A stretch of 64,000 nt of DNA, from NCBI GenBank assembly GCA_008632985.1, contig QPGO01000123.1, positions 1-64,000 of the forward strand, written 5' to 3'. Both the position numbers and the translations under genes were made by a program. Of this stretch, positions 1-64,000 are shown piece after piece (positions within the stretch are counted from its first letter, which is position 1; every line of letters begins with the position of its first letter). Under the pieces are notes generated by a model. It had not been told where the DNA came from and made no database searches. It was given only the letters and a program-made list of their open reading frames with translations. Origin of the DNA: Psammoneis japonica. Taxonomy: Eukaryota.

Positions 1-645
1 CTCATGGGAACACCTTTTTTGGACCATGACAAGACTGTCTGACAATTGCCAACATCGCAAGTGTCCTCCAGGCTCCATTGCGTCGTTTGTTCCCCACAGT
101 GCGCACTTTCCAAAAATTGTGACGGCAGAAACACGACATGCCGTGATTGTGTGCTGACCAAGCCCCCAAGAAGGATGTCAAGCGCCTCACAAGTCCACAT
201 TGACACACACAACAGGTGCACCAAAGGATGCAGAGTGGGACGAAGCACAAAGATCCCAAACGGATGCGCTTTGGTGGCACCAACGACTTGAAAAACATGC
301 CAACATCACAGATGTCACAATCGACCACATGAGACAATCAATCCACCTTGCAAGCAGCAACAAAAAACAACAATGGTTTTTGGCAAATGGGAAAACGAAA
401 TAAAATGAGAAAACGCATGAAGAACTTACCTCGGCAATGTTGTCGACCATTCAGATGTTACCCGCAGCATGCAGCAATCGAAGCACAAGTCGATGCACAC
501 AACCGTTTGCACCGTGTCGCAACTAAAGCCCCCCAGGAAACCAAGCCAGTGTGTCAAACTCTCCACAACAGCGACAGAAAGAGATCACACATGCAAAACA
601 CGTCCACCCCACAATGTTTGCCATGCCGAGACACATCAAAGTGCA
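1..645. repeat. Unclassified dispersed repeat, TpA-depleted copy; inverted homologue at ~17745-18393
   Basis: By-eye alignment to the reverse complement of 17745-18393 (shared blocks GAAGCACAA..TCCCAAACGGAT, ATAAAATGAGAAAAC, AAGAACTTACC, CCCCAGGAAACCAA). No recognisable protein. Confidence 0.7.
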
Positions 646-1131
646 ATGTGCATGGCTGTTTCTTACGGTGCGATGTGCCAAATCGGGATCATTTGAGTGG
701 AATGAAGGAAATGAAGAGGATTCCCTCTTTTGTGTCATCACACAACTTGCACCATGTTGGACCGTTCATTTCCACTTGTCGTCACAGAAATGGAATTGTG
801 TCATTGTGGGATTCTGCACAAGTTCCAGTGCATTTCCTGCACAGTTTATGAAGAGCTGCCTGCGCAGCTGGACGATTGCCGATCTCAGAGAAATCCACTC
901 ATCTGTCCAAATGGTCTGGTTGTCATCTGTGTGCAGTCTGTCCATTGCAGGACAGATGGGCTGACACCCTCCCCTGATCTGCAACATCTAAAAATGGAAG
1001 GCAATGCAGATCAACTCAAAGAATGGGGATGATGCATGAGAACAGAATGGATGACAAGACAAAGTGTCCAGGCTCAGCTTGCAATCATAAAGGAGCCACA
1101 CAGCACAGGGCAGTGACATCTCCAAAAAGTC

Positions 1132-1133
<2 letters not shown>

Positions 1134-1163
<30 letters not shown>
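1134..1163 (+). repeat. (CAG)10 microsatellite
   Basis: Direct reading. Confidence 0.95.
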
Positions 1164-1164
<1 letters not shown>

Positions 1165-3949
1165 GCGAGTGTGTTGATCCATTGGAGTGTTCAACAAAAA
1201 AAGTCAAAGGCAGCTTCCAACAAATCTTGCGTGTCAATCAAGTCTTGAGTGCAAGAAAAATTTTGTCAATCAACAAACAATCAAATGCAAAAGGACTTTT
1301 CTGGCAAGTTGCAATGTTGCTGAATCTCATCTGGCAAAAATGGGGCTGGATTGAAATTCGCCATGGCGCGTGATGCAGCAAAAACAAAGCAGAAGCAACC
1401 CACTGGACAAAGCAGTGCCTCTCTGTCACATTTTGTTTTGCCCTTGAAAAAAAAAAACTTTGGACAAAGAGAGTGCATCATAAAAGTCATCAACATTGGA
1501 AAAATGTGTTCGCATGACAGGCAAGGATGGCAGGGCGTGCAAGCAGTGGTTGTCAAATGTGGTGTCTTAAAAGAATCTTCATTGCTCAACAGCCTTGCAT
1601 GCTTGCACTGCACTGTGGGGATCCCTCCCCTGTTTAAAGCATGCAGGGTCATCGTCAGCAATGGTCCACAGGTAAAAATGCTGTTTGACACCATGACGGT
1701 CTTGTCAGCAAACAAAACAGGTGTTGTGGTGGAAGGCAACATGACTTGGTGGCCCTCTTGCAGGGTTGCCCCACTTTCATGGAACTTGCAGGCTTCCTCT
1801 TTGCTGCAAGAGGACACAACTTGACGTGGAAAGAAGGTGGATGCTGGGTGGGTGAGCGACGTGCAAATCTTGATCACCCAATGTGGCATCTTGATTGAAT
1901 CTCAAATGCTGAAAAGCCTTGTTTGCTTCCTCTGCACTGCAGCAATGCCTCCCCCAATCTTGAAATGCAGGGTCATCATCAGTGATGGTGGACAGGTTGG
2001 GAGCACCATGAAAAATGCAATGCAACAGGCCAACGTTCTGGATGGTGGAGGGAAGAGGTTGCACAGTGGAAGGCAACAATGCTTGGTGGCCCTCTTTCTT
2101 GGTTGCCCCACTTTCACTGGTCAGGCTCAGATGAGAGAAGGAATGGCAGCATCCCACATCCAAAATTAACGACAGCCAAACCAGTTTGACAATCAACTGA
2201 TTTCTTGCAGCGTCCACAAGTGTCATCCAATGGCGTTGCACAGGCGGCAAGCAGCTCATGTGCAACCTTGGCAATGGAGCATGTTCCATCCTTTAGAGGA
2301 GCATGGCCGCCATTGCATGTGACACTGGAATTGTCAGAACCAAAAAACTGAGGGGTCTGAAGAAGTCTGGCATTGACGTTTGCAGAAAATGCCACCAATC
2401 TTGCAGACAGCACTGGGAAACCAGCTCATTCACTGTGGATGGCTTGCTGCTGGGGATCACATCAGACTTGGCAGACTTGATGTCCAGCAAAGTTCCATTC
2501 ATGGGATCTGTTCTAGCATCCACATCAAGTGCATTGTCAGCACACGTTGTTGTCAGTTCTCCAAGAAAGTCTGTGCATGCTGGAGCAGCTGGTGCTAAAA
2601 GAAACAGCCAAACCGGTGCCACATTGGGAATGCCAACAGTTTTGGGATTGATTGGGTCAGATGCAAATTGGAGATCTGTCACCAATGCAGTGTTCTTGAG
2701 GGGCAGAGGAGCAATTCCATTCAGCAAACACTCTAAAATTGGGAGAAAATCCCAATCAATGCACGCAAGTGTCGCGTGAGTCTCTTTCAGATGATTGGGA
2801 GGCTCAACAGTGACTGCAGTGGATGTCATTGGACAAAAAATTGTTGATGACAAAGGTTCTTCTAAAAAAAGGTAAAAGGAATTGGTCAGTTGATTGTGGT
2901 TTGTGATTGAAGTCATCAAAAGGCTTGGGGGGTGGTTGCAGTTGGCAATGTGGTCTTTGGATGACAGTGACAGTGAATGCAGCCCTGCAATGAACAAAGG
3001 CATTTGTCACTTTGATGAGTCTTGGACATGTCTTGCAGAACCATTGCTTGAAAGCGGTGGCACAAACTGTGAGACGCGAGTGTCACCATGACAGTGGAAA
3101 GGGTCAAAAACAACATGTGCAACACACCAGCCAAACCAATGGATGCAAAACACCTTGATCCAACCTGGAACCTGGAATGAAAAGAGGGAACAGAACTACA
3201 AGTTACGTCCATCTTGGAAGAAAATGGATGCACAGTGAGTGACATTTGAGCTGAAATGCCATGCAAAGGGGCACCCATCATGGACATGTCATTGCAGTCA
3301 ATTGTGTGCTGCACTGACTCATTTGCACATGCTTGGCACTGTGTTTTGATGTCATCTAAAGAGGTGGGCTTGGATTGTCATCTGTGAGGGGAGACATGAC
3401 CAGAGCTGTCAGACTCACACAAGTGGCATTGATTGCAACTTGCAACCAGCCCATCAGATGGAGGAGGTGGAATGGCGGACAACAACAAAACATGATGGCC
3501 CTCTTTCACAGTCACCCTGCTGCTGTCAGTCTTGTTTGGACAATGTGAGCATTGGCAGTGGTGCAGATCTGAAATTGACAATGGCCAAGCCAAAAATCCA
3601 AAGTCAAGGGAACTGGGTGACTGTCCATGTGGTGACGACAATTGTCCATGTCAAATGACAGCATTGCAGGAGTTTGTGACAGCATTGGTTCAATCTTGGA
3701 AAGAGAGAATGATCCTTCTGTCTTGTGCACAATGCCACCATGGCACAAAACAGTCAAAATGTCACAATGAGTGCTTGGGGGCTGAAGCAAAACATCCTTG
3801 ATGTCATGGGGAAGTTCCAAAATTTATCATGCAATGCCAGAGAACCAGCAGCAACCACTGCAGATGGCTCACTCACAGGAACCACAACAGATGCAGGAGA
3901 CTTGATGTGCTGCACAGTGGTGCTCATGGGATCAATCCAAGCACCTGTT

Positions 3950-4600
3950 AAAATTGCATCTTCATTGTGAGTCACATCTGCATGATCATGGCTGGCAGAC
4001 TCAGTGTGGCAGCATCCATCTTGGAATCTTCAAATGATGCATGATTGCTCCAACAAGACAAGGCCTGAGGTGAGGAAGAGAGCATGAAGCTTTTTCACAT
4101 CCATCACAGTCACCAGAAGGTAAAGGGTCTGGATTGCATTGATCCTTTGTACAAGGGGGGTCATCCGTGCCCTTGTCAAAGTGCACACACATGCCCCTGT
4201 TGATCTGAGAGGTTTCAGGATCCCGCCACAGGAGGTGTGCTTGTTGGCATCAGATGAACACCCAAGGAAAATGCCCTTCTTGGACATGGGGTGTAACTTG
4301 GAGCAATTGCAATTGGGTTCTCTGACCCAAACATGTGAACCATTTTCAATCTCCCCAGTGGCCTTGGTGTCAGGAGTTGCATGGTGATCCACAGACATGA
4401 CAGGCATGGCAGAGTCTCCATGAGACAAGTTGGCAGTCACAACAAGCAATGTGGACTGCAATGAGGAACCGCACAATGCCATGACAAGGTCTTGAATGCC
4501 AACTGAGGTGGGTGGTGCATTCATTGTTGGATGTGACATGCATTGCAGCAGCTACCTCCAGGATGCATGGCTGCATTCATGCGGAGTGGTGCAGTCACTG
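3950..4600 (-). mobile_element. Degenerate Ty1/copia integrase C-terminal relic; boundaries uncertain, probably extends to ~5.9 kb
   Basis: Minus-strand peptide SHVWVR..SKLHPMSKKGIFLGCSSD..HFDKG resembles the copia FG..V..R.KL..RS.KGIFLGY..HFDE region with Y->C. Confidence 0.55.
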
Positions 4601-6389
4601 ATGAAGGACTGTGCCAGGCCTTGACAAGATTGAGTGTGCCAATCAACAAGAAACTCACATTTGTTGCTGGATGAGGCAGATGTTCTTGTGGAGGTTGACA
4701 CTGGGGTGCAACATGTGGTTGTGCACAACATGATGCAATGTCGTGCAAAGCCATTGCAAAATGGTCCATGCAGATCAATGAAGGATTCATGGTTGACAGT
4801 GGTGGAGCTGCAGGTGCTTGTTTGGATGCATGCAGAGAAAGAGAAAACTCTTTCCAATCTCCATAATTCCATTGCATGTCAGGATCGAGTGCATGCACAT
4901 GCTGTGTTGACATGAGAACATGTGCAGCATGCTCGTGTTGCTGAAGATTAAACTTGATCATGGATGAGAGACCTTCAGTTGTCAAATGAATCATGTGAGG
5001 CTCAGCAGGGCCCAAATAAAAAAAGGACTTCATCCACAATTGTCTTGATGGACTGCATGTCCACAGGATCCACCGTGCAAGGTGGAAATGCTTGGTTGAC
5101 AAGAAACTCATGGAATGAGTCCACAAAGTTCTTCTCAGGCCAAGTGTGATCTGGGTCTTCAAAGAATGGATCCAGATCAAGCATGGAATCCGCACACAGC
5201 ATGCTCAGGGACTTGTGGACGTGTGGTGGAGTGTCATGTGCTTGGAGTGTGTGACAGATCTCTGCAATGGACGTGGGAGCAGCCTTTGCAGGGTCAGGAG
5301 ACACCATGGCTGGACTTGGAGAAAACATTTTTGGTCATGCACATGTGGAAATCTGGTGTGTTTCCACGAGTGTGAAAAATGACAGGAATGAGAGAAAAAC
5401 ATCCTTTTGGGAACAAGAGATGAGGCTTGCTTGATCAGCTCACAAAACAAATGAATCGAAACAGAAAGCATGGTGCAGAGTTCAGCGGCACAGCGCAAGG
5501 CCACAACCTGACAGAACACCAAAGGGCAATGAGGACAATGGTGTGATGGAGTTCCCAGGTTTTTTTGTGCAACAATGTAACAACTGCACACAAGCTCCAG
5601 GGGAGGTCAATTGAGAGCCTGATTGTTGACAAAATTTTGACTGCAGAAAGACAACTGATGGGTTTGTGTGGTTCTGTCCAGAGTGACCACAAGAAAGAGA
5701 CTTTGTCTTCAGGAAGAAGCTTGAAAGGCAGGAAAATGAAGGGCATGTCTTTGGCATTGAATGAGTTCCTCAGGTGCTTGAGGCACACAAGAAGGGGCTC
5801 CAAGAAGGCTCTCAGGCTCTTGCTGCAAAAATGACCAGCCAAAGATTGAAATCACCAGACATTGATTTTTAAAACATTGTGGCAACAATCTGGGCTTGCA
5901 TCATGTGATTGTCCTTTTCAGGCACAGAAAAAAGGGGGTGAGTTGTTTTGCTCATGACCCGCAGTTTGAAAGTGATTGTTTGCACAAAAAGCACAAGATT
6001 CAAAAATCGATCTCTCAACAGTGAAGAAGTGCAATGTCATGCAGCATTCAAAGACTTGGGTGAAGAATTGAAAGACAAAAGCAGCTGGCATTGAAACATT
6101 TGTGACCAATGACCTCTAAATGGAAAATCAACAGACTGGCCAATTGGTTGGCCAGGAGGAGTCAATGGCATCTCAACCCAAAAATGACTGAGGCAACTCA
6201 AAATTTGACCTGTCACACGCGCATTTGTGAAGTTTTTTTTTTTAGAAAATGGGTGTCATGTGGTTGATGCAGTCATGCAAACAAGAGGTGGATTTTGTGC
6301 ATGGTTTCCATCATCTGCACACAAAGTTTGAATGAGATCTGGTGCCATTTGCCGCATTTGTGATGGTGTTTTGGCTGTCTTGGGGCTGT

Positions 6390-6800
6390 GCACAGAGGTC
6401 ATCCGCAAGCTGGTGTTTGGCATCTGTTCTTGGCAGCGGCACAGTCTGGCCCAAGCAGGGTCATTTGGTGCTTGCACAGGGATGGACCATTGCCATCTTC
6501 CCACTGGCACCATCTGGAGCTGATCTGGGACAAAGGGATGCATGATTCCCTGAGGCAATGGTGAGTTGCCCACACCACTGACACTCATTCTTGCGTTGAC
6601 ATTGCTGCACACCTCTGAGTGTGGCTTTTGCCATTTGTTGGTCAGTTTGGAAGAGATCCTGCACAGCACTGCCTTGGCTTCTTTTGCCAAACAGTCCATC
6701 ACATGACACTGGTTGATGCAATGAAGGGAGCAAAGTGGTGACACTGCAATCAAACACAATGTGACAGCCACTCACAAGGGAGCTGTGCATCTCATGTCCT
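6390..6800 (-). mobile_element. Degenerate 3' end (RLE endonuclease tail) of a CRE-like non-LTR retrotransposon
   Basis: Peptides DCLAKEAKAVLCRISSKLTNKWQKPHSEVCSNVNARMS and VVWATHHCLRESCIPLSQISSRWCQWEDG match the typical L..KW..PYS.V..YV.ARMS.A.VRATHLCLRGSR tail. Confidence 0.65.
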
Positions 6801-8699
6801 TTTGATCAGCATTTTTGCCAGCAGCTCAAACAAAGTGAGTGAATCCCAATGCAACACAAGAGCAAGCACAGTGCCTCCTCAAGCCCCATTTCAAAACAGC
6901 AGCACTGTCACTGAAAACCCAAATGCACTTAGATTGTGGAAGAGAATGTGCAACACCATGAGTGCATCTACCCTCTGATCAGGAACAGACTGCACCATCC
7001 AGATTCATTGTTTGCTGGGTCAACTTTGACATGGCCAATCTGCACGTCCACCCCATTTGACCAACACTGGACTCTGCACCATGCAGCCCTGTTGCTTGTT
7101 GTCCATGAATGCTTCAAGCCAATGGCCCATCAAAACCAGTTCTCCACATCAGCAACAAGGTCCAGTCCTGAGCACAACTGCAAACATCATCACAGCAGTT
7201 GGTGGGGGGAATTTTCATTCCTGGATGTGAGGTGTGTCCCCAGATCCCAAATGACATTGCTTGACAAGTCGTGAATCCTTCCTGTTGTTGGCACTGAAGG
7301 TCAATGCCACATTGTCCATTGTGGCTCCAATGATGGCCCCTTCCAGCAGTCCATCAAATCTGTCTGCTGAGTGCCAACCATCACACACAGCCACATCAAA
7401 AGCTCCAAGGGTTTGGCAAGGCTGGGTGATGGCAAGTCCATCAAGGAAAGGGTTGTCTCTGAGTTCAACTTCACCAAAACATGTCTCACAGCATGAGAAT
7501 GCTGCGCCTTGCTTCTTGTTGGTGTCTTCAGCATTTGCTTCTTGACAAGCAATTTTAGCTCCAATGAGTTCAACTGCAAAATGACATTGTTGGGCAGTGG
7601 TGAGATTTGAGAACCACAAGGAATCTGCTCAGCAATTCAGTGGGGAGAAACAAAAGGGCAAGTTGATGATCTGATGGGCTGCCATCTCTTGATGAGAAAT
7701 CAACAATGATGTTGGTTGTTCCCAGGAACCACTGACTGCAGGACTGGCTCTCAGCTTGGATCATGATCTCAGCAAAGTTGCGTGCTGTCACCAGCTGCAT
7801 GTGGGATCTTTGACTTTGTCAAAGTTTGACTTGTGCAGAGCCACCCAGATGCCAAGGTGCTGTCACCTTGTGATGGTGTGCATGAGAGCACACAGGTGAG
7901 TTTCTTTTGTGCCCTGTGCATGCAATGGGTGACGAAAACCAGGCCTGCAGGGAGCATTGAGCACTTGTCTTTCTTTGTGGGTGTGGGTATGTGCCGTTGC
8001 ATGCTGCATTGCCTGCACGTGTGCAGGGCCCTGCTGCCGGGGCCGGTGTCAGTTGTGGCGGCTGAGTGGCATGGCCGCCGCACCGGTGATGCGGGTGGCC
8101 ATTGCATTTGATGTCTCATGCCATTTTTGGGGCTGCAGCAACGTGCACGGACACTCTTTTTTCCAATTTATCGCCACAATGGTGCGTTGCACAAACTCAC
8201 TTGTTGTTTGACATGTTTTCCCCAATGTGACTGTTTTGTGTAGAATTCACGATAAATTGTCTTTGTTTGCAACTGCATGCATTTTTCAACATGCCACACC
8301 GGCAATCCCAATTTTTCAGCACTTTCGAGCTCTCCTGAAAAACTGTTCCACACACCTGTCGCAGGGAATTTGTTGATTTTTTAGGATGTCCCCAGGACCT
8401 CTCATGTCCTCAATGATCATTCTGCGAATCCGAAGAATTCATCTGTGCCAAACAACCCATCCCGTTCCAAAATCTGAGGGACACACTTTCAAATTCAGAC
8501 GGACTGCCGGACTGCCCGACCCCCCGACTGCGGGGCCGACACGAAAAAGTCTGCAATTGCCAACCACTGAGTGGTCAATGATGTGGATGTGTTTCAACTG
8601 CATTGATGTGAAAATTATGAGCCAGTTCATGTGCAGAGAAATGGAATCGTGCAAATGGGGAATCTTGTCAAATCAGCCATTTGTTCGCATTTTGGATCG

Positions 8700-11600
8700 C
8701 ACCAGTCGATCGTGCATTTGCACTGTGGATCGTGTGAATCATGCCATCATGCGCCATGTGTGAGTGATGTCATCATGTGGAATCACACCACTGTTGTGGG
8801 CCAGACAACAGGTTGGTGTGCTTCACACGGGTGCTCTCTTGGCATCCTTCTAGTTTGCCTGAGACACAGAGCCATGCCCTCCTGTGGTCATGCTTCCCAG
8901 GTGCGTGCTGACAACACTGCATTGCCACGCACAAGAGGCTGTGCATGGTTGCGCCGTGTTGTCCAGCACTGAGGCATGCTGCACACTCCCCCATGATCAG
9001 GGCCGTTGAGTGACAGAATGTCTCACTGGTGATGGGACACAATCTGCCACAGATTGCACGCATCTGTCAGCGCTCCGTTCTGGGTGCACAATGTGCCGTT
9101 GTCACACACACGGACAACTCTGGCAGGTCCTGCACAGCAGTCAGAACCGCACTTAGAAGATTGTTCTTGTTTCACAAGTGCCAATTGTCCAACGGTGTGT
9201 TGGCACTCCTTGCATTTCTGATTTTCATGCTCGTTGTTTAAGTGGACAAGCTTCTGCTTTCTGGTTTCCATGTGCTTCCACTTGGCACGATGAGCAATGG
9301 ATAAAACCGCATCATGTCCAAAGACCAATTGCGCAGGGCTTGCACACGTGGTCGCATGTGCCACAGCTCTTGTGGCGAAGGCTGCAGCAGATGGAATGCC
9401 ACTCCATGGGTCATCCTCGTCCACTTCCATGTCATGTGCTGAAAATGAACGCACCACATTGCCAAGTGTCTGGTGTGCACATTCGACTGTGGCACTCACC
9501 TGTGGATTGCGTTTGCTTGTGGGTTTCTTCAGAATCCCACAGTCATTTTTGATCATTTGGCTAAATTCTTCCATGAATTCTGTCCCATGGTCACACACTG
9601 TCTGGGTTGGCCACAGACATCTGCACAGCCAGGTTTGTTCCACGACGTTTTCCACTGCATCTGCGCATTTCGCAGACACTTCCTTGATCTCAAACCATCC
9701 GGTTGCCGGATTGATCACAGTGACCGCCCACAATTGCAAGGTGTCCTTTCCGCATCTTTGGATTTTACAGGGCCCTGTCATGGCTGTGCATGGAGTCTCC
9801 CATGGAATTGTCTCAGCAACCTTTTCTGGCAGCTTCCCATGATGCTGCGTTTGGCGTTTTGTCCTCTGGCATCGTTCACACTTAACGCATGTAGAATGCA
9901 CCGTAGACCTCACACTGGGCCAGCAGAAGTGCTGGGCAACAGATGTTTCCGCATGTGTCTCACCCAGATGACACAGTGTTTCATGGTGCCATTCAGTTAA
10001 CGGAACCTGCAATGACTGTGGCACTGCAATTTTGTCCTTGTGACACATTGACTGTCATGATGACCCTCCCCCACGACACGCGCAAATGGAGCAGTCAGAC
10101 AAGTCCTCAGCTTGTGACAGCAGGCGCTTGTCCTGTTGTTGCTCTTTTTGGATGCGCTTGAAGCCAACAGGTGCAGGTGCGGCATCTGGCACATCTGCAT
10201 TGAAAGCTTCATGCAAGGGATGACTCGATGGAGTGTCCTCTGCATCCGGATTGGATTTGGAAGGCAAAGGTGGTGCCAGCCGAAGGCAACCAAGAGTGTC
10301 AGCGACTGGGTCATGGGCACCCTTGACATGTTGTAATTCGGGACTGCATTCTTCACATGTTGACCACCAGCGCATCACGTGTTCGGCATTGAATGCTTCA
10401 CATGTGAGATTTTTATGATCAGTGTGTGCGACCACACGATGACCAAGGAGTGTCGTTCGAAATTCTTTCAACATCTCCACAATGGTGGGCAATTCTCTCT
10501 CCATTGTTGTGTGATTTAATTGCATGCTGTCAAGCTTTCTGCCATGAAATGTGACTGGTTTATTGTCCTGGGATGTGGCTGCTCCCAATTGACATTTAGA
10601 GGCATCGGCATGCATCTCAAAGGGTTTGTTAAAATCAGGATGTGTCAACAACACATCTTTTGACAGTGTCCGCTTGACGGTTTCAAATGCCTTGTCTTCA
10701 ACGGACATCCATTCCCACTTGACAGTCTTGCTAACGAGTTGTGTTGGTGGAGCCAAGACTTCAGAACGTCTGATCCACGTGTCGTGGCAGCAGTTTGCCA
10801 AACAGACAAATGAGCGCAGGTCGCGCTCATTTGCAGGCTTTGCGATGCGTTCAATGGTGTCGACTTTTGCAGGTGTTGGCTGCATGCTGTCATGGTTGAC
10901 AAGATGACCCAAGTGCTCTGGTTGGGTTTGACAGAAGTGTGACTTAGTTGCGTTAACTTCAAGTCCTGCTTTCTGGACCCTCAACAGCACTTCTTCAAGT
11001 TTCTTGAGGTGATCTTCACAGGTGCCTTTTGTCATGATGAGAAGGTCATCTGAGCATGTTTGAACAAATGACAGATCTTCAAACAAGCCTGACATGCACT
11101 CTTGGAAGATGTCTGGCAAATTGCATGACCCCGTGGGCAATGCTTGCATCTCATGCTTGCCCCACAGGAAGATGAGCGCACAGAGCTTCTTGCTGTCAGT
11201 GTCCAAACGAATGTGATGATGACCCACATTAAGATCCAATGATGCAGCCCACACAAAGCCTTTGAGCTTTGGTGGCACATCTTGGACATGAGGGATTGGA
11301 CAAGGTGATTGCTTGATCCATTTGTTCAGCTCCCTGAAGCCATTGATGAACCACACCGTTGAGTCTTTCTTTGGCATGATAAATGATGGAGCCGCCCATT
11401 GGGATCGGTTGAAGTGTTTGAGAAGCAATCGTCAGTGTGATGTCCACAGTTGGTCCCGTGGAGCATGCATGACTTCTGGGTGTTCTTCTGATTCGTGATC
11501 AACAACTCAGAATTGTCCGTTCTGTGGCCCCACTTGCGTGGGACCTTAACATGTTGGTCCTGGTTACCTTCAGCAGACTCAACCTGCTCAACCCGCTTGC

Positions 11601-11800
11601 AGAATTGTAAAAACTCGAACATGGTGTGAGCCAATGGGTCAAAATTCTGTGGTGTCATGATCTTCTGCCACACATTTGGCACTCTGCACTCAAACAAGTC
11701 ACAGAGTTCGTCATTGGGTGATGACACCGGTGCTGCTCCTCCCTGCGTCACAGGCGAAAACTGAGTGTCATGTCCGTCAATTTCAACAGCCCTCACAACA
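8700..11800 (-). mobile_element. Internally deleted, heavily mutated Ty3/gypsy relic (gag end, RT-RNase H 10055-11428, integrase 9023-10048)
   Basis: WAAPSFIMPKKD, SLDLNVGHHHIRL, DASKCQLGA, TDHKNL, HETLCH..CERCQ, DHGTEF; gag-like CMLHG..GHHTDDC; PPT-like GGGGGAG at 8986-8992 on the minus strand. The left LTR edge is approximate. Confidence 0.9.
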
Positions 11801-12879
11801 CAGTCACGAGTGGAAACTTCAGCGGGCTTGTGCGCGAAGTGTCACAGACAACATTTCTGCAGCAGCACCGCCCCATGAGGGAAGATGCTTTCCTTTGGCT
11901 TTGCCATGCATGCAACATGCGCAGCGTTGGTTTGAGAGTGCTTGCTGTGATGTGGCGCCATTGTCTTGAACGGTTTGGCTGTCATGCAGGTGGTGCTGAA
12001 CAGGGTGGGAAACTGTGCTCTTTCTTTTCATCAATGTCACACATGCACAAGACAGCCACTGATGGCTCTGCTTGGCTTTGCCACCCATTTGCAGCTGTTG
12101 CTGTGCAGAGAAGTCTGCAAGTTCTTGTTGTCTCTGTTGTCTGTGAGGATTGGCAATGCTCTTTGGGCTGTGCTGCTTGATTTTTGCTTTGATGTCTCTG
12201 GCAAATCCCATGTCTCTGCAAAAAATCTGCTGCAGCTGTCCAAGGTCTCACCAACACATTCTTTGAACACAGCTGAAGTCATTTCATGCTCAAACTCTTC
12301 ATTGTCAATGATCATCTCTGCTGCTCTGCTTCAGCCTGCATTTGCTGCTGTGACCAAAGTGTGCTGCCACAGAAGCAGGGTTGGCAACACTGCAAAGCAC
12401 ACTCATGATGCTTGGCACAGGGGTGTCTGGGTCAACCCCTGACAAAATTTTGTTGTTTCCTGAAGAAAATGCCAAGCAACTTGTCAAGACAGCCATGGAG
12501 CTGGGCAGTCAGAGAAAAAACAAAGAACAAAAAAAGAGCTTTGCCTCAAAGAGAGCAACGCACCCACTGCCTGCTCCTTTGTCATCTTCTGAGTCATCTT
12601 TGTGGGGAACATGAGTGTTGGCTGCTGGTTTTGCTGCTGGCATGCCTCACCTGCCATTGCTGTCACCATGTTGGACACATCATTTGATGTCATCTTTCAT
12701 TCCATTGAAGAGGGGTCAATGTCAACACTTTGCATTTTGTCATTGTTGAAGAGGAGGATGGTGTGGAGGTCCTTTTTCACACACTGGTGTCAGTCTAATG
12801 CAATGAAGTGTTTCTAAATCTGCAGACAACATTTTGACAAACCACAGGTGGGCATGCAGGCAATTGGTGAGCATCACAT

Positions 12880-13600
12880 GCTCAAGCATGGCTGCTTGTG
12901 TGTGAAACCACCACCCTTCAATGATGCAGGTGGTTTTGGGATTTTGTCAGAAGGTTTGCATGCAAGAAGAGGATTGATGTCACACCTCAGATGCTGGGCC
13001 ACATTCATTGCATGGTGGTTGGTTTGAAGCTGGTCATCCATCACACACTCCACACACCCAAATGAGAGCCAGTGCTTGGGCGTCACTCAAGACATTTGTT
13101 GTGTGTGGAATTTTTTGGTGCACAGTGCTTGGGACTCTGAAAGCCGGGCTCTTCATTCACTGCATTGTTTGCTTTGTAAATGGTGTGTGGCCACAAGCTT
13201 GCAGCAACACTTGAGGGCCATCAATGCCTGCATTGTGCAGCACATGTTGATGCACGCAAGCATCCAACCTTGTCTTTGATCGTGAATGTCTTGCAATTTT
13301 TGGCATGGCAAGCAACTGTTTTGACTCTGCAATTTCATGCCATCAACTTGAAACCACTTTTGCCCTTGCATGCATCCTCCATGCTTGTTGTCTTCTGACA
13401 GTGCACACAGCTGAAGCACAAGTGTTGGTCAATGTGCACTCTGTTGTGCACATGAGTTGGATCTCTTCCATCAAAAAGCCCCCACCATTTGGCTTCACAA
13501 CCACAGCTCCTGTGTGGGTGAGAGACCATTGGTCCACTCTGCATTTCCTGTGATCCAGATGTTCCAACAGTGCCTGGCTTGAAGCTTTTCACTGACAAAA
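12880..13600 (-). mobile_element. Degenerate CoDi-type copia integrase relic
   Basis: VDQWSLTHTG, IDQHLCFSCVHCQKTTSMEDACKGKSGF and KHWLSFGCVECVMDDQLQ resemble VDQLES.TPG, VDH.S.FSYVH.Q..TS.EET..AK..FE and HTFGCPVYVLD..LQ. Confidence 0.6.
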
Positions 13601-14289
13601 ACCTCTCCTTTGCAATCAGATTTGCTGCACTTTCCTCTGCTCTTTCTGGCGACAGAGTGTGCCTGAGTGTGACCCCCCTGCTTGTTCCAGCAACAAGGTT
13701 TGCGAGACTTGTTGTTTGTTGGCCTCTCTTTCATTTTCCATCTGTGCATGTTTTTGGACATGTGTTCCCCCTTTGTTTTGACCCTTGGATTTTCCTCTTT
13801 TCCTTGGATTCAGATTTCTTGCCTCTCAAGGCAATTTCTTTCCCGCCGCCAGCCAAGTTTTTTCTTCCTCAAGGGGTGGTGTGCACTCTCTTTCCATTTT
13901 TTGCACTCACTCATCATGAGGTTGACCAGTTTGTCAGGACATTCATGCCACTTCTTTCACCATGCTTGCTGTGCATGCGTGTGTGGCAAGATGCACGAGC
14001 TTGTCTTTTGCAACTTGGAAGTTGCGACAAAGGAGGTTGTGTCTTTCGACCAGACCTTGGAGCCTGCAGAGACATGCTTGTCAAGATTCTTGGTTTCACT
14101 TTGATGCCTTCTGTGGTTGTTTTTTGCTGGTGCTGAGGTTTCCTTTTTTGTGCCTTGCTTCTTGGCCGGCGGTCGGCTCTCGGCTGCTGAAGGTGGCTTT
14201 GATGACTCAACCTTCTTCTCTTCCACACTGGTTGACAACCTTCATGAGAACATTTGGACTGACAAAGACTAAAGGATTCTCATGTTGTG

Positions 14290-17200
14290 CTTGAGTTGTG
14301 GAGTGGTTTCCATTTGTGAGGAGCGTTGCACGGATCGATCTCAACAGCCAAACGGAGAGAGATTAGACAGAGAGCTTCAAGCTCCATTCGAGTTTTAAAA
14401 TAGAAGATTAAGGGAGCCCATGTAGAGCGGAAGGGAACAGCAGAAGGAGGCACGGAGGTAGCTGTAGAGATGGCAGAGTAGAAGGGTCGAAGGACGCAAG
14501 ATGAAGGGCGTTTTGAGGATGGCATGGGTGAGGAGGGGGCAGGGAGGGAGGAAGTGAATCGGAGGATGTGCGTAGAAAGGTGAAGAACGACGTTGTAGCC
14601 AAGAGTTTGGGTGGCCCACTGGGATGGGGTGGATGTACGGCAGGTGTTCCCAAAGCGATCGGCGGACAGGCGACGCCATGCGAAGTCAGCAGAGGGAAGG
14701 ATTGCAGACGGAGACGACAAAGCGTAGAGGAAGGCGGAGTAGGAGGCATCGGAGTGACGAAAGTTGGAGGAAGAGGACCAGGGTGGCTTTGGCTGAGAGC
14801 AGACGGAGGAGGATGTAGAACCAAAGAGCAAGCGGTGGCAAAGTAGCCGAGACCACCAAGGTGATCTACAGTGAAGGGGAGCAGGAAGATGCCATTGTTG
14901 TCAAGCAAAGAAACAACAAGGGATCCATCGGCAGAGGAAGCAGAGGGGCCAAGAAACTTCAATCTTGCGCTCGAGTGGTGTGCCTCAGTTAAGACAGGAG
15001 AAGAGGGGGCAGGCAGACCTGGAGGAGGGCGAGAGGAAGCTTGAGGGACGGCAACATCCACTGCAATGTAGTGATGGCGGGAGGGAGCGGAAAGGGAGGC
15101 GGGAGGGGGGATTAAAATGCCGACATCGGCGGGACGGAGGAGCGGGCGGGTGGGGAGCAGGTTGGTGGGTTCGAGATGAACGTCACTGGGGGATCGACAG
15201 AACTCTGCAAGAGGACCCAAAGTTTGGGCTAGGATGAAAACAGCATCACGGAGACCATTGGAGAGCTTGGACTTGTGAGCATGGCGGCAAGAAAAGGCAT
15301 GATCACCACAGGCATCCAGGATGGCATGGCCACAGGGACAGGGAGTGTTGACAAGGGACGGAGGAAGGATGGGGAGACGAAGCTTGCGAAGGGCGGCAAT
15401 GACGTAGACGTCCGAAGAAAGGCGGGAGCTTGGGAAGCGACGGGAGAAGGAATGAAGAGGGAGGCTTGTAAGCGGAGACAGCAATGAAGGGAGCGAAGAT
15501 TGCACGTCGTAAGATGAGTTAGCAAGGATGGAGGTCACTGCTTGTTGTTGATGTTCATGGTAGAGGCGACGAGCCAGGCCAGGGAGAGTGGCCGATTTAA
15601 CCAGGGCAGCCAAGGAAGAAGAGGAAAGGGTAGAGGCGGAAGCCAGAACGGGAGCACAACGGCGGAAGAGCGTATAGAGTCGCAGGGAAGAGCGAGGGTT
15701 GGACCAGGAAGATGGGGAGAGCCGAAAGCAGCGCGGAAGGGAAACAGAAGCGCCAGATGGCAGGCTGACACCGTGCGAAGCAAAGCGGAACGAGCGGAGA
15801 AGCGACACCAAGAAGGAAGGAATGGCAGTGGCTGTTGGATCCCGGAGACCAAACCCGCCTGAGGAGGCAGGAAGGAAGGCGATGGCAATAGAATGGTCAG
15901 GAAAAGGAGCGGCGAAGGAAGTGACGTAGTGAAGAAAGCGGTGAGCAATGGTGAGGAGGAAATCTTGAAACGGAGAGGTCCAGAGAAAGGGGTCGGGAGG
16001 ATTGTCGGGGTCGAAGTTGCAGCAGAAGTCAGCTCCAAGGAGGTGGGCAGAGGATGGAACAAAACAGTGCTTGAAGAGTTGAGCCTGGGTTTGTTTGTCA
16101 TGAAGACGGGTGAGAAGCATGTCAACTTTATCGGAGAGAGCAGAGGAAGCATCGGAAAGGAAGGAGGTGGCGAAGTCATGGGAGCCGAGGGGCTGTCCAA
16201 GGAAGCGAACGCCAGAGGTGAGTTCGGGGTTGCAAGAGGGGTCATTGGTGGGGTTTAAGAAGGAAAGTGCAGCACGGAGAGAATCGGCATGGGAAGGGGG
16301 AAGAGCAGGGATGGGGCTAACACCGGCAATGGAGGTGAGGATCTTGGTTTTATGGAGGTTGAGGGAGATCCCGCAGGGAGCGCCGAGGGCGGAGAAGCGT
16401 TCAAGGAACCATGGGAGTGCGGAATGGGGAAGGAAAGCATGAGCATCATCAACGCAGGAGCCAACTGAGACAGAGGAACGGCCAGGGATTCGTTCTTGAA
16501 GCTCTCAGTTGATTGGACGGAGAACCAGAGAGAGGACCAGGCTGGCAAAGACAGGGCCGAGAGGGCATCCTTGGGCAAATCCCTCTTCTTGAAGAAAGGA
16601 GCCCCAGGAAGAATCAGGTTGGCGATGCCAACATGTGTTGGAACTTTGACATAGAAGGTCAAAAAAAGGAAGCAGAGGATGGAAGGCAGGGGTGGAGGTG
16701 AGAACGTGTCGACAGGCATCTCGGGATGCTTCGTTGAACATGTTGGCAAGGTCAAGAAGAAGAAGAACCTTGGCAGAGTCGGCAGAAGAAAGACATCGTT
16801 CGATGTTGGCAAGAGCAGAGTGAATGAGATAATCGAGGCCACCTTTGACACCAATGCCAAATTGGCCATCTGGGAGGAGGCACTCGGCAAATGCAGAGCC
16901 AAAGAGAGTCATGACGACGGAGCCGGCAATGCGACGGAGAGCAGTGCCGACGCCAATGGGGCGAAGCTTGTTGAGGTCGCTGGCATCTTTATGCAGAGCG
17001 ACAAAGTAGTTTGAAGCAAACAAGGAATGGACGGAGGGAGGAATGGAGCCATGGAGCAGGAGAAGGACAAGCTCACGGAAGGATGACAAGCAGGGACGTT
17101 GAGCAACTCCTGTCGGGGTTTTGGCAGAACAAAGGGCGCAGGACTTGAAGAGGTCGGCAGAATCAGCAAAGACACCGGGGCAGCAGTCCCAGGCTTACAT

Positions 17201-17345
17201 TTGGAGAGAGCAGAAAGAAGAGCATCGGAGGAGAGCTCAATAGGCTCGTTATGAAGGGAGGAGGCCGAACGAGTTGAAGGAGGATTAGGCAGGTCGGAGG
17301 GATGCAGGCGAGGAGGGTAAAGACAGTCGATTGATTCAATCGACA
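14290..17345 (-). mobile_element. Relatively young, 5'-truncated CRE-like non-LTR retrotransposon (RT, zinc knuckle, RLE); pseudogenised
   Basis: KLRPIGVG..RR, QFGIG, LDLANMFN, GFAQGCPLGP, SCVDD, CPCG..D.CGDHAFSC, RPADV, IAVDV. ORFs 16505-17089 and 14408-16120 share a frame, interrupted by a TGA at 16505-16507. Frameshifts near 17180 and 14835. Confidence 0.88.
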
Positions 17346-17553
17346 GGGGCTGTTCGCTGATGTCGATAACTTCCTCATGGTTATATATATCTTTTATGTC
17401 ATTGTATTGTTATGACCCATTATCCGACATTGCCGAAAGAACTTTCCGGCAGTAACTAAGTATAAATTTATGAATGCGATATAGAAGAATTTAACATGTG
17501 GTTCTTTTCATGATGAGGTGGTCAGTTCTGATTGGTGTATTCACAATTTCTGC

Positions 17554-17571
17554 TGACGTGGAATGACGTGG
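17554..17571 (+). promoter_or_regulatory. Tandem TGACGTGG motifs (bZIP/CRE-like sites)
   Basis: TGACGTGG at 17554-17561 and 17564-17571. TGACGT is a known diatom bZIP/aureochrome-type core; function here is untested. Confidence 0.3.
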
Positions 17572-17744
17572 TGGCAAGAAATGTTGAAGCTGTGAATTCT
17601 CGAGCGATACTCGATACGCCAGCACGCTACCGGAGGACTCAACCGGTCCCGCCGTCCGTGACTGAAATTTCACCACGGTGAAGCATGAGAGTCGAATCAT
17701 TCGATTGGACTCAACCGGTCCCGATTTTGCATCAAAAACGGCAT

Positions 17745-18393
17745 GTTTTACTTTGATGCATCTCGCCATGGCATACATCGTGATGACGACGCGTTATGCA
17801 GGGGGGATCTTTTTCTACCATTGTTATTAAGAGGTTGATACATTGGTTTGGTTTCCTGGGGTGCTTTGGTTGCTGCACATGCTATAAACGGTTGCGTGCC
17901 TCGACTCGTGACTCGACTGCTGCACGGTACGTGTAACACCTGAATGGTCCACAACGTTGCGCCGGTAAGTTCTTTCTGTGTTTTCTCATTTTATGCCGTT
18001 TATCTACTCACTAAAGATGTTGTTTGTGCTTTGTTACAGCTTCATAAGAGGATACATCGTCTCGTACGGTCGATTATTGTATCTGCAATATTGGCATCTT
18101 TTTCACGTCGTCGTCATCACAAAAGCGTATCCGTTTGGGAGCCTTGTGCTTCATCCCAATCCACATCTTTTGGTACATCTATTTTTACTATTTTTTTGGA
18201 CTTGTGACGAGCTTGATATGTTTTTGAAGGTCTTGGTCGGCTCGTAATCACAGCATGTCGTTTTTCGGCGATAACAATTTCTTGAAAGTGCATGCCGTGG
18301 GAACAAAACGATACGATGGAGTCTTGGGGATACTCACGACGTTGGCATTTGGCAGACAGCCTTGCCATAGTCCAAAGAAGGTAAACCTGTGAG
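17745..18393. repeat. Unclassified dispersed repeat, TpA-retaining copy (inverted homologue of 1-645)
   Basis: By-eye alignment; both copies keep a GGTAAGTTCT splice-donor-like motif. Confidence 0.7.
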
Positions 18394-19554
18394 TATGTTG
18401 TGATTGATTGAGTTTTGGACTCGTTTTGACGAAACTTGCATACCTCACGAGCCTTTTTTGGTGTGTCTCGATCATGCGTACAGGTGTCTGGTCCGTTTTG
18501 ACCCTTTCCACCTACCCTTCAACCGCATTATCATCATTATCTAAGACATGATATTGTCCACGTTATTTTGGGAGATCTTTGTGGTGTAACTACGAATCTA
18601 GGCTTTGCAATGGGTAAAATGGGAAGGTTGAGGCTTGTGTTGGCGGGCTCATCGCCTCCTCCTGAATGCGCGGATGCCACGGACCGCTGATGTTACTTGG
18701 GGGCATAAAAATTGGTAAGGCGACTCAGTTCTACCTTTAAAAGGTGCCCCTAGTGAGTATATTGTTGTGTGTAACCCCAGTCTATTGTTATTGTGTACGT
18801 TGTTCCACTCATATTTTCATTTTGCCTGTCATTTTCCAGTGTGACTATCGTTGACCGTTAAAGCTTGCAGTGGCATTTCCAGGCCCATATTCTACATGAT
18901 AGATATCTTTTGATACTCTTTGCTCATATGGGGAAATCAGATCCTGGAGCAATCAGTTCCTAGTCGGGTGTAGAGAGGTGCAAGTGCAATGGATGAAATT
19001 TGGACCAGGGCACAGATGGAGTTTGGGCGAACGTGCTGTTTCTTCTCGCTGGTAGAGTTAGTTAGCGTGGGTGTGCGTGCAGATGGCCTCTCTATTTAGG
19101 GCTACTACTCTCTAGAGTGCTACAGTGCCACTCTAGAGTAGAACTTGGTGCAAAAGGTAAGAAATCAATTTTTTTGTGATTTTCGACTCGTCGCGGCATC
19201 TTCGGCGTTGTCCGTTGACGACGATAAGTAATCCATTGAAATGACTTATAGACTTATAGCATTTTGTTGTTCTTTAGAGATATGATTATATAGCTTCTAG
19301 TATTCTAGCTTTCTTCAAGGGTAGGATTGTATGGCATGTCCTTCGGGAAGAAGTCGCTTTGCGTTATCATTGCGTTGTGGCGGCACTCTCAAACTCATCC
19401 ATCGCGGCGGCTTGTACGTAGGGCTACGTACTAATTCTAGCGAGCGTCCGTCAGTCAGCCGGCGGACCGGTTGAGGCAGCGGGACCGGTTGAGTCCGCCG
19501 GTAGCACGCCAATCCGAGTACATCCTTCTTCCGCGCTTCTCACTGCTCGCTCAC

Positions 19555-19845
19555 TGCCGAGTATCACGGTCATCTATATTCATTCGTATATTCATTCGTG
19601 GGTGTCAGCCTGGTGTCAAAAGTGTCAAAAGGATGTCAACGATGACACTTTCTAGAAACCTCTTCTCCTTTCTCGATACATCTCGATGCCTCTCGAAAGA
19701 TTGTTTCTTTATATTTCTACGCGGTTTCTTAGTATTAATTCTACGAGATTTCGGAGTAGCCGAATCTCTTTCATTTCTTCTCACAACATTAGCAACAGTC
19801 AACTTTACAACGCTACTTTATACTGTTACTTGGCGCCACTTGGCA
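19555..19845 (+). repeat. Gypsy 5' LTR
   Basis: Direct repeat of 24164-24454 with 6 transition differences by eye. Confidence 0.97.
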
Positions 19846-19918
19846 TAGTAAATTTACTCCCAAACACTTATTCATCTCTCTTGAGATATATCTACCGATC
19901 ATATTGTCCTGACCAGAC

Positions 19919-22900
19919 ATGTCAGCAGAAAACTGCCCATTCGAACTCAAGCGTCCTGACCGCTCTGAGGAAGAGCGACGCAAAGACCAACTCGTGTCTT
20001 TTGAAAGCCCCATTGATCCTGACGATCCAGATGGGCTTAAAACTACGATCGAGGTACGTAAGTTAGCTTCAACTGAACCGGAAGATGTTCTTACCTTCTG
20101 GTCAAACTTCGATGAACTTGTCAACGATCTCGGTGCGGCTGAAGGACAGCCACGTTTCCGGCTCGTGACCAGACTTATGACCGGAACACCAAAAGACGAC
20201 TGGGAAATCGTCGTAAACGAATGCGAAAACCGCGACCAAGTTACATTCGACACTTGTCGTGAAGAATTTCTGCTCCAACACATGGACAGAGAAATTGCCC
20301 TTGACACCAAGGAATGGCTTCAAAGCCTTAAGAAGCCCAGGAACCAAACTGTCAAGTCATTTGTTAATGACATCCGTCGCTTTAATAAGTTGATTGACAT
20401 CATGCCTGCGCCAACCGAAGATGACGCCGAAAGAGTTCCGTCATTCACGGAAGCGGAATTATCCGTAATCCTTCGAAAATGTGGACCAAGATCATGGGCC
20501 GAAACTCAGACTAAAGCCCGTCTTCGCAACTTAAACTTGAACGACCAAGCTCAATACTACGAGACTCTCCGATGTATGGAACAACGTGGTGACAAAGGGT
20601 CTGCCGACAACAACAGACGCAACAACAATCGGAATCGACGCAACAACGGTCGAAATGCGCGTCGCGGCCAGAATGACGACCAAAATCGCGACACCAGGAA
20701 CAGGAACCAAAACAATCGTGAACAAACATGTCCAATCCATGGCGTTGTACATCCGAACGGTCAAGAGTGCAATGTCATCCGTCGTGAACGTGAAAATTGT
20801 GAGCGGAACCGCGCAAATCGGAATGCGCCGAATCAACAAAATGACTCTCGAAACGAGCCGACACACCGCCATCCTACACGGAGCCGCACACGGAACGTCG
20901 AAAACAACAATGTGGACTCCAAAGCTGGTCGCTCCGCTTCTAACGATGTCGACAGCGTCGCGTCAGATGATGTCAACGATGTTTTTGAAGACGTCACGTC
21001 TCTTCTAGACGATTCCATCGAATCCGAAATAGAAGACAATCTCACCACGGAAGCGCGTGTCCAGATGATTGACACTCATTCTGGAATGCACAAGTTCCGT
21101 GTTGCTTTGCTCGATACCGGCGCAAATCGCAATTTTGTGAAGCGCTCAGCCCTTCGCGGGATTCCTCACAAAATCCGTAAATGCAACGTTCCCGTTAAAG
21201 GCCGTTACAGCACCGTTAATCTACACGAGATTGCGACGCTGACATTGAAGTTCCCAGACTTCGCATCGTCCAAGAAGGTTTCCGTCGATGCTTGTGTGGA
21301 AGACAAAGCCGCAGGAAAACATGACATTGTCATCGGAAGAAAAACCGCCACAGAAATGGGACTCGTTTTTGATTTTCGACATCAAACAATCACGTGGGAC
21401 GATGTCACCCTATCCATGCGATCCAAGGGCTCTTTCGACCAAGTCGAAGTTAATGCAATTCATCCCGGCGATGCTGAATTACCCAAGTTCTTCCAGAATG
21501 CCGTCAACCGTCAGGTTCGAGGTGTGACGAGCAATGCGTGCGACAAGCACAATTGTCGCGACATGGTTCTACGCTGCATACACCTTGATGACGATCAACA
21601 GCACCAACTCATCGAACTCTTCGGACGACACCCGCAATTATTCGATGGCACACTTGGAGCTGTACCCGGTGAACCCGTCCATTTGACCCTGAAACCAGGA
21701 TCGCGTCCATGCTGTGCGAAAGCTTGCACTGTTCCGCAAGCGTCATGTCCCATGGCTCGCAAAGAAGTGGATGAATTGGAAAAAATCGATGTCATTACGC
21801 GCAAACTTCACTCTCCTTGGGGCGCATCCTGTCTTTTCCGATCGAAGAAAAGCGGTGGCATCCGTTTCTTATCCGATTTGCGGAAACTCAACGAGTGTCT
21901 CGAACGGCATCCACATCCACTGCCTGTTGTCGACGACGTCGTATGGAAAATGAACGGCTTTACCTGTGCGACATGTTTGGACCTCAACCGAGGCTACTGT
22001 CACTTCGTGCTTGACGACGAGTCAAAAAAACTCTGCGGTGTCATCCTGCCGTGGGGCAAGCATTGCTGCAACCGCCTGCCGCAAGGAATCAAACCGGCAA
22101 GCGACATTTTTCAAGCTTACATGACAGATGTTTTTCATGACATGGAAGACATCACAGTCTACATCGACAACATCATCCTCTTCACCAAGAACAACTTCAA
22201 CCATCACTGTCAACGACTCGAACTCGTCTTGCAACGGCTCCTCGCGAACAATCTTCACGTGCATGTCGAAGAATCCTGTCTCGCCGCCAAAACCGTCGAC
22301 CACTTAGGCTATGCCATGACTGCAAAAGGCACTCAGCCTCAGAAAAAGAAAATCCCACCCTTGCTTCGCTTCGCTCGCCCTCAAAACCGTCGACAATTGC
22401 GTGGTTTCATCGGGTTCGTGAATTGTTTCAAGAAATTGTGGCACCGACGCAGCCACACTCTTACGCCCTTAACTGCGCTGTCATCAGACAAAGTCAAATT
22501 CAAGTGGACTGACGTCCACACGGAAGCTTTCAATCAGATGAAAAAAATTGTGGCGCGCGAAATCCTCCTCCGATTCCCCGACTTCTCTCAACCTTTCAAG
22601 ATCTATCCGGATGCGAGTGATTGTCAACTTGGTGCAGTGATTGCTCAAGATTTTGATGATGGCGAATGGCCAATTGCATTCTACAGCCGAAAATTATCTC
22701 AAGCGCAACGAAACTACACGACAATGGAAAAAGAGCTACTGTCGCTCGTGGAAACGACCGAAAATTTCAAAAGCATCCTTTTTGGTCATCGATGCCACCT
22801 GTTTGCCGATCACAAAAATCTCACATTTGACAAATTCAAGTCAGAACGCGTCAAACGCTGGCGTTTGCTTCTCGAGGAGTGCGACTGCTCTTTCGAGCAC

Positions 22901-24142
22901 CTGCCAGGCCACAAGAATGTCGTGGCTGATTTTTTGAGTCGCCATCCCATTGTCCAAGTCGATCAAAGCAATTACGAGGAAATGACTTCGTTGGAAATCG
23001 ATCCTTCGACATTCCCCGTTACTTTCGACATTGTCGCCGACCATCAGAAAAAAGATTCTGCTCTTCAGCAACGACTCGACAAGTCCGAATCCCACTCAGC
23101 CGAACTGTTCAACGGAAAACAGATTATCCTTTACAAGAACAAGATTGTCCTCCCTCCAACGCTTTTTCCTGCAGTTCTACAATGGTGCCATGAAACTCTC
23201 TGCCACCCTGGTGCCAATCGCACCTGCCAAACTTTGGCTTCACATTTTTACATTCGCGACATGCAGACGAAAGTCCGCACTTTTGTCCGCAAGTGCCGCA
23301 CGTGTTCCAAATCCAAGCACACTACGGCAAACCATGGCGAATTACCTCTTCCAGATACTACTTATAAACCTTGGCAGGCAACTCAAGTCGATCTTTTCGG
23401 TCCCTGGACGTATGCCGACAAAAATGGTGTCGATCGCAAAATCAGAGCCGTTTCAATTATTGATGTCGCAACCCGTTGGGTCGAACTCGCGAACTATAAG
23501 TTCAAAACGTCCGAAGACATTTCACTTATCGTCGATCGCGAGTGGTTTTGTCGCTATCCGCGACCAGAAATTGTCATTTATGACAACGGTTCCGAATTCA
23601 CTTCCGAGTTTACAGATCTCCTCTACAGTTATGGTGTTAAACCGAAACCTACAACAATCAAGAATCCTCAAGCCAACGCGTTCGTTGAACGTATTCATCA
23701 AGTGATAGCCGATTCTCTCCGTGCGATGGATCTCCCTTCTCGCGATCATGATGAAGACACAATTCATGGAATTTTGCAATCCGTTGCATGGGCCTTGCGC
23801 AGTACCTACCATACTGCCCTTATGTCGTCTCCCGGACAAATTGTCTTCGGTCGAGACATGGTCATTTCTGCTACTTATCTTGCGAACTGGAAAATGATTA
23901 ATACCCGTCGCAAGCGCGATGTCCTACGCAATAATCTCCGCGAAAACGCAAAACGTCTTACTTACGACTACAACATCGGCGATCAAGTCTTCGTTATGAC
24001 CAAAGACATCCAACGCAAACTCAACACCAAAGATGGTCCTTTCCGTATCGTACGTGTCCATACCAATGGAACCGTTACCATCCAGCGCTCGCCTCACGTC
24101 ACTGAACGTATCAATATCCGCCGTCTTCACCCTGTCTTCTAA
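19919..24142 (+). CDS. Gypsy gag-pol polyprotein (gag, protease, RT, RNase H, integrase), 1407 aa; open but probably non-functional
   Basis: CPIHG knuckle, LLDTGA protease, LDLNRGY and LPQG, YIDN in place of YIDD, DASD.QLGA, HETLCH..CRTC, DNGSEF, GPF. Confidence 0.95.
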   Translation: MSAENCPFELKRPDRSEEERRKDQLVSFESPIDPDDPDGLKTTIEVRKLASTEPEDVLTFWSNFDELVNDLGAAEGQPRFRLVTRLMTGTPKDDWEIVVNECENRDQVTFDTCREEFLLQHMDREIALDTKEWLQSLKKPRNQTVKSFVNDIRRFNKLIDIMPAPTEDDAERVPSFTEAELSVILRKCGPRSWAETQTKARLRNLNLNDQAQYYETLRCMEQRGDKGSADNNRRNNNRNRRNNGRNARRGQNDDQNRDTRNRNQNNREQTCPIHGVVHPNGQECNVIRRERENCERNRANRNAPNQQNDSRNEPTHRHPTRSRTRNVENNNVDSKAGRSASNDVDSVASDDVNDVFEDVTSLLDDSIESEIEDNLTTEARVQMIDTHSGMHKFRVALLDTGANRNFVKRSALRGIPHKIRKCNVPVKGRYSTVNLHEIATLTLKFPDFASSKKVSVDACVEDKAAGKHDIVIGRKTATEMGLVFDFRHQTITWDDVTLSMRSKGSFDQVEVNAIHPGDAELPKFFQNAVNRQVRGVTSNACDKHNCRDMVLRCIHLDDDQQHQLIELFGRHPQLFDGTLGAVPGEPVHLTLKPGSRPCCAKACTVPQASCPMARKEVDELEKIDVITRKLHSPWGASCLFRSKKSGGIRFLSDLRKLNECLERHPHPLPVVDDVVWKMNGFTCATCLDLNRGYCHFVLDDESKKLCGVILPWGKHCCNRLPQGIKPASDIFQAYMTDVFHDMEDITVYIDNIILFTKNNFNHHCQRLELVLQRLLANNLHVHVEESCLAAKTVDHLGYAMTAKGTQPQKKKIPPLLRFARPQNRRQLRGFIGFVNCFKKLWHRRSHTLTPLTALSSDKVKFKWTDVHTEAFNQMKKIVAREILLRFPDFSQPFKIYPDASDCQLGAVIAQDFDDGEWPIAFYSRKLSQAQRNYTTMEKELLSLVETTENFKSILFGHRCHLFADHKNLTFDKFKSERVKRWRLLLEECDCSFEHLPGHKNVVADFLSRHPIVQVDQSNYEEMTSLEIDPSTFPVTFDIVADHQKKDSALQQRLDKSESHSAELFNGKQIILYKNKIVLPPTLFPAVLQWCHETLCHPGANRTCQTLASHFYIRDMQTKVRTFVRKCRTCSKSKHTTANHGELPLPDTTYKPWQATQVDLFGPWTYADKNGVDRKIRAVSIIDVATRWVELANYKFKTSEDISLIVDREWFCRYPRPEIVIYDNGSEFTSEFTDLLYSYGVKPKPTTIKNPQANAFVERIHQVIADSLRAMDLPSRDHDEDTIHGILQSVAWALRSTYHTALMSSPGQIVFGRDMVISATYLANWKMINTRRKRDVLRNNLRENAKRLTYDYNIGDQVFVMTKDIQRKLNTKDGPFRIVRVHTNGTVTIQRSPHVTERINIRRLHPVF

Positions 24143-24163
24143 CGTCTCAATTGGGGAAGCGAG

Positions 24164-24454
24164 TGCCGAGTATCACGGTCATCTATATTCATTCGTATAT
24201 TCATTCGTGGGTGTCAGCCTGGTGTCAAAAGTGTCAAAAGGATGTCAATGATGACACTTTCTAGAAACCTCTTCTCCTTTCTCGATACATCTCGATGCCT
24301 CTCGAAAGATTGTTTCTTTATATTTCTACGCGGTTTCTTAGTATTAATTCTACGAGATTTCGGAGTAGCCGAATCTCTTTCATTTCTTCTCACAATGTCA
24401 GCAACAGTCAACTTTACAACGCTACTTTATGCTATTACTTGGCGCCACTTGGCA
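24164..24454 (+). repeat. Gypsy 3' LTR
   Basis: Direct repeat of 19555-19845. Confidence 0.97.
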
Positions 24455-24533
24455 CTCACAAACACCAAACACTTCTCACAAAATCCGTGGATGATTCATC
24501 GTTGCATCTGAAAGATCTGAAAGAACACACACC

Positions 24534-25628
24534 ATGTGCAAGGAAACCACCGAAATCGAGACCGGCGCCTCCACCATTGAGAAGACTGGCCACCAAGATG
24601 ATGCCAGTCGTGCTTCGTCTTCTGGCGCAACGGTGATGGTGGCAAAGGTTCAGCTCAAGAGGATGAAGCTTCTCATGGCTTTCCTTGGGGCGTGCACCAT
24701 TGGTCTCCTCATCTCTGCCATCTGCCTCGCTGTTGATCGCGACAACGAAAGGAACAAGAACAAGAAGAAGGTGGAGGTTGCCACCGTTGAAGGACCCAAC
24801 CCTTGCCAGGGCAAGCGTCCCGAGTTGCCCAATGTTGCTTGTGTGATTGACGAGATGACCCAAACCGGCGAGCAATCCGGTTCGAATGTCACCAAGGGCT
24901 GCAATGGCGACAGCGACACCGACGCTGAACCCATCACCACCTCATGCTTTGAGGCCGGCTTGTGCCCCGTCAATGTACACTGGCATCTTGGTGCCGAGCA
25001 CTGCTCCGCTGGTGAGTTTGACGAGAACGGCACCGGTCCCCTTGATTTCCATGAAGGCCGTCAGGGATTCCGTTGCAAGTGCTGTGATGAAAACGACCCC
25101 AAGTTCACCACTCCCTTCGACTGGCAGCACTGCATTGGCATGATGGTTGGCCAAACCTGCGAAGTTCACTGGCCCCACTCTGCTGCTGGTGCCTGTGGTA
25201 CGCCCTTCCAGTGCCAGACTCCCTTTTGCGATGGTGTTTTTTGCCGCGACGACGTCATCACCAACACTGCTCAGCAGATTGGTGTTCAGTCCCAAGTCTT
25301 TGCCATTGTCAATGATGAGAACTACCACTGCCCCGACTTATTCCGAGGTATGATTGTCGATGGTGACAAGGGAACTGATGTTGCGAAGTACACTGGTTCC
25401 ACCACCGGCACCTCCCGTGACAACGAGATGTGCTCCCCGTTTGCTCCCATCACCTGGCAGGTTGACCGCAAGTGCCATCTCATTTCAGCCTCGAGCTTTG
25501 ACAAGATGTGCATGGACATGAGGTCCCAGGCCGACAACATGAATGACGATCTTTACGCTCACGGATCTCGTGAACTTGTTGATGACGAGCACGCCGCGAA
25601 CAACCAGCAGCTCCGTCGTCGTGCTTAA
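24534..25628 (+). CDS. Delta-class carbonic anhydrase (TWCA1 family) with an N-terminal membrane anchor; many Tyr->Cys/His changes, possibly damaged
   Basis: LCPVNVHWHLGAEH, EVHWPHSAAGACG, DGVFC, IGVQSQVF.IVNDE, YTGSTTGTSRDNE, PITWQVDRKCHLISASSFDKMC, HGSRELV; hydrophobic LLMAFLGACTIGLLISAICLAV. Confidence 0.92.
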   Translation: MCKETTEIETGASTIEKTGHQDDASRASSSGATVMVAKVQLKRMKLLMAFLGACTIGLLISAICLAVDRDNERNKNKKKVEVATVEGPNPCQGKRPELPNVACVIDEMTQTGEQSGSNVTKGCNGDSDTDAEPITTSCFEAGLCPVNVHWHLGAEHCSAGEFDENGTGPLDFHEGRQGFRCKCCDENDPKFTTPFDWQHCIGMMVGQTCEVHWPHSAAGACGTPFQCQTPFCDGVFCRDDVITNTAQQIGVQSQVFAIVNDENYHCPDLFRGMIVDGDKGTDVAKYTGSTTGTSRDNEMCSPFAPITWQVDRKCHLISASSFDKMCMDMRSQADNMNDDLYAHGSRELVDDEHAANNQQLRRRA

Positions 25629-27642
25629 AAGCATGGACAAACTGCCCTCTCTTGTTCATGTGACAAACAACAAGTAGTGTAAAGTGTTTATATTCAAAAA
25701 CATCATACCTCCTATTTGAGTACACCGCAAGAAGTGTTGTACGGAGGAATAATGTATAAACAATATTTGTCTTCGATACCTAAAATACATTCCTGTTTTA
25801 CAATACACTATATCGCGATCATCTCTACTAGCACACGGCACACTACGCCTGATTTACTCTCCAGACAGCATCATAACGAGTATTTTCGGAAATCCGTCGG
25901 CATCGTTTTTGCATATTAGGTATGGTGCGAGTCAGGCCATGTATTCAATGTACTGCATTCCGGGGTACGAATTCTCATGTGAAGCACTGTGATACTTTTC
26001 GCTCATTCGCAAATATTGTTCACATTGGTGCCATAGCAATCACCTGTCCGGAGAGAGAGAGAGTGTGTGTGTGTGTGCCGATTCGTTCGTTCGTTCGAGA
26101 GAAATACAGAGCGTGACAGATCAACGAGTGGCGTCAAAGAAAGCAACAACGACTCTGATATACATCCTTACTTGTATGGTGTCATGAAGCCAGAGCGGGC
26201 TCTTGCAAAAACGACAGTTCATAACTTTTAATAGTGCTTTTTGACCAATATCTCCTGGGTCCACAAAGGCTGACATGCTCTACTAGGCACTAAATGAGGA
26301 CAGGGTACATCGCGAACCACGAACCACATTATTACCCGCGCCAGGCTCAAGATTGAATGAGTGAAAACGCACCGTCCCAATGCGGCCCAATGGTTCAACA
26401 ACCCGGATCAACGTTTCCACTGCCGGGAATAGCAAGCGCTGCTCCGTTGGCCGACAGCTGAATGGACGTGCCAAATTGCTCTGAAAGTACTCGGCACCCA
26501 AGATCCTGGCCTAGATGGATCCAACTTGAGCTTATCATCATAATATATTGAATAGCTATCACCCGCGCCTTCATATATAGATTGCTTCAACCACCAGTAC
26601 AGTACCTTGATCTTCTTGGTATCCCAAAGACGAAACAGCGATGCTCATACAACTTGGTCGTTTTCGCTCAGTGATCAGCGACAAATCGTAGTCAACAGCA
26701 CGGCACTTCTTGGCCGCTTTCAATGGCAGGAAGACGCTGACCGTTCCTTCCAAGTATACGTAAAATTATCAAACGAATACATACCGCAATGCATTACTGT
26801 CGGTGCCCGCAGCTACGACTAGACTGCAGCAATTGAAAAGACAAGAGGGTTCAGAGTCCAAGAAATCCAACGCGTAGTCTCGTGTGGCGTCTCCCATTAG
26901 AGACCATTTTGACACGGAAGAACTCGTACTGGCACGAATAAACTGCACTGCACCAACGAGGTCATCCATGTTGGAATATCATTTCCTTGCGAGACCTAAC
27001 TCCAATATTCGCTCCAGAACCACTCAAGCTAATGGCTGAACCCGTAAATGTCGTACAGTATCTCTGAAGTTGTCGAGTATTGGGCTGAGTCAAATCCATG
27101 ACTATTGGTGGTGGTAGAAATGATGCAATTCCACAGCCCACAAGTATCCATGAACTTGCATTTGTTGTACACACTGGCAAAAACACAAGCCCCTTTCGTA
27201 AACCTGGCCCTCGTCACTTCAGGGATAGACTAATGAAATGCCACCCTTGACTAAAAACGAACTGTTTCCAGGCTTCCTGCCTACATTCGTACACGCTTTT
27301 GTTTTCTCTGTGCTACCAACCACCAGTGTGATGAAGTTGCCGTTCAATTTCAGGTCCCTTTTCGGCGCAATTGTTCGCATGTTGTTGAGTGCATCAGCGC
27401 TGGCCCGCTTGACCCCAATCTTTTTCTGAAGCACTCTGCTCAGAGCCCTCAAGGCGACATGCCCTGGAGAGACCGCTTGATCAATTTCTGAAGGCCAAAT
27501 GTGGTTCCATCCTTGGACAGTGCCACTCGCGAGCCAAAAGAAAGTCTTATGAAAATTTCCGTTGTGTTCACGACGCAACCTGCTTCCACTCGACATTCAA
27601 TGGACGCGTGTTGCCAGAAAGAGTGTCACCTTGCCCAAGACC

Positions 27643-27643
<1 letters not shown>

Positions 27644-27677
<34 letters not shown>
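27644..27677 (+). repeat. (TG)17 microsatellite
   Basis: Direct reading; lies near the 3' end of the CRE-like fragment. Confidence 0.95.
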
Positions 27678-27681
<4 letters not shown>

Positions 27682-27799
27682 AAATGATGACAGCGACCCT
27701 CACCCCAAAAGCGCCGTCCAAAAGGAAAGACGAGAACACGGACAGCAACAGCAATCTCATGGTTGTCTATTTTCGAGGTTTGTTTCAGGAGAGGAGCGA

Positions 27800-28265
27800 C
27801 TTCAAGATACCGGTGCTAGATGGTTGCTGTGCATGTGTGGCGGGAGAGGTGCGCGAAGCGCGCTTGGGGATGGAGAAAAAAAGGGAGGGCCCAAAGTGCG
27901 GACAGACGGTTGAGGCGAAGAGTTGGATGGCAACAGAGGCACCGTTGGGCGGGTGATGAAGTAATTGATCACGGTATGAAGAGAGGTGGTGGGAGAGAGC
28001 ACAGCCAAAGTTGAGGCTGAGGATTTGGGAAGCCCAGAGTTGAGGTGTGGCAGTGTGATGGGAAGAGCCGAAGCGGTCCGGGGACAGCAGTTTTTCCAGG
28101 CCGTTTTAGAGTGGCTGAGGAGGTCAGAAGGGGCAAGCAGTGAGTTGGTGAAGGCAGAGAAGGATGCTTGAGAGTTGGAGAAGGGTGATGGGCTTGTCCA
28201 GGGTGGTTTGGGTGGGAGGGGCAGGACAGAGGCGGGTGCAGAAGAGGAGGATCCGAAGAAGAAGA
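27800..28265 (-). mobile_element. 3' part of a CRE-like non-LTR element split by the CoDi insertion
   Basis: FFGSSSS..PKPPWTSPSPFSNSQASFSAF parallels LFGSTSSS..PKPPWSSSSNFRHSDASYSAF of the 14.3-17.3 kb element. The left edge is approximate. Confidence 0.8.
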
Positions 28266-28542
28266 TGACAGAAATTGAAGGCAAATGGCAAGAATTCAAA
28301 ACAATGACTCCTTGCTGCTGTCTAAACAGCAGATGAGTCTCCGCTCAGAGACCGTTACAGGAGCCGAAAGACGTGTAAGTCGGTGCAATCGGGCTGCTGT
28401 TGTCATTCTTGTGAGCCTTGTGGCTCGAAAGCAAACTACATCGCGCGTGAACGCGCGGAACTAAAGCACACAAAACTGTGCGCGGTAAACTAAACAGCGC
28501 GCGATACTTCGCGCGCATCCAAATCCTGTTCAAATCCTGTCA
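28266..28542 (-). repeat. CoDi 3' LTR
   Basis: Direct repeat of 35101-35377. Confidence 0.97.
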
Positions 28543-31500
28543 CTCCCCAGTTTGCTTGAGGAGCCACAGAAACAGATTCGACTTTGGATGGAATGAAGTT
28601 CCAGAACATGAGGGGGCGGAGAAGGTCCCAGATTTGGGAGCAACCCCAATGCTTGCTGAGAATGTCAGCAGGGTTGCGGGAGCCTTCGATGAAGTGGAAC
28701 TCAAGGTAACCAGAGGCAATTGCCTCACGCACACGGTGGAACGACAGTGCGGTGTGTCGCTTGTGCAACTTGGAGTGCGGGATGGTGGCACTGTCTACAG
28801 CCGACTTGTTGTCACCGAACATGTAACTGACATTGCGGATCGGGACGCCAAGGTGGCGCAGGGTGATGCGCAGGTCGACAATCTGCTCAACACAATTCCT
28901 TGCGGCAACAAATTCAGATCCGCAGGTTGCAGTCTCCACGGTGGCTTGTTTCTTGGAGAACCAATCAGCCGGGAATTTGTTGAGGAAGTGGAGCATTCCC
29001 ATGACAGAGCGTCCGGTGAGCATGCAATGGCACAAGTTTGCATCGACGCAGTGGGTGGCAGTGACGAACTTGCCAAGGGGCGGTGGAGCGTCCTTCGGGA
29101 TCATCTCTTCTGCTTCACCATAAACGGAATGCATCCATTCACAGGCCGGAGCAGGGAGATCCGAACAGTCGGGCTCTTCCGTGCGAACGCGGAGAGCACC
29201 GTGTCGCATCTTGGAGAGGTGCCCACAGACGCGTTTGGCACGATCCAAGTGGCCTTGACGGGGCGCAGCTCGGAAGCTAGAGAGTGACATGACGGCCGTG
29301 GCAATGTCAATTCGACCAAGGGACACTGCCCATTGGAGTGAACCAACAAGAGACTGGAACTTGTGAATGCCATCGGGTCCCAGCAGTTCGGAAGTGTCCA
29401 GTTCGGGGTGGTCACCCTTCTCTAGAGGTGACAGGGCGTTGGTGGCAGGTTTCTCCCCAAACAGTTGGGCGCAGCTGTCGACCATGCGCTCGATGTACTT
29501 GCGCGGAGACAGGCACAAGGTTCCGTCGGGGTCCCGGGAAAAGTCGCAACCCAGATGGAACTCAATGGGTCCCGCACCCTTGAGCTTGAACTTGTGCTTT
29601 TCCGTGAGAGTGTTGACGAAAGATTGAGGGTCCTTCATGGCAATGGCGAGGTCATCCACATAAACGGCAATGTGTTCACAGTGGTCGCCGTTCCTGCGCA
29701 TCCAAATGTCGGGTTCGGCGTGGCAGGGGAAGAAGCCTTCAGCTAGCAGGCAGTCGGCGAAGCGCTCGTGCCAGCGGAGACCGGAGCTGCGGAGTCCATA
29801 CAGTGCCTTGTGGATGACAAGGATGTGTCCTTCGAGTTTGCCAAATTCGGGTCCAGCTACAATGTAAAGCTTCTCCTTGGTGGTGGCTTCAAGGCAGGCA
29901 TTGCCAATGTCGGTGGCCCATGTCTCCAGCTCGTTGAGTTCGGCCAGGAAAATCATCAGCCGAAGGCCACGGAGGGAGACTGCTCCGGAGTAGACACTGT
30001 CGACAGGCACGTCCGTGAGGTGCCCGTCGGCTGCGAGTCGTGCCTTGTGGCGACCGTCGTGTTTCACGTCGTACACCAGGTGCACTTGGATCTTCTTGTG
30101 TCCCACAGGAGGAGTGGAAGACTTGAAGGGCCCGCAGTCATGGAAGACTTCGTATTCGTCGAGTTGGTCCATCTCGAGATTAGTTGCGTCTCCCCACTTG
30201 CGGTTGCCGTTGCATTCGTCCAGTGACATGGCGTGTTTGTAGTTCCGGGGAACTTCGCATCCGTACTTGTAGCGAGGTGCAGTGCGGAAGGAGCGAAGCT
30301 TGGCTTGGTTGGCCATGCGAAATAGCTTCTTTTGGCGCCTCGCGATGGTGCGGAACCGCTTCCAGCCATCCGTGTCGAGGAGTCCGTTCTCTCGTGCATA
30401 GATGGCACAGGTGACGGGGTCGTCCTTGGCGATGATGGCAAGAGGCTCGGACGTGATCTCCCCACTTTCCCATTCAAGCATGATGTTGTAGCTTGAGCCT
30501 TTCCAGGTTGGGTCGTGAGGCTTCAGAGGTCCTTCGTGTGACACGATGCGTCGAAATTTCCAAATAGTGGTGTCTTCGTCTTCTTGCTCAATGTGATTCA
30601 TGATGTCATTGTAGGCAAGGACTTCCTCGCATTCGTCATTGTTGACAGAGCAGACGAACTTAGTGAGCTCGGGATTGCCGTTCACTTTCCATTCGTGGTC
30701 TTCGACGGCCTTGACGATGCGAGCTCTGTGGCGTTGTCCGTCCTCTTGTGGCTGCATGAGGAAGGTACGTCCAATGATGTCTTGCGGATCGAAAACTGGC
30801 ATCTTGGGTGTCCTGATCTCCCCATCAGGAGAATCGACGGGGTTGTCGTCATGGCGAGATTTGATGATGGGTTCAGGTGGCTCCCCATCAGGAGGATCAA
30901 GACGCAGGTTTCGAACGGCAGGATCGGGGGTAGCGGAGCGAACGTTGGACCGGTGGAGGATCTTCTGAGTCTCGTCAGATAGAATCTTGAAGGTCATCTG
31001 GTGGCCGACGTGCTCAGCAATGCCAACGAAGCGTCCACGCAACTCACGGGATTCGGACGGCCAATCGTAGTCATCGAGGTGGAAGTGCACTGGTTCCCAC
31101 CAGTGAAAGCGAAGCAATGGGCTGATGTCCGGGGTGGATCCAGTGAGAGTCTCGAGGGGCGTGCGCCAGTGGAGACGTGGGGACGCTGTGTGGTTGAGTG
31201 TGAAGCACACGTGCATGAGCGCCAGCAGCCATGTGTGGGCGGGCGAACCAAAACGGTCCATGACAGTGTTCGCCATGCGCTTCACGGTCTGGTGTCAACG
31301 CTCGGCAAAGTTTTGGTGTTGCTGGTGAGGCTCACTTTGCCAGCTGGAGATGAAGAGGGCGCGTAGGATCCCGAGCACTTTGTTGCTGATCTCAACTTGA
31401 GCACGGTCGCTAATGAGTTTGGACGGGGCACCACGTTCACGGATCTGATCCTCGAGTGTGTTGACAAACTCTTTGTCCGTCTTAGTGCCGTAGACGTCAG

Positions 31501-34159
31501 TGACGGCAGACTCGGTGCCAACAAACAGTTGGGCGCTGGTGCAACCAGAGTCGACGGCCGGGGTGTCGGCACAAACGGTGTCAGTGGCGACAGGCTCGTT
31601 GCGGCGGTGCACATTAAGGGCGGGGTTGGGTGATTTGAAGGCCTTGCGAAGGTGTGTACCGGCGGGCATGCGGGCGCACTGCGTGGTGCAGTCAAAAGTA
31701 CGACGGACCGCATCGGTGGGTAGGAAGCCAAAGCAAGGCCGAAGAGACTCGAAGGGGGGGTCCTTGGGCTGTACAGTGCGCTCCGGAGGTGGAACGTCAT
31801 CGCCCTTGGGGTCAATCGCATGCAGATGACACTCGCAGAACACGTCGTCGTTCGGAATGAGGTGATCATCGAGGGCGGACGCGTGATCGGCAGACAAGGA
31901 AGCGGACAAGATGGTCTCGTTGACAATGACACGGTGACGGCAGTTGCCGCATTCGTCAAATGGGTTGGCAGTGGGATCGTCCTGCAGGTCAGAGATCGCG
32001 TCGTGCCACTGGTCGTCGTCAGTGACAGAGTGATCGAGGACGGAAGGGTCCCATGTGTCATCACCGGTGAGGATGACATGGGGCAGGGTGTCCCATTCGG
32101 CGTCAGTGCAAGGTCGCATGGCAACACAAGGCAGGCCAGCCTTGATGTCAATGGGGATGACATAGCCATCAGGAGTGGCAACACGTTGCAAGCCGTTGGG
32201 CACCTTGACAGAGCGATCGTTGACATCCTGTTTGCACCATTCGAGCTGGCCGCAGGAATGGATGGTCTTGCCCTTGCCCGTGCATGCGCACTGATGGAGG
32301 ATGGCGATGACGGGACCACGCTGGGTCTCAATGACGGCACCAGCAGTGACAATGGGGATGTCCACCAATTGATGATCGTCAATGCCCTGAACGTCGACTT
32401 GGCGAGAGGTGCGTGCAATGACGCGAACGTCGTCGCCAGCAATGCCGCCGTTGGCCCCACGATCGACTGGAGCACCAGTGCGTGTGGAGCGATGAGCAGA
32501 GGCAGAGCAAATGACATTGTGGTTGTCAACGCGGCGGCAAGTGCGGCCATTAAGTTCTGTGTCATCTGCAGAGGCTGGCGGGGTAGAGGAAGCAGCGGAT
32601 GGCCCCGGTCGACTGGCATTGGGGGCTTGGTTAGGAGACAACAGACGTTGCAGATCACCGGGTGGCAGTGGCTTGCGCTTGGTGAGGTGCGCCAGGATGG
32701 GATTATCCGAAGTGGCGTCCACATGTGGAGCGGAGTCACCAGAGTCAGCAGGAGTCGTGTTGGACAAGTTGACACCACCGTCACTCCCAAGGCGTTGGTC
32801 GTGAAGGTTGGCCGTAACAGACTCATGGCAGTTGCTGGCTCGCGGGTTGCGGGGAGGCGGACGAGAATGCTCAAGGATGATCGCCTTGGAGGAATCGGGC
32901 AACGAATCCCAGAGCCGTTGGTGGTCGGGAGGGAGACGTCTCCATTGGACACCGGTGAGGCTGGGACCGCGGGTGTAGGCAGCATTGGCTTGAAGGACGT
33001 CAACGTCGCTGTCAATGTCGTAGAACACATCGTCGGACGGTTCCTCGGAGTGGACGTCGTGTGCGCACATGGCGCGTCGGGGAGCTCGAGGTGTCGTCTT
33101 GGGTTGAAACGTGCTGTCGTGCTGAGCTGCCGCGGAGAGGAGCAAGCCACAGCATTGATCGTATGTGAGGCTCTTGCCACTCTGCGTACGATGCTGATCA
33201 GCTTGGTTCTTGACAGCACGGAGTTCCTCGACAGGGTGCACGGCATTCTCGAGCATGACGCGCTTCTGTCCTTCAGAGAAGTGGTCACTGGCCGGGATGA
33301 GTGCCTCGTGCTTGCGCAACTGATCTTGCCAATGAAGGATGAACCCGTGGGTCGGACCTTTCCAAGTGCCATCACCAAGACGTGCGGTGGTGAGGTGCGT
33401 CAGCAGGGTGGAGGACTCGACAGATGCGCGGGTGGAGGCAAGCGCGCACTCAGACAAGGAGCGGTGGACGGTCTGTGCATCAGAAGACCCCACATTTTCG
33501 CGAATGAGAGCCTTGCCCTTGTCGGTGAGAAGGATGCGTTCGAAGACGGCGAACATGTGCTTTTGCTGTTCAGCAAAGAGCAGTTTGTCTTCGGGGCTGG
33601 TCGGTTTGTACGACGAGTCTAGAATGCACTCGACGTCTTGGGCACGGGCTTGTGCCACAAGTGAGGTGTGCCAAGTGTGCCACTGCTTGTCGGATTTGAG
33701 AGCCGTGAAAGCGGTGGGATCACGCTTGATGCCTCGCTTGAAGTCCCGCACCGGGTCGCGTGCCTTGGTCGGGTTGGTGACATGTGGAGGTGCAAGGGGT
33801 GAGCTGCCGATGGACACAGAAGACATGCAGTCGGGGCTGAGGCGGCAGGCAAGGAACTCGTCATGCGCGAACAAAGAGGAGTCATTGGCAACGTCAAGAC
33901 CTTTGTGTGCTTTGACAATGTACAGACTGACCAGTGCTGCTAACATGTTCTTGTAACCACGGGGCAAAGGGATTGCATTAGTGCCGTTGTCGCACTCAAG
34001 CGAGTCGATTTGGGACGGCATGAACGTGAATGGTTCCTGATGCGAGTCCGTGCCGTCTTGGGCCAAAGCCAAACGAAGAGGACTCCCAGCACCTTGGGCA
34101 AGCACGGTTCCAACAACGTGCTCGAAACCATCGGTTTGTTGCTGACGAGTGAGAACCAT
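28490..34159 (-). pseudogene. CoDi gag-pol (gag, protease, integrase, chromodomain-like segment, RT, RNase H) with one in-frame TGA at 31295-31297
   Basis: FKRGIKRD gag, VDRGANGG protease, LISDRAQVE and SEPHQQHQNFAER*HQTVKR integrase, WKFRRIVSH..LEWESGE, KARLAADG, YVDD, SEF..GDN..NPADILSK. Confidence 0.93.
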
Positions 34160-35100
34160 GGTGGACAAAAGTGGTGTCAGGACAATCAATTCTGGTTGGG
34201 AAGCGAAGGTAGACTCGAAACTTGGGTGAGAACAGACTTGACTTGAAACAGACTTGACTTGAAATCTTGAACCATCTTAAAATCAGAAGTCGCCGGGCTT
34301 TGTCATCCCGTTCGTTGTTGAGTGCTAAACTTCCTGTCCGGTCCGCAGAGTTGTGCCGGCACGTCCGAACCCGCAGCCAGCGGCGCTTTGGGTTGCTTAC
34401 GAGCGGAGCAGCGGGTTGTAAACCCCTGCAGGTGAGCTGACTAGAGGTGGACAAGACCCCCGAACCGTTCTCATTTTATGTCGGTTGGATTTCCCGATCA
34501 GGCTGGCCAGTTGACGCAGGCGTCAGGCGCTGTGGACGAACGAACAAACGCGGGAAAGCACCCTCGCCCCAACGCAGGCTGTAATCACGGCTGCTTGCTC
34601 TCACAGTCGTCCTCGTGGACCTGGCAGAACTGTGGAGCACCAGCAGTCCGGGGCAGATCAGGTGCAATGGACTCGGTGTGCTTGCAGAGTGGCAGCAAAA
34701 CCGCAGTCCGAAGAGTGGATAAAGGTTCTTGGCCGTGAAGACATGCACACACATGTGTGTGGCCTCAGCGACTAAGATCCTTGAATGTGCAGGGTTCTTG
34801 ACCGTTAACCGAGAAATGGGTATATCAAGGGATGTTGATCAAGGATAGACTTGGATGTGACCGTTGAATATAAGTCTTCAGCGATCAAAGGTAGTATAAT
34901 CAATCCAGACATCCAGCGGTAAGGAGACTTGACGGTGACGTTAACTTCCTGCCGATGCCCTGGCATTGAATGCGCGTAGACTTGCCGATGTATGTAGAAC
35001 ATGTGCGGAGGTCCACGCAGAATTGAAATGGCGTCGTTGGTAAATCAACGACGACGATGGCGGTTGCTCAATGGGTTGACAATGAGCAAGACTGTTAATC

Positions 35101-35377
35101 TGACAGAAATTGAAGGCAAATGGCAAGAATTCAAAACAACAACTCCTTACTGCTGTCTAAACAGCAGATGAGTCTCCGCTCAGAGACCGTCACAGGAGCC
35201 GAAAGACGTGTGAGTCGGCACAATCGGGCCACTGTCATCATTCTTGTGAGCCTTGTGGCTCGAAAGCAAACTACATCGCGCGTGAACGCGCGGAACTAAA
35301 GCACACAAAACTGTGCGCGGTAAACTAAACAGCGCGCGATGCTTCGCGCGCATCCAAATCCTGTTCAAATCCTGTCA
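35101..35377 (-). repeat. CoDi 5' LTR
   Basis: Direct repeat of 28266-28542. Confidence 0.97.
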
Positions 35378-35382
35378 GAAGA

Positions 35383-36260
35383 CATGAAAATGGCGTCCGA
35401 TGCCGCCTGCTGGGTGGTCGAAGGTGAAAGGGAAAAGGAAGAGGCCTGCTTGGCTGATGGCATCAATGACATCAGAGTTGGCAATAGATTGGGTAGAGTG
35501 ACCAACAAGCTTGTCCCGTGCGCTGCTGAGGTGAACCTTGTTCAATGGGTTTTCAGGGACAGGCAAGCCAGGTGCAGGAACCGGGGGAGCTGGTGGCACA
35601 GTGATGTCGATGGCCAAGAAGTGATGAGTGGATGGGGCGTTGGGTGGTGTGGAGCTGGGAGCAAGTTGAGTGCCAACATCGGCGGGGCATTCAAGGGGGT
35701 GGTCAGCGAGAAGGCCGGGTGGTTCAAGATGTGCTTGTTGTCGGGAGAGGCACAGGCCACAAAGAGGACCCAGGGTGTCGATGATGGTGCAGATGGTGTC
35801 GCGGATGTGGTTGGACAGCAGGCTTTCATGCATTTTGGAGCATGCAAAGGCATGATCACCAAAGGGGTTGGGGCGGGTGTGACTGCATGGACAGTCGTGT
35901 TGGAGCAAGGCGGCAGGAATTGCAGGGAGGCGCAGCTTGCGGAGGAGGAGCAGTGTGAAAAGGTGTGAGGGAAGTTGATTGGAGGCGGAGGATTGGGAGA
36001 GGGAATGTGGGCAAAGGCTTGTCAGAGGAGATGGAAGGGATGGAAGGGCTGGTTGCATGGAAGGATTGGCAAGGATCTGAGGAAGAGTGTTGGTTTTGTG
36101 TTGATGAAGGTGAAGGCGTTGGGCAAGGCCGTGCAGGTCATGGTGTTCGATGGCATGCTTGAGGGACACGAAGGAAGAGGAGTCGAAGCAGAGGAGAATG
36201 GGAGTGCAATGATGGAAGACACGGTAAAGGGAGAGGGAGGAGCATGGGTTGGACCATGAG
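35383..36260 (-). mobile_element. Upstream part (zinc knuckle and RLE) of the CRE-like element interrupted by CoDi
   Basis: LRKLRLP..CPCS..FGDHAFAC..SNHIRD..LGPL..LEP..PADVG..LAIDITVP..PFTFDH.GGIG, colinear with the 14408-16120 ORF. Confidence 0.88.
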
Positions 36261-36267
36261 CCGATGG

Positions 36268-39200
36268 TCGGACAACTCGCACGTGTGCACAAACACCAAG
36301 CTAAAAAAATCACACCATGGCACCTGCCAAATGCCGCAATGCCGGCGGCAAGAAAAACACATCCCCACGCAAAGGAGACAAAAAGAAAAAAGGTAAAGGA
36401 AACAACAATGAAAGTGCAGAAACGATTCAACAGGAGGAAGACACAAACGAAAGGGACAAATGGAAGCTGGCAAAAAACAAGAGTTCTGGTGCAAATTCTG
36501 CGCACAACACGTGCACCAAGGAAAGACTGTGACAGAAGGAAACGTCACTCCAGACAATGACAAACCATTCACTCAAGGAAGAAAAACCCGAGAAGGAAGC
36601 ACTGCCAAGACTGTTGCTCCAGCAAACCTCTCAACTGCAGAAGAAGATCACATGGAAGAAGAAGCATCAGAAGAGGATGCCCTCCAGCAACTGACGAGCA
36701 AGAATCACACTGCATCCTCCAATGAAGAGAACAGTCAGAATCTGAATGAATCCAAAGAATCTCAAGAAACCTCACAAGAACCGGAAATTGCTGACCACAC
36801 TCCCTGGTGCCAAATGAGATGCAACGCCTTTCTCACCATTCCGCCCTCAGCAAAGCTGCTAAAAACAGTTGCCTCTGTGCCAAAAGAGGCTTTTGCCATT
36901 GCACAGGAGATGCCAGGCAAGGAAGTTTGTATTGGAACTTGGGATCCTGATCTAGAAGAGACATTTGGAGAATCAAACACTCCAGATGACATTCCTGAAG
37001 GACTTGCCAAAGAAAGAGAGATTCTCAGTGCCTTTCCAGGAGTTGACTGTCTCAACCCAAAGGCAAACAATGAGCACATGATCTGCTGCCAACTGCAGCT
37101 TCTTCAAGTGTCAGAAGATTGCAGCTGCAGAACCATGGCAAAATGCGGACTGCAGCTGACAGGAGTCTTTGATGACATGGAACAAGGAAAATTCTCCGTG
37201 GGCAGGAATCTCATGCCCTGCCAATCAACTTGTTTTGAAGCCATTGGCTGGCTGCATCAAAGCGCCAAAACCATGAGTGAAAAAACTCTTCACCAACAGT
37301 TTTGCAATGCTCTTGGTTTGGGACAAGACTGTGACAGTCTTGGCATCCAATGGAGAGCTGTTGCGGGATGAGATGGAAGACGCCCGACATTCAACAGGAA
37401 AGAACAAGACAAACACCCAGAAGCTCTTCATGTTGTCATCAAGACCAGCAAAGCGCGTGAAGTCAAAATGGCGGCAGAACGACTGTGGAGAGTTGGAGCA
37501 AGGAAGAAAGCATTGGGATTAGAGTTGCGCTTTGCACCCTGCTGCTCTAACTCCACCACTTGGCATGCATCAAATGAAACCAAGCAGAACATCAACAAAC
37601 TGCAAAAATGTCAGCACTTCTTCTGCCAGAAAGTTGTCGGACAGATGGATTGCAGCTTTTTTGATGAACCAGACACCAGGATCAAGACCACTGGAGGTGA
37701 AATCTCCCTGTGCCAACACCTCATGCGCAAGAGGATCCCGGATCCAACTGACCCAGGAAAAATCACACCACTCATTCATCACATCAACGTCAAGTGGAAC
37801 AGGCCAACGGATCATGTCATTGCATTTCCGCAAAAATCTGTTGATCAAGTGTCTCAGATGGCAAACAATGTTGTTCCTGAGTGCCTTCACATCTTTGGAG
37901 CCAATGCAGAACCCTGGTTCACTGCCTCTGGAATTGCCATGCATGCAGATGCAGAACATGACCCTGAAACCGGACAAACGTCATCAAAGGACAGTGAGAC
38001 CCTGTCGGACATGATCATCGAAGATCCTTGGGGTGTGGAAGCCCTTTGGACAGCCAAGAAACAACACACAATGAACGACAACAAACAAGAATCCTTGAAA
38101 GAAGGAGACAAACTGGAGCCGAGTGCCAAACATGAAGGAAATCCAATGGAGGGAAATTCAAAAGCACCCCCCACAGCTGCTCAACAAGCAGCCAAAAAAC
38201 TGGCTCAAGCGGCAGACGTAGAATTGGTTGGTCACCTCAGGAACAAGGACAACGATGTGCAATGCACCAAAGTCACAAACAAGAATGTCACCTTCAACAT
38301 GGAAAATCTGGAAGATCATCACAAATGCGAACAAGACAAAGACGCTTCTGTCAAGACCACTCCGTTGACCAGAGCTAAACTCAAAGAAGCACAAGAAGAA
38401 AACAAGGCATTGACACAAGAGCCAGAAATGCTGTGTGCAGCAAAAGATTCGAACAGTGGTCCGGCCCCAGAAGACATCCAAAATGATGTCTTGGAAGACC
38501 TTCCCAGCTCCCAGGCCGAGGGAGCGGGTCAAGATCCCCAGTCTCCGCCGTCCTCAGTGGGAATGTTGATGACTGCAAAAGGAGGATGTAAATGAGGAAA
38601 ATGACAGTCAGCGCCTGGACGAATCTTGGGGTGACAAAACTGCTGTCAAGCACAACAATGAGGGAGCAAGCCAGCCTCATCTGCAGTTGGGCGAGCTTGG
38701 CGCATCCGAGCGTCTCGATGGGCTCAGCATGGAGCGCGGCGGCGAACTCCTCGGCAACTTCTTGGCTCTTGCGGCACCTGCCCGTGCCGGACAGAAAGGA
38801 TTCGACCTCACAGCGTAACTCCTTGGCACTGGTCAGTCTGCCGGTCTCCCCTTTGGCAGAAGACAAACACAAAGGGATCATGAACTGGGTCAATGATCAT
38901 CATGCTGATGTGCTGGGACCAGTGGAAATCAACCTCAACTTTGCGAGAATCCCCAAATTTGACCAATGGAAAGATGGATGGAGGAACCTCTCACGCAGTG
39001 GCTCCCTTGTGGCAACAAACAAACACTGCTTGACAGAAACCAAGCAACAGCATGGAGGCGTGGGACATCCATTGACAAGATCGGTGAACCATCACCTTGC
39101 ATCAAGTGGAGAAGACCCCTTAGGCTCAGGAAGATGGATCTGGAATCAGTTGAGAGGAAAATCAGGGATTCACACAAGAATCATGACGGTTTGCCGACCT

Positions 39201-42200
39201 GTTCGAGACAACCAAGCAAACCCGGGAAGAGCACACTCACAGCAAGAAACACACTTGGTGTTGAACAATGATCTCCAATGTCCAAGACAAGTGGTTCTAG
39301 GGGGTTCTAGAAGACTTGGCCAAATGCATTGAGAAATGGCAAGAAGCTGGAGATCTTGTTGCACTGGGCGGTGACTTCAACAAGAATGTGCAAGGAACCC
39401 AATTCATTGCATGGCACAGGTCTCTCAATCTGATTGATGCCATGAAAGAGCACCATTCAGACCTTCTCGCTGCAGCAACCTGTGACAAGAACCGCTCTAA
39501 TGTCCCGGTGGACGCAATCTTGGTTTCACCCTCTTTGACAGTGATGAAGGCAGGAATGACTGGCTTCGGGGAATTCGACTGCACCTCCGATCATTGCTTG
39601 TCATGGGTTGACGCATCAAAATCGAGTGCCCTTGGCTGTGCACCACCAAGGTTGGCTGACACTGCGGCGGATTGACTGGCAGCAAAGCTGAAAGACCCGA
39701 AAGTTATAAAGAAGCACACAAAACTCGCAGTGGAAGGGATCCAGAAACATGACCTCCTCAGAAGGGCCATCCGGCTGGAAAATGCGGATGAGTTTGGATT
39801 GGAAGAACAACAAGAACATGAAATGATCTTCAACCTCAACCATCAGATTGGAGAAGAAGCAAAGGAGAAATGCAGAAAACTGCACTTGAATGAGGTGGAA
39901 TCAAGCAATGTCATTGACAAAGCAAGGAAGGAAATCCATCTGTGGTGACTGGCATCCAAGCTTCACCAATTCCGATGAGTCAGCATGAAGATCATAGAGC
40001 GGCACATGAAACACACAGGAAGAGAAGACGCACTGCGTTTGTGCCCTCACCAAATCCAACAAGAACACAAACCAGCCATGAAAAGGTGTCACAGGCTGAA
40101 ATGCCAAGCAGCAAAACCAAGGCAGGATGAGTTCAAAACCCATTGTGCAAAGAGAGCGGAAGCACACGGTGCCTCCAGAGAGAAAGAAGAACGTCTGATC
40201 AGACACAGCTGCCGACAGAAAAGGACATTCAGATGCATTAAATGCATGATGGGCAAACCACGATTGGCGCTACAAACATTGACCGTGCCAGGCCCAGATG
40301 GCAAGGACAGGGTTTTCTCGACCAAGGCAGGCATGGAGGAAGCATGAAAAGGAGAAGGCCAATCAAGATGCGGTCAAACAAGCACAGACCAGTGCAAAGT
40401 TCCATTTGTGAAGGAACCCCTGCTGCAGGACTTCGGTTTCAATGCAGATGCTCTGGCAGCAAAGAGTTCTAGATGGGACCTGTGTGATTCCACCAGAAGC
40501 AGATGAACACGCGGTGAGGCACATCAAACAGCTGACAAGACCCAACCCTCCACTTCCAAATCTCAAGTTGGAATGCACTGCCAAGGAGCATGCACAAGGC
40601 TGGAAGAAGATGAAGGCTCATGCAGCCAGCAGTCCATTCGGTCCATCCTTCTTGGATTGTGAAGCAGGTTGCAAGGATGAGACCACAGCAGAGTTGGACA
40701 CTTGCATGCCAGCCATTCCAGCAAAACATGGATGCACGCCGAAATGCTGGACAAAGGCTGTCAACGTCATGATGCCAAAGAAGACAGACTCGACACACGT
40801 TAAGAAGCTGCAAATCATCGTTCTCTTCAATGCAATGCACAACAAGATGAACAAGCACTGCACGACAGCACTGGTTGACAATGCAGAGATGCACAGAGCG
40901 ATCCCTTGGGAGGCATGCACAAGCAGGAGAAGACACCAAGCTGTTTTTTGCGCCCTGAACAAGGTGTTGACAGGTGACATGTTCCATTGATCACATGGAC
41001 CGGGTGCCACAAACAGCACTGACGCAAAATCGTGTTGCAGTTGCATTCTCCATGCAGCGGCGGCATTGTGCATGCGGAGATTTGGAGCTGGCAAGGATGA
41101 GGTGTTTATGATGAAAGCAACACTCATGCAGATGAAGCACTGTGTAAGAACAGCGCAAGGTGACTCTTTGGAACCATGCAGAGCCATTGAGATCCCACCA
41201 CAAGGTGTCTTCCAAGGACATGGAGCAGCTCCGGCAATGTGGCTTGTTGTCAGCATTCCAGTCATTGACATGCTCAAGGAGGAAGGACATGGAATGCGAG
41301 CTGTTGCTCCTGTCTCAAAACATGCACACCACTGTGTTTGCCACACCTTTGCAGACAATGCGGACCTCCCATGTTTTCCCAAAGGTGATGATGCAATGCA
41401 CCAGGATGCATTGAAGGAAATTCAAGACATGTCAAACTGCTGGGAAGGAGGAATTTGTGCTGCCGGGGGAGCCTCAGCTCCAGAAAAGAGCTGCTGGTCT
41501 CTTGCATCCTCCAAACAGCAAAGTGACTGGTGGGAGTGCCACAGCATTGAGGAAACCCCAGGAGACATTGCCTTGCTGGATCACAAAGGAAACCAAGTGG
41601 CAGCAGAAAGACTTGAGGTGTCTGATGCACGAGAGTCACTGGGGGTGCACATTGCTTTGGATGGAATTCATCAGAGCAAGTGGAAGCAATGGAGGCCAAG
41701 GCAGTCAAATGGGCAGATCAAGTGTGTTCCGGCCACCTCAATGGAACAGAAGCATGGTTCTCTCTTGCAGGTGGCATCATGAAATCGTCAGAGCACCCAC
41801 TGGCGGCCACCTCGCTCACAAAAAAAGAGTGCGTGCAAATGGAGAGACCATTGTGCGAGGTGGCACTGCCTGCAATGGGATGCCCGCGCTCCTTTCCAAG
41901 AAAAATTTTGTTTGCACCAAAGAAATTCAACGGACTGGGTCTGTCGGAATTCTTTGTCAAGCAGGGCATTGCCAAAATGGCAGCATTTCTGCAACAAATT
42001 GACTCAGCTTCAATGACAGGAATGGAGATCAAACAGGTGCACTGGACAATGGTGCTGGAACTGGGACATGAAGATCAGGTCTTCTTGTTGGATTACAACA
42101 AGCTGGGAACCTGGCAACAAAAACCTGGACAAAATCCCTGTGGCAATTTTGCTTGGCGCACTCCATTGAATTGACACCACCCACATGGGTGGTGTCTAAA

Positions 42201-44400
42201 GTGTGGCAAAATGATCAATTCTTGATGGAAGTGATGGAGGCAAATGGCCACAAAGGTGAGAAACTGCAGAAGATCAACATCTGCAGAATGTGGCTGCACT
42301 CATTGCGACTGTTGGATGTTGTGTCAGGTGATGGGCAAAGGATTCTTCCTGAATGCTGGCACAGCACCACAAAATGCCAGACAAAGTGCTGCTGGCCAAA
42401 AGCAGGGTGCCCATCAAGACCATGCTGGAGACTGTGGCAAGAAGCTCTAACTGCAAGCTTCTTGAGAACAGGCAGAAATGAACAACTGCTGTTGAGAAGA
42501 CCTCTGGGGAAGTGGACAGGCAAACCCACAATGAATTGGTGGTTTTCGGAATGCTGCAACAGACTGCACTGTCAGCTGGATGGATGTGTGGAGATGCACT
42601 CAAAAACTCCCCAACGAAGAAGCAACAGAAGAGCGGGTTGCCAATCAAATGGAATGGAGGACACTGTGCCACGCAATGCCAAGCCAACTCAGGTCACAAG
42701 AAGAGGTGTTAAGATGAACCCCACAGCCACTTTGGAGGTGCTGTGGACAGGGGACCCAGAGAGACCTCTGGACAATGTTGAGTGGTCCTTTGTTCCCTGC
42801 GGACATCACCCAAGTTTGGAAACTCTTGCTTGATGCATCGAAGCAGGCACAGCGATTTGTGCAATGGACGGATCCCACAAGGACGGCTTGGCCACCGCAG
42901 GAATGATTCTTGATCCAAGTGAAGGAGACACACACAGATGTCATGGAGCCAATCAAACACCTGGAGCGGAGGATGATCTAACACCACACTGGGGAGAATT
43001 GGGAGGCACATTTGGCACAGTTGCGTTTGTCCTTCGTCTGCGCAGACAATGCAACATCAGCTCCAGAAAAGTGTCATTGGCTTGTGACTGTGACCTGGGA
43101 CTTCGGACATGCTTCTGCAATTCATGTGATGATCCATCGCTCATGAATTGTGACTTAATTCATCCAATCAGGGGAATGACTCTAGAACTGCCAGTGGTTG
43201 TGGAGGCGGCAGAGGCAGAAGGACACAAGGACAAGAACACTCCTCTCCAAGAGTTGTCTTGCCTAGAACAACTGAATGTCAAAATGGATCTTCTAGCCAA
43301 GGTGTGCTGGGAAGCACTCCAACAACACGACGACACAGCACCCTGCAAAATCAAGCAACTAATGTGGTCGGTGCAGCTCCGAGGTAAGACCTTGACTTTG
43401 TGGCAAGAGCAAACTGTCCTGGATCACACAAGAGGACCCCCGGCAGAAGAGTGCTGGCACAAGAAACTGAGAACGGAACACTCTCCACTGAAAATTGATT
43501 GGCAATCCCTTGGGAAAGTGATGCAATGCTGCCCCACCTTCAGACAACTCTGGCAACCTAAATGGAACACCGGTTTTGCACCTACAAACAACGTGCTTTT
43601 CCGCTGGAAGAAGGTGGAGAGTCCAGCATGTCCAAGATGCGGCAAGGATGAAAAAGACATTGATCATGTGCTGTGATGCAAGGCATTTGCAGCTCAAGAA
43701 CTGTGGAGGAAGAAGGCATCCAACCCAGAAAAGTGGTCAACTGACAACCTCACACAACCCGACATCTGGAAAGGTGTGCTCAGCAGCATTGCATCCTGGT
43801 GCGAAGATCTTCCCAGTCCCAACCCACGCTCGGATTACCCACACATGCAGGAAGCCTTCAAAGCACAAGAGAACCCAGGTGGGAGCTCATTTGCACAAGG
43901 TTTTTTGGCCAGTGAATGGGCCGCAGCACAACAAGCTCATTGTGACTTTATCAGATGCAGGTGCACATGCAAAAGATGGGTGGCAGGCTTGATGCAACAG
44001 TTGTGGAACACAGCATGGGACATGTGGCAGCAACGCATGCAAGCATCTGCATCCCCTGCCTCTGAATCGCAACTCACTGCACACAGCATCTTAGACAGGG
44101 AGATTGAAGAAGAGCACAATTTGTTCTTCAACCATCACTTGGATTCACCTCAGTGTGCCAGGTGGTTTACAAGGACAATGGAAGAAGTGCAAGCAGAAGA
44201 CGTTGACTTTAAATGGCACTGGCTGCAGGCAGTGAGGACAGGAAAACGCACTGCACTCTGTCCATTGATGGACCAATGCTCAGAGCAATGGTCCCAATCA
44301 AGAAGCGCTCCACAACTCCACGCGTTGCTGCATTTGTCACGCAAATTGACGTTCTGACTCCATTCCATGGTTGTGGATTGAAAGGAAAAATCAGGCGTGA
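36268..44400 (+). mobile_element. Decayed Ambal-like non-LTR retrotransposon (ORF1 ~36317-38595; AP endonuclease, RT, RNase H, zinc finger)
   Basis: APE-like VEINLNF, GRW, GGDFN, VDAI, SDH; RT-like DAKSCC, QGVFQGHGAAP, FADNADL; RNase H-like DGSHK, GELGG, ACDC, NVKMDLLAK; CPRCG..DHVL. Many stops and frameshifts. Confidence 0.82.
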
Positions 44401-44439
44401 CCAAGCCTCAGGCAGCCGCTGCAAGAAGTGGTGCAAATT

Positions 44440-45004
44440 TTAAGATTGAATTGAATTGAACATGATGGTCGGACATGCAAAAGATCTTTTCGCGCAAAAG
44501 CTGTGCAAAAGGTGGAATCCACTGCAAGGAATCCGGAATCCCAAATGTCTGAGAATGTGGGAATTCCTGACCAAACAAATGTCCGTTGAACAAATGTGTG
44601 CAGCACTGGGAGGTGTTGGACAGATCCAAATGCACAGATCTAATCCAACATCCAGCAGTGGAGAAGGCAGGTGCATGCTTCCACCGCCAACAATGTGCGT
44701 TGTCGAATTTTTTGGGTGATGATGATGAACGCTCAATGGCTGAAAATGAGCAAGACTGTCAATCTGACAGAAAATGAAGATCACTGGGGTGGAAGAAAAC
44801 AATGGCTCCTTGCTGCTGTCTAAACAACAGATGAGTCTCCATGCAGAGACCATCGCAGGAGCCGAAGGACTGGTGTCATGATGTTGGTGCTGCTGTTGTC
44901 ATTCTTGTGAGCCATGTGGCTTGAAAGCAAACCACATGCGCGCGGAGCCAAGAGCAAACACACAATTGTGTGCAACAAACCAAAATCTTGTTCAAATCCT
45001 GTCA
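44440..45004 (-). mobile_element. Relic of a related CoDi: 5' LTR (44765-45004) plus adjacent internal leader
   Basis: TGACAGAAA..CTCCTTGCTGCTGTCTAAAC..GATGAGTCTCC..TTGTTCAAATCCTGTCA, preceded by TGAGCAAGACTGTCAATC, matching 35083-35377. Confidence 0.88.
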
Positions 45005-46668
45005 AAAGGAATGAGTGTCACAGGGTCTTCTGGATCTGGGACACGCTTCTGCATGATGCACTGCCACAGTGCAACAGGTGTTTGCACTGGTTTCCTGCCT
45101 CAGGCAGTTGTCTAATTTTGCAATGAGACCACACTCCATTTGGAGATGACCTGTTTGCAAAAGAAGTGTTGACGTTGTGCAAGTTTGTTTGCATCATGTC
45201 GGATGTCATCAGGTGCACTTTGCATTGCAGGAGATGAGTGGCAAGGGATGTGTCTCACATGCAATCCAAGAACCAGCTTCGTTGCTTCAACTCTCCACAG
45301 ACGTTCTGCTGCGAGTTTCACTTGAGTGTGGTGTGCTTCCACGATCATGTGTGGCGCTTCTCTGGATTCTTGTCAGGTTTGTCTGTGTCAAAAGTCGGGC
45401 GTTTCCCACTTGGCTTAGTGATTGCTCTCCATTGAAAGCCAAGACAGTCTCTTTTGTTTTCCATGCCAAGGGCTTGGGAGAATTTGTGGGAGATTGTCCT
45501 TTTGTTCATGGTCTTCGTGCTCATGCACAGCATCCGATGCATTCAGATCTTGTAGATTGACAAGGCATTGGATGTCATCCAATGGCGAACTTGCCCCCTT
45601 CGACATCTTCAAATGCTCCCAATGACTTTGCTCCACAGTCACAACCTGTCATGTGGTCCAGTCCTTTGCCGGTGGTGAGAAACCGATCTTGGCAGCACAT
45701 TGTGTGTTTTTGGTTTGGTCGAGGTTTCAAGCAGTTGACTCCAAGAAAGATGCTCAGTGTGTCTCTCTTTCCTGAGCTTTTCCTTCTGGTGTGTCATCTG
45801 GAGCAAGCCAAACTCTGAATGTTTCTTCAAGTTTGGGGTCCCACGTGCCGATGAATGCATTGCTTCCCAGAACTTGTTGGATGACTTCAAAGCCTTGTTG
45901 GGTGAGTTTCGCTGCCATTTTCAGTGGCTTTGTGACAAAAACGTTGTGCTTGATTGGAGCGCATGGAACTTCAACTTGTTCCTCTTCATCTTCATCTTCA
46001 GTTTCTGATTGTTCTTCTTTGGTTTCTTCTTCTGAGTCTGTTTGTTCTTGGTGATGTTGGCTGGTTGGAATTTCCCCGCAGGGTTGTTTGAAACTCTGGA
46101 GGACTCCTGTTCTTCTTGTTGTTCTTCTTTGTTGTCCACCAAAACAGAAGTGTCGAGATGGTTTTTGCTGGTCAGTGATGGATTGGGATTGGAGATTTTG
46201 CCATTTCCAGAGTCGTCAATTTCATCTGTTCCTGGAGGTTTGGCAGTTGCATCTTTCGTGGGTCCATCTTCCCATGGTTGCTCTTTTCTTTGCTTTCCTC
46301 ACTTTCCATGTGATCTTTGTCATTGATGTTTTCGTCATCTTCTGAGTCATCTTCCTTGAAGGTCACCCCTTTGCTTCTGGTGTGATGTTCATGTTGCTGA
46401 GGAGTGACGAATGGGTTCTTGATTTGTGTTTTTTGCGCAGAATTTGTGCGGGAGTTCTTGTGCATTACGGTTGTGAATTCTTCGTTCTCGTTTTCGTTGT
46501 TGGTTAGATCAATCGGTTCATTTGCTCTGCCATTTTGGCCTTTGCCTCTTTTCTTGTTGGCTCCTTTGCGTGGTGAGGAGTTCTTCCTCCCGCCAGAGCC
46601 ACTGCGGCATTTCGGTGCCATGGTGCGAGTTTTTTAGCTTCGGTTTCGTGCGTGCGTGTGAGTTGTCT
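45005..46668 (-). mobile_element. 5' end and ORF1 fragment of a second Ambal-like element
   Basis: MAPKCRSGSGGRKNSSPRKG versus MAPAKCRNAGGKKNTSPRKG (36317); shared GFQWRA/GIQWRA and AAERLWRV; similar 5' UTR. Confidence 0.82.
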
Positions 46669-48334
46669 GGGTCCTTCAACTTGTCACCTGCAAATGGAAC
46701 AGCAAGAACACAGAACAGCGAGAATGTGCTTTTCTCTCTCTTCTCGATCAGAAGACTGAAATGCATTCAAGCATGCCATCATGCACTTTCTTGCTCCTTC
46801 TGTTGATGATGCCAGTGGGTGAAGAAATGGCTTTTGAGACTGGTTGCAAGTGGGTTGCACCCCGTTGGTGATTGTTTGGCACAACTCACTTAACACAAGA
46901 TGCACCACATGGATGCCAGGTTGTTGATTTGATGGGTTGGGATGCCGGGCTGCATCAATGTACTTTTCAACTCGCTTGAACAAAGAATGCATCATTCCCA
47001 TCAGTTGTTTGTCCACTTGTTGACAAACCAACTGTGCACTGGCTCCGCTTTTGTGCTTCTTCTTTTGCGGCTCGACACCCCCACCACCAACAAGCTCTCA
47101 TTGCTTTTCCTTGCTGGAAAAAGGCCCACATTCTCATTCACAATGTGAAGCAGTCAAGAGGGACGTGGGTTGCACTTCTTGATTTGAATTGGATTGTGTC
47201 ACATGTGCTGTCATCTGCAAAAAAAGCCTCAAGGAGATCCCGAACAAACTTTGCAATTTGTGTCTTGGTGTTGTCCTTTTCCTTGCCAGCGGTGGGTGCA
47301 GCTGCTGGGGTTGAGCTGGTGTCACCAAGAGCTGGGATGCTCCCTTCTGCTTCCATGGCATCTTGTTGAGCTCCGCTGTTGATGGGCAACTGGAATTGGT
47401 GGGTGGAGGCATGACAGAATGTGCAGAAGGGGTCCACTCTGGATTTGATTGGTGCATGGCATCTTTGCTGCTCAACACTGTCATTTTCACTCAGAGCTGT
47501 TTCTTTTGCTCCATCAAACTCTTCACATTTTTTCTTTTGTTCTTCCCTCTCCCAATGCTGTGCATTCTAGAATTTTTGCTGCTCGAAATGTTGGCACTGC
47601 TTCCTGAGTGGAATGCAATCAGTGATCATTCTGTCCACGATTCTGAAGTTGCTGAAGCATCCAATGACTGATCTCGAGAGCACCACAGAAGCCCCCAACT
47701 TTGACATGTCAGGGCAAACCTTTGCTGTTGACTTGGTGTCATTCAAATTGAGCTTCAGCAGCTTCAATTGAAGTTCCATCGTGTGGCTGACAGACAATTC
47801 AATGTGAAAATCATCCAATGCATTGGTGGAACAATTCACAGTGAGCGACAGGCACAAATCAAAATTTCAACCTGTGATCGCATGCTTTGTGGCATCAATG
47901 GCAACTGTGCAATGCATCGCTTGTTGTCAAATCATTCTGGTTAGACAGTGGCAGGCCTCCAAAGTTAACACACCATGGTGCGGTGTGTTTTTTTTTGTGC
48001 TGTGCAGGTGAGAGTGCCCATTGCAAATCAGCACATGATGGACAGTTGCCAGGTTGCATTTTTGCACGAGCATGCAGATGAAGTTGGCACAACACCGGGC
48101 CAATGCATCCAAAAAAAATCTGCCCTCAGTTCTGCCCTGTGGAGAGTGGTGCTCATCCTGCGGGGAAGAAGACAAACCTGCAGCAATCAGCAAAGGAGCT
48201 GCATGCCAGTGACCAACCTGCGCAAACCCACACGAGGAGTTGAAGCCAAAAAAAACTCCAAGACGAAGTGAGCGATGCTAAAAAAAACACTGTGCCATCA
48301 CCTGGACCATGGCCTTTGAATGCCCACAGTTCCA

Positions 48335-49110
48335 CTCAGCACCCATTGCAGCAAAGGTGTGAACGCCAACATTGACCAACTCGATTGTGAAAAAAAACAA
48401 TGCTTTTGTTGGATTTTTTGCTTGCCCTTGCCTTTTGGGCTTTTGGGTGTTTGATGACTTTCGCTGCAAGAGAAAAAACACACGGTGCCAGCGCGGTGGT
48501 GGCAGCAGCATTGATGTTTCTACGGCACTCGGTGATTTGAGGACAAAGGTGAGAATGCCAACACTTGCTAAAGTGAGCTTTAAAAAACTCATGGTTGTGT
48601 TTGCATTCATTGCAAAGCCTGTCTTTTGGGCGTTTGATGTTTTTTTTCTGTTGCGCAGTTTTTCTCTCACTGTTGCTCTTGTTTTGTGATCACTCACAGG
48701 TCTGCCCAGCACCCATTGCAGCGATGGCATGAACACGGTTGTGGATGAATGTGATTGTGAAAAAAAATGATGCTTGCAGTGGATTCATTGCTGCTCCTCA
48801 CCTCTTGGGTGTTTCAAGACTTTTGCTCCCAGAGAAGGCGCTGACAGGACTGCCAAGTCTGACACAGCAGCACTCACAATCAAGCTTGGCACTTGGGCTG
48901 CAAAGGTGTGAACAACAGAATTTGCTGATGAAAGTGTTGAAAATGTGATGGGCATGTTTGTTTGTTTTGCACATTGCATCTTTTGTGCATTTGATGCTCC
49001 CCAAGTGTGGCACAGTCATTCCCTTGCTGCTTCCACTGTCTTGCCATCCCCCACAGGTCCACTTGGCACCCATTGCAGCAAAAGCACCACAATGATTGTG
49101 GACCAAACAG
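48335..49110 (+). repeat. Degenerate repeat units beginning GCACCCATTGCAGC within an unclassified TpA-depleted relic
   Basis: Copies near 48339, 48709 and 49067; the first two also share GATTGTGAAAAAAAA..TGCTT..TGGATT. Confidence 0.6.
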
Positions 49111-52100
49111 TTGCTGCAAAATGCGTCTCAAGCCCAGGATGTGGAAAAGTCTGGAAAGATCCACGGTGGCAACCCTTGGTCGTGTCTTTGGCGCTGTGGA
49201 GCAGCTTGTTTTCTTGTCAAGCTGGAGGAAGTGCGATGAGGTGCTGATTGTTCTTTAAGCCAATGCAATTGTTCAGTGCAATTTAAACACAAAACTCACA
49301 ACAGTGATCTCAAACAGGTGCTTTGGAGCTTGTCAAAGTGGAAAGTGGTGCAAGTCATCCGTCTGCTTTCCCCACAAGGAGCATGAATGTTTCTGCTGCA
49401 CTCAAGACACCTGTGAGTGCTGCTTGCCATGCCGCCAGATGTGCAGCTGGCATTGGCACATTTGCTGGGTTTGCATGTGGCAAAGCTCATGGTTGAGATG
49501 CCGCATTGAGACGGTGGAACTTTCAGCATTTTTTTGTCCACGCAGTTGCACCCGACCTCGCCAAGGACAGATGATTTAGATCACACAAAAGGGGCACACA
49601 GGGCAGATTTTTTGGCTCCAAAAATTCTGCTGTGCCTTCCACCTGAGTGGAACAAACAGTGGATGTACAGCAGAATTTTTTAGAAAGTGCTGACCCCACA
49701 TGAGAATTCCACTTTTCCAGTGGAAAAATGCTGCTTGGGTGGAATTTTGGCTGTGACGGGCCAGTGCCTGGTGCACACCACTGCTGCTGCTGCTGCCAGC
49801 TGCTGCAGCTCTGAGCTCTGCAGCAGCTCTCTGCCAGAGCTGCTGGCCACAGGCTCAGATGTTCAACTGTGCAGGCAAGACACTGCATGCTCCAACTGCT
49901 TGGATTTCACGGACATCACATGTTTGTTGTGCATGAACACAATTTGCATGCTCCTCAGTTGCATGTGCTGTGTAAAACAACACTGCAGGAGTCACGCAGA
50001 AATTCACGGACAAGCATCCGTTGGAATTTTCTCCCTCCAACACGAGAGCAAAGAGAGCAAAAAAAAAGAAAAAAAGTTTCACGACGTTGTTGCTGTTGTG
50101 TTTGTTGTTGCAACAAACGCCCTGCCCCTCTTCAACACTGCACTGTTGCACACTTGGGCATTGTGGACAGCCCCAACATGGACATGTGTGATGAAGCTGA
50201 CAACATGTGCAGCAACATTCTGGATTCAGGCAAAGACAGAAGATCAAGACTTGGAGGAGTTGGAAGGTTGCCAAGAAATGTTGAGCGCAATGGTGCAACG
50301 CGATCTCCAGTGCAACCGCCACTGCTTGGTTGGGAAGAGAATGTTGCAACTCATGCTGTGATTCACACTGAACTTGATGAGTTTTTCAAGTGTGTGTGCA
50401 GCAAAACTTGCAGAATGAGGACACAAAGCACAAACTTCAACCAGACTCTCCCACGAAAGGATGAGACATGGCTTTTGATGAGCTTCTGGTCTCTGATGCT
50501 CACGCGGCACACTTTGACCATCGCTTTTAGAAGCACAAAACACCAGACACTGTTCTGGCTGTGACTGTAAACAGCTGCTCCCATTTTAACTAGAAATGTC
50601 TGCAACTCTCCAGCTGCAAAGTTGTTTTGGAAGACCTTGATGCCCCACAATGCCAAGCTGAGTGCTGCCACCATTCACTGTGATCTTGTCACAATCCTTG
50701 TGACTCTTGCACACATTTGTTCAGGGGCATGATTCCATCCCATCATGGCTTCCTCATCACCAACAAGGAAGCACTCACAACTCACTTGCGTCAACAGAGA
50801 CGAGAAAAAAAGGATGTTGGTTGATGGTTCAGTGCAAAAAGGCTGCAGAATTCCATGCAGAAGCAGAAGAAAAAAAATCGGCCATGACAACATGCCATCG
50901 GCAATTTCATCACAATGCAAATGGGGCTGTCAAGTGCCAACACCAGAAACGTGTGACACAACACCAAGTTGATGAGATTCCCATGGTCAGTGCTTGACCG
51001 CCCCACTTGCATTGCTGTGCATTTCAACCGTCATTGTCGTTGTGCTTCACCATGGCAAAACACCCAAAATCGGTGCCCAAAACAGAATGAACCCGGCAAA
51101 GACTGGGAAAAACCCAGAAGTGCATCGGTGAAAATCAAGTCATTTGCTGAATCCAAAAGTTTCTGAACAAATGTAAATGTTGATTTTCTGCTGTCCTGCC
51201 CAGTGTCTGGTCTGCCAAGCACCTCAACTGAGGTAAAAACCTCAATTGAGGTGGTTTTTTGACCCCCCTCACTAAATTGCTAAAACCTTTGCAGCCCTCA
51301 AGTGACATTAGAATGTTGTTCTCCATGCTTCAAAACATCTTGCAACAATTGTGCTCTTTGTTTGCCACCGACCACACATTTTCTTCTTCACCTTGTTGGC
51401 ATGCAAACACTCGCATCCCAAAAATGCGTGAATTTTGGGACTTTGATGATGATGCAACTGCCGTTTTACAAACTCTGGGACTCTCTCAACAATCCACCCT
51501 CAAAAAATCATGAAACACAACAAGGACGACCTTGTCATGGTGGCCCGAGTCTTGAAGTTGAAGCGACAGTTGAGAAAAGGAGGGTTCAAGCGAAAAACAC
51601 AAAAAACGGCACCTGAAAAATTCGGGTCTGCAACGATGGCGAATGCAGGGTGGATGAGCTGCAGGATGTCTTCTCTGTTCTCTGCACAAGAGAAGCTTGC
51701 TGCATTGTGTGTGGAGCTTTCAAGGAGCTTTTTTTGCAATCGCAGCACCAGAACTGCTGTCGCGATGAAAGACCGAGATCACCAATCTTTGTGTCGATTT
51801 GTGTCACCACAAAACACAAAACAATCAACAATGACAATCACATGAAATGTCAACAGGCATTAAATGCGAGATGATGCGGTGGTTGAAAGCTTGTCAAAGG
51901 GTTGTGATGAAAGTGATGGGCCATTTTCGCGTCCCACGTTTGTGGCCAATTCATGGATCTCAAGATTCAAATTTGGCACAAGCGAGCACATTGTGCATGT
52001 AAAGCAAGGTGTTACGAGCATTGCAATGGCTTTGTTGGAATTGAAATCGTCGTCTCTCGTGTCATTTGCCAAAATGGCATGTTATTTTCTGTCTGCGGTG

Positions 52101-52862
52101 CGTTTTGAGGCTACGGCTGGGACAAGCGCACTGATTCTACGAGATAGAGCATGTCCCCAACCCGCGCTTAGTCATAAAATGTCCCCGAAAAAAGCGTGCC
52201 GGCGATTGATTATTCGTGGCCCCCGACTGCGACAAACTCGTTTCATATGTACCGGTAGACCTATTCAGAAGCCTTGCCACTGCAAATCGACGCGACTTTC
52301 CTTTATGTATTTCATACTCCCCTATGCCCGCGATGTTTAACGAAGTTCTGTCAACGGCAAAACATTTATTTAGGGATGAACCAACTCTACTCTCTAGTAG
52401 AAGTAGCTACTCTAGCTAGTGCTGTAGCTAGCTACTCTCTCTCTAGTAGAGGTCTACTCTAGCTCTCTAGCTAGAGTGCGTGGTTGTAACGTGGAATGAT
52501 GCTGGGCAACTCTTGGGATCATGGACAGTGGCTTTGGTTCTCCTTCAGTGCGAATCGACGCTGGTAGGCGGAATAGAAGTCGGCATTTGTGTCAGTTTTG
52601 ATTGGGGATTTGCGTGTGACTCTTTGTAATGATTCGGTGTTGTGTTGGCAGAGGATTTGACATGACGTGTTTTCGTATGGAGGAGAAGGCGCTGTCGGAG
52701 TTTTCGGTGAAGGATTTGAATATATGGACAAAAGAATAATAAGATTATCAAAAAATTGCTTTGATCACTCTCCTCCAATAGAAGCCGAAGTGCCGAGGGT
52801 ACTTCAATGACTGCTTTCAGGCGGCGCCATTGTTCTCTCCTCTTGGTTGCAATTTCTCAATC

Positions 52863-54383
52863 TTACAGCTGACTAGCAGGCACGATTCGGGCTGCCTTTC
52901 CAAGCACACGTTGAAGAACGGATGTTTGAGGCTCCCGTCGATAGACAGTCTCAGTACCATTTTCCATTGCTCTCCATCGCAGTCTACCCTTGTCGTTCAA
53001 GAAAAGTTCAAAGGTGTGAGCCGGTAACGCTTCCAGCAACTCTTGGGAAAGCTTGTCTGTAAGGTAGGAGTCACGAATAATCACTCCGCATTCCGTGTTG
53101 AGTTCCTCCGAACGTGGATCAAAATTAAACGATCCAATAAAGAGTTCCGTGCTGTCCACGAAGAATTCCTTGGTGTGAAGCGTCGTTACTGCGTTCTTCT
53201 TGGCATTGACATGCTCTGATCCTGGAACTTGTGAATCTGCCCGGACTTCATAAATCTTGACACCAGCCTTGAGCAGTGGCTTTCGCACGGGTGCGTAGCC
53301 CCCATGAACCATAAACATGTTGTTGGCCGCAAGTGAATTTGTAATTATAATAATTTCAACTCCACTCTCTTGGGACTCACAATACTCTTGTATTTCTTTT
53401 TCAGTCGGCACAAAGTACGCGGAAACGACAATGAGCCTCTTCCGTGCCTTTTCCAATGACACAATCAAGGGCTCTGTAATTTTAACAGACAGCCGCTGGG
53501 CACGGCTCGGAACGCCCTTGTTTGGAGAATCCACCACAAGTTGGTATGGCGCCCAGCGAAAGTCTTGAGAAAGGATATCGTCCTTTTTTTTGGAACGAAG
53601 CACTTCGGCATACTTTGAGTCCTTAAACTTTTCAATACCATGTTCAAGTTTGCTTCGAATTGTCTCGTACGTGGCATTGGGATCTTTGAGCGTTTTGCAA
53701 AAGGCAAGTGCCGGCAAGGCTGTCTCATGATTCCAATATCGATCAAACGAGGCAGACACATCCTGAACCACGGGCCCGACCGCCACGACATCATCATCGT
53801 GAAACTTGGCCGTCTCATTAACACCAAAGTATTCGTCTGCTATGTTTCGTCCTCCCAACACAGTCATTTGATTGTCCACGGTAAAGGTTTTGTTGTGCAT
53901 TCTTCGATTAATGCGATCAAAGTCACGTGCGGTCCCCGCAATGGATCGCTCGGTAAGAATGCTGCGTTGAAATGGNNNNNNNNNNNNNNNNNNNNNNNNN
54001 NNNNNNNNNNNNNNNNNNNNNNNNNNNNNNNNNNNNNNNNNNNNNNNNNNNNNNNNNNNNNNNNNNNNNNNNNNNNNNNNNNNNNNNNNNNNNNNNNNNN
54101 NNNGGTACAAAAAAGCACCTCCAACTACATCATCCTTCATGAGATAATACTGTGTATCGATGCTCTTTTCTGCCTTCTGTGCCATCAATAGTCTCGTCGC
54201 AAGAGCGTCTGTTCCATCCACGAGAAATCGAAAGCCGGATTGATTCAGGGGCTTGTTGGCACTCATTTCGGACGCTAATTTTCCAAGAACGGTGTCTGCG
54301 GTATCTTGTTTTTGCAGCGCCTGAGATTCTAGCCTTGGGTAGTCATAATCTATATTCTGTTCAATGCTATTGCAGCAGTTCAT
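52863..54383 (-). CDS. Phospholipase D superfamily, cardiolipin synthase ClsC/YmdC-like; spans an N gap (53976-54103)
   Basis: Two HKD motifs, RRMHNKTFTVD..GGRNIADEYF and LHTKEFFVD..IGSFNFDPRS..LNTE.G; SIDTQYY, SAYFVP, TNSLAAN, EPQTS. Confidence 0.9.
   Translation of the reverse strand: MNCCNSIEQNIDYDYPRLESQALQKQDTADTVLGKLASEMSANKPLNQSGFRFLVDGTDALATRLLMAQKAEKSIDTQYYLMKDDVVGGAFLYXXXXXXXXXXXXXXXXXXXXXXXXXXXXXXXXXXXXXXXXXXXPFQRSILTERSIAGTARDFDRINRRMHNKTFTVDNQMTVLGGRNIADEYFGVNETAKFHDDDVVAVGPVVQDVSASFDRYWNHETALPALAFCKTLKDPNATYETIRSKLEHGIEKFKDSKYAEVLRSKKKDDILSQDFRWAPYQLVVDSPNKGVPSRAQRLSVKITEPLIVSLEKARKRLIVVSAYFVPTEKEIQEYCESQESGVEIIIITNSLAANNMFMVHGGYAPVRKPLLKAGVKIYEVRADSQVPGSEHVNAKKNAVTTLHTKEFFVDSTELFIGSFNFDPRSEELNTECGVIIRDSYLTDKLSQELLEALPAHTFELFLNDKGRLRWRAMENGTETVYRREPQTSVLQRVLGKAARIVPASQL
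53976..54103. other. Assembly gap (N run)
   Basis: Run of n. Confidence 1.
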
Positions 54384-55948
54384 GATGAGTGCTTATTGTC
54401 TCTTTGGAACAAGCACTCCCTCGTTGGATGGACCGGGGGACCGGGCAGCAGCTACTGGCCTACCGGACTCCCACTGCTCGAGTGTGGGTGGGCCTAAGTA
54501 ATTCTAAAAACCGTTAACGGCCGTTACTATGTAATTTGGTAGTATTTTGGTACTCTATATATGAGGCATTTATGTAGAAATTACGTACGTACAAACATTA
54601 GGGGAAACGAGCGTGGAGAAGAGACGACGCGAGCGAAGCACGAGCGAAGAGACCGACAATGATGCAAGTGCCGGAGAGAGACGCAAGGAGAGCAATCCAA
54701 CGATATTGCAAGGGCGCAAAAGAGAGGAAAGATCTATTTGAGTGAGTACCATATCTTCAATAAAAAGAACAAAGCAAGAAGACATTGGCATGCACAAAAA
54801 CTTACACAAAGAAGCACGGCACCAGCGCCTGCAAAATGACCACATCTGCGGTGACACAAAACAACACAAGGAGGTGAGAACATACTTTTCTACAAATACA
54901 ATGCAACAACGAGCAAACGACCAATAGAAACTCACCAGTAGGGTCAAAACTTGGGGTGCCTGGATCGTCAACGGCGGGAGGAACGACGGATGAAAGAGAG
55001 TCTGCTGGTTCCACGGAGCAGGACGACAAAAGCAGGCGGTAGATCGGCATGAGCAATGGTAGAAAGTCGGCGCTTGGGATCGAGTGACTCGTCCAGTCCA
55101 TAAAAGTCGTGGTAGTAGCTTGGAGAACGGAGGCAGCGCCATGGTAGGACGGCATGGACCGGGACAGAAGCAGCGCGCCATGGTGGAACGGTGACGGAGC
55201 CAAAAACGGTGACGGCGACGGTGTAGACCCATGGACTTCGATATCCCCATCTTCGAGTCCTGTGCATCAAGATGCGGGACAAGGAGGTTCAAGGTGAGCG
55301 CCATTGCGAACGAGAATGGGGGAAAACGAGACTTGATTCCGTGAGAATCAGAACTCACCACATTTTGAGTCATTCTGACCCATTCTAGAGCCGCGGCTCA
55401 CTCACATAGCACGACCCAATGGAGTATAACACTATCAAGCAAGGTAGGGGTCGGGAGGCGGTGTCGTACCGGTCAAATCGGCCAAAAGCGCCATTGTCGG
55501 AGGGAGCGGTGGTTGTCGATCGGCCGCTCGGAAAAATTATGAGCCATCAACTCGACCGCGCACCGTTCGGAGTCGAACAAAATTTCTCGGTACAAAATGT
55601 ACACAAATGTACGTCAGTATAAAAATCGTGTAGAAGGGTTGTAAGTAGAACCGTTACTCTCTCTATGTAGACTACAAGGATTCTGCCGTTAAACTATACC
55701 AATATGTATAATTCTACGTGGTCGATTTGAATCAATCCCACCAACGTTTTTGAATTTCGATCGTAATAACGGCTTTAGGTGCTGAGATGAATATAATATA
55801 TAAGTTTGAATTAAATATCATATTTAGTGTTAATAATTTTGAATGATTGCGCGACTGCCAGTCGGCACCAAAAACCGTCGCCAATAAGTAAACCGCAATA
55901 CTTTGGTACTTCAGTCTTGCACATGAAAGCGCTCCCTAAGTAGTTAAC

Positions 55949-56309
55949 NNNNNNNNNNNNNNNNNNNNNNNNNNNNNNNNNNNNNNNNNNNNNNNNNNNN
56001 NNNNNNNNNNNNNNNNNNNNNNNNNNNNNNNNNNNNNNNNNNNNNNNNNNNNNNNNNNNNNNNNNNNNNNNNNNNNNNNNNNNNNNNNNNNNNNNNNNNN
56101 NNNNNNNNNNNNNNNNNNNNNNNNNNNNNNNNNNNNNNNNNNNNNNNNNNNNNNNNNNNNNNNNNNNNNNNNNNNNNNNNNNNNNNNNNNNNNNNNNNNN
56201 NNNNNNNNNNNNNNNNNNNNNNNNNNNNNNNNNNNNNNNNNNNNNNNNNNNNNNNNNNNNNNNNNNNNNNNNNNNNNNNNNNNNNNNNNNNNNNNNNNNN
56301 NNNNNNNNN
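55949..56309. other. Assembly gap (N run)
   Basis: Run of n. Confidence 1.
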
Positions 56310-58490
56310 CTCAAGCGCGGCGGGCAGTGCTCCGCAGTCTGCTGACCTCGAAAGTCCTCAAAAGAGATTCCGCATTCTGTTCTGTTGAAAGTTGTGGTGT
56401 GCTGGACCTTGCGCTGCTCATTGGGAGCAACATGACGACACGGTCATCGGAGTGCTGTTTCACCTCTCATTCTTCTGAAGAACAACAACACAACAGCCAG
56501 TCATTTCCTGGACAGTTTCAATGCCGTCCATTCAATGCCGGGTGCCCCCTGAGGGTGCCACTCTTTTCTCCAGGCACACAGCAGCCTGCTCATCAGAAGC
56601 CCCCCCCGGTGCTGTCAGCTCTGCAGCAGCCACAACCAGCAGTGCTGTGAGCAAACCACAGCTCTGGTGGCACTGCCACAAGCCATCAGCACTTGCACCA
56701 ATTTTTGTGTGAGACTGCTCTCCTCCTCACCTTGGCACACACTCGGGGACCTGCCAAGAGGCCCAGCACGACAAGATGCTGCTGGCAGATGGATTCTTCA
56801 GCTCATGACAGAGGGCTGGCTCTCCTGCTAAATTTTTTGCATGTGCTCAAACCGGCTCTTGTTGCAACCAAATAAAAATGATTTCTGCAACTGTGCCTCA
56901 ATGGCATGAAGGGCGCGACTCAGAGAGAAATTCAGCTCTGCAAATTTGCACAGATGCGTTGCTGAGGCAAACCAAGGGTGGCTCGTGCGTGAGAGCTTGT
57001 CACTTGGAGAGACCAGCAGAGGTGATTTTTGATGTGCTCTGTGTTTGTGTGCTGCAGTGTGCTCTGTTGCAACCAAGAAAGTGCTCCATTTAAAAGCATT
57101 TTTGTGTTTGTCAAAGTGAGCAATTCCACACAGCAAAAAAGGCCAATCTTCTGGCACTCACAGTCAGCCAGCTGCACCCAAGCTTCCCGCAACCTGAGCC
57201 ACAAACCTGAGTTCACCACATTGCTTGCAATTGTCAGTGTGTCTCACACTGCATCGGCATCCCATGCACAATCGTCCCATGGAAAAATGGGGTGCGCATC
57301 AACAACATTGCCTCTCTGTCCTGCAAAGACTGCCTCTGGCACCAATGTTCTGACAACTGCAGCTGACACAGTCATCTTCTTCATTGCGCCAAACTTGCTG
57401 CAGCTCTTCTTTTCTTCCAGATGATGGGGGGGGTGTTTGCCCACTTCTTTGCCAAAGAGTTCTTGCCTTGAGGAGTTTTTGCCCACCTGCAAAAAAAGCT
57501 TCCACATCAAAGCCACAACCAAATGGTGCAGCATGCATGCAGACAAAAGGTTGTTTTTGTCACGCCCTTTGTGACATTTAAAGGCTGTGACACATCGCCG
57601 TGATGCATTGACTCTCATTGGCAGCTGTGTGCTGCACTCCTCCCCATGTGTCACGCGTCCATGCGGCTCTTTACCAATGTGCACTGACACTGCACGGTTT
57701 TGGCGGAACAGTGTGGGTGCACATGAAGGAACACACAGAACTGCACAGAGTTTTACGCATTCGACAGTGATCAACGTTGCTGCAGACAACTCCCACTCAG
57801 GGTTTCGAACCCCTGGCCTCCTGCCTGATGGTTGTGATGAACCACTCCGCTGTGAATTCACAATGCAGCATGCATGCAGACAAAAGGTTGTTTTTGTCAC
57901 GCCCTTTGTGACATTTAAAGGCTGCAACACGTCGCCATGATGCATTGACTCTTGCCAGCAGCTGTGTGTTGCAATGGGGTGCACACACCCTCAAGACAGA
58001 TGCTTTGCTTGCTCTTTGCTTTCTTTGCCAGCAAAGTCAGCGCTCCCCCCGGCATGCTGGTCCATGGCGCAACACACGCAAGAACACAATGAACTCTTTT
58101 TTGTGCAAAGCAAAGCTGTTGCTTGTCTCTCTTTTGCACTGACTGCAAGATTGTAGATCACTCACAGCACATGGCACTCCTGCAGCAGGCGTCCCTGCCA
58201 CAGCCAAAGATGCTGCCACTTTCCTGCATCTGCAGGCTGTTTCCGCAGCGACGCTGGCCCCGCAGAAACAAGCACTGGAAAACGTGGCTCCTGGCATGAG
58301 TCCCATGATGGGCTGTGGGAGTTCCACATGACTGAGACTGGCATCACTGGCCATCGCACAAGTGACTCACGTTGTGTGAAGGGTCTGTGCAGGATGCGCA
58401 CAGCGCAGAGTGTGATTGGTTTCGCACAAGGAGGGCTCAAGCTCCGCATGTCCCGCTGTCATGCACACACGTGCTCTGCACAAAACAGTC
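56310..58490. repeat. Unclassified TpA-depleted repeat relic with 110-bp direct repeats (57527-57636 and 57864-57973)
   Basis: TGCAGCATGCATGCAGACAAAAGGTTGTTTTTGTCACGCCCTTTGTGACATTTAAAGGCTG occurs twice, 337 bp apart. Confidence 0.7.
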
Positions 58491-58727
58491 TTATAATTTT
58501 ACACAACACAGAGAATCTCTATCTCTACGATCTAAGCACTTGTGTCCTATTTTTGCACAGGTCACTCCACCAGATTTTGAGATTGAGATTAGCAGTTAGG
58601 AAGTTTGGGCCCTGTGGCGCTGTTCAGGGGTGGTCGCAACGCGCAAGCGCGGCCACAATGAGCCGATAGCATCCTGACTGCGGCGGTGCCTATTTTGACA
58701 GCAAACTACAGCATACTTAGTAGCAAC

Positions 58728-60469
58728 ATGACGACTACATCTCTGTTGGCCAACTTTCAACGCAACAAGAAGAGAGCTTTGCTTTTCAAAGGAAAAAAGT
58801 TGAGCCGCTCGTTTCAATGGAAACGGACAGGAACACCGAAAAAGACGAGTGCCGACTTTGTGTTTGTACGCAGAAAAGATACTACGACGCCAGAAGAGGA
58901 GAACGAGCTACTACTAGTCCAGATTGACGAACAAACAGAAGAAATGATGCAAGTGGAAGTTACAAACTTGATAAGTGAAAGTGGAGGTACCATCTCGCTA
59001 TTCGCCATGGCCCGGGCCTTACGAGAAAGTCAGTCTGTGCTGTTGATGCACAATACTGCAAAAGACGCAGACGACGAAGCGTTCGTACAAGAGTTTTCTT
59101 CGTTAAGTCTGCAGCGACGACAAGGTCCAACTCTAAAGTCCGCGCTATATTCCTTGGAAGTTCGAGTAGGATCGACCGAGAAAAACATTACTTCTTGGCG
59201 GCAAGCCAAGACTGAGTATTTGTCAGAGGTTCTATCGTTTTCGAGGTCCAAAACGAAATCCGAGAATAAAGCAGAGAGGCCTGTAGTAGTGGGTGTTCAA
59301 AAATCGAAACCGGCTTTAACCGATGTTGCCAAGTACATGAAGCGCATCATTGAAGCAACACGAAAGGAGACCCGACGAGAAGTCCAATTCAAATCATACG
59401 GCATGTTCCAGCAAGTTGCCAAAACGGTATTGCCGGAGCAGGAGCAACCACCAGACTTGGTAGAGGATGCTGAAGCAGAAAAGAAGAAACCAACGTCCCG
59501 ATTATCCCAAGTGATTGCTGCCCATACAAAGCGGCTTGAAGATGCGTATCAACAACAACAAATCCGCCGGACGCCCCCCGTCGTCCAGGAGCTGGAGCAT
59601 CAAGCAGAGGCGGAAGAAATGGCCACGTCCTTGTTAAGGCCCCTGACGAATGAGGAACGCGAAATTGTTCGGGAAGCCATGTACGGTACAGGACCCGATA
59701 CGGAAGTTGTGGCTCAAGTGGGGACAGATTCTGTCCAGCGTGTCTCGATGCATCGCCTTCAACCCGGCCAATGGCTCAACGATGAAATCATTCACTACTT
59801 TATGGTCATGTTGGCCAATCGCGACGAGGAGATGTGTCGTGCCGACCCCACAAGGAAACGAAGCCACTTTTTCAAGTCGTTCTTCATGACAAAGCTGTTG
59901 GATATCGGGAACTCCAACCCCGACTTGGACGGAAAGTACAACTACAAAAATGTCAGGAGGTGGTCGAGATTTGTGCCGGGAAAGGATATCTTTGCATTGG
60001 ACAAGGTGTTTTTTCCCGTAAATGTAGGTGGAGTTCACTGGATTTGTGTGGTGGCTAACATTTCGGAAAAGACGATTCAGTGCTATGATTCCATGCTCGC
60101 TTCAGGTAGCCTGTACTTGAAAAGTATCTTTCAGTACCTTCAAGACGAGCACAAAGCGAAAAAGGGTGATCCGATGCCCGATTTGGAAAAGTGGAAGCTT
60201 GTTGAAACAAAGCGCGACACTCCCCAACAATTGAATGGTAAGCTCTTCATCTGTAAATGCCATTTTGTGTATTTGTGAACCCACGGGATCAGACTAACTC
60301 TCCCTCTGTTTTATACTTTGACAATTTAGGCTTTGATTGTGGTGTCTTCACTTGCATGTTTGCTGACTTTTTGTCCAAGGACTGTCCGTTGGCCTTTCCT
60401 CAGGAACATGTAACGCAATGCCGGGAACGCATTGCGCTTGCTATAATGAATGGTAAAGCCATCATTTAG
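58728..60469 (+). CDS. ULP1/SENP-family SUMO protease (peptidase C48); intron 60238-60329
   Basis: WLNDEIIHYF, FFKSFF, FFPVN.GGVHW, YDS; splicing GTAAGC..TTTAG restores PQQLNGFDCGVF. The start codon is inferred. Confidence 0.93.
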
Positions 60470-60961
60470 AAGTAGTCAGAATGCTGTGTAAAAAATGTAA
60501 AAGTGTTGATGTTGCGGGGACTGACTATTCTACTAGTCTCTCTCTTTCTCTCAAAACAGAAATAGGGTTAAGCCACCCCCTCAATTTGCGTCCAGCATAC
60601 TTCTTGTATTGTAGTTATACTTCCGCTTCATTTTCCAAGGACCCCTGCGGGTTCAGGATCAGGATATATTACCTAGCCCGACTCCCGTCACGGTCGATGG
60701 ACTGACGTCCTATCACGTCCATGCACGCACGCACGCAATACCGTGGCAAGCGCTGGACGGGTGGGCGGACGGACATTCGACGAACTGATGCGGCAGCACA
60801 ACCGGCTATGACTGATCCATGCCTCAGGTCATTGGCACGCATCGAAACGCAAAAATCTTTGGGCGACAACCGACAAACGCAACACACCTCGTTGGCAATT
60901 CACAGTTCCTGTCATACTCTCTAGAGTCGTACACAACAACACAACAACAACTGTCGCAACC

Positions 60962-61787
60962 ATGAGCACTACACCCGAGAATCCTCGAATCATTGCTCTC
61001 TTTGATGTGGATGGCACGTTGACGATTCCCCGAGGCGAAGTGACGGACGACATGATGGCGTTCATGAAGGAACTGAGCAAAAAAGTGACCGTTGGGATTG
61101 TTGGAGGTTCCGACCTTCCCAAACAAGAAGAGCAGCTTGGAGAAGGCATTGCTTCGGTGTTTCCTTACAACTTTAGTCAGAACGGTCTTGTGGCTTACAA
61201 GAATGGTAAGCTACAGGAGGTTCAGACCATTGCCAAGTTTCTCGGCGAAGACAACATCAAGCGAGTCGTCAATTGGGTGCTCAAGTACATTGCCGAGCTT
61301 GATATTCCCGTCAAGGTGAGATACCGTATGTTGATAAGGACATGTTTTGCTTGATTGAATCATGTCTGACCCCACTTCTTCTTCTCAGCGCGGTACGTTT
61401 GTTGAGTTTCGTAGTGGCATGTTTAACGTTTCTCCCATTGGCAGGAACTGTTCTCGTGAGGAACGCAACGACTATGAAAAGTTTGACCTGGCCAACAATG
61501 TCCGCAAGGACATGGTGGAAGCCATGAAGAAGGAGTTTGCCGATTTGGGCCTCACCTACAGCATTGGAGGACAGATTTCCTTTGACGTCTTTCCAACCGG
61601 TTGGGATAAAACGTATTGCTTGCGTTTTCTGGACGAGAAGGACTTTGATGAGATTCACTTTTTTGGTGACAAGACCTTTGAAGGAGGGAACGATTACGAA
61701 ATCTATACCCATTCGCGTACGATTGGTCACACTGTGACTTCTCCTGAAGATACGAAGGAGCAGTGCACCAAGCTCTTTATGAGCTAA
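60962..61787 (+). CDS. PMM: Phosphomannomutase (eukaryotic HAD-IIB); intron 61316-61388
   Basis: [14 protein letters not shown], spliced [58 protein letters not shown]. Confidence 0.97.
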
Positions 61788-62274
61788 GTGTGCAGTCGCG
61801 AGTGGAGGAGTTGAGTGTTTGCGACTAGATTTTGGCTTTCCTAATGTTAGCTGTGGAGGTGATTTAGACTACTCAAGTGTACCTTAGTTGTTTCCGTCAG
61901 CGACGAGAACGGGAGGTTGAAGAAGCATTCTGCCAATGTTCTTCTTGGACGGCCATGGGTTCAAAACGTTACGATAGCAACTCTAGTAGCATCTATCTTG
62001 ATATACCTCATACTTTGTTGGTCTCAATATCAGTACCGGTATGCAGTATAGCACAACAAAACGAATATGTAAAGGAGAGCTAAAGTTTAGCTACAGTCCG
62101 TTAGATAAGAAAAGATAGAATTAGAAATTGTCTTTCATTGCGTCTGTCAGCCATTCCATTCGTCACAGCGCACCTGCACCCAATGCGATAGCGAAAAGCC
62201 CTACTACCGGTATCCTGACGCCTCACGGATGATGATGTTCTGCCTCTTGCAATTTATTATACTGCTCAAGCTTT

Positions 62275-63507
62275 TTAACACGCATTGGCCACCGGGACAT
62301 TCAACACATCTAAGGATGAGTTGCAGTTTGAAATGTAGTTTGCATCTGGGAATCCGTGTGGGCCACCTTGAAGAGAAGTTTTGTGATGTATCGAAGCCCA
62401 AGTGACAGCGTTGTCAGCACCGGATGTAAGAGACGTCCCCACTCGAAATGTCAAACCGTGAGTCCATGCATATTTCAATCGTAAAAGCAACTGCCGACCT
62501 TCGTCATTGTTGGGGAGATAGGCTGTACGTACAGTGCCGTTGAATCTATGACCCGGATTCTCGTGATAGGAGCGTTGGTTGCCCGAGGGAATGTCGTACG
62601 TGATCTCAATAGCCTTGGTATGCGGAAACCCCGGACAGTCCATACGTGTCATGGTGATGCTCATTTCACCCGAGGGGCTCTTCCCTTGCGGTTCCCCAAT
62701 GGGTATGCGGCATGCGGGGCATTTCACGTCGTGATTGAGGTAGTCAAGGATGCATTTCGAGTGAAACGCGTGTGCACAGCCCTGAACATGCACAAACCGC
62801 TGCTGAGAGAGAGGTTCCATACAAATGAGACAGTCCCCGGAGGCTCCTGAAGCATTCGATGATGGTGGCCTTAAACATCCCGTCACGGCGGTGCTTGTTG
62901 CAAAGGATTCTGGAGCTGAATAATTGATTGTCTCGTTACGAACAGCGTTGGCCGGAACTGGTACCGGCGGTGGTAGTGGCGAGGTCGTGTTGGAGTTCGT
63001 GCCGACTTGAGAATCAGAAGAAGGTGCTTTTAGCACATCCAGCACATTGTTGCAGACTGCAATGTAATTGCTGTCTGGCCATCCACACTGGCCGCCCTCC
63101 AGAGATGTTTTGTGAGGGACTTGGGCCCAGATCAGAACATCTTGCTCTCCCGTTGTCTGAGACGTGCCAATGTCGAAAATGAGGCCCCGAGACCAGGCGT
63201 GCTTGAAGCGATCGAGAAGTTTGCGGCCTTCGCTCGTGTTGGGAAGGTACGCCTTGCGTGTGGATCCAGCGAAGGGGTTCCCAGGATTCTCGTGGTACGC
63301 GTGTTGAATTCCGGATGGAATTTCGTACGTAATCTCGATTGTCTTGGATTTCGGAGTGCTTGGGAAACTTTTTTTCTTGGTCACTCGTACAATCATTGTT
63401 CCCGATGGTGAAAGGCCACTGGTGGAAGAGCCTGCTGCATCAAGACTGGGAGGAGCAAAGTACGGGATCTTCTCCGAGCGATTGGCAAACGAAATGGAAC
63501 GTAGCAT
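62275..63507 (-). CDS. Deltex-like E3 ubiquitin ligase with DTC-RING-DTC architecture
   Basis: Two Deltex C-terminal domains (ITY.IPSG.Q..YHENPG..F.G..R.AYLPN..EGR..L..AW..GL.F..GTS.T.G...W..HKT) flanking a RING-H2 (CLIC..CAHAFH..C..CPAC). First ATG at 63507 assumed as start. Confidence 0.9.
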   Translation of the reverse strand: MLRSISFANRSEKIPYFAPPSLDAAGSSTSGLSPSGTMIVRVTKKKSFPSTPKSKTIEITYEIPSGIQHAYHENPGNPFAGSTRKAYLPNTSEGRKLLDRFKHAWSRGLIFDIGTSQTTGEQDVLIWAQVPHKTSLEGGQCGWPDSNYIAVCNNVLDVLKAPSSDSQVGTNSNTTSPLPPPVPVPANAVRNETINYSAPESFATSTAVTGCLRPPSSNASGASGDCLICMEPLSQQRFVHVQGCAHAFHSKCILDYLNHDVKCPACRIPIGEPQGKSPSGEMSITMTRMDCPGFPHTKAIEITYDIPSGNQRSYHENPGHRFNGTVRTAYLPNNDEGRQLLLRLKYAWTHGLTFRVGTSLTSGADNAVTWASIHHKTSLQGGPHGFPDANYISNCNSSLDVLNVPVANAC

Positions 63508-64000
63508 GGTCGTTGTCTGTTCTGACAAAGCCGATTTCAGCCTGGTCTCGCTTCAGAAAATAATGAACGCGAGATTTGCTTTCATATCTTTTTTTGAGTC
63601 GTGCCGACAAAGCTCCGGAAGATATCTTCCAAGAAAATTCTGACACCAGGGCTTAATTGTTGACGATAAATTCTGACAGTCGGTCATACTGTAAGTAATC
63701 ATCACCTCGTGCGTACGCGTCATAGGCAACTCAAAAAGATTTGAGTCGTGCCGGGAAATCGAGCAAAGATTGCAGGAATTCCAGATATCGCCTCATTTCT
63801 TCGTCTCTCTTCCTTTTGAAAGATGCGGCTACCTTCTATTTCCCGTCTACATGGTCTAGCAGTGTTGCTCTGTACAGGCACTTTGGTTCATTCTAGGGTG
63901 CTTCAAGCCGATGAAAGGAGACGAGTCTTCATCCCTGGTCTTTTCGATGCCAAGAACTTTGGCTGGGGCGAGGAGGTGAGTCGAAATTAATGTGTTCTGA

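Follow-up and report, generated by a model that had tools for sequence, protein, structure and literature searches.

The 64-kb window analysed here (64,000 nucleotides, positions 1 to 64,000 of contig QPGO01000123.1 of the diatom Psammoneis japonica, a draft scaffold with N gaps) holds retrotransposon-derived DNA alongside a small set of cellular genes. Host genes with ordinary TpA content served as controls, namely a phospholipase D-like gene (PLD, 52866-54392, minus strand), a ULP1 protease gene (58662-60275, plus strand), a phosphomannomutase gene in two pieces (PMM, 60812-61784, plus strand) and a Deltex-like E3 ligase gene (62278-63552, minus strand), the last being used as a negative control for tyrosine loss. 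Every named relative found for the host genes is a diatom. Strongly TpA-depleted tracts occupy 1 to ~14300, 36000 to ~52100 and 56310-58490, the last of which stops ~170 bases short of the frame encoding ULP1.

Observed/expected dinucleotide ratios were calculated per region. TpA falls to 0.07 at 1-14300 (72 TA), 0.08 at 36000-52100 (81 TA) and 0.08 at 56300-58500 (10 TA), against 0.54, 0.71 and 0.57 in the gene regions 17200-27800, 52100-56300 and 58500-64000. On the same strand of the strongly depleted tracts TG stands at 1.75-1.83 and CA at 1.60-1.87, such that both products are about equally frequent. All remaining dinucleotide classes are flat, for example AA at 1.18 in depleted and 1.17 in normal DNA and AT at 0.94 and 0.97, and GC stands at 0.48 both inside the tracts and in their flanks. 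CpG is also low in the old tracts (0.29-0.41, with 0.29 in the first and 0.38 in the 36-52 kb tract). The YpR total is constant, at 23.5-25.7% of depleted and 23.7-26.4% of normal DNA, while the TA share drops from 3.8-5.9% to 0.5%, the CG share drops from 5.1-5.8% to 1.7-2.7% and the TG plus CA share rises from 13.4-15.4% to 20.8-22.8%; the losses of TA and CG thus account for the gain of TG and CA. Borders of depletion are sharp, resolved to tens of bases, and non-coding tracts are depleted as deeply as coding ones. The loss is local, striking repeats and leaving adjoining host genes ordinary, with a delta-carbonic-anhydrase gene copy as the sole exception. A preliminary description of this DNA had reported nearly TpA-free, TG/CA-rich tracts at 1-14.3, 27.8-52.1 and 56.3-58.5 kb and ordinary TpA in the PLD, ULP1, PMM and Deltex genes. 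Our ratios bear out the first and last tracts and the 36-52.1 kb part of the second (TpA 0.07-0.08, TG/CA 1.6-1.9), whereas 27.8-36 kb is only moderately depleted (TpA 0.26, CpG 0.89). The four genes are ordinary as claimed, their coding DNA being mildly under-represented in TpA (0.39-0.58). The 27.8-36 kb stretch consists of a young copia element nested in a LINE.

The direction of change can be read from conserved tyrosines. A degenerate Ty3/gypsy pol (reverse transcriptase, RNase H and integrase zinc domain; 9026-11431, minus strand) persists as a single frame with one internal stop, and its 802 codons include no Tyr at all, with Cys at 5.2% and His at 5.6%; medians among 87 homologues are 3.8%, 1.9% and 2.9% for Tyr, Cys and His respectively. 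Of the 16 columns of the RT-RNase H region where at least 60% of 104 homologues have Tyr, none is kept, and there are now nine His (CAY), five Cys (TGY), one Trp and one Met, while 146 of 211 other non-Arg conserved columns are retained (Fisher p = 2.4e-8). Replacements at conserved columns (n = 89) comprise 38 single TA steps (20 TA to TG, 18 TA to CA), 17 CpG to TpG/CpA changes, six transitions of other kinds, 10 transversions and 18 changes that need more than one step. The excess of TA to TG/CA over other transitions (38 against 6) that the preliminary description implied is present. Conserved Arg in this pol has become His, Cys, Trp or Gln, as in CpG decay. Across 76 polarised events TA to TG outnumbers TA to CA by 43 to 33, the polarity resting on protein conservation and LTR logic and the nucleotide comparisons lacking a true outgroup. 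Altered motifs quoted earlier were located at 22610-22624 (DASDC), 22298-22312 (DHLGY), 29891-29902 (NACL) and 28910-28927 (TCGSEF). The Tyr to His/Cys pattern recurs in three database proteins of other origin (P0449, P0436, P0508). Between P0449 and an unmutated relative (L001, 73%) the differences are chiefly Y>H (12), I>V (11), V>A (9), Y>C (8), T>A (7) and I>T (6).

Similar evidence comes from the delta-carbonic-anhydrase gene copy (24495-25625 within 24437-25625, plus strand), in which the TpA-poor stretch extends from an LTR end to the stop codon. Only 2 of 11 conserved Tyr survive, the remainder being seven Cys, one His and one Phe, while nearly every other conserved column is intact and no Arg has been lost to CpG decay. 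Among 113 homologues no other has more than two changes of the Tyr to Cys/His type. Sense-strand A>G and T>C changes stand at 8 to 1. Deltex, by comparison, keeps 11 of 13 conserved Tyr, the other two being Phe and none Cys or His. With Tyr lost to Cys/His in gypsy pol and delta-carbonic anhydrase and kept in Deltex, protein comparison indicates, in agreement with the preliminary description, that the change runs from TA to TG/CA.

Two elements with paired LTRs provide the timing. A young Ty3/gypsy element (19555-24454, plus strand) has LTRs at 19555-19845 and 24164-24454 that share 97.9% identity, and an open frame of 1409 codons (19913-24139); few of its TA have been lost. A Ty1/copia element (28266-35377, minus strand; RVT_2 within 28493-31294) has LTRs at 28266-28542 and 35101-35377 that are 95.7% identical, and is partly depleted (TpA 0.20-0.22) with CpG at ~0.9. 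LTR differences are YpR transitions in 6 of 6 cases for the gypsy pair (p = 0.011) and 12 of 12 for the copia pair (p = 0.0004). Both LTRs of one element share a single template, yet they differ solely at YpR, so the changes must have followed integration; the earlier suggestion that the process acts on integrated DNA and not on RNA accords with this. Between the copia LTRs, four sites are TA in one and TG or CA in the other, four more are TG/CA double sites and five remain TA in both, while none of 21 CpG sites and none of 133 non-YpR positions differ. TpA loss hence runs ahead of CpG loss (eight TA-derived sites against 0/21 CpG in the copia LTRs; 9 of 11 Tyr against no Arg in delta-carbonic anhydrase), and CpG decay is present in the old tracts as the slower process. 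The rate excess comes to at least ~50-fold, a rough hand estimate from LTR counts that gives an indirect bound.

The other repeats show a range of depletion. A LINE-like element at 14283-17250 (minus strand; RVT_1 at 16508-17194) is partly depleted (TpA ~0.32), and its segment 14411-16504 is 46% identical over 291 aa to a LINE-like half at 35378-36544 (minus strand), which the copia insertion separates from its other half near 27.2-28.26 kb. The 36-52 kb tract contains one family as inverted copies (36.1-38.6 kb plus, 45.1-46.8 kb minus) and a solo copia-type LTR at 44731-44944; Pfam gave only weak endonuclease and zf-RVT hints on 36-44 kb. A depleted repeat copy at 12-642 (plus strand) has an undepleted paralogue with normal TpA at 17750-18382 (minus strand), present at ~30 times single-copy depth (~30 copies). 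The 33 TA of the latter read as CA in 12 cases and TG in nine in the depleted copy, with three kept, and the reverse comparison gives one of four, an asymmetry of 21 to 1. Such asymmetry is, by itself, no proof of direction. In sequencing run X1, 8.0-12.0 kb of the first tract is multi-copy (depth ~3,200-14,600) and parts of the tract are single-copy (~59-71). This run has 1056 variant places; of the 40 with the best support, 12 show TA against TG/CA in the window, and the opposite case does not occur among them. As to the raw-read check proposed earlier, short-word contigs from X1 reproduce the depleted sequence without strand-conflict bubbles over 1807 bases, a single-copy contig (depth 58) matching depleted tract 11854-13659 with eight differences. 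Run X1 is perhaps the assembly's own data; it rules out consensus error and is not an independent confirmation.

Survival of TpA depends on both flanking bases. It is lowest for ATAT (0 of 112-equivalent), ATAG/CTAT (0.006), ATAC/GTAT (0.009) and GTAC (0.02), and highest for TTAG/CTAA (0.43) and TTAA (0.49), meaning that RTAY sites are almost gone while TTAA and YTAR survive best. Two one-sided flank models failed to predict which base pair of the step had mutated (log-likelihoods -66.6 and -60.7, below the -52.7 of a coin flip, 76 polarised events), and since they do no better than chance the context data do not point to an enzyme type.

We consider it highly probable (about 0.85) that this diatom has a mutational process, targeted to certain loci, which turns TpA into TpG/CpA on integrated DNA, in particular segments only. 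A process with the signature, direction, post-integration timing at the DNA level, two-strand symmetry, context preference and locality observed here would make an A:T to G:C change at either base pair of a TA step, with chromosome-integrated DNA as its substrate, and would do so at a rate far above background substitution and above that of CpG decay. Its targets would be particular segments, namely silenced copies of retrotransposons and a single copy of a cellular gene, with RTAY favored and TTAA and YTAR spared, and together with the slower CpG decay it would drive all YpR dinucleotides to TG/CA. Codons for Tyr would be destroyed, as would ATA, TTA, CTA, GTA and A-starting codons after T. 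No stop codons are created, hence long open frames persist in dead elements. The absence of new stop codons is an odd trait for a defence. The role of the process may nonetheless be to disable selfish DNA. Its targeting is not by copy number alone, given the ~30-copy repeat with normal TpA and the young gypsy element with few TA lost; the preliminary label "repeat-guided" is thus too simple, as a multi-copy repeat was spared and a cellular gene copy struck.

The preliminary description held that nothing known gives this pattern, a view overtaken by a 2026 preprint on Bigelowiella natans (Mettrop et al., bioRxiv 10.64898/2026.01.13.699255), which shows by mutation accumulation that viral DNA integrated in that alga is hypermutated from TpA to TpG/CpA. 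It also knew of no account in diatoms, and our full-text literature search likewise found no report of TpA hypermutation in diatoms. As presented in the preprint's Results and Discussion, the B. natans process makes A:T to G:C transitions at TpA with both products in the same region, is limited to foreign DNA with the rest of the genome ordinary, and leaves a long-term trace of clustered TpA depletion with CpA plus TpG enrichment; the diatom window shows these traits too, save that a cellular gene copy is also struck. In B. natans, reverse transcriptase and DDE domains are over-represented among low-TpA coding sequences. Its rate excess is described as ~1000-fold by measurement, which we take with our rough LTR-based hand estimate of at least ~50-fold to be of the same order. 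On the other hand, B. natans is a chlorarachniophyte (Rhizaria), the targets measured there are an integrated giant virus and virophage as opposed to LTR/LINE retrotransposons and one cellular gene copy, and the viral region has TpA of 0.45, far above the 0.07 reached in the diatom. CpG decay accompanies TpA loss in the diatom, and the RTAY preference found here has no counterpart flank analysis in those sections of the preprint. Mutation accumulation supports the process there, the diatom trace being known from sequence comparison. By analogy, the two are probably the same kind of process.

Repeat-induced point mutation (RIP) of ascomycete fungi, cited in PMC7296669 and in the B. natans preprint, resembles the diatom pattern in acting at the DNA level on integrated repeats, through dinucleotide-context transitions on both strands within sharp limits, and in inactivating transposons. 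However, RIP changes C:G to T:A, mainly at CpA, raising TpA and lowering GC, and it makes stop codons where the diatom process removes them; it is also duplication-triggered and premeiotic. The depleted diatom tracts are repeats, and yet a ~30-copy repeat is spared. RIP was rejected on the repeats' TpA of 0.07-0.08 and the absence of any fall in GC. Decay of 5mC at CpG shares a palindromic YpR target, both strands, TG and CA products and the same silenced repeats, but its substrate is C in CpG and TpA loss is faster.

Other explanations were weighed. ADAR-like adenosine editing of retroelement transcripts before reverse transcription, with copies inserted already mutated, is very improbable. 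It would suit the fact that most targets are retroelements, the 8 to 1 sense-strand bias in delta-carbonic anhydrase and the preference of ADAR for a 5' U (also cited in the Discussion of the B. natans preprint), and ADAR and APOBEC do offer deaminase-type hypermutation against selfish nucleic acids. But these enzymes act on RNA or single-stranded cDNA before integration and with strand bias; here LTRs from one template differ at YpR in 18 of 18 cases, non-coding repeat DNA is struck equally, and, as the preliminary description argued for two-strand action, the products are about equal on one strand (gypsy pol 20 against 18; first tract TG 1.79, CA 1.87). ADAR-type hyperediting was accordingly rejected.

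An assembly or sequencing artefact, or a native modified base read by polymerases as G or C, has a still slighter chance. Heavily modified DNA gives systematic miscalls on some platforms and the window derives from a gapped draft, but the single-copy X1 contig agrees with the depleted sequence and the three database proteins of other origin share the Tyr to His/Cys change. It is equally hard to credit that no mutator exists, with TA-poor composition owed to selection, codon usage or foreign origin, or with undepleted copies having gained TA by RIP-like CpA to TpA change. The mildly low TpA of all host coding DNA and the repeat-pair asymmetry would allow this; positions at which 60-100% of homologues have Tyr nevertheless hold Cys or His in a dead element and a gene copy, LTR pairs diverge at YpR sites alone, TpA in undepleted DNA is an ordinary 0.54-0.71 with no excess, and depletion extends to non-coding tracts. 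Error-prone repair by a Y-family polymerase recruited to heterochromatin, a candidate of the preliminary description, merits as little belief. Pol eta makes A to G changes at WA and prefers TA, but the expected loss of ApA is absent (1.18 against 1.17) and loss is confined to TpA and set by both flanks.

As for what executes the locus-targeted process, a TadA/ADAT-type adenine deaminase acting on DNA is a possible, tentative candidate, and there is a somewhat better chance, short of even, of some other enzyme or mechanism. Rather doubtful is enzymatic modification of thymine (or adenine) at TpA in silenced chromatin with mispairing at replication, for which 5mC at CpG and 5-hydroxymethyluracil in dinoflagellate repeats would be analogues. 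We know of no 5-hydroxymethyluracil-type base or enzyme in diatoms. In dinoflagellates this base is reported to be made via TET/JBP enzymes, to be enriched in repeats, where it coincides with 5mC, to stand in for T with a preference for TA and TC dinucleotides, and to be linked to transposon silencing (PMC11572971); the passages of that article on the base describe no mutational outcome, and a link to T to C change at TpA would be by analogy. A broader and unlikely proposal is that some SAR algae may use TpA as a second epigenetic dinucleotide, with (R)TA(Y) marked or edited on both strands of silenced selfish DNA and mark decay or direct editing erasing TpA as 5mC erases CpG. It would be common to diatoms (Stramenopila) and chlorarachniophytes (Rhizaria), thus ancient or horizontally spread, and could strike cellular gene copies over their exact coding length. 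On that proposal, a gene copy struck over exactly the length of its coding sequence would imply a homology- or transcript-guided trigger.

The finding carries a hazard for annotation. Loss of TAA/TAG stops opens long false reading frames and transposon proteins become unrecognisable, misleading gene and repeat annotation alike. More broadly, the first report of TpA-directed hypermutation of selfish DNA dates from 2026 and concerns one chlorarachniophyte, and a much deeper trace in a diatom suggests that the process is no one-species curiosity. Ordinary retrotransposons of the LTR and LINE classes join its targets, as does a cellular gene copy, and the RTAY flank preference and the rate order of TpA before CpG are added. 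Comparing the gene content of lineages that carry the signature with that of lineages lacking it, transformable diatoms among them, would offer a route to the enzyme.

TpA depletion with a matching gain of TG and CA was confirmed in the window by dinucleotide counts. The observed/expected ratio (o/e) of TpA is 0.27 for the entire window, and the loss is clustered in blocks: 0.07 over 1-14300 (72 TA), 0.08 over 36000-52100 (81 TA) and 0.08 over 56300-58500 (10 TA), with values of 0.54 over 17200-27800 (392 TA), 0.71 over 52100-56300 (185 TA) and 0.57 over 58500-64000 (210 TA). TG (1.75-1.83) and CA (1.60-1.87) are both enriched on one strand of the depleted blocks, hence the pattern is strand-symmetric, and other dinucleotide classes are steady between depleted and normal DNA (AA 1.18 vs 1.17, AT 0.94 vs 0.97). 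The preliminary description of tracts almost free of TpA and rich in TpG and CpA is borne out in these blocks; of the tract it drew at 27.8-52.1 kb, the portion from 36 to 52.1 kb stands (0.08), while 27.8-36 kb is only moderately depleted (0.26). Depletion is also partial at 14.3-17.2 kb (0.32). Tract edges are sharp, within tens of bases: 13800-14269 holds no TA at all, and the last tract stops at ~58490, some 170 bases ahead of the ULP1 frame. Runs of N occur at 53976-54103 (128 bases) and 55949-56309 (361 bases), and the second of these adjoins the start of the third depleted tract, whose left boundary may therefore lie in the gap.

CpG o/e is likewise low in the old tracts (0.29-0.41), and the balance of pyrimidine-purine (YpR) steps is informative here. 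Their total is alike in depleted (23.5-25.7%) and normal DNA (23.7-26.4%), but within it TA goes from 3.8-5.9% in normal DNA to 0.5%, CG from 5.1-5.8% to 1.7-2.7%, and TG plus CA from 13.4-15.4% to 20.8-22.8%. In the Ty1/copia element (28266-35377, minus strand) TpA o/e is 0.20-0.22 with CpG at ~0.9, and in a delta-carbonic-anhydrase gene copy (24437-25625, plus strand) the values are 0.12 and 0.78; from the composition of these two, TpA loss comes before CpG loss. Survival of TA, length-normalised against undepleted DNA, varies with the flanking bases, from 0 for ATAT, 0.006 for ATAG/CTAT, 0.009 for ATAC/GTAT, 0.02 for GTAC and 0.05 for CTAC/GTAG, through 0.11 for ATAA/TTAT, 0.14 for CTAG and 0.19 for GTAA/TTAC, to 0.43 for TTAG/CTAA and 0.49 for TTAA. 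Which base pair is mutated within TA is roughly even (43 TG vs 33 CA among 76 polarised events), and two one-sided flank models of that choice both fitted worse than a coin flip.

Pfam searches identified a degenerate Ty3/gypsy pol (9026-11431, minus strand), a young gypsy element (19555-24454) with an open frame of 1409 codons (19913-24139, plus strand), a Ty1/copia reverse transcriptase (RT) within 28493-31294 (minus strand), an RVT_1 fragment (16508-17194, minus strand) and the host genes delta-carbonic anhydrase, ULP1, phosphomannomutase, Deltex and PLD. The single-exon genes of 400-500 codons would suit a diatom better than Bigelowiella; phosphomannomutase lies in two frames (60812-61351 and 61359-61784) that jointly span the Pfam model and are separated by either a short intron or a frame change. 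Most frames of 1-8 kb and 36-52 kb had no significant Pfam match, as would be expected if they were heavily mutated; at loose thresholds, frames of 1-8, 36-52 and 56-58 kb gave weak hints of SH3_retrovirus (2e-4), zf-RVT (0.024) and Exo_endo_phos (0.14). Self-comparison recovered the LTR pairs of the young gypsy (19555-19845 and 24164-24454, 97.9% identical) and of copia (28266-28542 and 35101-35377, 95.7% identical), a solo LTR (44731-44944) and a repeat pair (12-642 vs 17750-18382). At the translated level, copia is inserted inside a LINE-like element whose halves (27200-28265 and 35378-36544) both match 14283-16504 at 45-46% protein identity, and 36.1-38.6 kb and 45.1-46.8 kb are one family in inverted orientation. 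The LINE-like 14283-17250 has an odd composition, with GC skew up to 0.38, TT o/e of 1.77 and a YpR total of only 19.6% vs ~24-26% elsewhere.

An element inserts with two identical LTRs, and differences between them therefore date from after integration. All six differences in the gypsy pair are transitions within YpR (p = 0.011), made up of three TA/TG|CA sites, one CG/TG and one TG/CA double, as are all 12 in the copia pair (p = 0.0004), made up of four TA/TG|CA sites and four TG/CA doubles. Between the copia LTRs, the 21 CpG sites and the 133 non-YpR positions are all identical, so we infer that the TG/CA doubles derive from an ancestral TA that took a different product in each LTR. Counted this way, ~12 of 26 TA copies changed and nothing else did, and a rough hand calculation, taking 3/133 as the 95% upper bound elsewhere and ~0.6 as the hazard for each TA copy, puts the TpA rate at least ~50 times above background. 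By these results, the process works on DNA that is already integrated and affects both of its strands; together with the presence of TG and CA products on one strand, they uphold the earlier proposal of A-to-G change on both DNA strands. Strand-coordinated clustering of TG and CA along the gypsy pol was absent by hand count (20 runs vs 19.9 expected), a weak test in so saturated an element.

Direction is fixed by the encoded proteins. The RT-RNase H of the depleted gypsy was aligned with 104 of 118 database homologues, keeping matches that spanned more than 300 query positions. None of its 16 Tyr columns (Tyr in at least 60% of the 104) is kept, being instead His (CAY) in nine, Cys (TGY) in five, Trp in one and Met in one, vs 146 of 211 other non-Arg conserved columns retained (Fisher p = 2.4e-8). 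A second, independent homologue set, of 87 drawn from the best 150 representatives, showed 0/7 Tyr kept, with three Cys, three His and one Arg. The frame has no Tyr in 802 codons, with Cys at 5.2% and His at 5.6%, where the medians of these 87 homologues are 3.8% Tyr, 1.9% Cys and 2.9% His, and no Tyr-free member other than the window copy was found among them. Replacements at conserved gypsy columns (89 in total) comprised 20 single TA>TG, 18 single TA>CA, 17 CpG>TpG/CpA (e.g., Arg to His, Cys, Trp or Gln), six other transitions, ten transversions and 18 needing more than one step. Single TA>TG/CA steps make up 38 of the 89. Among them are Leu>Pro (CCA), Leu>Ser (TCA), Ile>Thr (ACA) and Ile>Met (ATG) and, after a T-ending codon, Ile>Val, Thr>Ala, Asn>Asp, Lys>Glu and Ser>Gly. 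The copia motifs NACL and TCGSEF are present in the sequence. The young gypsy retains three of seven conserved Tyr, and some of its family Tyr positions have already become Cys or His (DASDC, DHLGY); its RT motif is YIDN, at a position where YxDD is expected. As a negative control, Deltex was compared with 79 of 120 homologues: of its 13 conserved Tyr columns, 11 are kept and two are Phe, with no Cys or His; its named relatives are all diatoms (Attheya, Cylindrotheca, Amphora, Conticribra and Pseudo-nitzschia; best match 65% identical).

The delta-carbonic-anhydrase frame (24495-25625) offers the cleanest case for the direction of change. Compared with 113 of 120 homologues (those below 480 residues), it keeps two of 11 Tyr columns, with seven Cys (TGY), one His (CAC) and one Phe, and nearly all its other conserved columns are intact; more than two such Tyr changes occur in none of the 113. 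Taken with the gypsy and the Deltex control, this agrees with the TA-to-TG/CA polarity first read from Tyr codons that now encode Cys or His. Sense-strand A>G predominates 8 to 1 among the polarised changes. Named relatives are the diatoms Seminavis, Nitzschia and Thalassiosira, and an MMETSP relative listed as "Core" is probably Corethron; the best matches without a species name are 80-81% identical. The TpA-free stretch begins exactly where the gypsy 3' LTR ends, after a last TA at 24436, and continues up to the stop codon, where the next TA is at 25626; its flanks are TA-dense and normal. That depletion stops with the coding sequence is suggestive of a homology- or transcript-guided trigger. 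The repeat at 17750-18382 is at ~30x single-copy depth in sequencing run X1, yet its TpA is normal; this sparing, together with the exact limits of the depletion in delta-carbonic anhydrase, argues against a trigger set by copy number alone or by a broad chromatin domain. The proposed division between affected transposon tracts and ordinary genes consequently survives in part: Deltex keeps its Tyr, but a cellular gene copy was hit and one high-copy repeat was spared. The multi-copy element at 17250-19554 reaches ~30x single-copy depth in X1, and its depth in the small run X2 is very high; its TpA and CpG are normal, it lies between depleted tracts, and it may be an active, unsilenced family.

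Other copies show a matching asymmetry. Between the paralogues, 33 TA in undepleted 17750-18382 correspond to 12 CA, nine TG and three TA in depleted 12-642; in the reverse direction the figure is only one of four. X1 depth reaches 14,600 over the gypsy region vs ~59-71 over single-copy parts. Other copies in X1 compared with 1-20000 gave A>G 236, T>C 233, C>T 184 and G>A 206, with transversion classes of 18-25 each. Among the best 40 of 1056 variant places, TA stands opposite a window TG/CA at 12 and the converse is seen at none; CG stands opposite a window TG/CA at ten, and the converse is seen at six. Consensus error had been raised as a possible source of the pattern; an X1 contig of 1807 bases at single-copy depth matches depleted 11854-13659 with eight differences, so the sequence is present in reads and does not stem from such an error, although X1 may be the assembly's own data. 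Beyond this locus, Tyr is down to 0.45-1.3% in P0449, P0436 and P0508, three members of the 104-homologue gypsy set that come from JGI and ENA sources, and in these most of the 16 Tyr columns are occupied by His or Cys. A metagenome contig (L001, 699-3995) encodes an intact 1098-codon gypsy polyprotein of ordinary composition (TpA 0.76, CpG 1.11), 72-73% identical to the hypermutated P0449, and the main changes from it to P0449 are Y>H 12, I>V 11, V>A 9, Y>C 8, T>A 7, I>T 6, L>S 5 and M>V 5.

Several known processes bear comparison. Fungal RIP has the opposite polarity, and ADAR/APOBEC act before integration and on one strand, so neither gives this pattern, as had been anticipated; the LTR-pair differences similarly argue against RNA editing before reverse transcription. 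Pol eta-type repair, put forward earlier as a candidate, would also deplete ApA, which is not depleted (AA 1.18 vs 1.17), and it is dropped. Oxidised thymine is mutagenic, and a 5hmU-type thymine modification might be linked to T>C mutation. In dinoflagellates, TET/JBP enzymes are reported to produce 5hmU, which is found chiefly in repeats, coincides in part with 5mC and has a preference for TA and TC (PMC11572971); this makes such a route worth testing.

The closest parallel is in Bigelowiella natans, where mutation-accumulation lines showed an integrated giant virus and virophage mutating ~1000-fold faster than the remaining genome, with nearly all changes A>G and T>C and every one at TpA; TpA-poor, CpA- and TpG-rich clusters and coding sequences there are enriched for reverse transcriptase and DDE domains, and the authors propose an ADAT2-like adenine deaminase (bioRxiv 10.64898/2026.01.13.699255). 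The present locus has the same TpA signature. It differs in belonging to another supergroup, in its deeper depletion, retrotransposon targets and flank preference, and in the hit on a cellular gene copy. In view of that preprint of April 2026 the kind of process is already known and not new; the full text of open PubMed Central and bioRxiv yielded no report of TpA hypermutation in diatoms. We consider the mutational reading, TA to TG/CA as a process irrespective of any defence role or enzyme, well supported, with a probability of about 0.85.

There is also a practical consequence. TA>TG/CA creates no new stop codon (only TAA>TGA) and erases TAA and TAG, so dead elements keep long frames in all six phases. 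The window holds 133 frames of at least 120 codons, and in 1-14250 and 36000-52000 many long open frames overlap on both strands and are non-genic. Gene predictors would call false proteins in the depleted tracts. Interest in the finding is high, as the kind of process has been known for only months and diatoms provide a second, tractable lineage.

Follow-up and report, generated by a model that had tools for sequence, protein, structure and literature searches.

TpA-only hypermutation of integrated viral or transposon-like DNA has been described in mutation-accumulation lines of Bigelowiella natans (Mettrop et al., bioRxiv 2026, 10.64898/2026.01.13.699255), and in the literature searched, this chlorarachniophyte is so far the one organism for which such mutation is on record. 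The stretch of DNA analysed here, 64,000 nucleotides in length (the window), resembles that case in several respects. In both, A-to-G and T-to-C transitions occur at TpA only, yielding TpG or CpA according to strand; in both, the process acts on chromosomal DNA; and the adenine-deamination proposal made for B. natans is the same as ours for the window. The TpA-depleted coding sequences of B. natans are rich in reverse-transcriptase and DDE domains, and LTR retrotransposons are targets in the window.

The two cases also differ. TpA observed/expected is given as 0.45 for the NCLDV region of B. natans, whereas it falls to 0.02-0.15 over tens of kilobases in the window. The targets in the window include one ordinary host-family gene besides LTR retrotransposons, whereas the Results and Discussion of the preprint name no host-gene victim, and a preference for the 3' neighbor (T[A]T > C > G >> A) can be estimated for the window, whereas none is seen in those sections for B. 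natans. B. natans belongs to a different supergroup, and the host genes of the window have their homologues in diatoms. Because these host genes are diatom-like, the window looks like a second lineage with TpA hypermutation, with a host gene among the targets. No report of TpA hypermutation in diatoms was found in the literature searched, which included a 2009 paper on diatom retrotransposons, and diatoms go unmentioned in the same sections of the B. natans preprint.

Two further systems invite comparison. Fungal repeat-induced point mutation (RIP) changes C to T at CpA and so creates TpA and stop codons. Like the process in the window, RIP is a defense-like transition mutator that is tied to a dinucleotide, ruins transposons, and can damage host genes, but its direction is the opposite, as the window loses TpA and stop codons and gains CpA and TpG. 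The window also departs from RIP in that a high-copy repeat beside the mutated gene has been spared, and from RIP leakage in that the TpA profile does not show mutation running on without a break from a mutated repeat. ADAR-type RNA hyperediting, for its part, prefers a 5' U. Deamination by ADAR or ADAT enzymes shares with the window its A-to-G outcome and a T or U before the edited A, but RNA editing is unlike the window in that LTR-pair divergence there reflects post-integration action on DNA and both strands are mutated in old elements. ADAT2 is cited as editing DNA in 10.64898/2026.01.13.699255, and an ADAT2-like deaminase is a candidate enzyme for hypermutation of the B. natans type, which is also marked by a raised de novo rate in cultured lines.

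Mutation of TpA in the transposons of the window

In a 1-kb profile of TpA, TpG, and CpA across the window, clustered depletion of TpA goes with enrichment of CpA and TpG (Table 1). Observed/expected ratios in the first saturated block are 1.6-2.1 for TpG and CpA and 0.02-0.6 for CpG. A Pfam search of 14 long open reading frames (ORFs) in the second block left 13 without a match and one with a weak match to MAM33 below the cut-off. Among the TpA dinucleotides that survive in the saturated blocks, T[A]A is enriched (0.51 vs 0.20) and T[A]T depleted (0.07 vs 0.28), and the relative rates fitted by 3' neighbor are 2.35 for T, 1.71 for C, 0.85 for G, and 0.15 for A. Stop trinucleotides are scarce in the mutated blocks, at 2.5 TAA per kb compared with 8.4 in normal regions and 1.3 TAG per kb compared with 9.3.

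Table 1. Positions of the features discussed, in window coordinates
Feature	Position	Strand	Description
Saturated hypermutated transposon block	1..14200		TpA observed/expected 0.02-0.15
Old gypsy pol (RT, RNase H, integrase)	9023..11428	-	0 Tyr
Upstream stretch	17200..19519		TpA observed/expected 0.5-1.5, normal
Pre-insertion upstream sequence	19520..19554	+	Split from gene by gypsy
Young gypsy LTR retrotransposon	19555..24454	+	LTRs 19555-19845 and 24164-24454; TG..CA ends
Leader, LTR end to ATG	24455..24533	+	79 nt, TpA-free, within mutated tract
Delta-carbonic anhydrase ORF	24534..25628	+	364 aa, open; Pfam PF10563
Post-stop stretch	25629..25674	+	46 nt without TpA; possible 3' end of tract
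Downstream flank	25675..27400		Single-copy, TpA observed/expected 0.76
Copia LTR retrotransposon	28266..35377	-	LTRs 28266-28542 and 35101-35377; target-site duplication GAAGA
Second saturated hypermutated block	35378..52000		TpA observed/expected mostly 0.03-0.2

Seventeen of the 18 differences between paired LTRs (6 in gypsy and 12 in copia) lie at TpA sites, among them every one of the 12 in copia, and five dinucleotides are TG in one LTR but CA in its twin. This divergence shows that the mutator works after integration, on DNA. Positions that hold Tyr in the young gypsy element are now His or Cys in the old one, about equally often, and thus both strands were mutated. These observations fit a TpA-specific transition mutator, for which a change from TpA to TpG on one strand would be a change from TpA to CpA on the other. 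Adenine deamination would be the most likely chemistry; at T[A]N in DNA it would yield hypoxanthine, preferentially where a pyrimidine follows the A. The selfish targets in the window are gypsy and copia elements; the remaining target, a delta-carbonic anhydrase (delta-CA), is a host-family gene whose flanks are normal in TpA.

A delta-carbonic anhydrase gene with few tyrosines

The ORF of this gene matches the PF10563 'Delta carbonic anhydrase' (CA_like) profile with an E value of 4.3e-45 and 154.5 bits, against a curated cut-off of 26.3 bits, and residues 142-321 align to profile positions 3-181 of 181, that is, to the domain in full. The protein matches diatom delta-CAs (the TWCA1 type) over its full length, shares with them an N-terminal hydrophobic helix, and keeps their conserved His motifs and Cys residues. 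In an alignment of 26 rows (the window protein and 25 homologues), the motifs VNVHWH..EH and EVHWPH are retained, the invariant columns include H149, H151, H156, H212, and H215, and ten family Cys are kept, eight of them invariant (103, 144, 181, 200, 237, 300, 314, and 326) and two, Cys91 and Cys221, present in at least 90% of rows. The gene has no introns, which is uninformative on its origin because environmental genomic delta-CA genes likewise read in one segment. A sequence search found no solved structural relative of the protein, and an AlphaFold2 model built from the 26-row alignment (mean pLDDT 45.9) was too poor to use, only the N-terminal helix at 36-75 being confident.

A reading of this locus from sequence alone had called attention to an open frame with only 3 Tyr and 22 Cys in 364 residues and to Cys in motifs where, on that reading, delta-CAs carry Tyr. 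A recount gives the same figures (Tyr at 264, 286, and 341), and every one of the named motifs has Tyr in the 25 aligned homologues. The replaced sites are KGC 123, TSC 138, EHC 157, KCC 183/184, QTC 209, FQC 227, and PFC 232, together with YHC, where His265 and Cys266 of the window face Tyr. Overall, ten ancestral Tyr positions are now Cys and one is now His. Whereas diatom delta-CAs keep their Tyr, the window protein has had these 11 positions, mostly conserved ones, replaced: seven of them fall at columns with Tyr in 68-100% of the 25 homologues, while positions 64 and 183 have Tyr in the closest homologues only. At nine conserved Tyr columns in 120 homologues, 1010 of 1076 cells are Tyr, 2 are Cys, and none is His, and no like case occurs among these 120 barring the environmental protein P0037, with three such Cys. 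Orthologues sharing the Cys residues would have spoken against a mutational origin; the homologues have Tyr.

The composition of the gene points the same way. Compared with 80 environmental delta-CA ORFs, a set that lies apart from the DNA locus of P0037, the window ORF has 0.82% Tyr (mean 4.31%, minimum 2.84%), 6.04% Cys (mean 3.06%, maximum 4.26%), and a TA observed/expected of 0.13 (mean 0.59, SD 0.10, minimum 0.40). Thirteen sites, all of them Tyr codons, are TA in at least 50% of the 80 homologues; there the window reads TG at 7, CA at 1, TT at 3, and TA at 2, whereas TA is retained at 89% of such sites on average in the 80 leave-one-out controls, none of which has more than one TG or more than one CA. 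The comparison of TA-to-TG/CA with other changes, which the sequence-only reading had proposed, comes out in favor of the former: at columns with at least 60% consensus, a single such change explains 11 of the 15 substitutions unique to the window (12 of 15 if I299M arose from ATA), and just three unique substitutions are of non-TpA type. In the aligned columns 7 TA are observed where 31.5 are expected (the homologue minimum is 13), and the ORF has 103 TG against an expected 75.9. About 25 of some 31 expected TpA have thus gone from the gene, and 7 remain in the ORF besides the TAA stop. The delta-CA gene therefore bears the TA-to-TG/CA signature of the mutator that has acted on the transposons around it.

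The TpA-poor tract begins with the 79-nt leader and ends close to the stop codon, between flanks that are normal in TpA. No TpA occurs in the leader, where 4.6 are expected (P(0)=0.010). Its first five nucleotides, CTCAC, are a copy of the gypsy target-site duplication, and position 24460, at which the feature was originally taken to start, is the first base past it. For the 46 nt after the stop codon, 2.7 TpA are expected (P(0)=0.07). TpA had been said to be abundant again after the stop codon, and its density is indeed back from 25675, with 17 TA in 25601-25800; the tract thus reaches no further 3' than the downstream flank, which lies between the gene and the mutated block that follows. At the other end, the short pre-insertion sequence is TpA-free yet GC-rich, with 1.0 expected, and so is uninformative. 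Along the gene, surviving over expected TA in successive 220-nt bins, 5' to 3', is 0/4.6, 0/5.6, 1/6.1, 5/10.3, and 1/4.9, and the first 440 nt of the ORF hold no TpA at all. The gradient along the gene is only weak, with a Fisher P of 0.027 for the Tyr sites and 0.066 for all TA.

Origin and targeting of the mutation in the gene

We think it likely that one member of a multi-copy diatom delta-CA family was mutated in place by the TpA mutator that degrades the nearby LTR retrotransposons. One gene-sized unit, comprising the 79-nt leader and the coding sequence and ending near the stop codon, would have been mutated, with ten conserved Tyr codons turned to Cys, one turned to His, and about 25 of about 31 TpA removed. 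The frame would stay open because changes from TA to TG or CA destroy TAA and TAG and never create stops, and an open frame is for that reason compatible with an enzyme that is dead. Judged from its sequence, the enzyme is probably inactive, most of its conserved tyrosines having been lost. On the other hand, the full-length ORF and the mere three unique substitutions of non-TpA type may reflect continued selection on the remainder of the protein and an enzyme still at work. Of the two outcomes put forward in the sequence-only reading, collateral damage would seem to fit better than accelerated diversification.

That reading had also raised the possibility that the gene was targeted as a duplicated paralogue, and the gene is indeed duplicated: up to nine further contigs with at least 80% identity overlap it in the same sequencing run, each near single-copy depth, and we read these other contigs as paralogues. 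A homology-dependent, RIP-like marking of one member of a duplicated family, with the limits of the tract set by those of the duplicated segment, would suit contigs whose overlap with the gene lies in its conserved part. It would also suit one contig in particular, whose similarity to the window is lost at the ATG (24533) and close to the stop codon (25618), approximately where the TpA-free tract ends, as well as the tandem delta-CA duplicates seen in environmental diatom DNA, where L031 and L045 share a contig. RIP, however, mutates both partners of a duplicated pair, and the readable paralogue contigs keep TA at all six of the listed sites: among 15 listed differences, six are TG or CA in the window and TA in the others, with none in reverse, and the paralogues have TA at the window's Cys209, Cys227, Cys232, Ala257, His265, and Cys266. 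The paralogue contigs with listed pieces are about 11-19% divergent from the window (the 19% extreme being 28/147), a similarity that is low for homology sensing. In addition, the repeat at 18500-19554, where summed contig depth from 18500 onward is about 10-70x that of single copy, has normal TpA, and the hypermutated viral region of B. natans is single copy according to the preprint. We consider a RIP-like origin unlikely, and simple repeat induction is disfavored because the high-copy repeat in 17200-19554 is not TpA-depleted. Mutual mutation of both copies in the style of RIP is not seen, the paralogues keeping their TA. In a second run, X2 (recorded as 'DNA?'), cover falls on the coding sequence of paralogues and on a repeat, with almost none within the gypsy element or for the sampled words of the window copy; an RNA-like library with this copy silent could give such a pattern, but we base no conclusion on a run of uncertain type.

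An RNA route, in which hyper-editing of the mRNA (A-to-I at UpA) was followed by insertion of the cDNA as a retrocopy or by its recombination back into the gene, could account for a tract of about transcript size that includes the leader, for an intronless gene amid abundant retrotransposon reverse transcriptases, and for Tyr codon changes that number 10 sense A-to-G against 1 T-to-C. Yet the hallmarks of a retrocopy that we sought at the gene, a poly(A) tail and a flanking target-site duplication, were not found: no poly(A) or A-run follows the stop codon, and the longest flanking direct repeat is 7 nt. The lack of introns is uninformative, as noted above, and cDNA conversion should be 3'-biased, whereas here the 5' end is the more fully mutated. 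The strand bias, too, comes mostly from sequence context. A context model expects 7.1 TG of 11, with a probability of 0.049 for at most one CA, and TG minus CA over the whole ORF is 1.3 SD above the homologues. The 10:1 excess of Cys over His is thus largely explained by the 3'-neighbor preference and lends little independent support to a transcription-coupled mechanism. Sense-strand-only mutation had been considered as proof of transcription coupling and was rejected on the context model and the whole-ORF TG-CA control. With 17 of 18 LTR-pair differences at TpA sites indicating action on integrated DNA, and with both strands mutated in the old gypsy element, an RNA route is very improbable.

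It is hardly credible that the gene is instead a functional paralogue, adaptively rich in Cys and strongly biased in its codons, with no mutator involved. An intact, full-length ORF that retains the HWH and EVHWPH motifs and the ten family Cys, and whose conserved columns are otherwise little changed, speaks for such an enzyme, but an open frame is expected under TpA mutation whether the protein works or not. The non-coding leader is also TpA-free, and the Thr-to-Ala changes in the window are of the T|ACC to T|GCC type. The same signature runs throughout the neighboring transposons and LTR pairs, and the near absence of Cys from the nine conserved Tyr columns of the 120 homologues also stands against this explanation.

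The young gypsy element, with its gag-pol ORF of 1407 aa (19919-24142), is inserted into the upstream region of the gene, and its 3' LTR does end 79 nt before the ATG, as had been stated. The target-site duplication that flanks it, 5 bp of CTCAC (19550-19554 and 24455-24459), is intact. In the sequencing run that holds the paralogue contigs, one contig passes directly from 19549 to 24455, skipping the element, and thus represents an empty site, and a contig covering 24455-24819 has full single-copy depth (50.8, compared with 51.5 and 57 in the flank) and no differences from the window. The insertion-free chromosome therefore appears to have the 5' part of the gene in this mutated form as well, a claim about both alleles that rests on contig depths and on assembled contigs, which can hide variants. 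The idea that mutation aimed at the LTR leaked into the gene draws on this short distance, on the confinement of the 7 surviving TpA to the part of the ORF beyond its first 440 nt, and on the five TpA-type positions at which the gypsy LTRs differ, which make the element itself a target, but it has almost no chance of being correct, since the 3' LTR still has 20 TpA, the furthest downstream at 24436, and only 6 differences from its twin, a source far less mutated than the supposed spill-over, and since the duplication is intact and the empty-site and full-depth contigs occur in the same run. On the explanation that we favor, the gene was mutated independently of the neighboring gypsy LTR and probably before the element inserted.

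As regards targeting of the mutator that we favor, we prefer to think that it would be directed to silenced chromatin or transcription units and not to repeats as such. The silenced units would be transposons and, occasionally, a silent paralogue.

Implications for diatom genomes

Our findings suggest, tentatively and with somewhat less than even confidence, that diatoms, like the unrelated alga Bigelowiella, have a TpA-specific defense of the adenine-deaminase type that rewrites integrated retrotransposons, is aimed at discrete silenced units, and preserves ORFs. If the window is typical of the genome, a major group of phytoplankton would share the same defense at near-saturating strength. 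In that case LTR identity would be unusable for dating insertions there, long ORFs in repeats would be no evidence of function, and gene predictions may include mutational wrecks that lack Tyr and are rich in Cys.

The delta-CA copy also offers a natural experiment in what directs the mutator, with its single gene-sized tract, its TpA-normal flanks, and an unmutated high-copy repeat adjoining. It indicates that members of a carbon-concentrating gene family can be lost through TpA hypermutation. If the defense interpretation is true, a single host paralogue would occasionally be lost from leader to stop codon, and wholesale replacement of Tyr by Cys or His could give rise to novel protein variants and not only to dead genes.

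The lost tyrosines of a delta-carbonic anhydrase gene

The delta-carbonic anhydrase (delta-CA) gene has been read from the sequence alone as a target of a TpA mutator, a DNA process changing TpA to TpG on one strand and to CpA on the other, because it encodes 22 Cys and 3 Tyr. These counts hold (Tyr at 264, 286 and 341), and 25 homologues aligned at 54-70% identity carry Tyr in each of the Cys motifs singled out; to judge from this alignment, the Cys residues in these motifs are former tyrosines. Among 15 substitutions unique to the window copy at columns with at least 60% consensus in these homologues, 11 are explained by a single TA-to-TG or TA-to-CA change: Tyr to Cys at residues 123, 138, 157, 184, 209, 227, 232 and 266, Tyr to His at 265, and Thr to Ala at 62 and 257 (ACC to GCC after a codon-final T). 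I299M would be a twelfth if its ancestral codon was ATA, and T81E, Q180R and A327M are of other types. Cys64 and Cys183, at sites where the closest homologues have Tyr, bring the total to 10 Tyr-derived Cys and one His. Over 120 homologues, the residues counted at nine conserved Tyr columns include 1010 Tyr, 52 Phe and 2 Cys but not a single His. In one environmental delta-CA (P0037; 293 aa, 68% identical) three of these conserved Tyr positions are likewise Cys (EH-C-S, Q-C-QTPF and SY-C-W), and this protein may derive from a partly mutated gene of another diatom.

Features of the window discussed here
Feature	Coordinates	Strand	Remarks
Delta-CA ORF	24534-25628	+	364 aa; Pfam PF10563, E 4.3e-45, 154.5 bits against a cut-off of 26.3
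Young gypsy LTR retrotransposon	19555-24454		directly upstream of delta-CA; 291-nt LTRs, TG..CA ends, 5-bp target-site duplication CTCAC, 1407-aa gag-pol ORF
Young gypsy gag-pol	19919-24142		open, 1407 aa; TpA observed/expected 0.36
Old gypsy pol	9023-11428	-	no Tyr; the young gypsy's Tyr sites are His about as often as Cys here
Deltex-like host gene	62275-63528		named homologues in diatoms only: Attheya, Cylindrotheca, Amphora, Conticribra, Pseudo-nitzschia, Fragilariopsis

Composition of the delta-CA gene against 80 environmental delta-CA loci
Measure	80 homologues	Window delta-CA
Tyr content	mean 4.31%, minimum 2.84%	0.82%
Cys content	mean 3.06%, maximum 4.26%	6.04%
TA observed/expected	mean 0.59, SD 0.10, minimum 0.40	0.13
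TA, all aligned columns	expected 31.5; minimum 13	7
TG, all aligned columns	expected 75.9	103
CA, all aligned columns	expected 85.6	81

At the 13 sites of the codon alignment where at least half of the 80 loci have TA, the window has TG at seven, CA at one, TT at three and TA at two; each homologue handled likewise keeps TA at 89% of sites on average, with at most one TG or one CA. Set against other changes, the TA-to-TG and TA-to-CA counts at these 13 sites and among the 15 substitutions bear out the mutational reading of the gene, which is well supported.

A TpA mutator acting on integrated DNA

TpA observed/expected is 0.02-0.15 at 1-14200 and mostly 0.03-0.2 at 35378-52000, with TpG and CpA at 1.3-2.1 in both and CpG low too; with 56000-58000 included, the blocks span 0.02-0.2 for TpA and up to about 2 for TpG/CpA. 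CpG observed/expected is 0.02-0.6 in the mutated blocks versus 0.78 in the delta-CA gene and 1.33 in the young gypsy, so a second, slower CpG decay seems to follow TpA loss. In the young gypsy gag-pol, some positions that are usually Tyr have already turned into Cys or His, and 13 of 15 listed differences among genomic copies of the element are of TpA or CpG type.

Since both LTRs of an element start out identical at insertion, any difference between them arose within the chromosome. The gypsy pair (19555-19845 and 24164-24454) differs at six positions, five of TpA and one of CpG type, and the pair of the copia element (28266-28542 and 35101-35377; target-site duplication GAAGA) at 12, all of TpA type. 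Together, 17 of 18 differing positions are of TpA type, and at five dinucleotides one LTR reads TG where its partner reads CA; LTR identity therefore cannot serve to date insertions in this genome.

The mutator seems to favour a pyrimidine after the A. Among surviving TpA in saturated blocks T[A]A is enriched and T[A]T and T[A]C are depleted, and a rough fit, assuming that ancestral composition was that of unmutated regions, gives relative rates of 2.35, 1.71, 0.85 and 0.15 for a following T, C, G and A. By tetranucleotide, survival relative to normal regions is 0.004 for ATAT and 0.012 for ATAC, compared with 0.45 for CTAA and 0.53 for TTAA.

Such changes remove stop codons and cannot create any. 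From normal regions to mutated blocks TAA falls from 8.4 to 2.5 per kb and TAG from 9.3 to 1.3, leaving many long overlapping ORFs; thus the open delta-CA frame carries no information on function. At 36000-52000, TAA and TAG are nearly absent, so that the mutator has inflated the length of ORFs; overlapping ORFs of 150-400 aa are numerous there in several frames, and the four counted have no Tyr. A Pfam search of 14 ORFs from this region left 13 without a match and gave one a weak MAM33 match under its cut-off.

An isolated islet and its possible cause

The damage is confined to the gene. Its 79-nt leader has no TpA (4.6 expected, P=0.010), nor have the 46 nt 3' of the stop codon (2.7 expected, P=0.07). 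The return of TpA beyond the stop codon, already noted from sequence, is confirmed at 25675-27400 (observed/expected 0.76; single copy by contig depth), and 17200-19519, upstream of the gypsy, is likewise TpA-normal. The gene therefore forms a mutated islet of about 1.2 kb on its own and does not lie at the margin of a mutated block.

The assembled contigs of one sequencing run, which contains 0.91 of the gene's sampled words, were placed on 18500-27000. Contigs identical to the window have depths of 50.8 (24455-24819), 51.5 (25257-26040) and 57 (26109-26829). Up to nine more contigs at 80% identity or above cover the gene's conserved central part, each at about one single-copy depth, and depths sum to 517.6 at 25159; we read these as paralogues or alleles of paralogues. 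Among 15 listed differences, a sample of all, six are TG or CA in the window and TA in the others (25159, 25213, 25228, 25302, 25326 and 25330), and none is the reverse. Within this family, then, it is the window copy that was mutated, the others having kept Tyr. It is indeed a duplicated paralogue, as had been suggested, and duplication is a candidate cause of the mutation. A second library from the same sample (run X2, of a kind not on record) gave, on 18500-27000, deep cover of the paralogues' coding sequence and of the upstream repeat, almost no cover within the gypsy and nothing identical to the window copy. One 8.3-kb environmental contig carries two delta-CA genes in tandem (L031 and L045), which points to tandem duplication as one usual mode of growth of the family.

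Marking of the gene by repeat induction is nevertheless weakened, in that its paralogues are intact and a neighbouring high-copy repeat (17200-19554; about 10-70 times single-copy depth from 18500 on) is TpA-normal beside hypermutated DNA; copy number alone does not attract the mutator. We prefer a mutator that would follow a silencing mark over transposons and, occasionally, a silent paralogue.

Leakage from the gypsy, the other cause proposed in the sequence-only reading, is not supported. Its 3' LTR does end 79 nt from the ATG. Surviving TA per 220-nt bin of the ORF, against expectation, is 0/4.6, 0/5.6, 1/6.1, 5/10.3 and 1/4.9 from 5' to 3', so that survivors all lie outside the first two bins, but this 5' bias is weak (Fisher P 0.027 for Tyr sites, 0.066 for all TA). 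The LTR itself retains 20 TpA, as far as 24436, while the gene lacks about four fifths of its own. In the first run, a contig passes from 19549 straight to 24455 and so omits 4905 nt, with five shared letters; this empty site at a clean target-site duplication indicates that the sequenced material is polymorphic or heterozygous for the insertion. Another contig begins exactly at 24455 at a depth equal to the downstream flank and with no differences, and the chromosome without the gypsy appears to have the 5' part of the gene in the same mutated state, as far as contigs, which can hide variants, indicate. Because of the TpA kept in the LTR, the clean duplication, the empty site and the full-depth contig, taken together, we place the mutation before the insertion or independent of it.

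Two further ideas were set aside. The excess of Tyr to Cys (10) over Tyr to His (1), with a naive P of 0.006, is not taken as evidence of transcription coupling, because the sense strand of Tyr codons presented T[A]C, a favoured context, and the opposite strand mostly T[A]G, a poorer one, a context model expects 7.1 TG of 11 (P=0.049), and TG minus CA over the whole ORF is just 1.3 SD above homologues. A retrocopy origin is unsupported, since neither poly(A) nor a flanking repeat above 7 nt is present, and genomic delta-CA genes of other diatoms likewise read in one piece.

Known systems and wider meaning

Fungal RIP runs in the opposite direction, and ADAR RNA editing does not account for LTR-pair divergence after integration. 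In Bigelowiella natans mutation-accumulation lines, according to the main text of a 2026 preprint (10.64898/2026.01.13.699255), integrated giant-virus and virophage DNA has a 1000-fold raised mutation rate, all changes are A to G or T to C at TpA, transposon-like coding sequences are TpA-depleted, and the candidate enzyme is ADAT2-like; that main text names no host gene and is silent on diatoms and on effects of strand or context. The window, to go by the diatom homologues of its Deltex-like gene, comes from a diatom and not from B. natans. The literature searched, including portions of the 2009 diatom retrotransposon paper (PMC2806351), yielded no report of the TpA signature in diatoms.

Judged by its sequence, the window copy of delta-CA is most likely dead, although its reading frame stays open. 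More widely, the findings point to a diatom TpA mutator of saturating strength that acts on integrated DNA, a new example of a type of system that was described only very recently.

Follow-up and report, generated by a model that had tools for sequence, protein, structure and literature searches.

Probable post-integration TpA to TpG/CpA hypermutation of a Ty1/copia-type retrotransposon in a diatom

The window, that is, the whole stretch of 64,000 nucleotides that was analysed, is a scaffold with two N gaps. A repeat search and alignment identified two direct repeats of 277 nt each at 28266-28542 and 35101-35377, which were 96% identical without gaps. They are the long terminal repeats (LTRs) of a complete Ty1/copia-type LTR retrotransposon on the minus strand, and comparison of the flanks revealed its target-site duplication (TSD):

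28261..28265, no strand, left copy of the TSD GAAGA
28266..28542, minus strand, LTR of 277 nt, the element's 3' LTR, with a polypurine tract adjoining it in element orientation
28490..34276, minus strand, Ty1/copia-type gag-pol frame of 1929 codons with one in-frame stop and RVT_2 in its distal half
35101..35377, minus strand, LTR of 277 nt, the element's 5' LTR
35378..35382, no strand, right copy of the TSD GAAGA

One correction concerns orientation: the element is coded on the minus strand, and its 5' LTR is thus the one at 35101. The LTR ends were TG...CA, and since the same 5-bp duplication stands on both sides, both LTRs belong to one insertion. The RVT_2 family was recognized by Pfam with an E value of 4.2e-26 (92.5 bits against a cut-off of 31.6), and no family was found by Pfam in the 993-aa part of the frame upstream of it. 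Homologous polyproteins of 1570-1618 aa aligned collinearly over 28523-33256, and it is only through this alignment with long homologous polyproteins that a putative integrase upstream of the reverse transcriptase is implied. The sole in-frame stop, TGA at 31295-31297, read CGA in 96% of the family depth and was thus CpG-derived. The GC content of the element was 0.56, against ∼0.48 in the flanks, and its observed/expected (o/e) ratio of TA was 0.27. The element resembled CoDi, the Copia-like elements of diatoms (Maumus et al., 2009, PMC2806351), in its Ty1/copia type, RVT_2, 5-bp TSD, short TG...CA LTRs and diatom-like host gene, in a comparison confined to these features. In the sections of that paper covered here, no mention of hypermutation, deamination, TpA or RIP was found.

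When a retrotransposon makes a new copy, one template serves for both LTRs, and they start out identical. From this rule we infer that the differences between the two LTRs of this one insertion arose after it. A first-pass annotation of the same DNA had claimed that the LTRs differ by 12 nt at 8 sites, and alignment followed by a scripted count confirmed this; all 12 differences were transitions. The count also bore out its division of the sites into four with TA facing TG or CA and four with TG facing CA (left versus right LTR):

28313-4 versus 35148-9, TG versus TA, single difference
28356-7 versus 35191-2, TA versus CA, single difference
28376-7 versus 35211-2, TA versus TG, single difference (site 4)
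28505-6 versus 35340-1, TA versus TG, single difference
28305-6, 28384-5, 28395-6 and 28401-2 (left-LTR positions), adjacent double differences, TG on the left and CA on the right

At sites 1 to 8 the left LTR (28266..28542) read TG, TG, TA, TA, TG, TG, TG, TA and the right LTR (35101..35377) read CA, TA, CA, TG, CA, CA, CA, TG. The dinucleotides common to both were 5 TA, 21 CG, 17 TG and 21 CA, and not one of the 21 shared CpGs was touched by a difference. The earlier statement that all CpGs are intact held for the LTRs in this sense; in the interior of the element, CpG had changed to TpG or CpA at no fewer than 5 of the places listed, each with CG in 96-99% of the family depth. TA, TG or CA covered 102 of the 277 LTR positions (0.368), and the probability that 8 independent events would all fall there was 3.4e-4. 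Twelve positions drawn at random were likewise unlikely to include at least four adjacent pairs (p = 7e-4, 200,000 simulations). Counted on TA sites, there were 12 hits on 26 TA-site copies and 0 changes elsewhere in the 277 nt. For the double sites, the log-likelihood was -16.2 under a TA origin and -30.9 under a CG origin. This advantage of 14.7 log units, together with the intact shared CpGs, upholds the first-pass claim that the TG/CA pairs are not of CpG origin. The split into 5 intact, 4 single and 4 double sites fitted one uniform rate poorly, and site heterogeneity must be invoked for it. The hits per TA site tracked the ranking of hot and cold contexts obtained from other repeats (Kendall tau -0.56, permutation p 0.01), and likelihood and context ranking agree in support of such heterogeneity, in small numbers.

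The direction of change was read from conserved residues. In the copia pol, conserved Tyr was changed in 13 of 22 columns, 10 of these to His or Cys (5 His, CAC; 5 Cys, TGY). Changes at other conserved residues were far rarer (24 of 412; Fisher 4e-10), and none was seen at conserved His (0/17), Trp (0/14), Gln (0/7) or Cys (0/3). Since conserved Tyr was lost while these residues were kept, the direction is TA to CA or TG. Two of three conserved Tyr columns were also changed in the gag-integrase part. Over three elements, this one and two gypsy-type elements described below, the Tyr replacements comprised 19 His and 11 Cys. Both products were frequent, so both strands were hit and editing of the sense RNA is excluded; the earlier claim of DNA-level change on either strand is supported. 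The codon at 29220-1 encoded His in the window, Cys in 45% of the family depth and Tyr in 78 of 80 homologues, and this His/Cys dimorphism at a Tyr column indicates that a TG/CA pair derived from TA.

Family depth was read from four sequencing runs, X1 to X4, with states taken from the 40 of 422 variable places listed; run X1 may be the source sample of the window assembly and gives no independent confirmation of the window's letters. In X1, 14,339 contig pieces of the family were placed, the depth on the LTR was 3-5 times that of the interior, and the variable places comprised 362 transitions and 53 transversions, plus indels. The first-pass annotation had predicted a family state of TA at all eight LTR sites, and TA was found at both of the sites that were readable (2 of 8) among the places listed. 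At position 35212 (site 4) A made up 76% of the family depth in X1 and 100% in X2 to X4, again among the places listed, and at 35230 T made up 70% and 100%, with no change at 35231 among those places. The window carried CA or TG where 75-99% of the family depth carried TA at 28766, 30008, 30221, 31507 and 35212 (among the places listed). At amino acids 725, 499 and 435 the window had kept the Tyr that 79 of 80 homologues possess, and 51-71% of the family depth had Cys or His. At 33309-10 the window read TG and 10 of 10 family contigs read CA; this codon is without homologue coverage and lends no support to a TA ancestor at that place. A further copy of the LTR was found in the window:

44731..45004, plus strand, third, diverged LTR-like fragment of the same or a sister family (79-84% identity), within TA-poor DNA

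This fragment could be compared with the left LTR at four sites (1, 2, 6 and 7) and agreed with it in all four, reading TG each time; site 3 read CG. Parsimony on it would make TG ancestral at sites 1, 2, 6 and 7, would need TG to CA doubles in the right LTR, and would count against TA ancestry; under independent TA decay, the chance of the four-site agreement is 1 in 16. The Tyr polarity, family depth, likelihood and context ranking support the first-pass view that TA was ancestral at the LTR sites.

The TpA process was not limited to the copia element. It had also affected the LTRs of a gypsy element, old repeats and a copy of a delta-carbonic-anhydrase gene:

1..700, plus strand, TA-poor repeat copy, with a TA-normal copy inverted at 17700-18420
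9023..11431, minus strand, old gypsy-type pol remnant at saturation, TA o/e 0.13 and CG o/e 0.50
19555..24454, plus strand, second complete LTR retrotransposon, Ty3/gypsy type, with LTRs at 19555-19845 and 24164-24454 and the TSD CTCAC
24455..25628, plus strand, TA-free block coinciding with the delta-carbonic-anhydrase ORF (24495-25628), TA o/e 0.14 and normal CG

The LTR pair of the complete gypsy element (19555..24454) had 6 differences, all of them transitions at pyrimidine-purine steps (CG/TG, a CA/TG double, TA/CA, TA/TG and TG/TA), and 5 of the 6 lay at TA-derived sites. Its ORF was open over 1409 aa, yet of its 14 conserved Tyr 8 had been replaced, 4 by His and 3 by Cys. All 14 conserved Tyr of the old gypsy remnant were replaced (10 His, 3 Cys, 1 Met), and 8 of its 17 conserved Arg were changed; Trp, His, Cys or Gln stood in 7 of these places, which is CpG decay. 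The TA o/e of old repeats in the window was 0.05-0.13, and in older copies CpG decay was present in addition to TA loss. The 35 TA of the TA-normal copy at 17700-18420 corresponded in the TA-poor copy (1..700) to CA at 13, TG at 10 and TA at 3 places, and in the reverse direction the TA-poor copy had 5 TA, of which no more than 1 faced CA or TG in the TA-normal copy. In the delta-carbonic-anhydrase copy, 9 of 11 conserved Tyr were changed (5 Cys, 1 His, 3 Phe) compared with 3 of 133 other conserved residues. The flank at 27300-28265, which is non-transposon DNA, was also hit. A Pfam search of 24 ORFs from TA-poor regions returned only sub-threshold traces of SH3_retrovirus, RVT_1 and zf-RVT.

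Boundaries between TA-free and TA-normal DNA were sharp, and the delta-carbonic-anhydrase block ended exactly at the stop codon of its ORF. The flanks downstream of both 3' LTRs were TA-poor, and a spread of hypermutation by read-through transcription was considered; it is not supported, as the block stops at the ORF end, and this sharp end fits better with a discrete targeted unit. The changes in the left LTR were all of the TG type (5/5), which raised the idea of kataegis-like, strand-coordinated runs. The idea was given up after a runs test, which detected no such runs among 23 polarised changes in another repeat (14 runs, p 0.83).

The hypermutation was local: repeats were hit and ordinary genes were spared, with the delta-carbonic-anhydrase copy as the exception. 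None of 8 conserved Tyr was changed in the Deltex host gene, and TA o/e was 0.45-0.55 in the Deltex, Ulp1 and PLD ORFs and up to 0.85 in non-repeat stretches, compared with 0.05-0.27 in repeats. Outside controls were 28 copia relatives from contaminated MAGs, which belong to other families with 34-63% amino acid identity. TA o/e was 0.59-0.89 in 26 of these 28 loci, against the much lower value in the window's element, and the LTR pairs of three control copia loci showed a mixture of transitions, transversions and indels. A scan of viral contigs found no relatives of the copia pol, and a 22-nt LTR-end pattern searched in metagenome contigs gave one match, located at the extreme end of its contig and not followed by an LTR. 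All named homologues of the Deltex gene were from diatoms, which suggests a diatom host.

The changes described here have a definite pattern and direction, are restricted to repeats and one gene copy, and depend on sequence context. We consider it highly probable that local hypermutation of TpA to TpG or CpA acted on the copia element after its integration. Ectopic gene conversion, in which one LTR was partly overwritten by the LTR of another family copy and the imported polymorphisms had themselves been made by the TpA process elsewhere, would alter the place of the mutation and not its cause. The family is hugely repeated, TG/CA dimorphisms exist among its copies, and wherever the third copy can be compared, it has the TG of the left LTR. 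However, the matching TSDs speak against inter-element recombination, the hits per site follow context hotness as for mutation in place, and the 12 differences are all TA-derived transitions, with no transversion or indel, although the family does vary in these other ways; we therefore regard conversion as unlikely. An artefact, either base-calling or consensus errors at modified TpA or collapsed repeat copies, might be suspected in a gapped scaffold with a very repetitive family and with a best read run that is possibly the source sample. Its probability is minimal, as the same TA/TG/CA states were found as separate k-mer contigs in four runs, the complete replacement of Tyr in the old gypsy remnant plus its CpG decay is an evolutionary and not an error pattern, the TA-free boundaries are sharp and the host genes in the window are clean.

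The LTR pair by itself does not tell the two polarities apart, and RIP-like or methylation-driven C to T decay, with CA/TG ancestors at the single sites and CG ancestors at the double sites, would yield the same differences. Such decay does occur in the window, in 7 of 17 conserved Arg of the old gypsy remnant and at the 5 copia interior sites listed above, and site 3 of the third copy reads CG. It is nevertheless already contradicted as the source of the LTR differences, and very improbable: conserved His, Gln, Cys and Trp are intact where Tyr is lost, TA is depleted and not enriched in old repeats, the untouched shared CpGs come with no CG/TG or CG/CA single difference, the likelihood is far worse, and the copia frame has one stop where RIP makes many. 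RNA-level A-to-I editing, by which an ADAR-like enzyme would alter the transcript before reverse transcription and new copies would inherit the changes, matches the TA motif in that RNA adenosine deaminases favour a 5' U (bioRxiv 10.64898/2026.01.13.699255; PMC11156358, in the sections covered here). This too is already contradicted for the LTR differences and retains a negligible probability: editing cannot make the LTRs of one insertion differ, Tyr to His (sense T to C) is as common as Tyr to Cys, and non-transposon DNA was struck in the delta-carbonic-anhydrase block and the flank beside the element.

Under post-integration hypermutation, integrated DNA would be struck by a local process that converts TpA to TpG or CpA. 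In either strand, the adenine of 5'-TA-3' would undergo an A:T to G:C transition; as TA is self-complementary, both products would arise. About half of the element's TA sites would have been struck; hot contexts would have been struck in both LTRs on opposite strands, producing the four TG-versus-CA doubles, and cold contexts (CTAA/TTAG) would remain TA. With age, TA would fall to near zero, and slower, ordinary CpG to TpG/CpA decay would follow. Since TA to TG/CA changes are unable to create TAA or TAG, struck elements keep long open frames despite the loss of Tyr. All 12 LTR differences are attributed to the TpA process, so LTR divergence measures exposure to hypermutation and not age, and the first-pass conclusion that dating by LTR divergence is invalid here proved sound. 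As proposed for Bigelowiella natans, we think that the most likely agent would be an enzyme that deaminates adenine at TpA in DNA and is directed at silenced or foreign sequence; the main alternative would be a modified, miscoding thymine at TpA. It is possible, though we rather doubt it, that diatoms and chlorarachniophytes share an inherited enzymatic defence by DNA editing, which would convert TpA to TpG/CpA in transposons, in integrated viral DNA and in certain duplicated genes. Its sites would be recognised through the surrounding tetranucleotide of the duplex (TAA/TTA cold; ATAT, ATAG and ATAC hot), and stops would never be made. If so, genomes would fill with open, Tyr-less 'ghost' ORFs, repeat GC would rise, host copies would sometimes be recoded from Tyr to Cys or His, and the defence would be a widespread algal counterpart of RIP with opposite chemistry.

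TpA to TpG/CpA hypermutation has already been reported in B. natans (2026), and the diatom retrotransposon case appears to be new: no report of TpA hypermutation in diatoms was found in the literature searched, including the sections covered of PMC2806351, PMC6604790 and 10.1101/2025.10.24.684338. If the process is genome-wide, a second, distantly related algal lineage would turn a one-species curiosity into a candidate widespread genome defence, and comparing the gene sets of both lineages would be a direct route to the enzyme. Dating by LTR divergence and repeat landscapes based on Kimura distance would be badly biased in such genomes. ORF intactness would be no mark of transposon activity, as in the gypsy element, with its long open frame and more than half of its conserved Tyr replaced. 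Homology searches would fail on struck sequence, affecting repeat annotation; across ∼33 kb of TA-poor DNA, Pfam gave nothing or sub-threshold matches. The similar recoding of a host-type gene copy would mean that cellular genes can be touched.

Among known systems, repeat-induced point mutation (RIP) of filamentous fungi inactivates transposons, can reach genes that are duplicated or lie nearby, and biases dating by divergence. It converts CpA/TpG to TpA, lowers GC and creates stop codons. The process described here shares with RIP its dinucleotide-specific transitions on both strands of repeats and its resemblance to a genome defence (PMC7296669 and PMC12543289, in the sections covered here). 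It runs in the opposite direction, however, with TpA destroyed, GC raised and no stops created, and the RIP signature of CpA to TpA changes, TpA enrichment and stops was absent, TA being depleted and the 1929 codons holding a single, CpG-derived stop. Deamination of 5-methylcytosine at CpG, seen in the window's older repeats, likewise acts on a self-complementary dinucleotide and yields TG and CA; its substrate is CG and not TA, and in the LTR pair 0 of 21 CpGs were changed, compared with about half of the TA sites. APOBEC3 changes G to A on one strand during reverse transcription, and ADAR acts on RNA and favours a 5' U. Through deaminases, both produce clustered transitions that disable retroelements, a pattern like the present one (PMC4866542 and PMC3197674, in the sections covered here), whereas here the A:T to G:C changes affected both DNA strands after integration.

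The process in B. natans is described here from the covered sections of the preprint of Mettrop et al. (2026, bioRxiv 10.64898/2026.01.13.699255). Its mutation-accumulation lines gained only TpA to TpG/CpA changes in integrated viral DNA, at a rate far above background. As in the diatom window, there were A:T to G:C transitions only, at TpA only, on both strands and confined to foreign or silent regions, with long-term, clustered TpA depletion and enrichment of CpA and TpG. Reverse-transcriptase and DDE Pfam families were enriched among TpA-depleted coding sequences, and the preprint itself draws a comparison with RIP; the covered parts of its Results and Discussion do not treat consequences for LTR pairs or the preservation of ORFs. 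The evidence is comparative here and comes from mutation-accumulation lines there. The host is a rhizarian in that case and, judging by host-gene homologues, a diatom (stramenopile) in this one, and depletion is deeper here, with a TA o/e of 0.05-0.13 compared with a Rho of 0.45 in the NCLDV region of B. natans, and with CpG decay joining in older copies. Whereas viral DNA was the target in B. natans, the process in the diatom window struck LTR elements of both the copia and the gypsy superfamily, old unclassified repeats and the copy of the delta-carbonic-anhydrase gene.

The minus-strand LTR retrotransposon at 28266-35377 (the copia element) holds a gag-pol frame whose distal part matched Pfam RVT_2 (E 4.2e-26). 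The coding features referred to below are the following.

28490-34276, minus strand: gag-pol frame of the copia element, 1929 codons with one internal stop
19555-24454: gypsy-type element, target site duplication CTCAC
24455-25628, plus strand: block with a delta-carbonic-anhydrase ORF (24495-25628; Pfam CA_like, E 8.9e-45)
62275-63552: Deltex host gene, best match 65% identity

A repeat search of 27500-36200 returned a single direct-repeat family, consisting of two 277-nt copies (28266-28542 and 35101-35377) that were 96% identical. These LTRs have TG...CA ends, a polypurine tract adjoins the copy at 28542, a 5-bp duplication (GAAGA) lies on both sides of the element, and polyproteins of 1570-1618 aa aligned collinearly over 28523-33256. 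The copia-type insertion is thus complete, with the copy at 35101 as its 5' LTR. More than 1400 pol homologues were found, the best 67% identical and all from metagenome-type sources. The host is most likely a diatom, since all Deltex homologues with an organism name were from diatoms (Attheya, Cylindrotheca, Amphora, Conticribra and Pseudo-nitzschia); Bigelowiella natans is ruled out as the host.

Alignment of the two LTRs and subsequent counting showed 12 differing nucleotides at eight sites, and all 12 were transitions. Four sites had a single difference, each with TA in one copy and TG or CA in the other, and four had an adjacent double difference, with TG in the left and CA in the right LTR. 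The first-pass annotation had described the pair in exactly these terms, and its remark that the CpGs were intact also held: 21 CG were shared and none differed over the 277-nt alignment. The LTRs further had 5 TA, 17 TG and 21 CA in common. TA, TG and CA cover 102 of the 277 LTR positions, and the probability that eight independent events all land there is 3.4e-4; that of four adjacent pairs among 12 random LTR positions is 7e-4.

The LTR pair by itself does not separate TA>TG/CA from TG/CA>TA; the direction comes from four independent tests. An alignment of the copia pol with the 80 best of its >1400 homologues contained 434 columns with conservation of ≥80%. Of the 22 columns with a conserved Tyr, 13 were altered, with His (CAC) in 5, Cys (TGY) in 5, Phe in 2 and Trp in 1, versus 24 of 412 columns with other conserved residues (Fisher 4e-10). 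Against the same 80 homologues, no conserved His (0/17), Trp (0/14), Gln (0/7) or Cys (0/3) was altered. In the gag-IN part two of three conserved Tyr were altered, both to Cys. A RIP-like C>T process would give the opposite of the pol pattern.

Copies of the copia family were compared using contigs from four sequencing runs of one sample (X1-X4), aligned at ≥80% identity to the element. The family was extremely abundant (14,339 contig pieces in X1) and varied at 362 transition versus 53 transversion places. Among the 40 of 422 variable places listed, nearly all transitions were at pyrimidine-purine steps. At the listed places mapped to codons, the window had TTG, GTG and CTG versus TTA (92% of family read depth), GTA (95%) and CTA (75%), and it retained TAY where 51-71% of the depth held Cys or His codons, although 79 of 80 homologues have Tyr in these columns. 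At 29220-1, a His codon (CAC) in the window stands against a Cys codon (TGC) in 45% of the depth; because the column is Tyr in 78 of 80 homologues, this TG/CA double difference must derive from TA. The first-pass annotation had expected TA in the family at all eight LTR sites. Two of these were read, and both agreed: at 35212 (site 4, counted from the left) A was present in 76% of the depth in X1 and 100% in X2-X4, so that TA is the majority; at 35230, the first base of site 6, T stood at 70% and 100% of the depth and 35231 was without an entry among the 40 of 422 places listed, which suggests TA there as well.

The same direction was seen within the window. The inverted repeat copies at 17700-18420 and 1-700 are 74% identical, the first TA-normal (observed/expected, o/e, 0.85) and the second nearly TA-free; copies of one repeat were therefore unequally targeted. 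The 35 TA of the TA-normal copy corresponded to CA (13), TG (10) and TA (3) in the TA-poor copy, and its 39 CG to CA (11), TG (6) and CG (15). In a likelihood test, the four LTR double differences fitted 14.7 log units better among the TA sites (then 5 intact, 4 with single and 4 with double differences) than among the CpG sites (then 21 intact, none with single and 4 with double differences). Tyr conservation, family copies, the repeat pair and the likelihood together support the earlier proposal that an ancestral TA, and not CpG, lies behind the LTR differences.

This TpA process, an A:T>G:C change that turns TA into TG or CA, depended on context. Across 31.7 kb of TA-poor, old DNA, the surviving TA were mostly in CTAA/TTAG and TTAA, at ∼0.47-0.50 of the host-like level, and ATAT, ATAG/CTAT and ATAC/GTAT were essentially lost (0-0.008 of that level). 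Of the five intact TA in the copia LTRs, three were in CTAA and one each in GTAA and CTAC. Among the single-hit sites three were in GTAA/TTAC and one in ATAC, and among the double-hit sites two were in ATAA/TTAT and one each in GTAC and CTAC. Sites in hotter contexts had taken more hits (Kendall tau -0.56, permutation p 0.01). Hot sites were therefore struck in both LTRs, and opposite strands are expected in half of these double hits. Site heterogeneity accounts for the double hits; no strand-coordinated runs of hits were found.

Six nucleotides differed between the gypsy-type LTRs: one double difference (CA/TG) and four single ones (CG/TG, TA/CA, TA/TG and TG/TA). Its plus-strand frame (19913-24142, 1409 aa) was fully open, with 8 of 14 conserved Tyr altered (4 His, 3 Cys). 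In an old gypsy pol (9023-11431) all 14 conserved Tyr were altered, as were 8 of 17 conserved Arg, seven of which had become Trp, His, Cys or Gln. Three stretches that together make up about half of the window (1-14400, 35378-52000 and 56310-58000) are complex, non-repetitive sequence with only faint retroelement traces, in which TA o/e was 0.05-0.13, CG o/e 0.25-0.50, and TG and CA o/e 1.5-1.95. None of the 21 CpGs in the copia LTRs was altered, versus roughly half of their TA sites. The copia interior, by contrast, had at least 5 altered CpG sites among the places listed, relative to 96-99% of the family depth. The sole in-frame stop of gag-pol, TGA at 31295-31297 (minus strand), is CGA in 96% of the family depth and is a product of CpG transition, not of the TpA process. 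The TpA process is therefore fast and CpG decay slower and later. The hypermutation belongs to the region as a whole and is not peculiar to the copia element.

The delta-carbonic-anhydrase block extends from the gypsy insertion site to the ORF stop codon, and TA is dense again from 25675. It contained 8 TA in all, none of them in 24455-24975, and CG was normal; 9 of 11 conserved Tyr were altered (5 Cys, 1 His, 3 Phe) versus 3 of 133 other conserved residues. This is a host-type gene copy struck by the TpA process. In the Deltex control 0 of 8 conserved Tyr were altered, and host ORFs had a TA o/e of 0.45-0.55. Related copia loci from other sources had a TA o/e of 0.59-0.89 in 26 of 28 cases (the other two 0.46 and 0.32, an 871-nt piece), and three of their LTR pairs showed mixed transitions, transversions and indels. 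These relatives (L002-L029; 34-63% identical to the copia pol) were located in contigs of bacterial and archaeal MAGs, including Sphingobacteriaceae, Weeksellaceae and Methanotrichaceae bins, most likely as eukaryotic contamination.

Three further stretches were observed. Beside the copia 3' LTR, ∼1 kb (27300-28265) had a TA share of 0.05-0.08 with normal CG, and 25655-27254 was TA-normal; the former may be an older hit element that copia entered, or hypermutation may have spread from copia. The TA-poor stretch 36000-44000 had a strong A-over-T skew of +0.19 to +0.28, TG above CA (1.8 vs 1.4-1.5), and long plus-strand ORFs without a Pfam match. The stretch 14401-17750 was strongly skewed in both GC (very high, +0.28 to +0.38) and AT. 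It had a minus-strand ORF of 698 aa that matched no Pfam family and, at 16508-17194, a weak trace of RVT_1; with its intermediate TA loss (o/e 0.40), it is probably another degraded retroelement.

The A:T>G:C change was confined to 5'-TA-3' on both strands, with Tyr replaced by His and Cys at 19:11 across three elements, and the affected DNA had sharp borders and included non-transposon sequence. Editing of sense RNA can account neither for the LTR differences nor for sense-strand T>C. The LTRs of one insertion are identical at the start owing to reverse transcription and the target site duplications match, from which we infer that the change occurs after integration. The earlier reading of DNA-level, post-insertion mutation is supported. 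Under the genetic code, TA>TG/CA can take away TAA and TAG codons and never makes them, so hit elements retain long frames on several strands; inside copia these include an opposite-strand frame of 632 aa and a further minus-strand frame of 705 aa. Long ORFs here are therefore no evidence of genes or activity. The process has practical consequences for dating by LTRs, for activity calls based on ORFs and for the annotation of repeats. A hypothetical miscoding modified thymine at TpA would yield the same pattern as adenine deamination. Adenine deamination in DNA at TpA may be the underlying step, a hypothesis put forward for B. natans with an ADAT2-like candidate (10.64898/2026.01.13.699255).

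The copia LTR differences are a small visible part of a TpA-directed hypermutation that affects repeats throughout the region, in a host that is probably a diatom. Literature searches returned no report of TpA hypermutation in diatoms. The searched terms gave no mention of TpA-type hypermutation in Maumus et al. 2009 (PMC2806351) or in a 2025 diatom TE preprint (10.1101/2025.10.24.684338), and the term-matched passages of the Phaeodactylum mutation-accumulation paper described mutation with a GC>AT bias, without a TpA hotspot of this kind (PMC6604790). A comparable process has already been described for one other alga, B. natans, in a 2026 preprint. In mutation-accumulation lines of that alga, two integrated viral regions had gained 231 mutations, of which 230 were A>G or T>C; the GC-biased mutations there were all on TpA, the rate was ∼1000 times background, and TpA-depleted CDS were enriched in reverse-transcriptase and DDE domains (10.64898/2026.01.13.699255). 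The window shows the same TpA signature; unlike B. natans, it belongs to a different supergroup lineage, its targets are LTR retrotransposons and the process is at saturation. It adds a new lineage and clean polarity evidence for TpA hypermutation.
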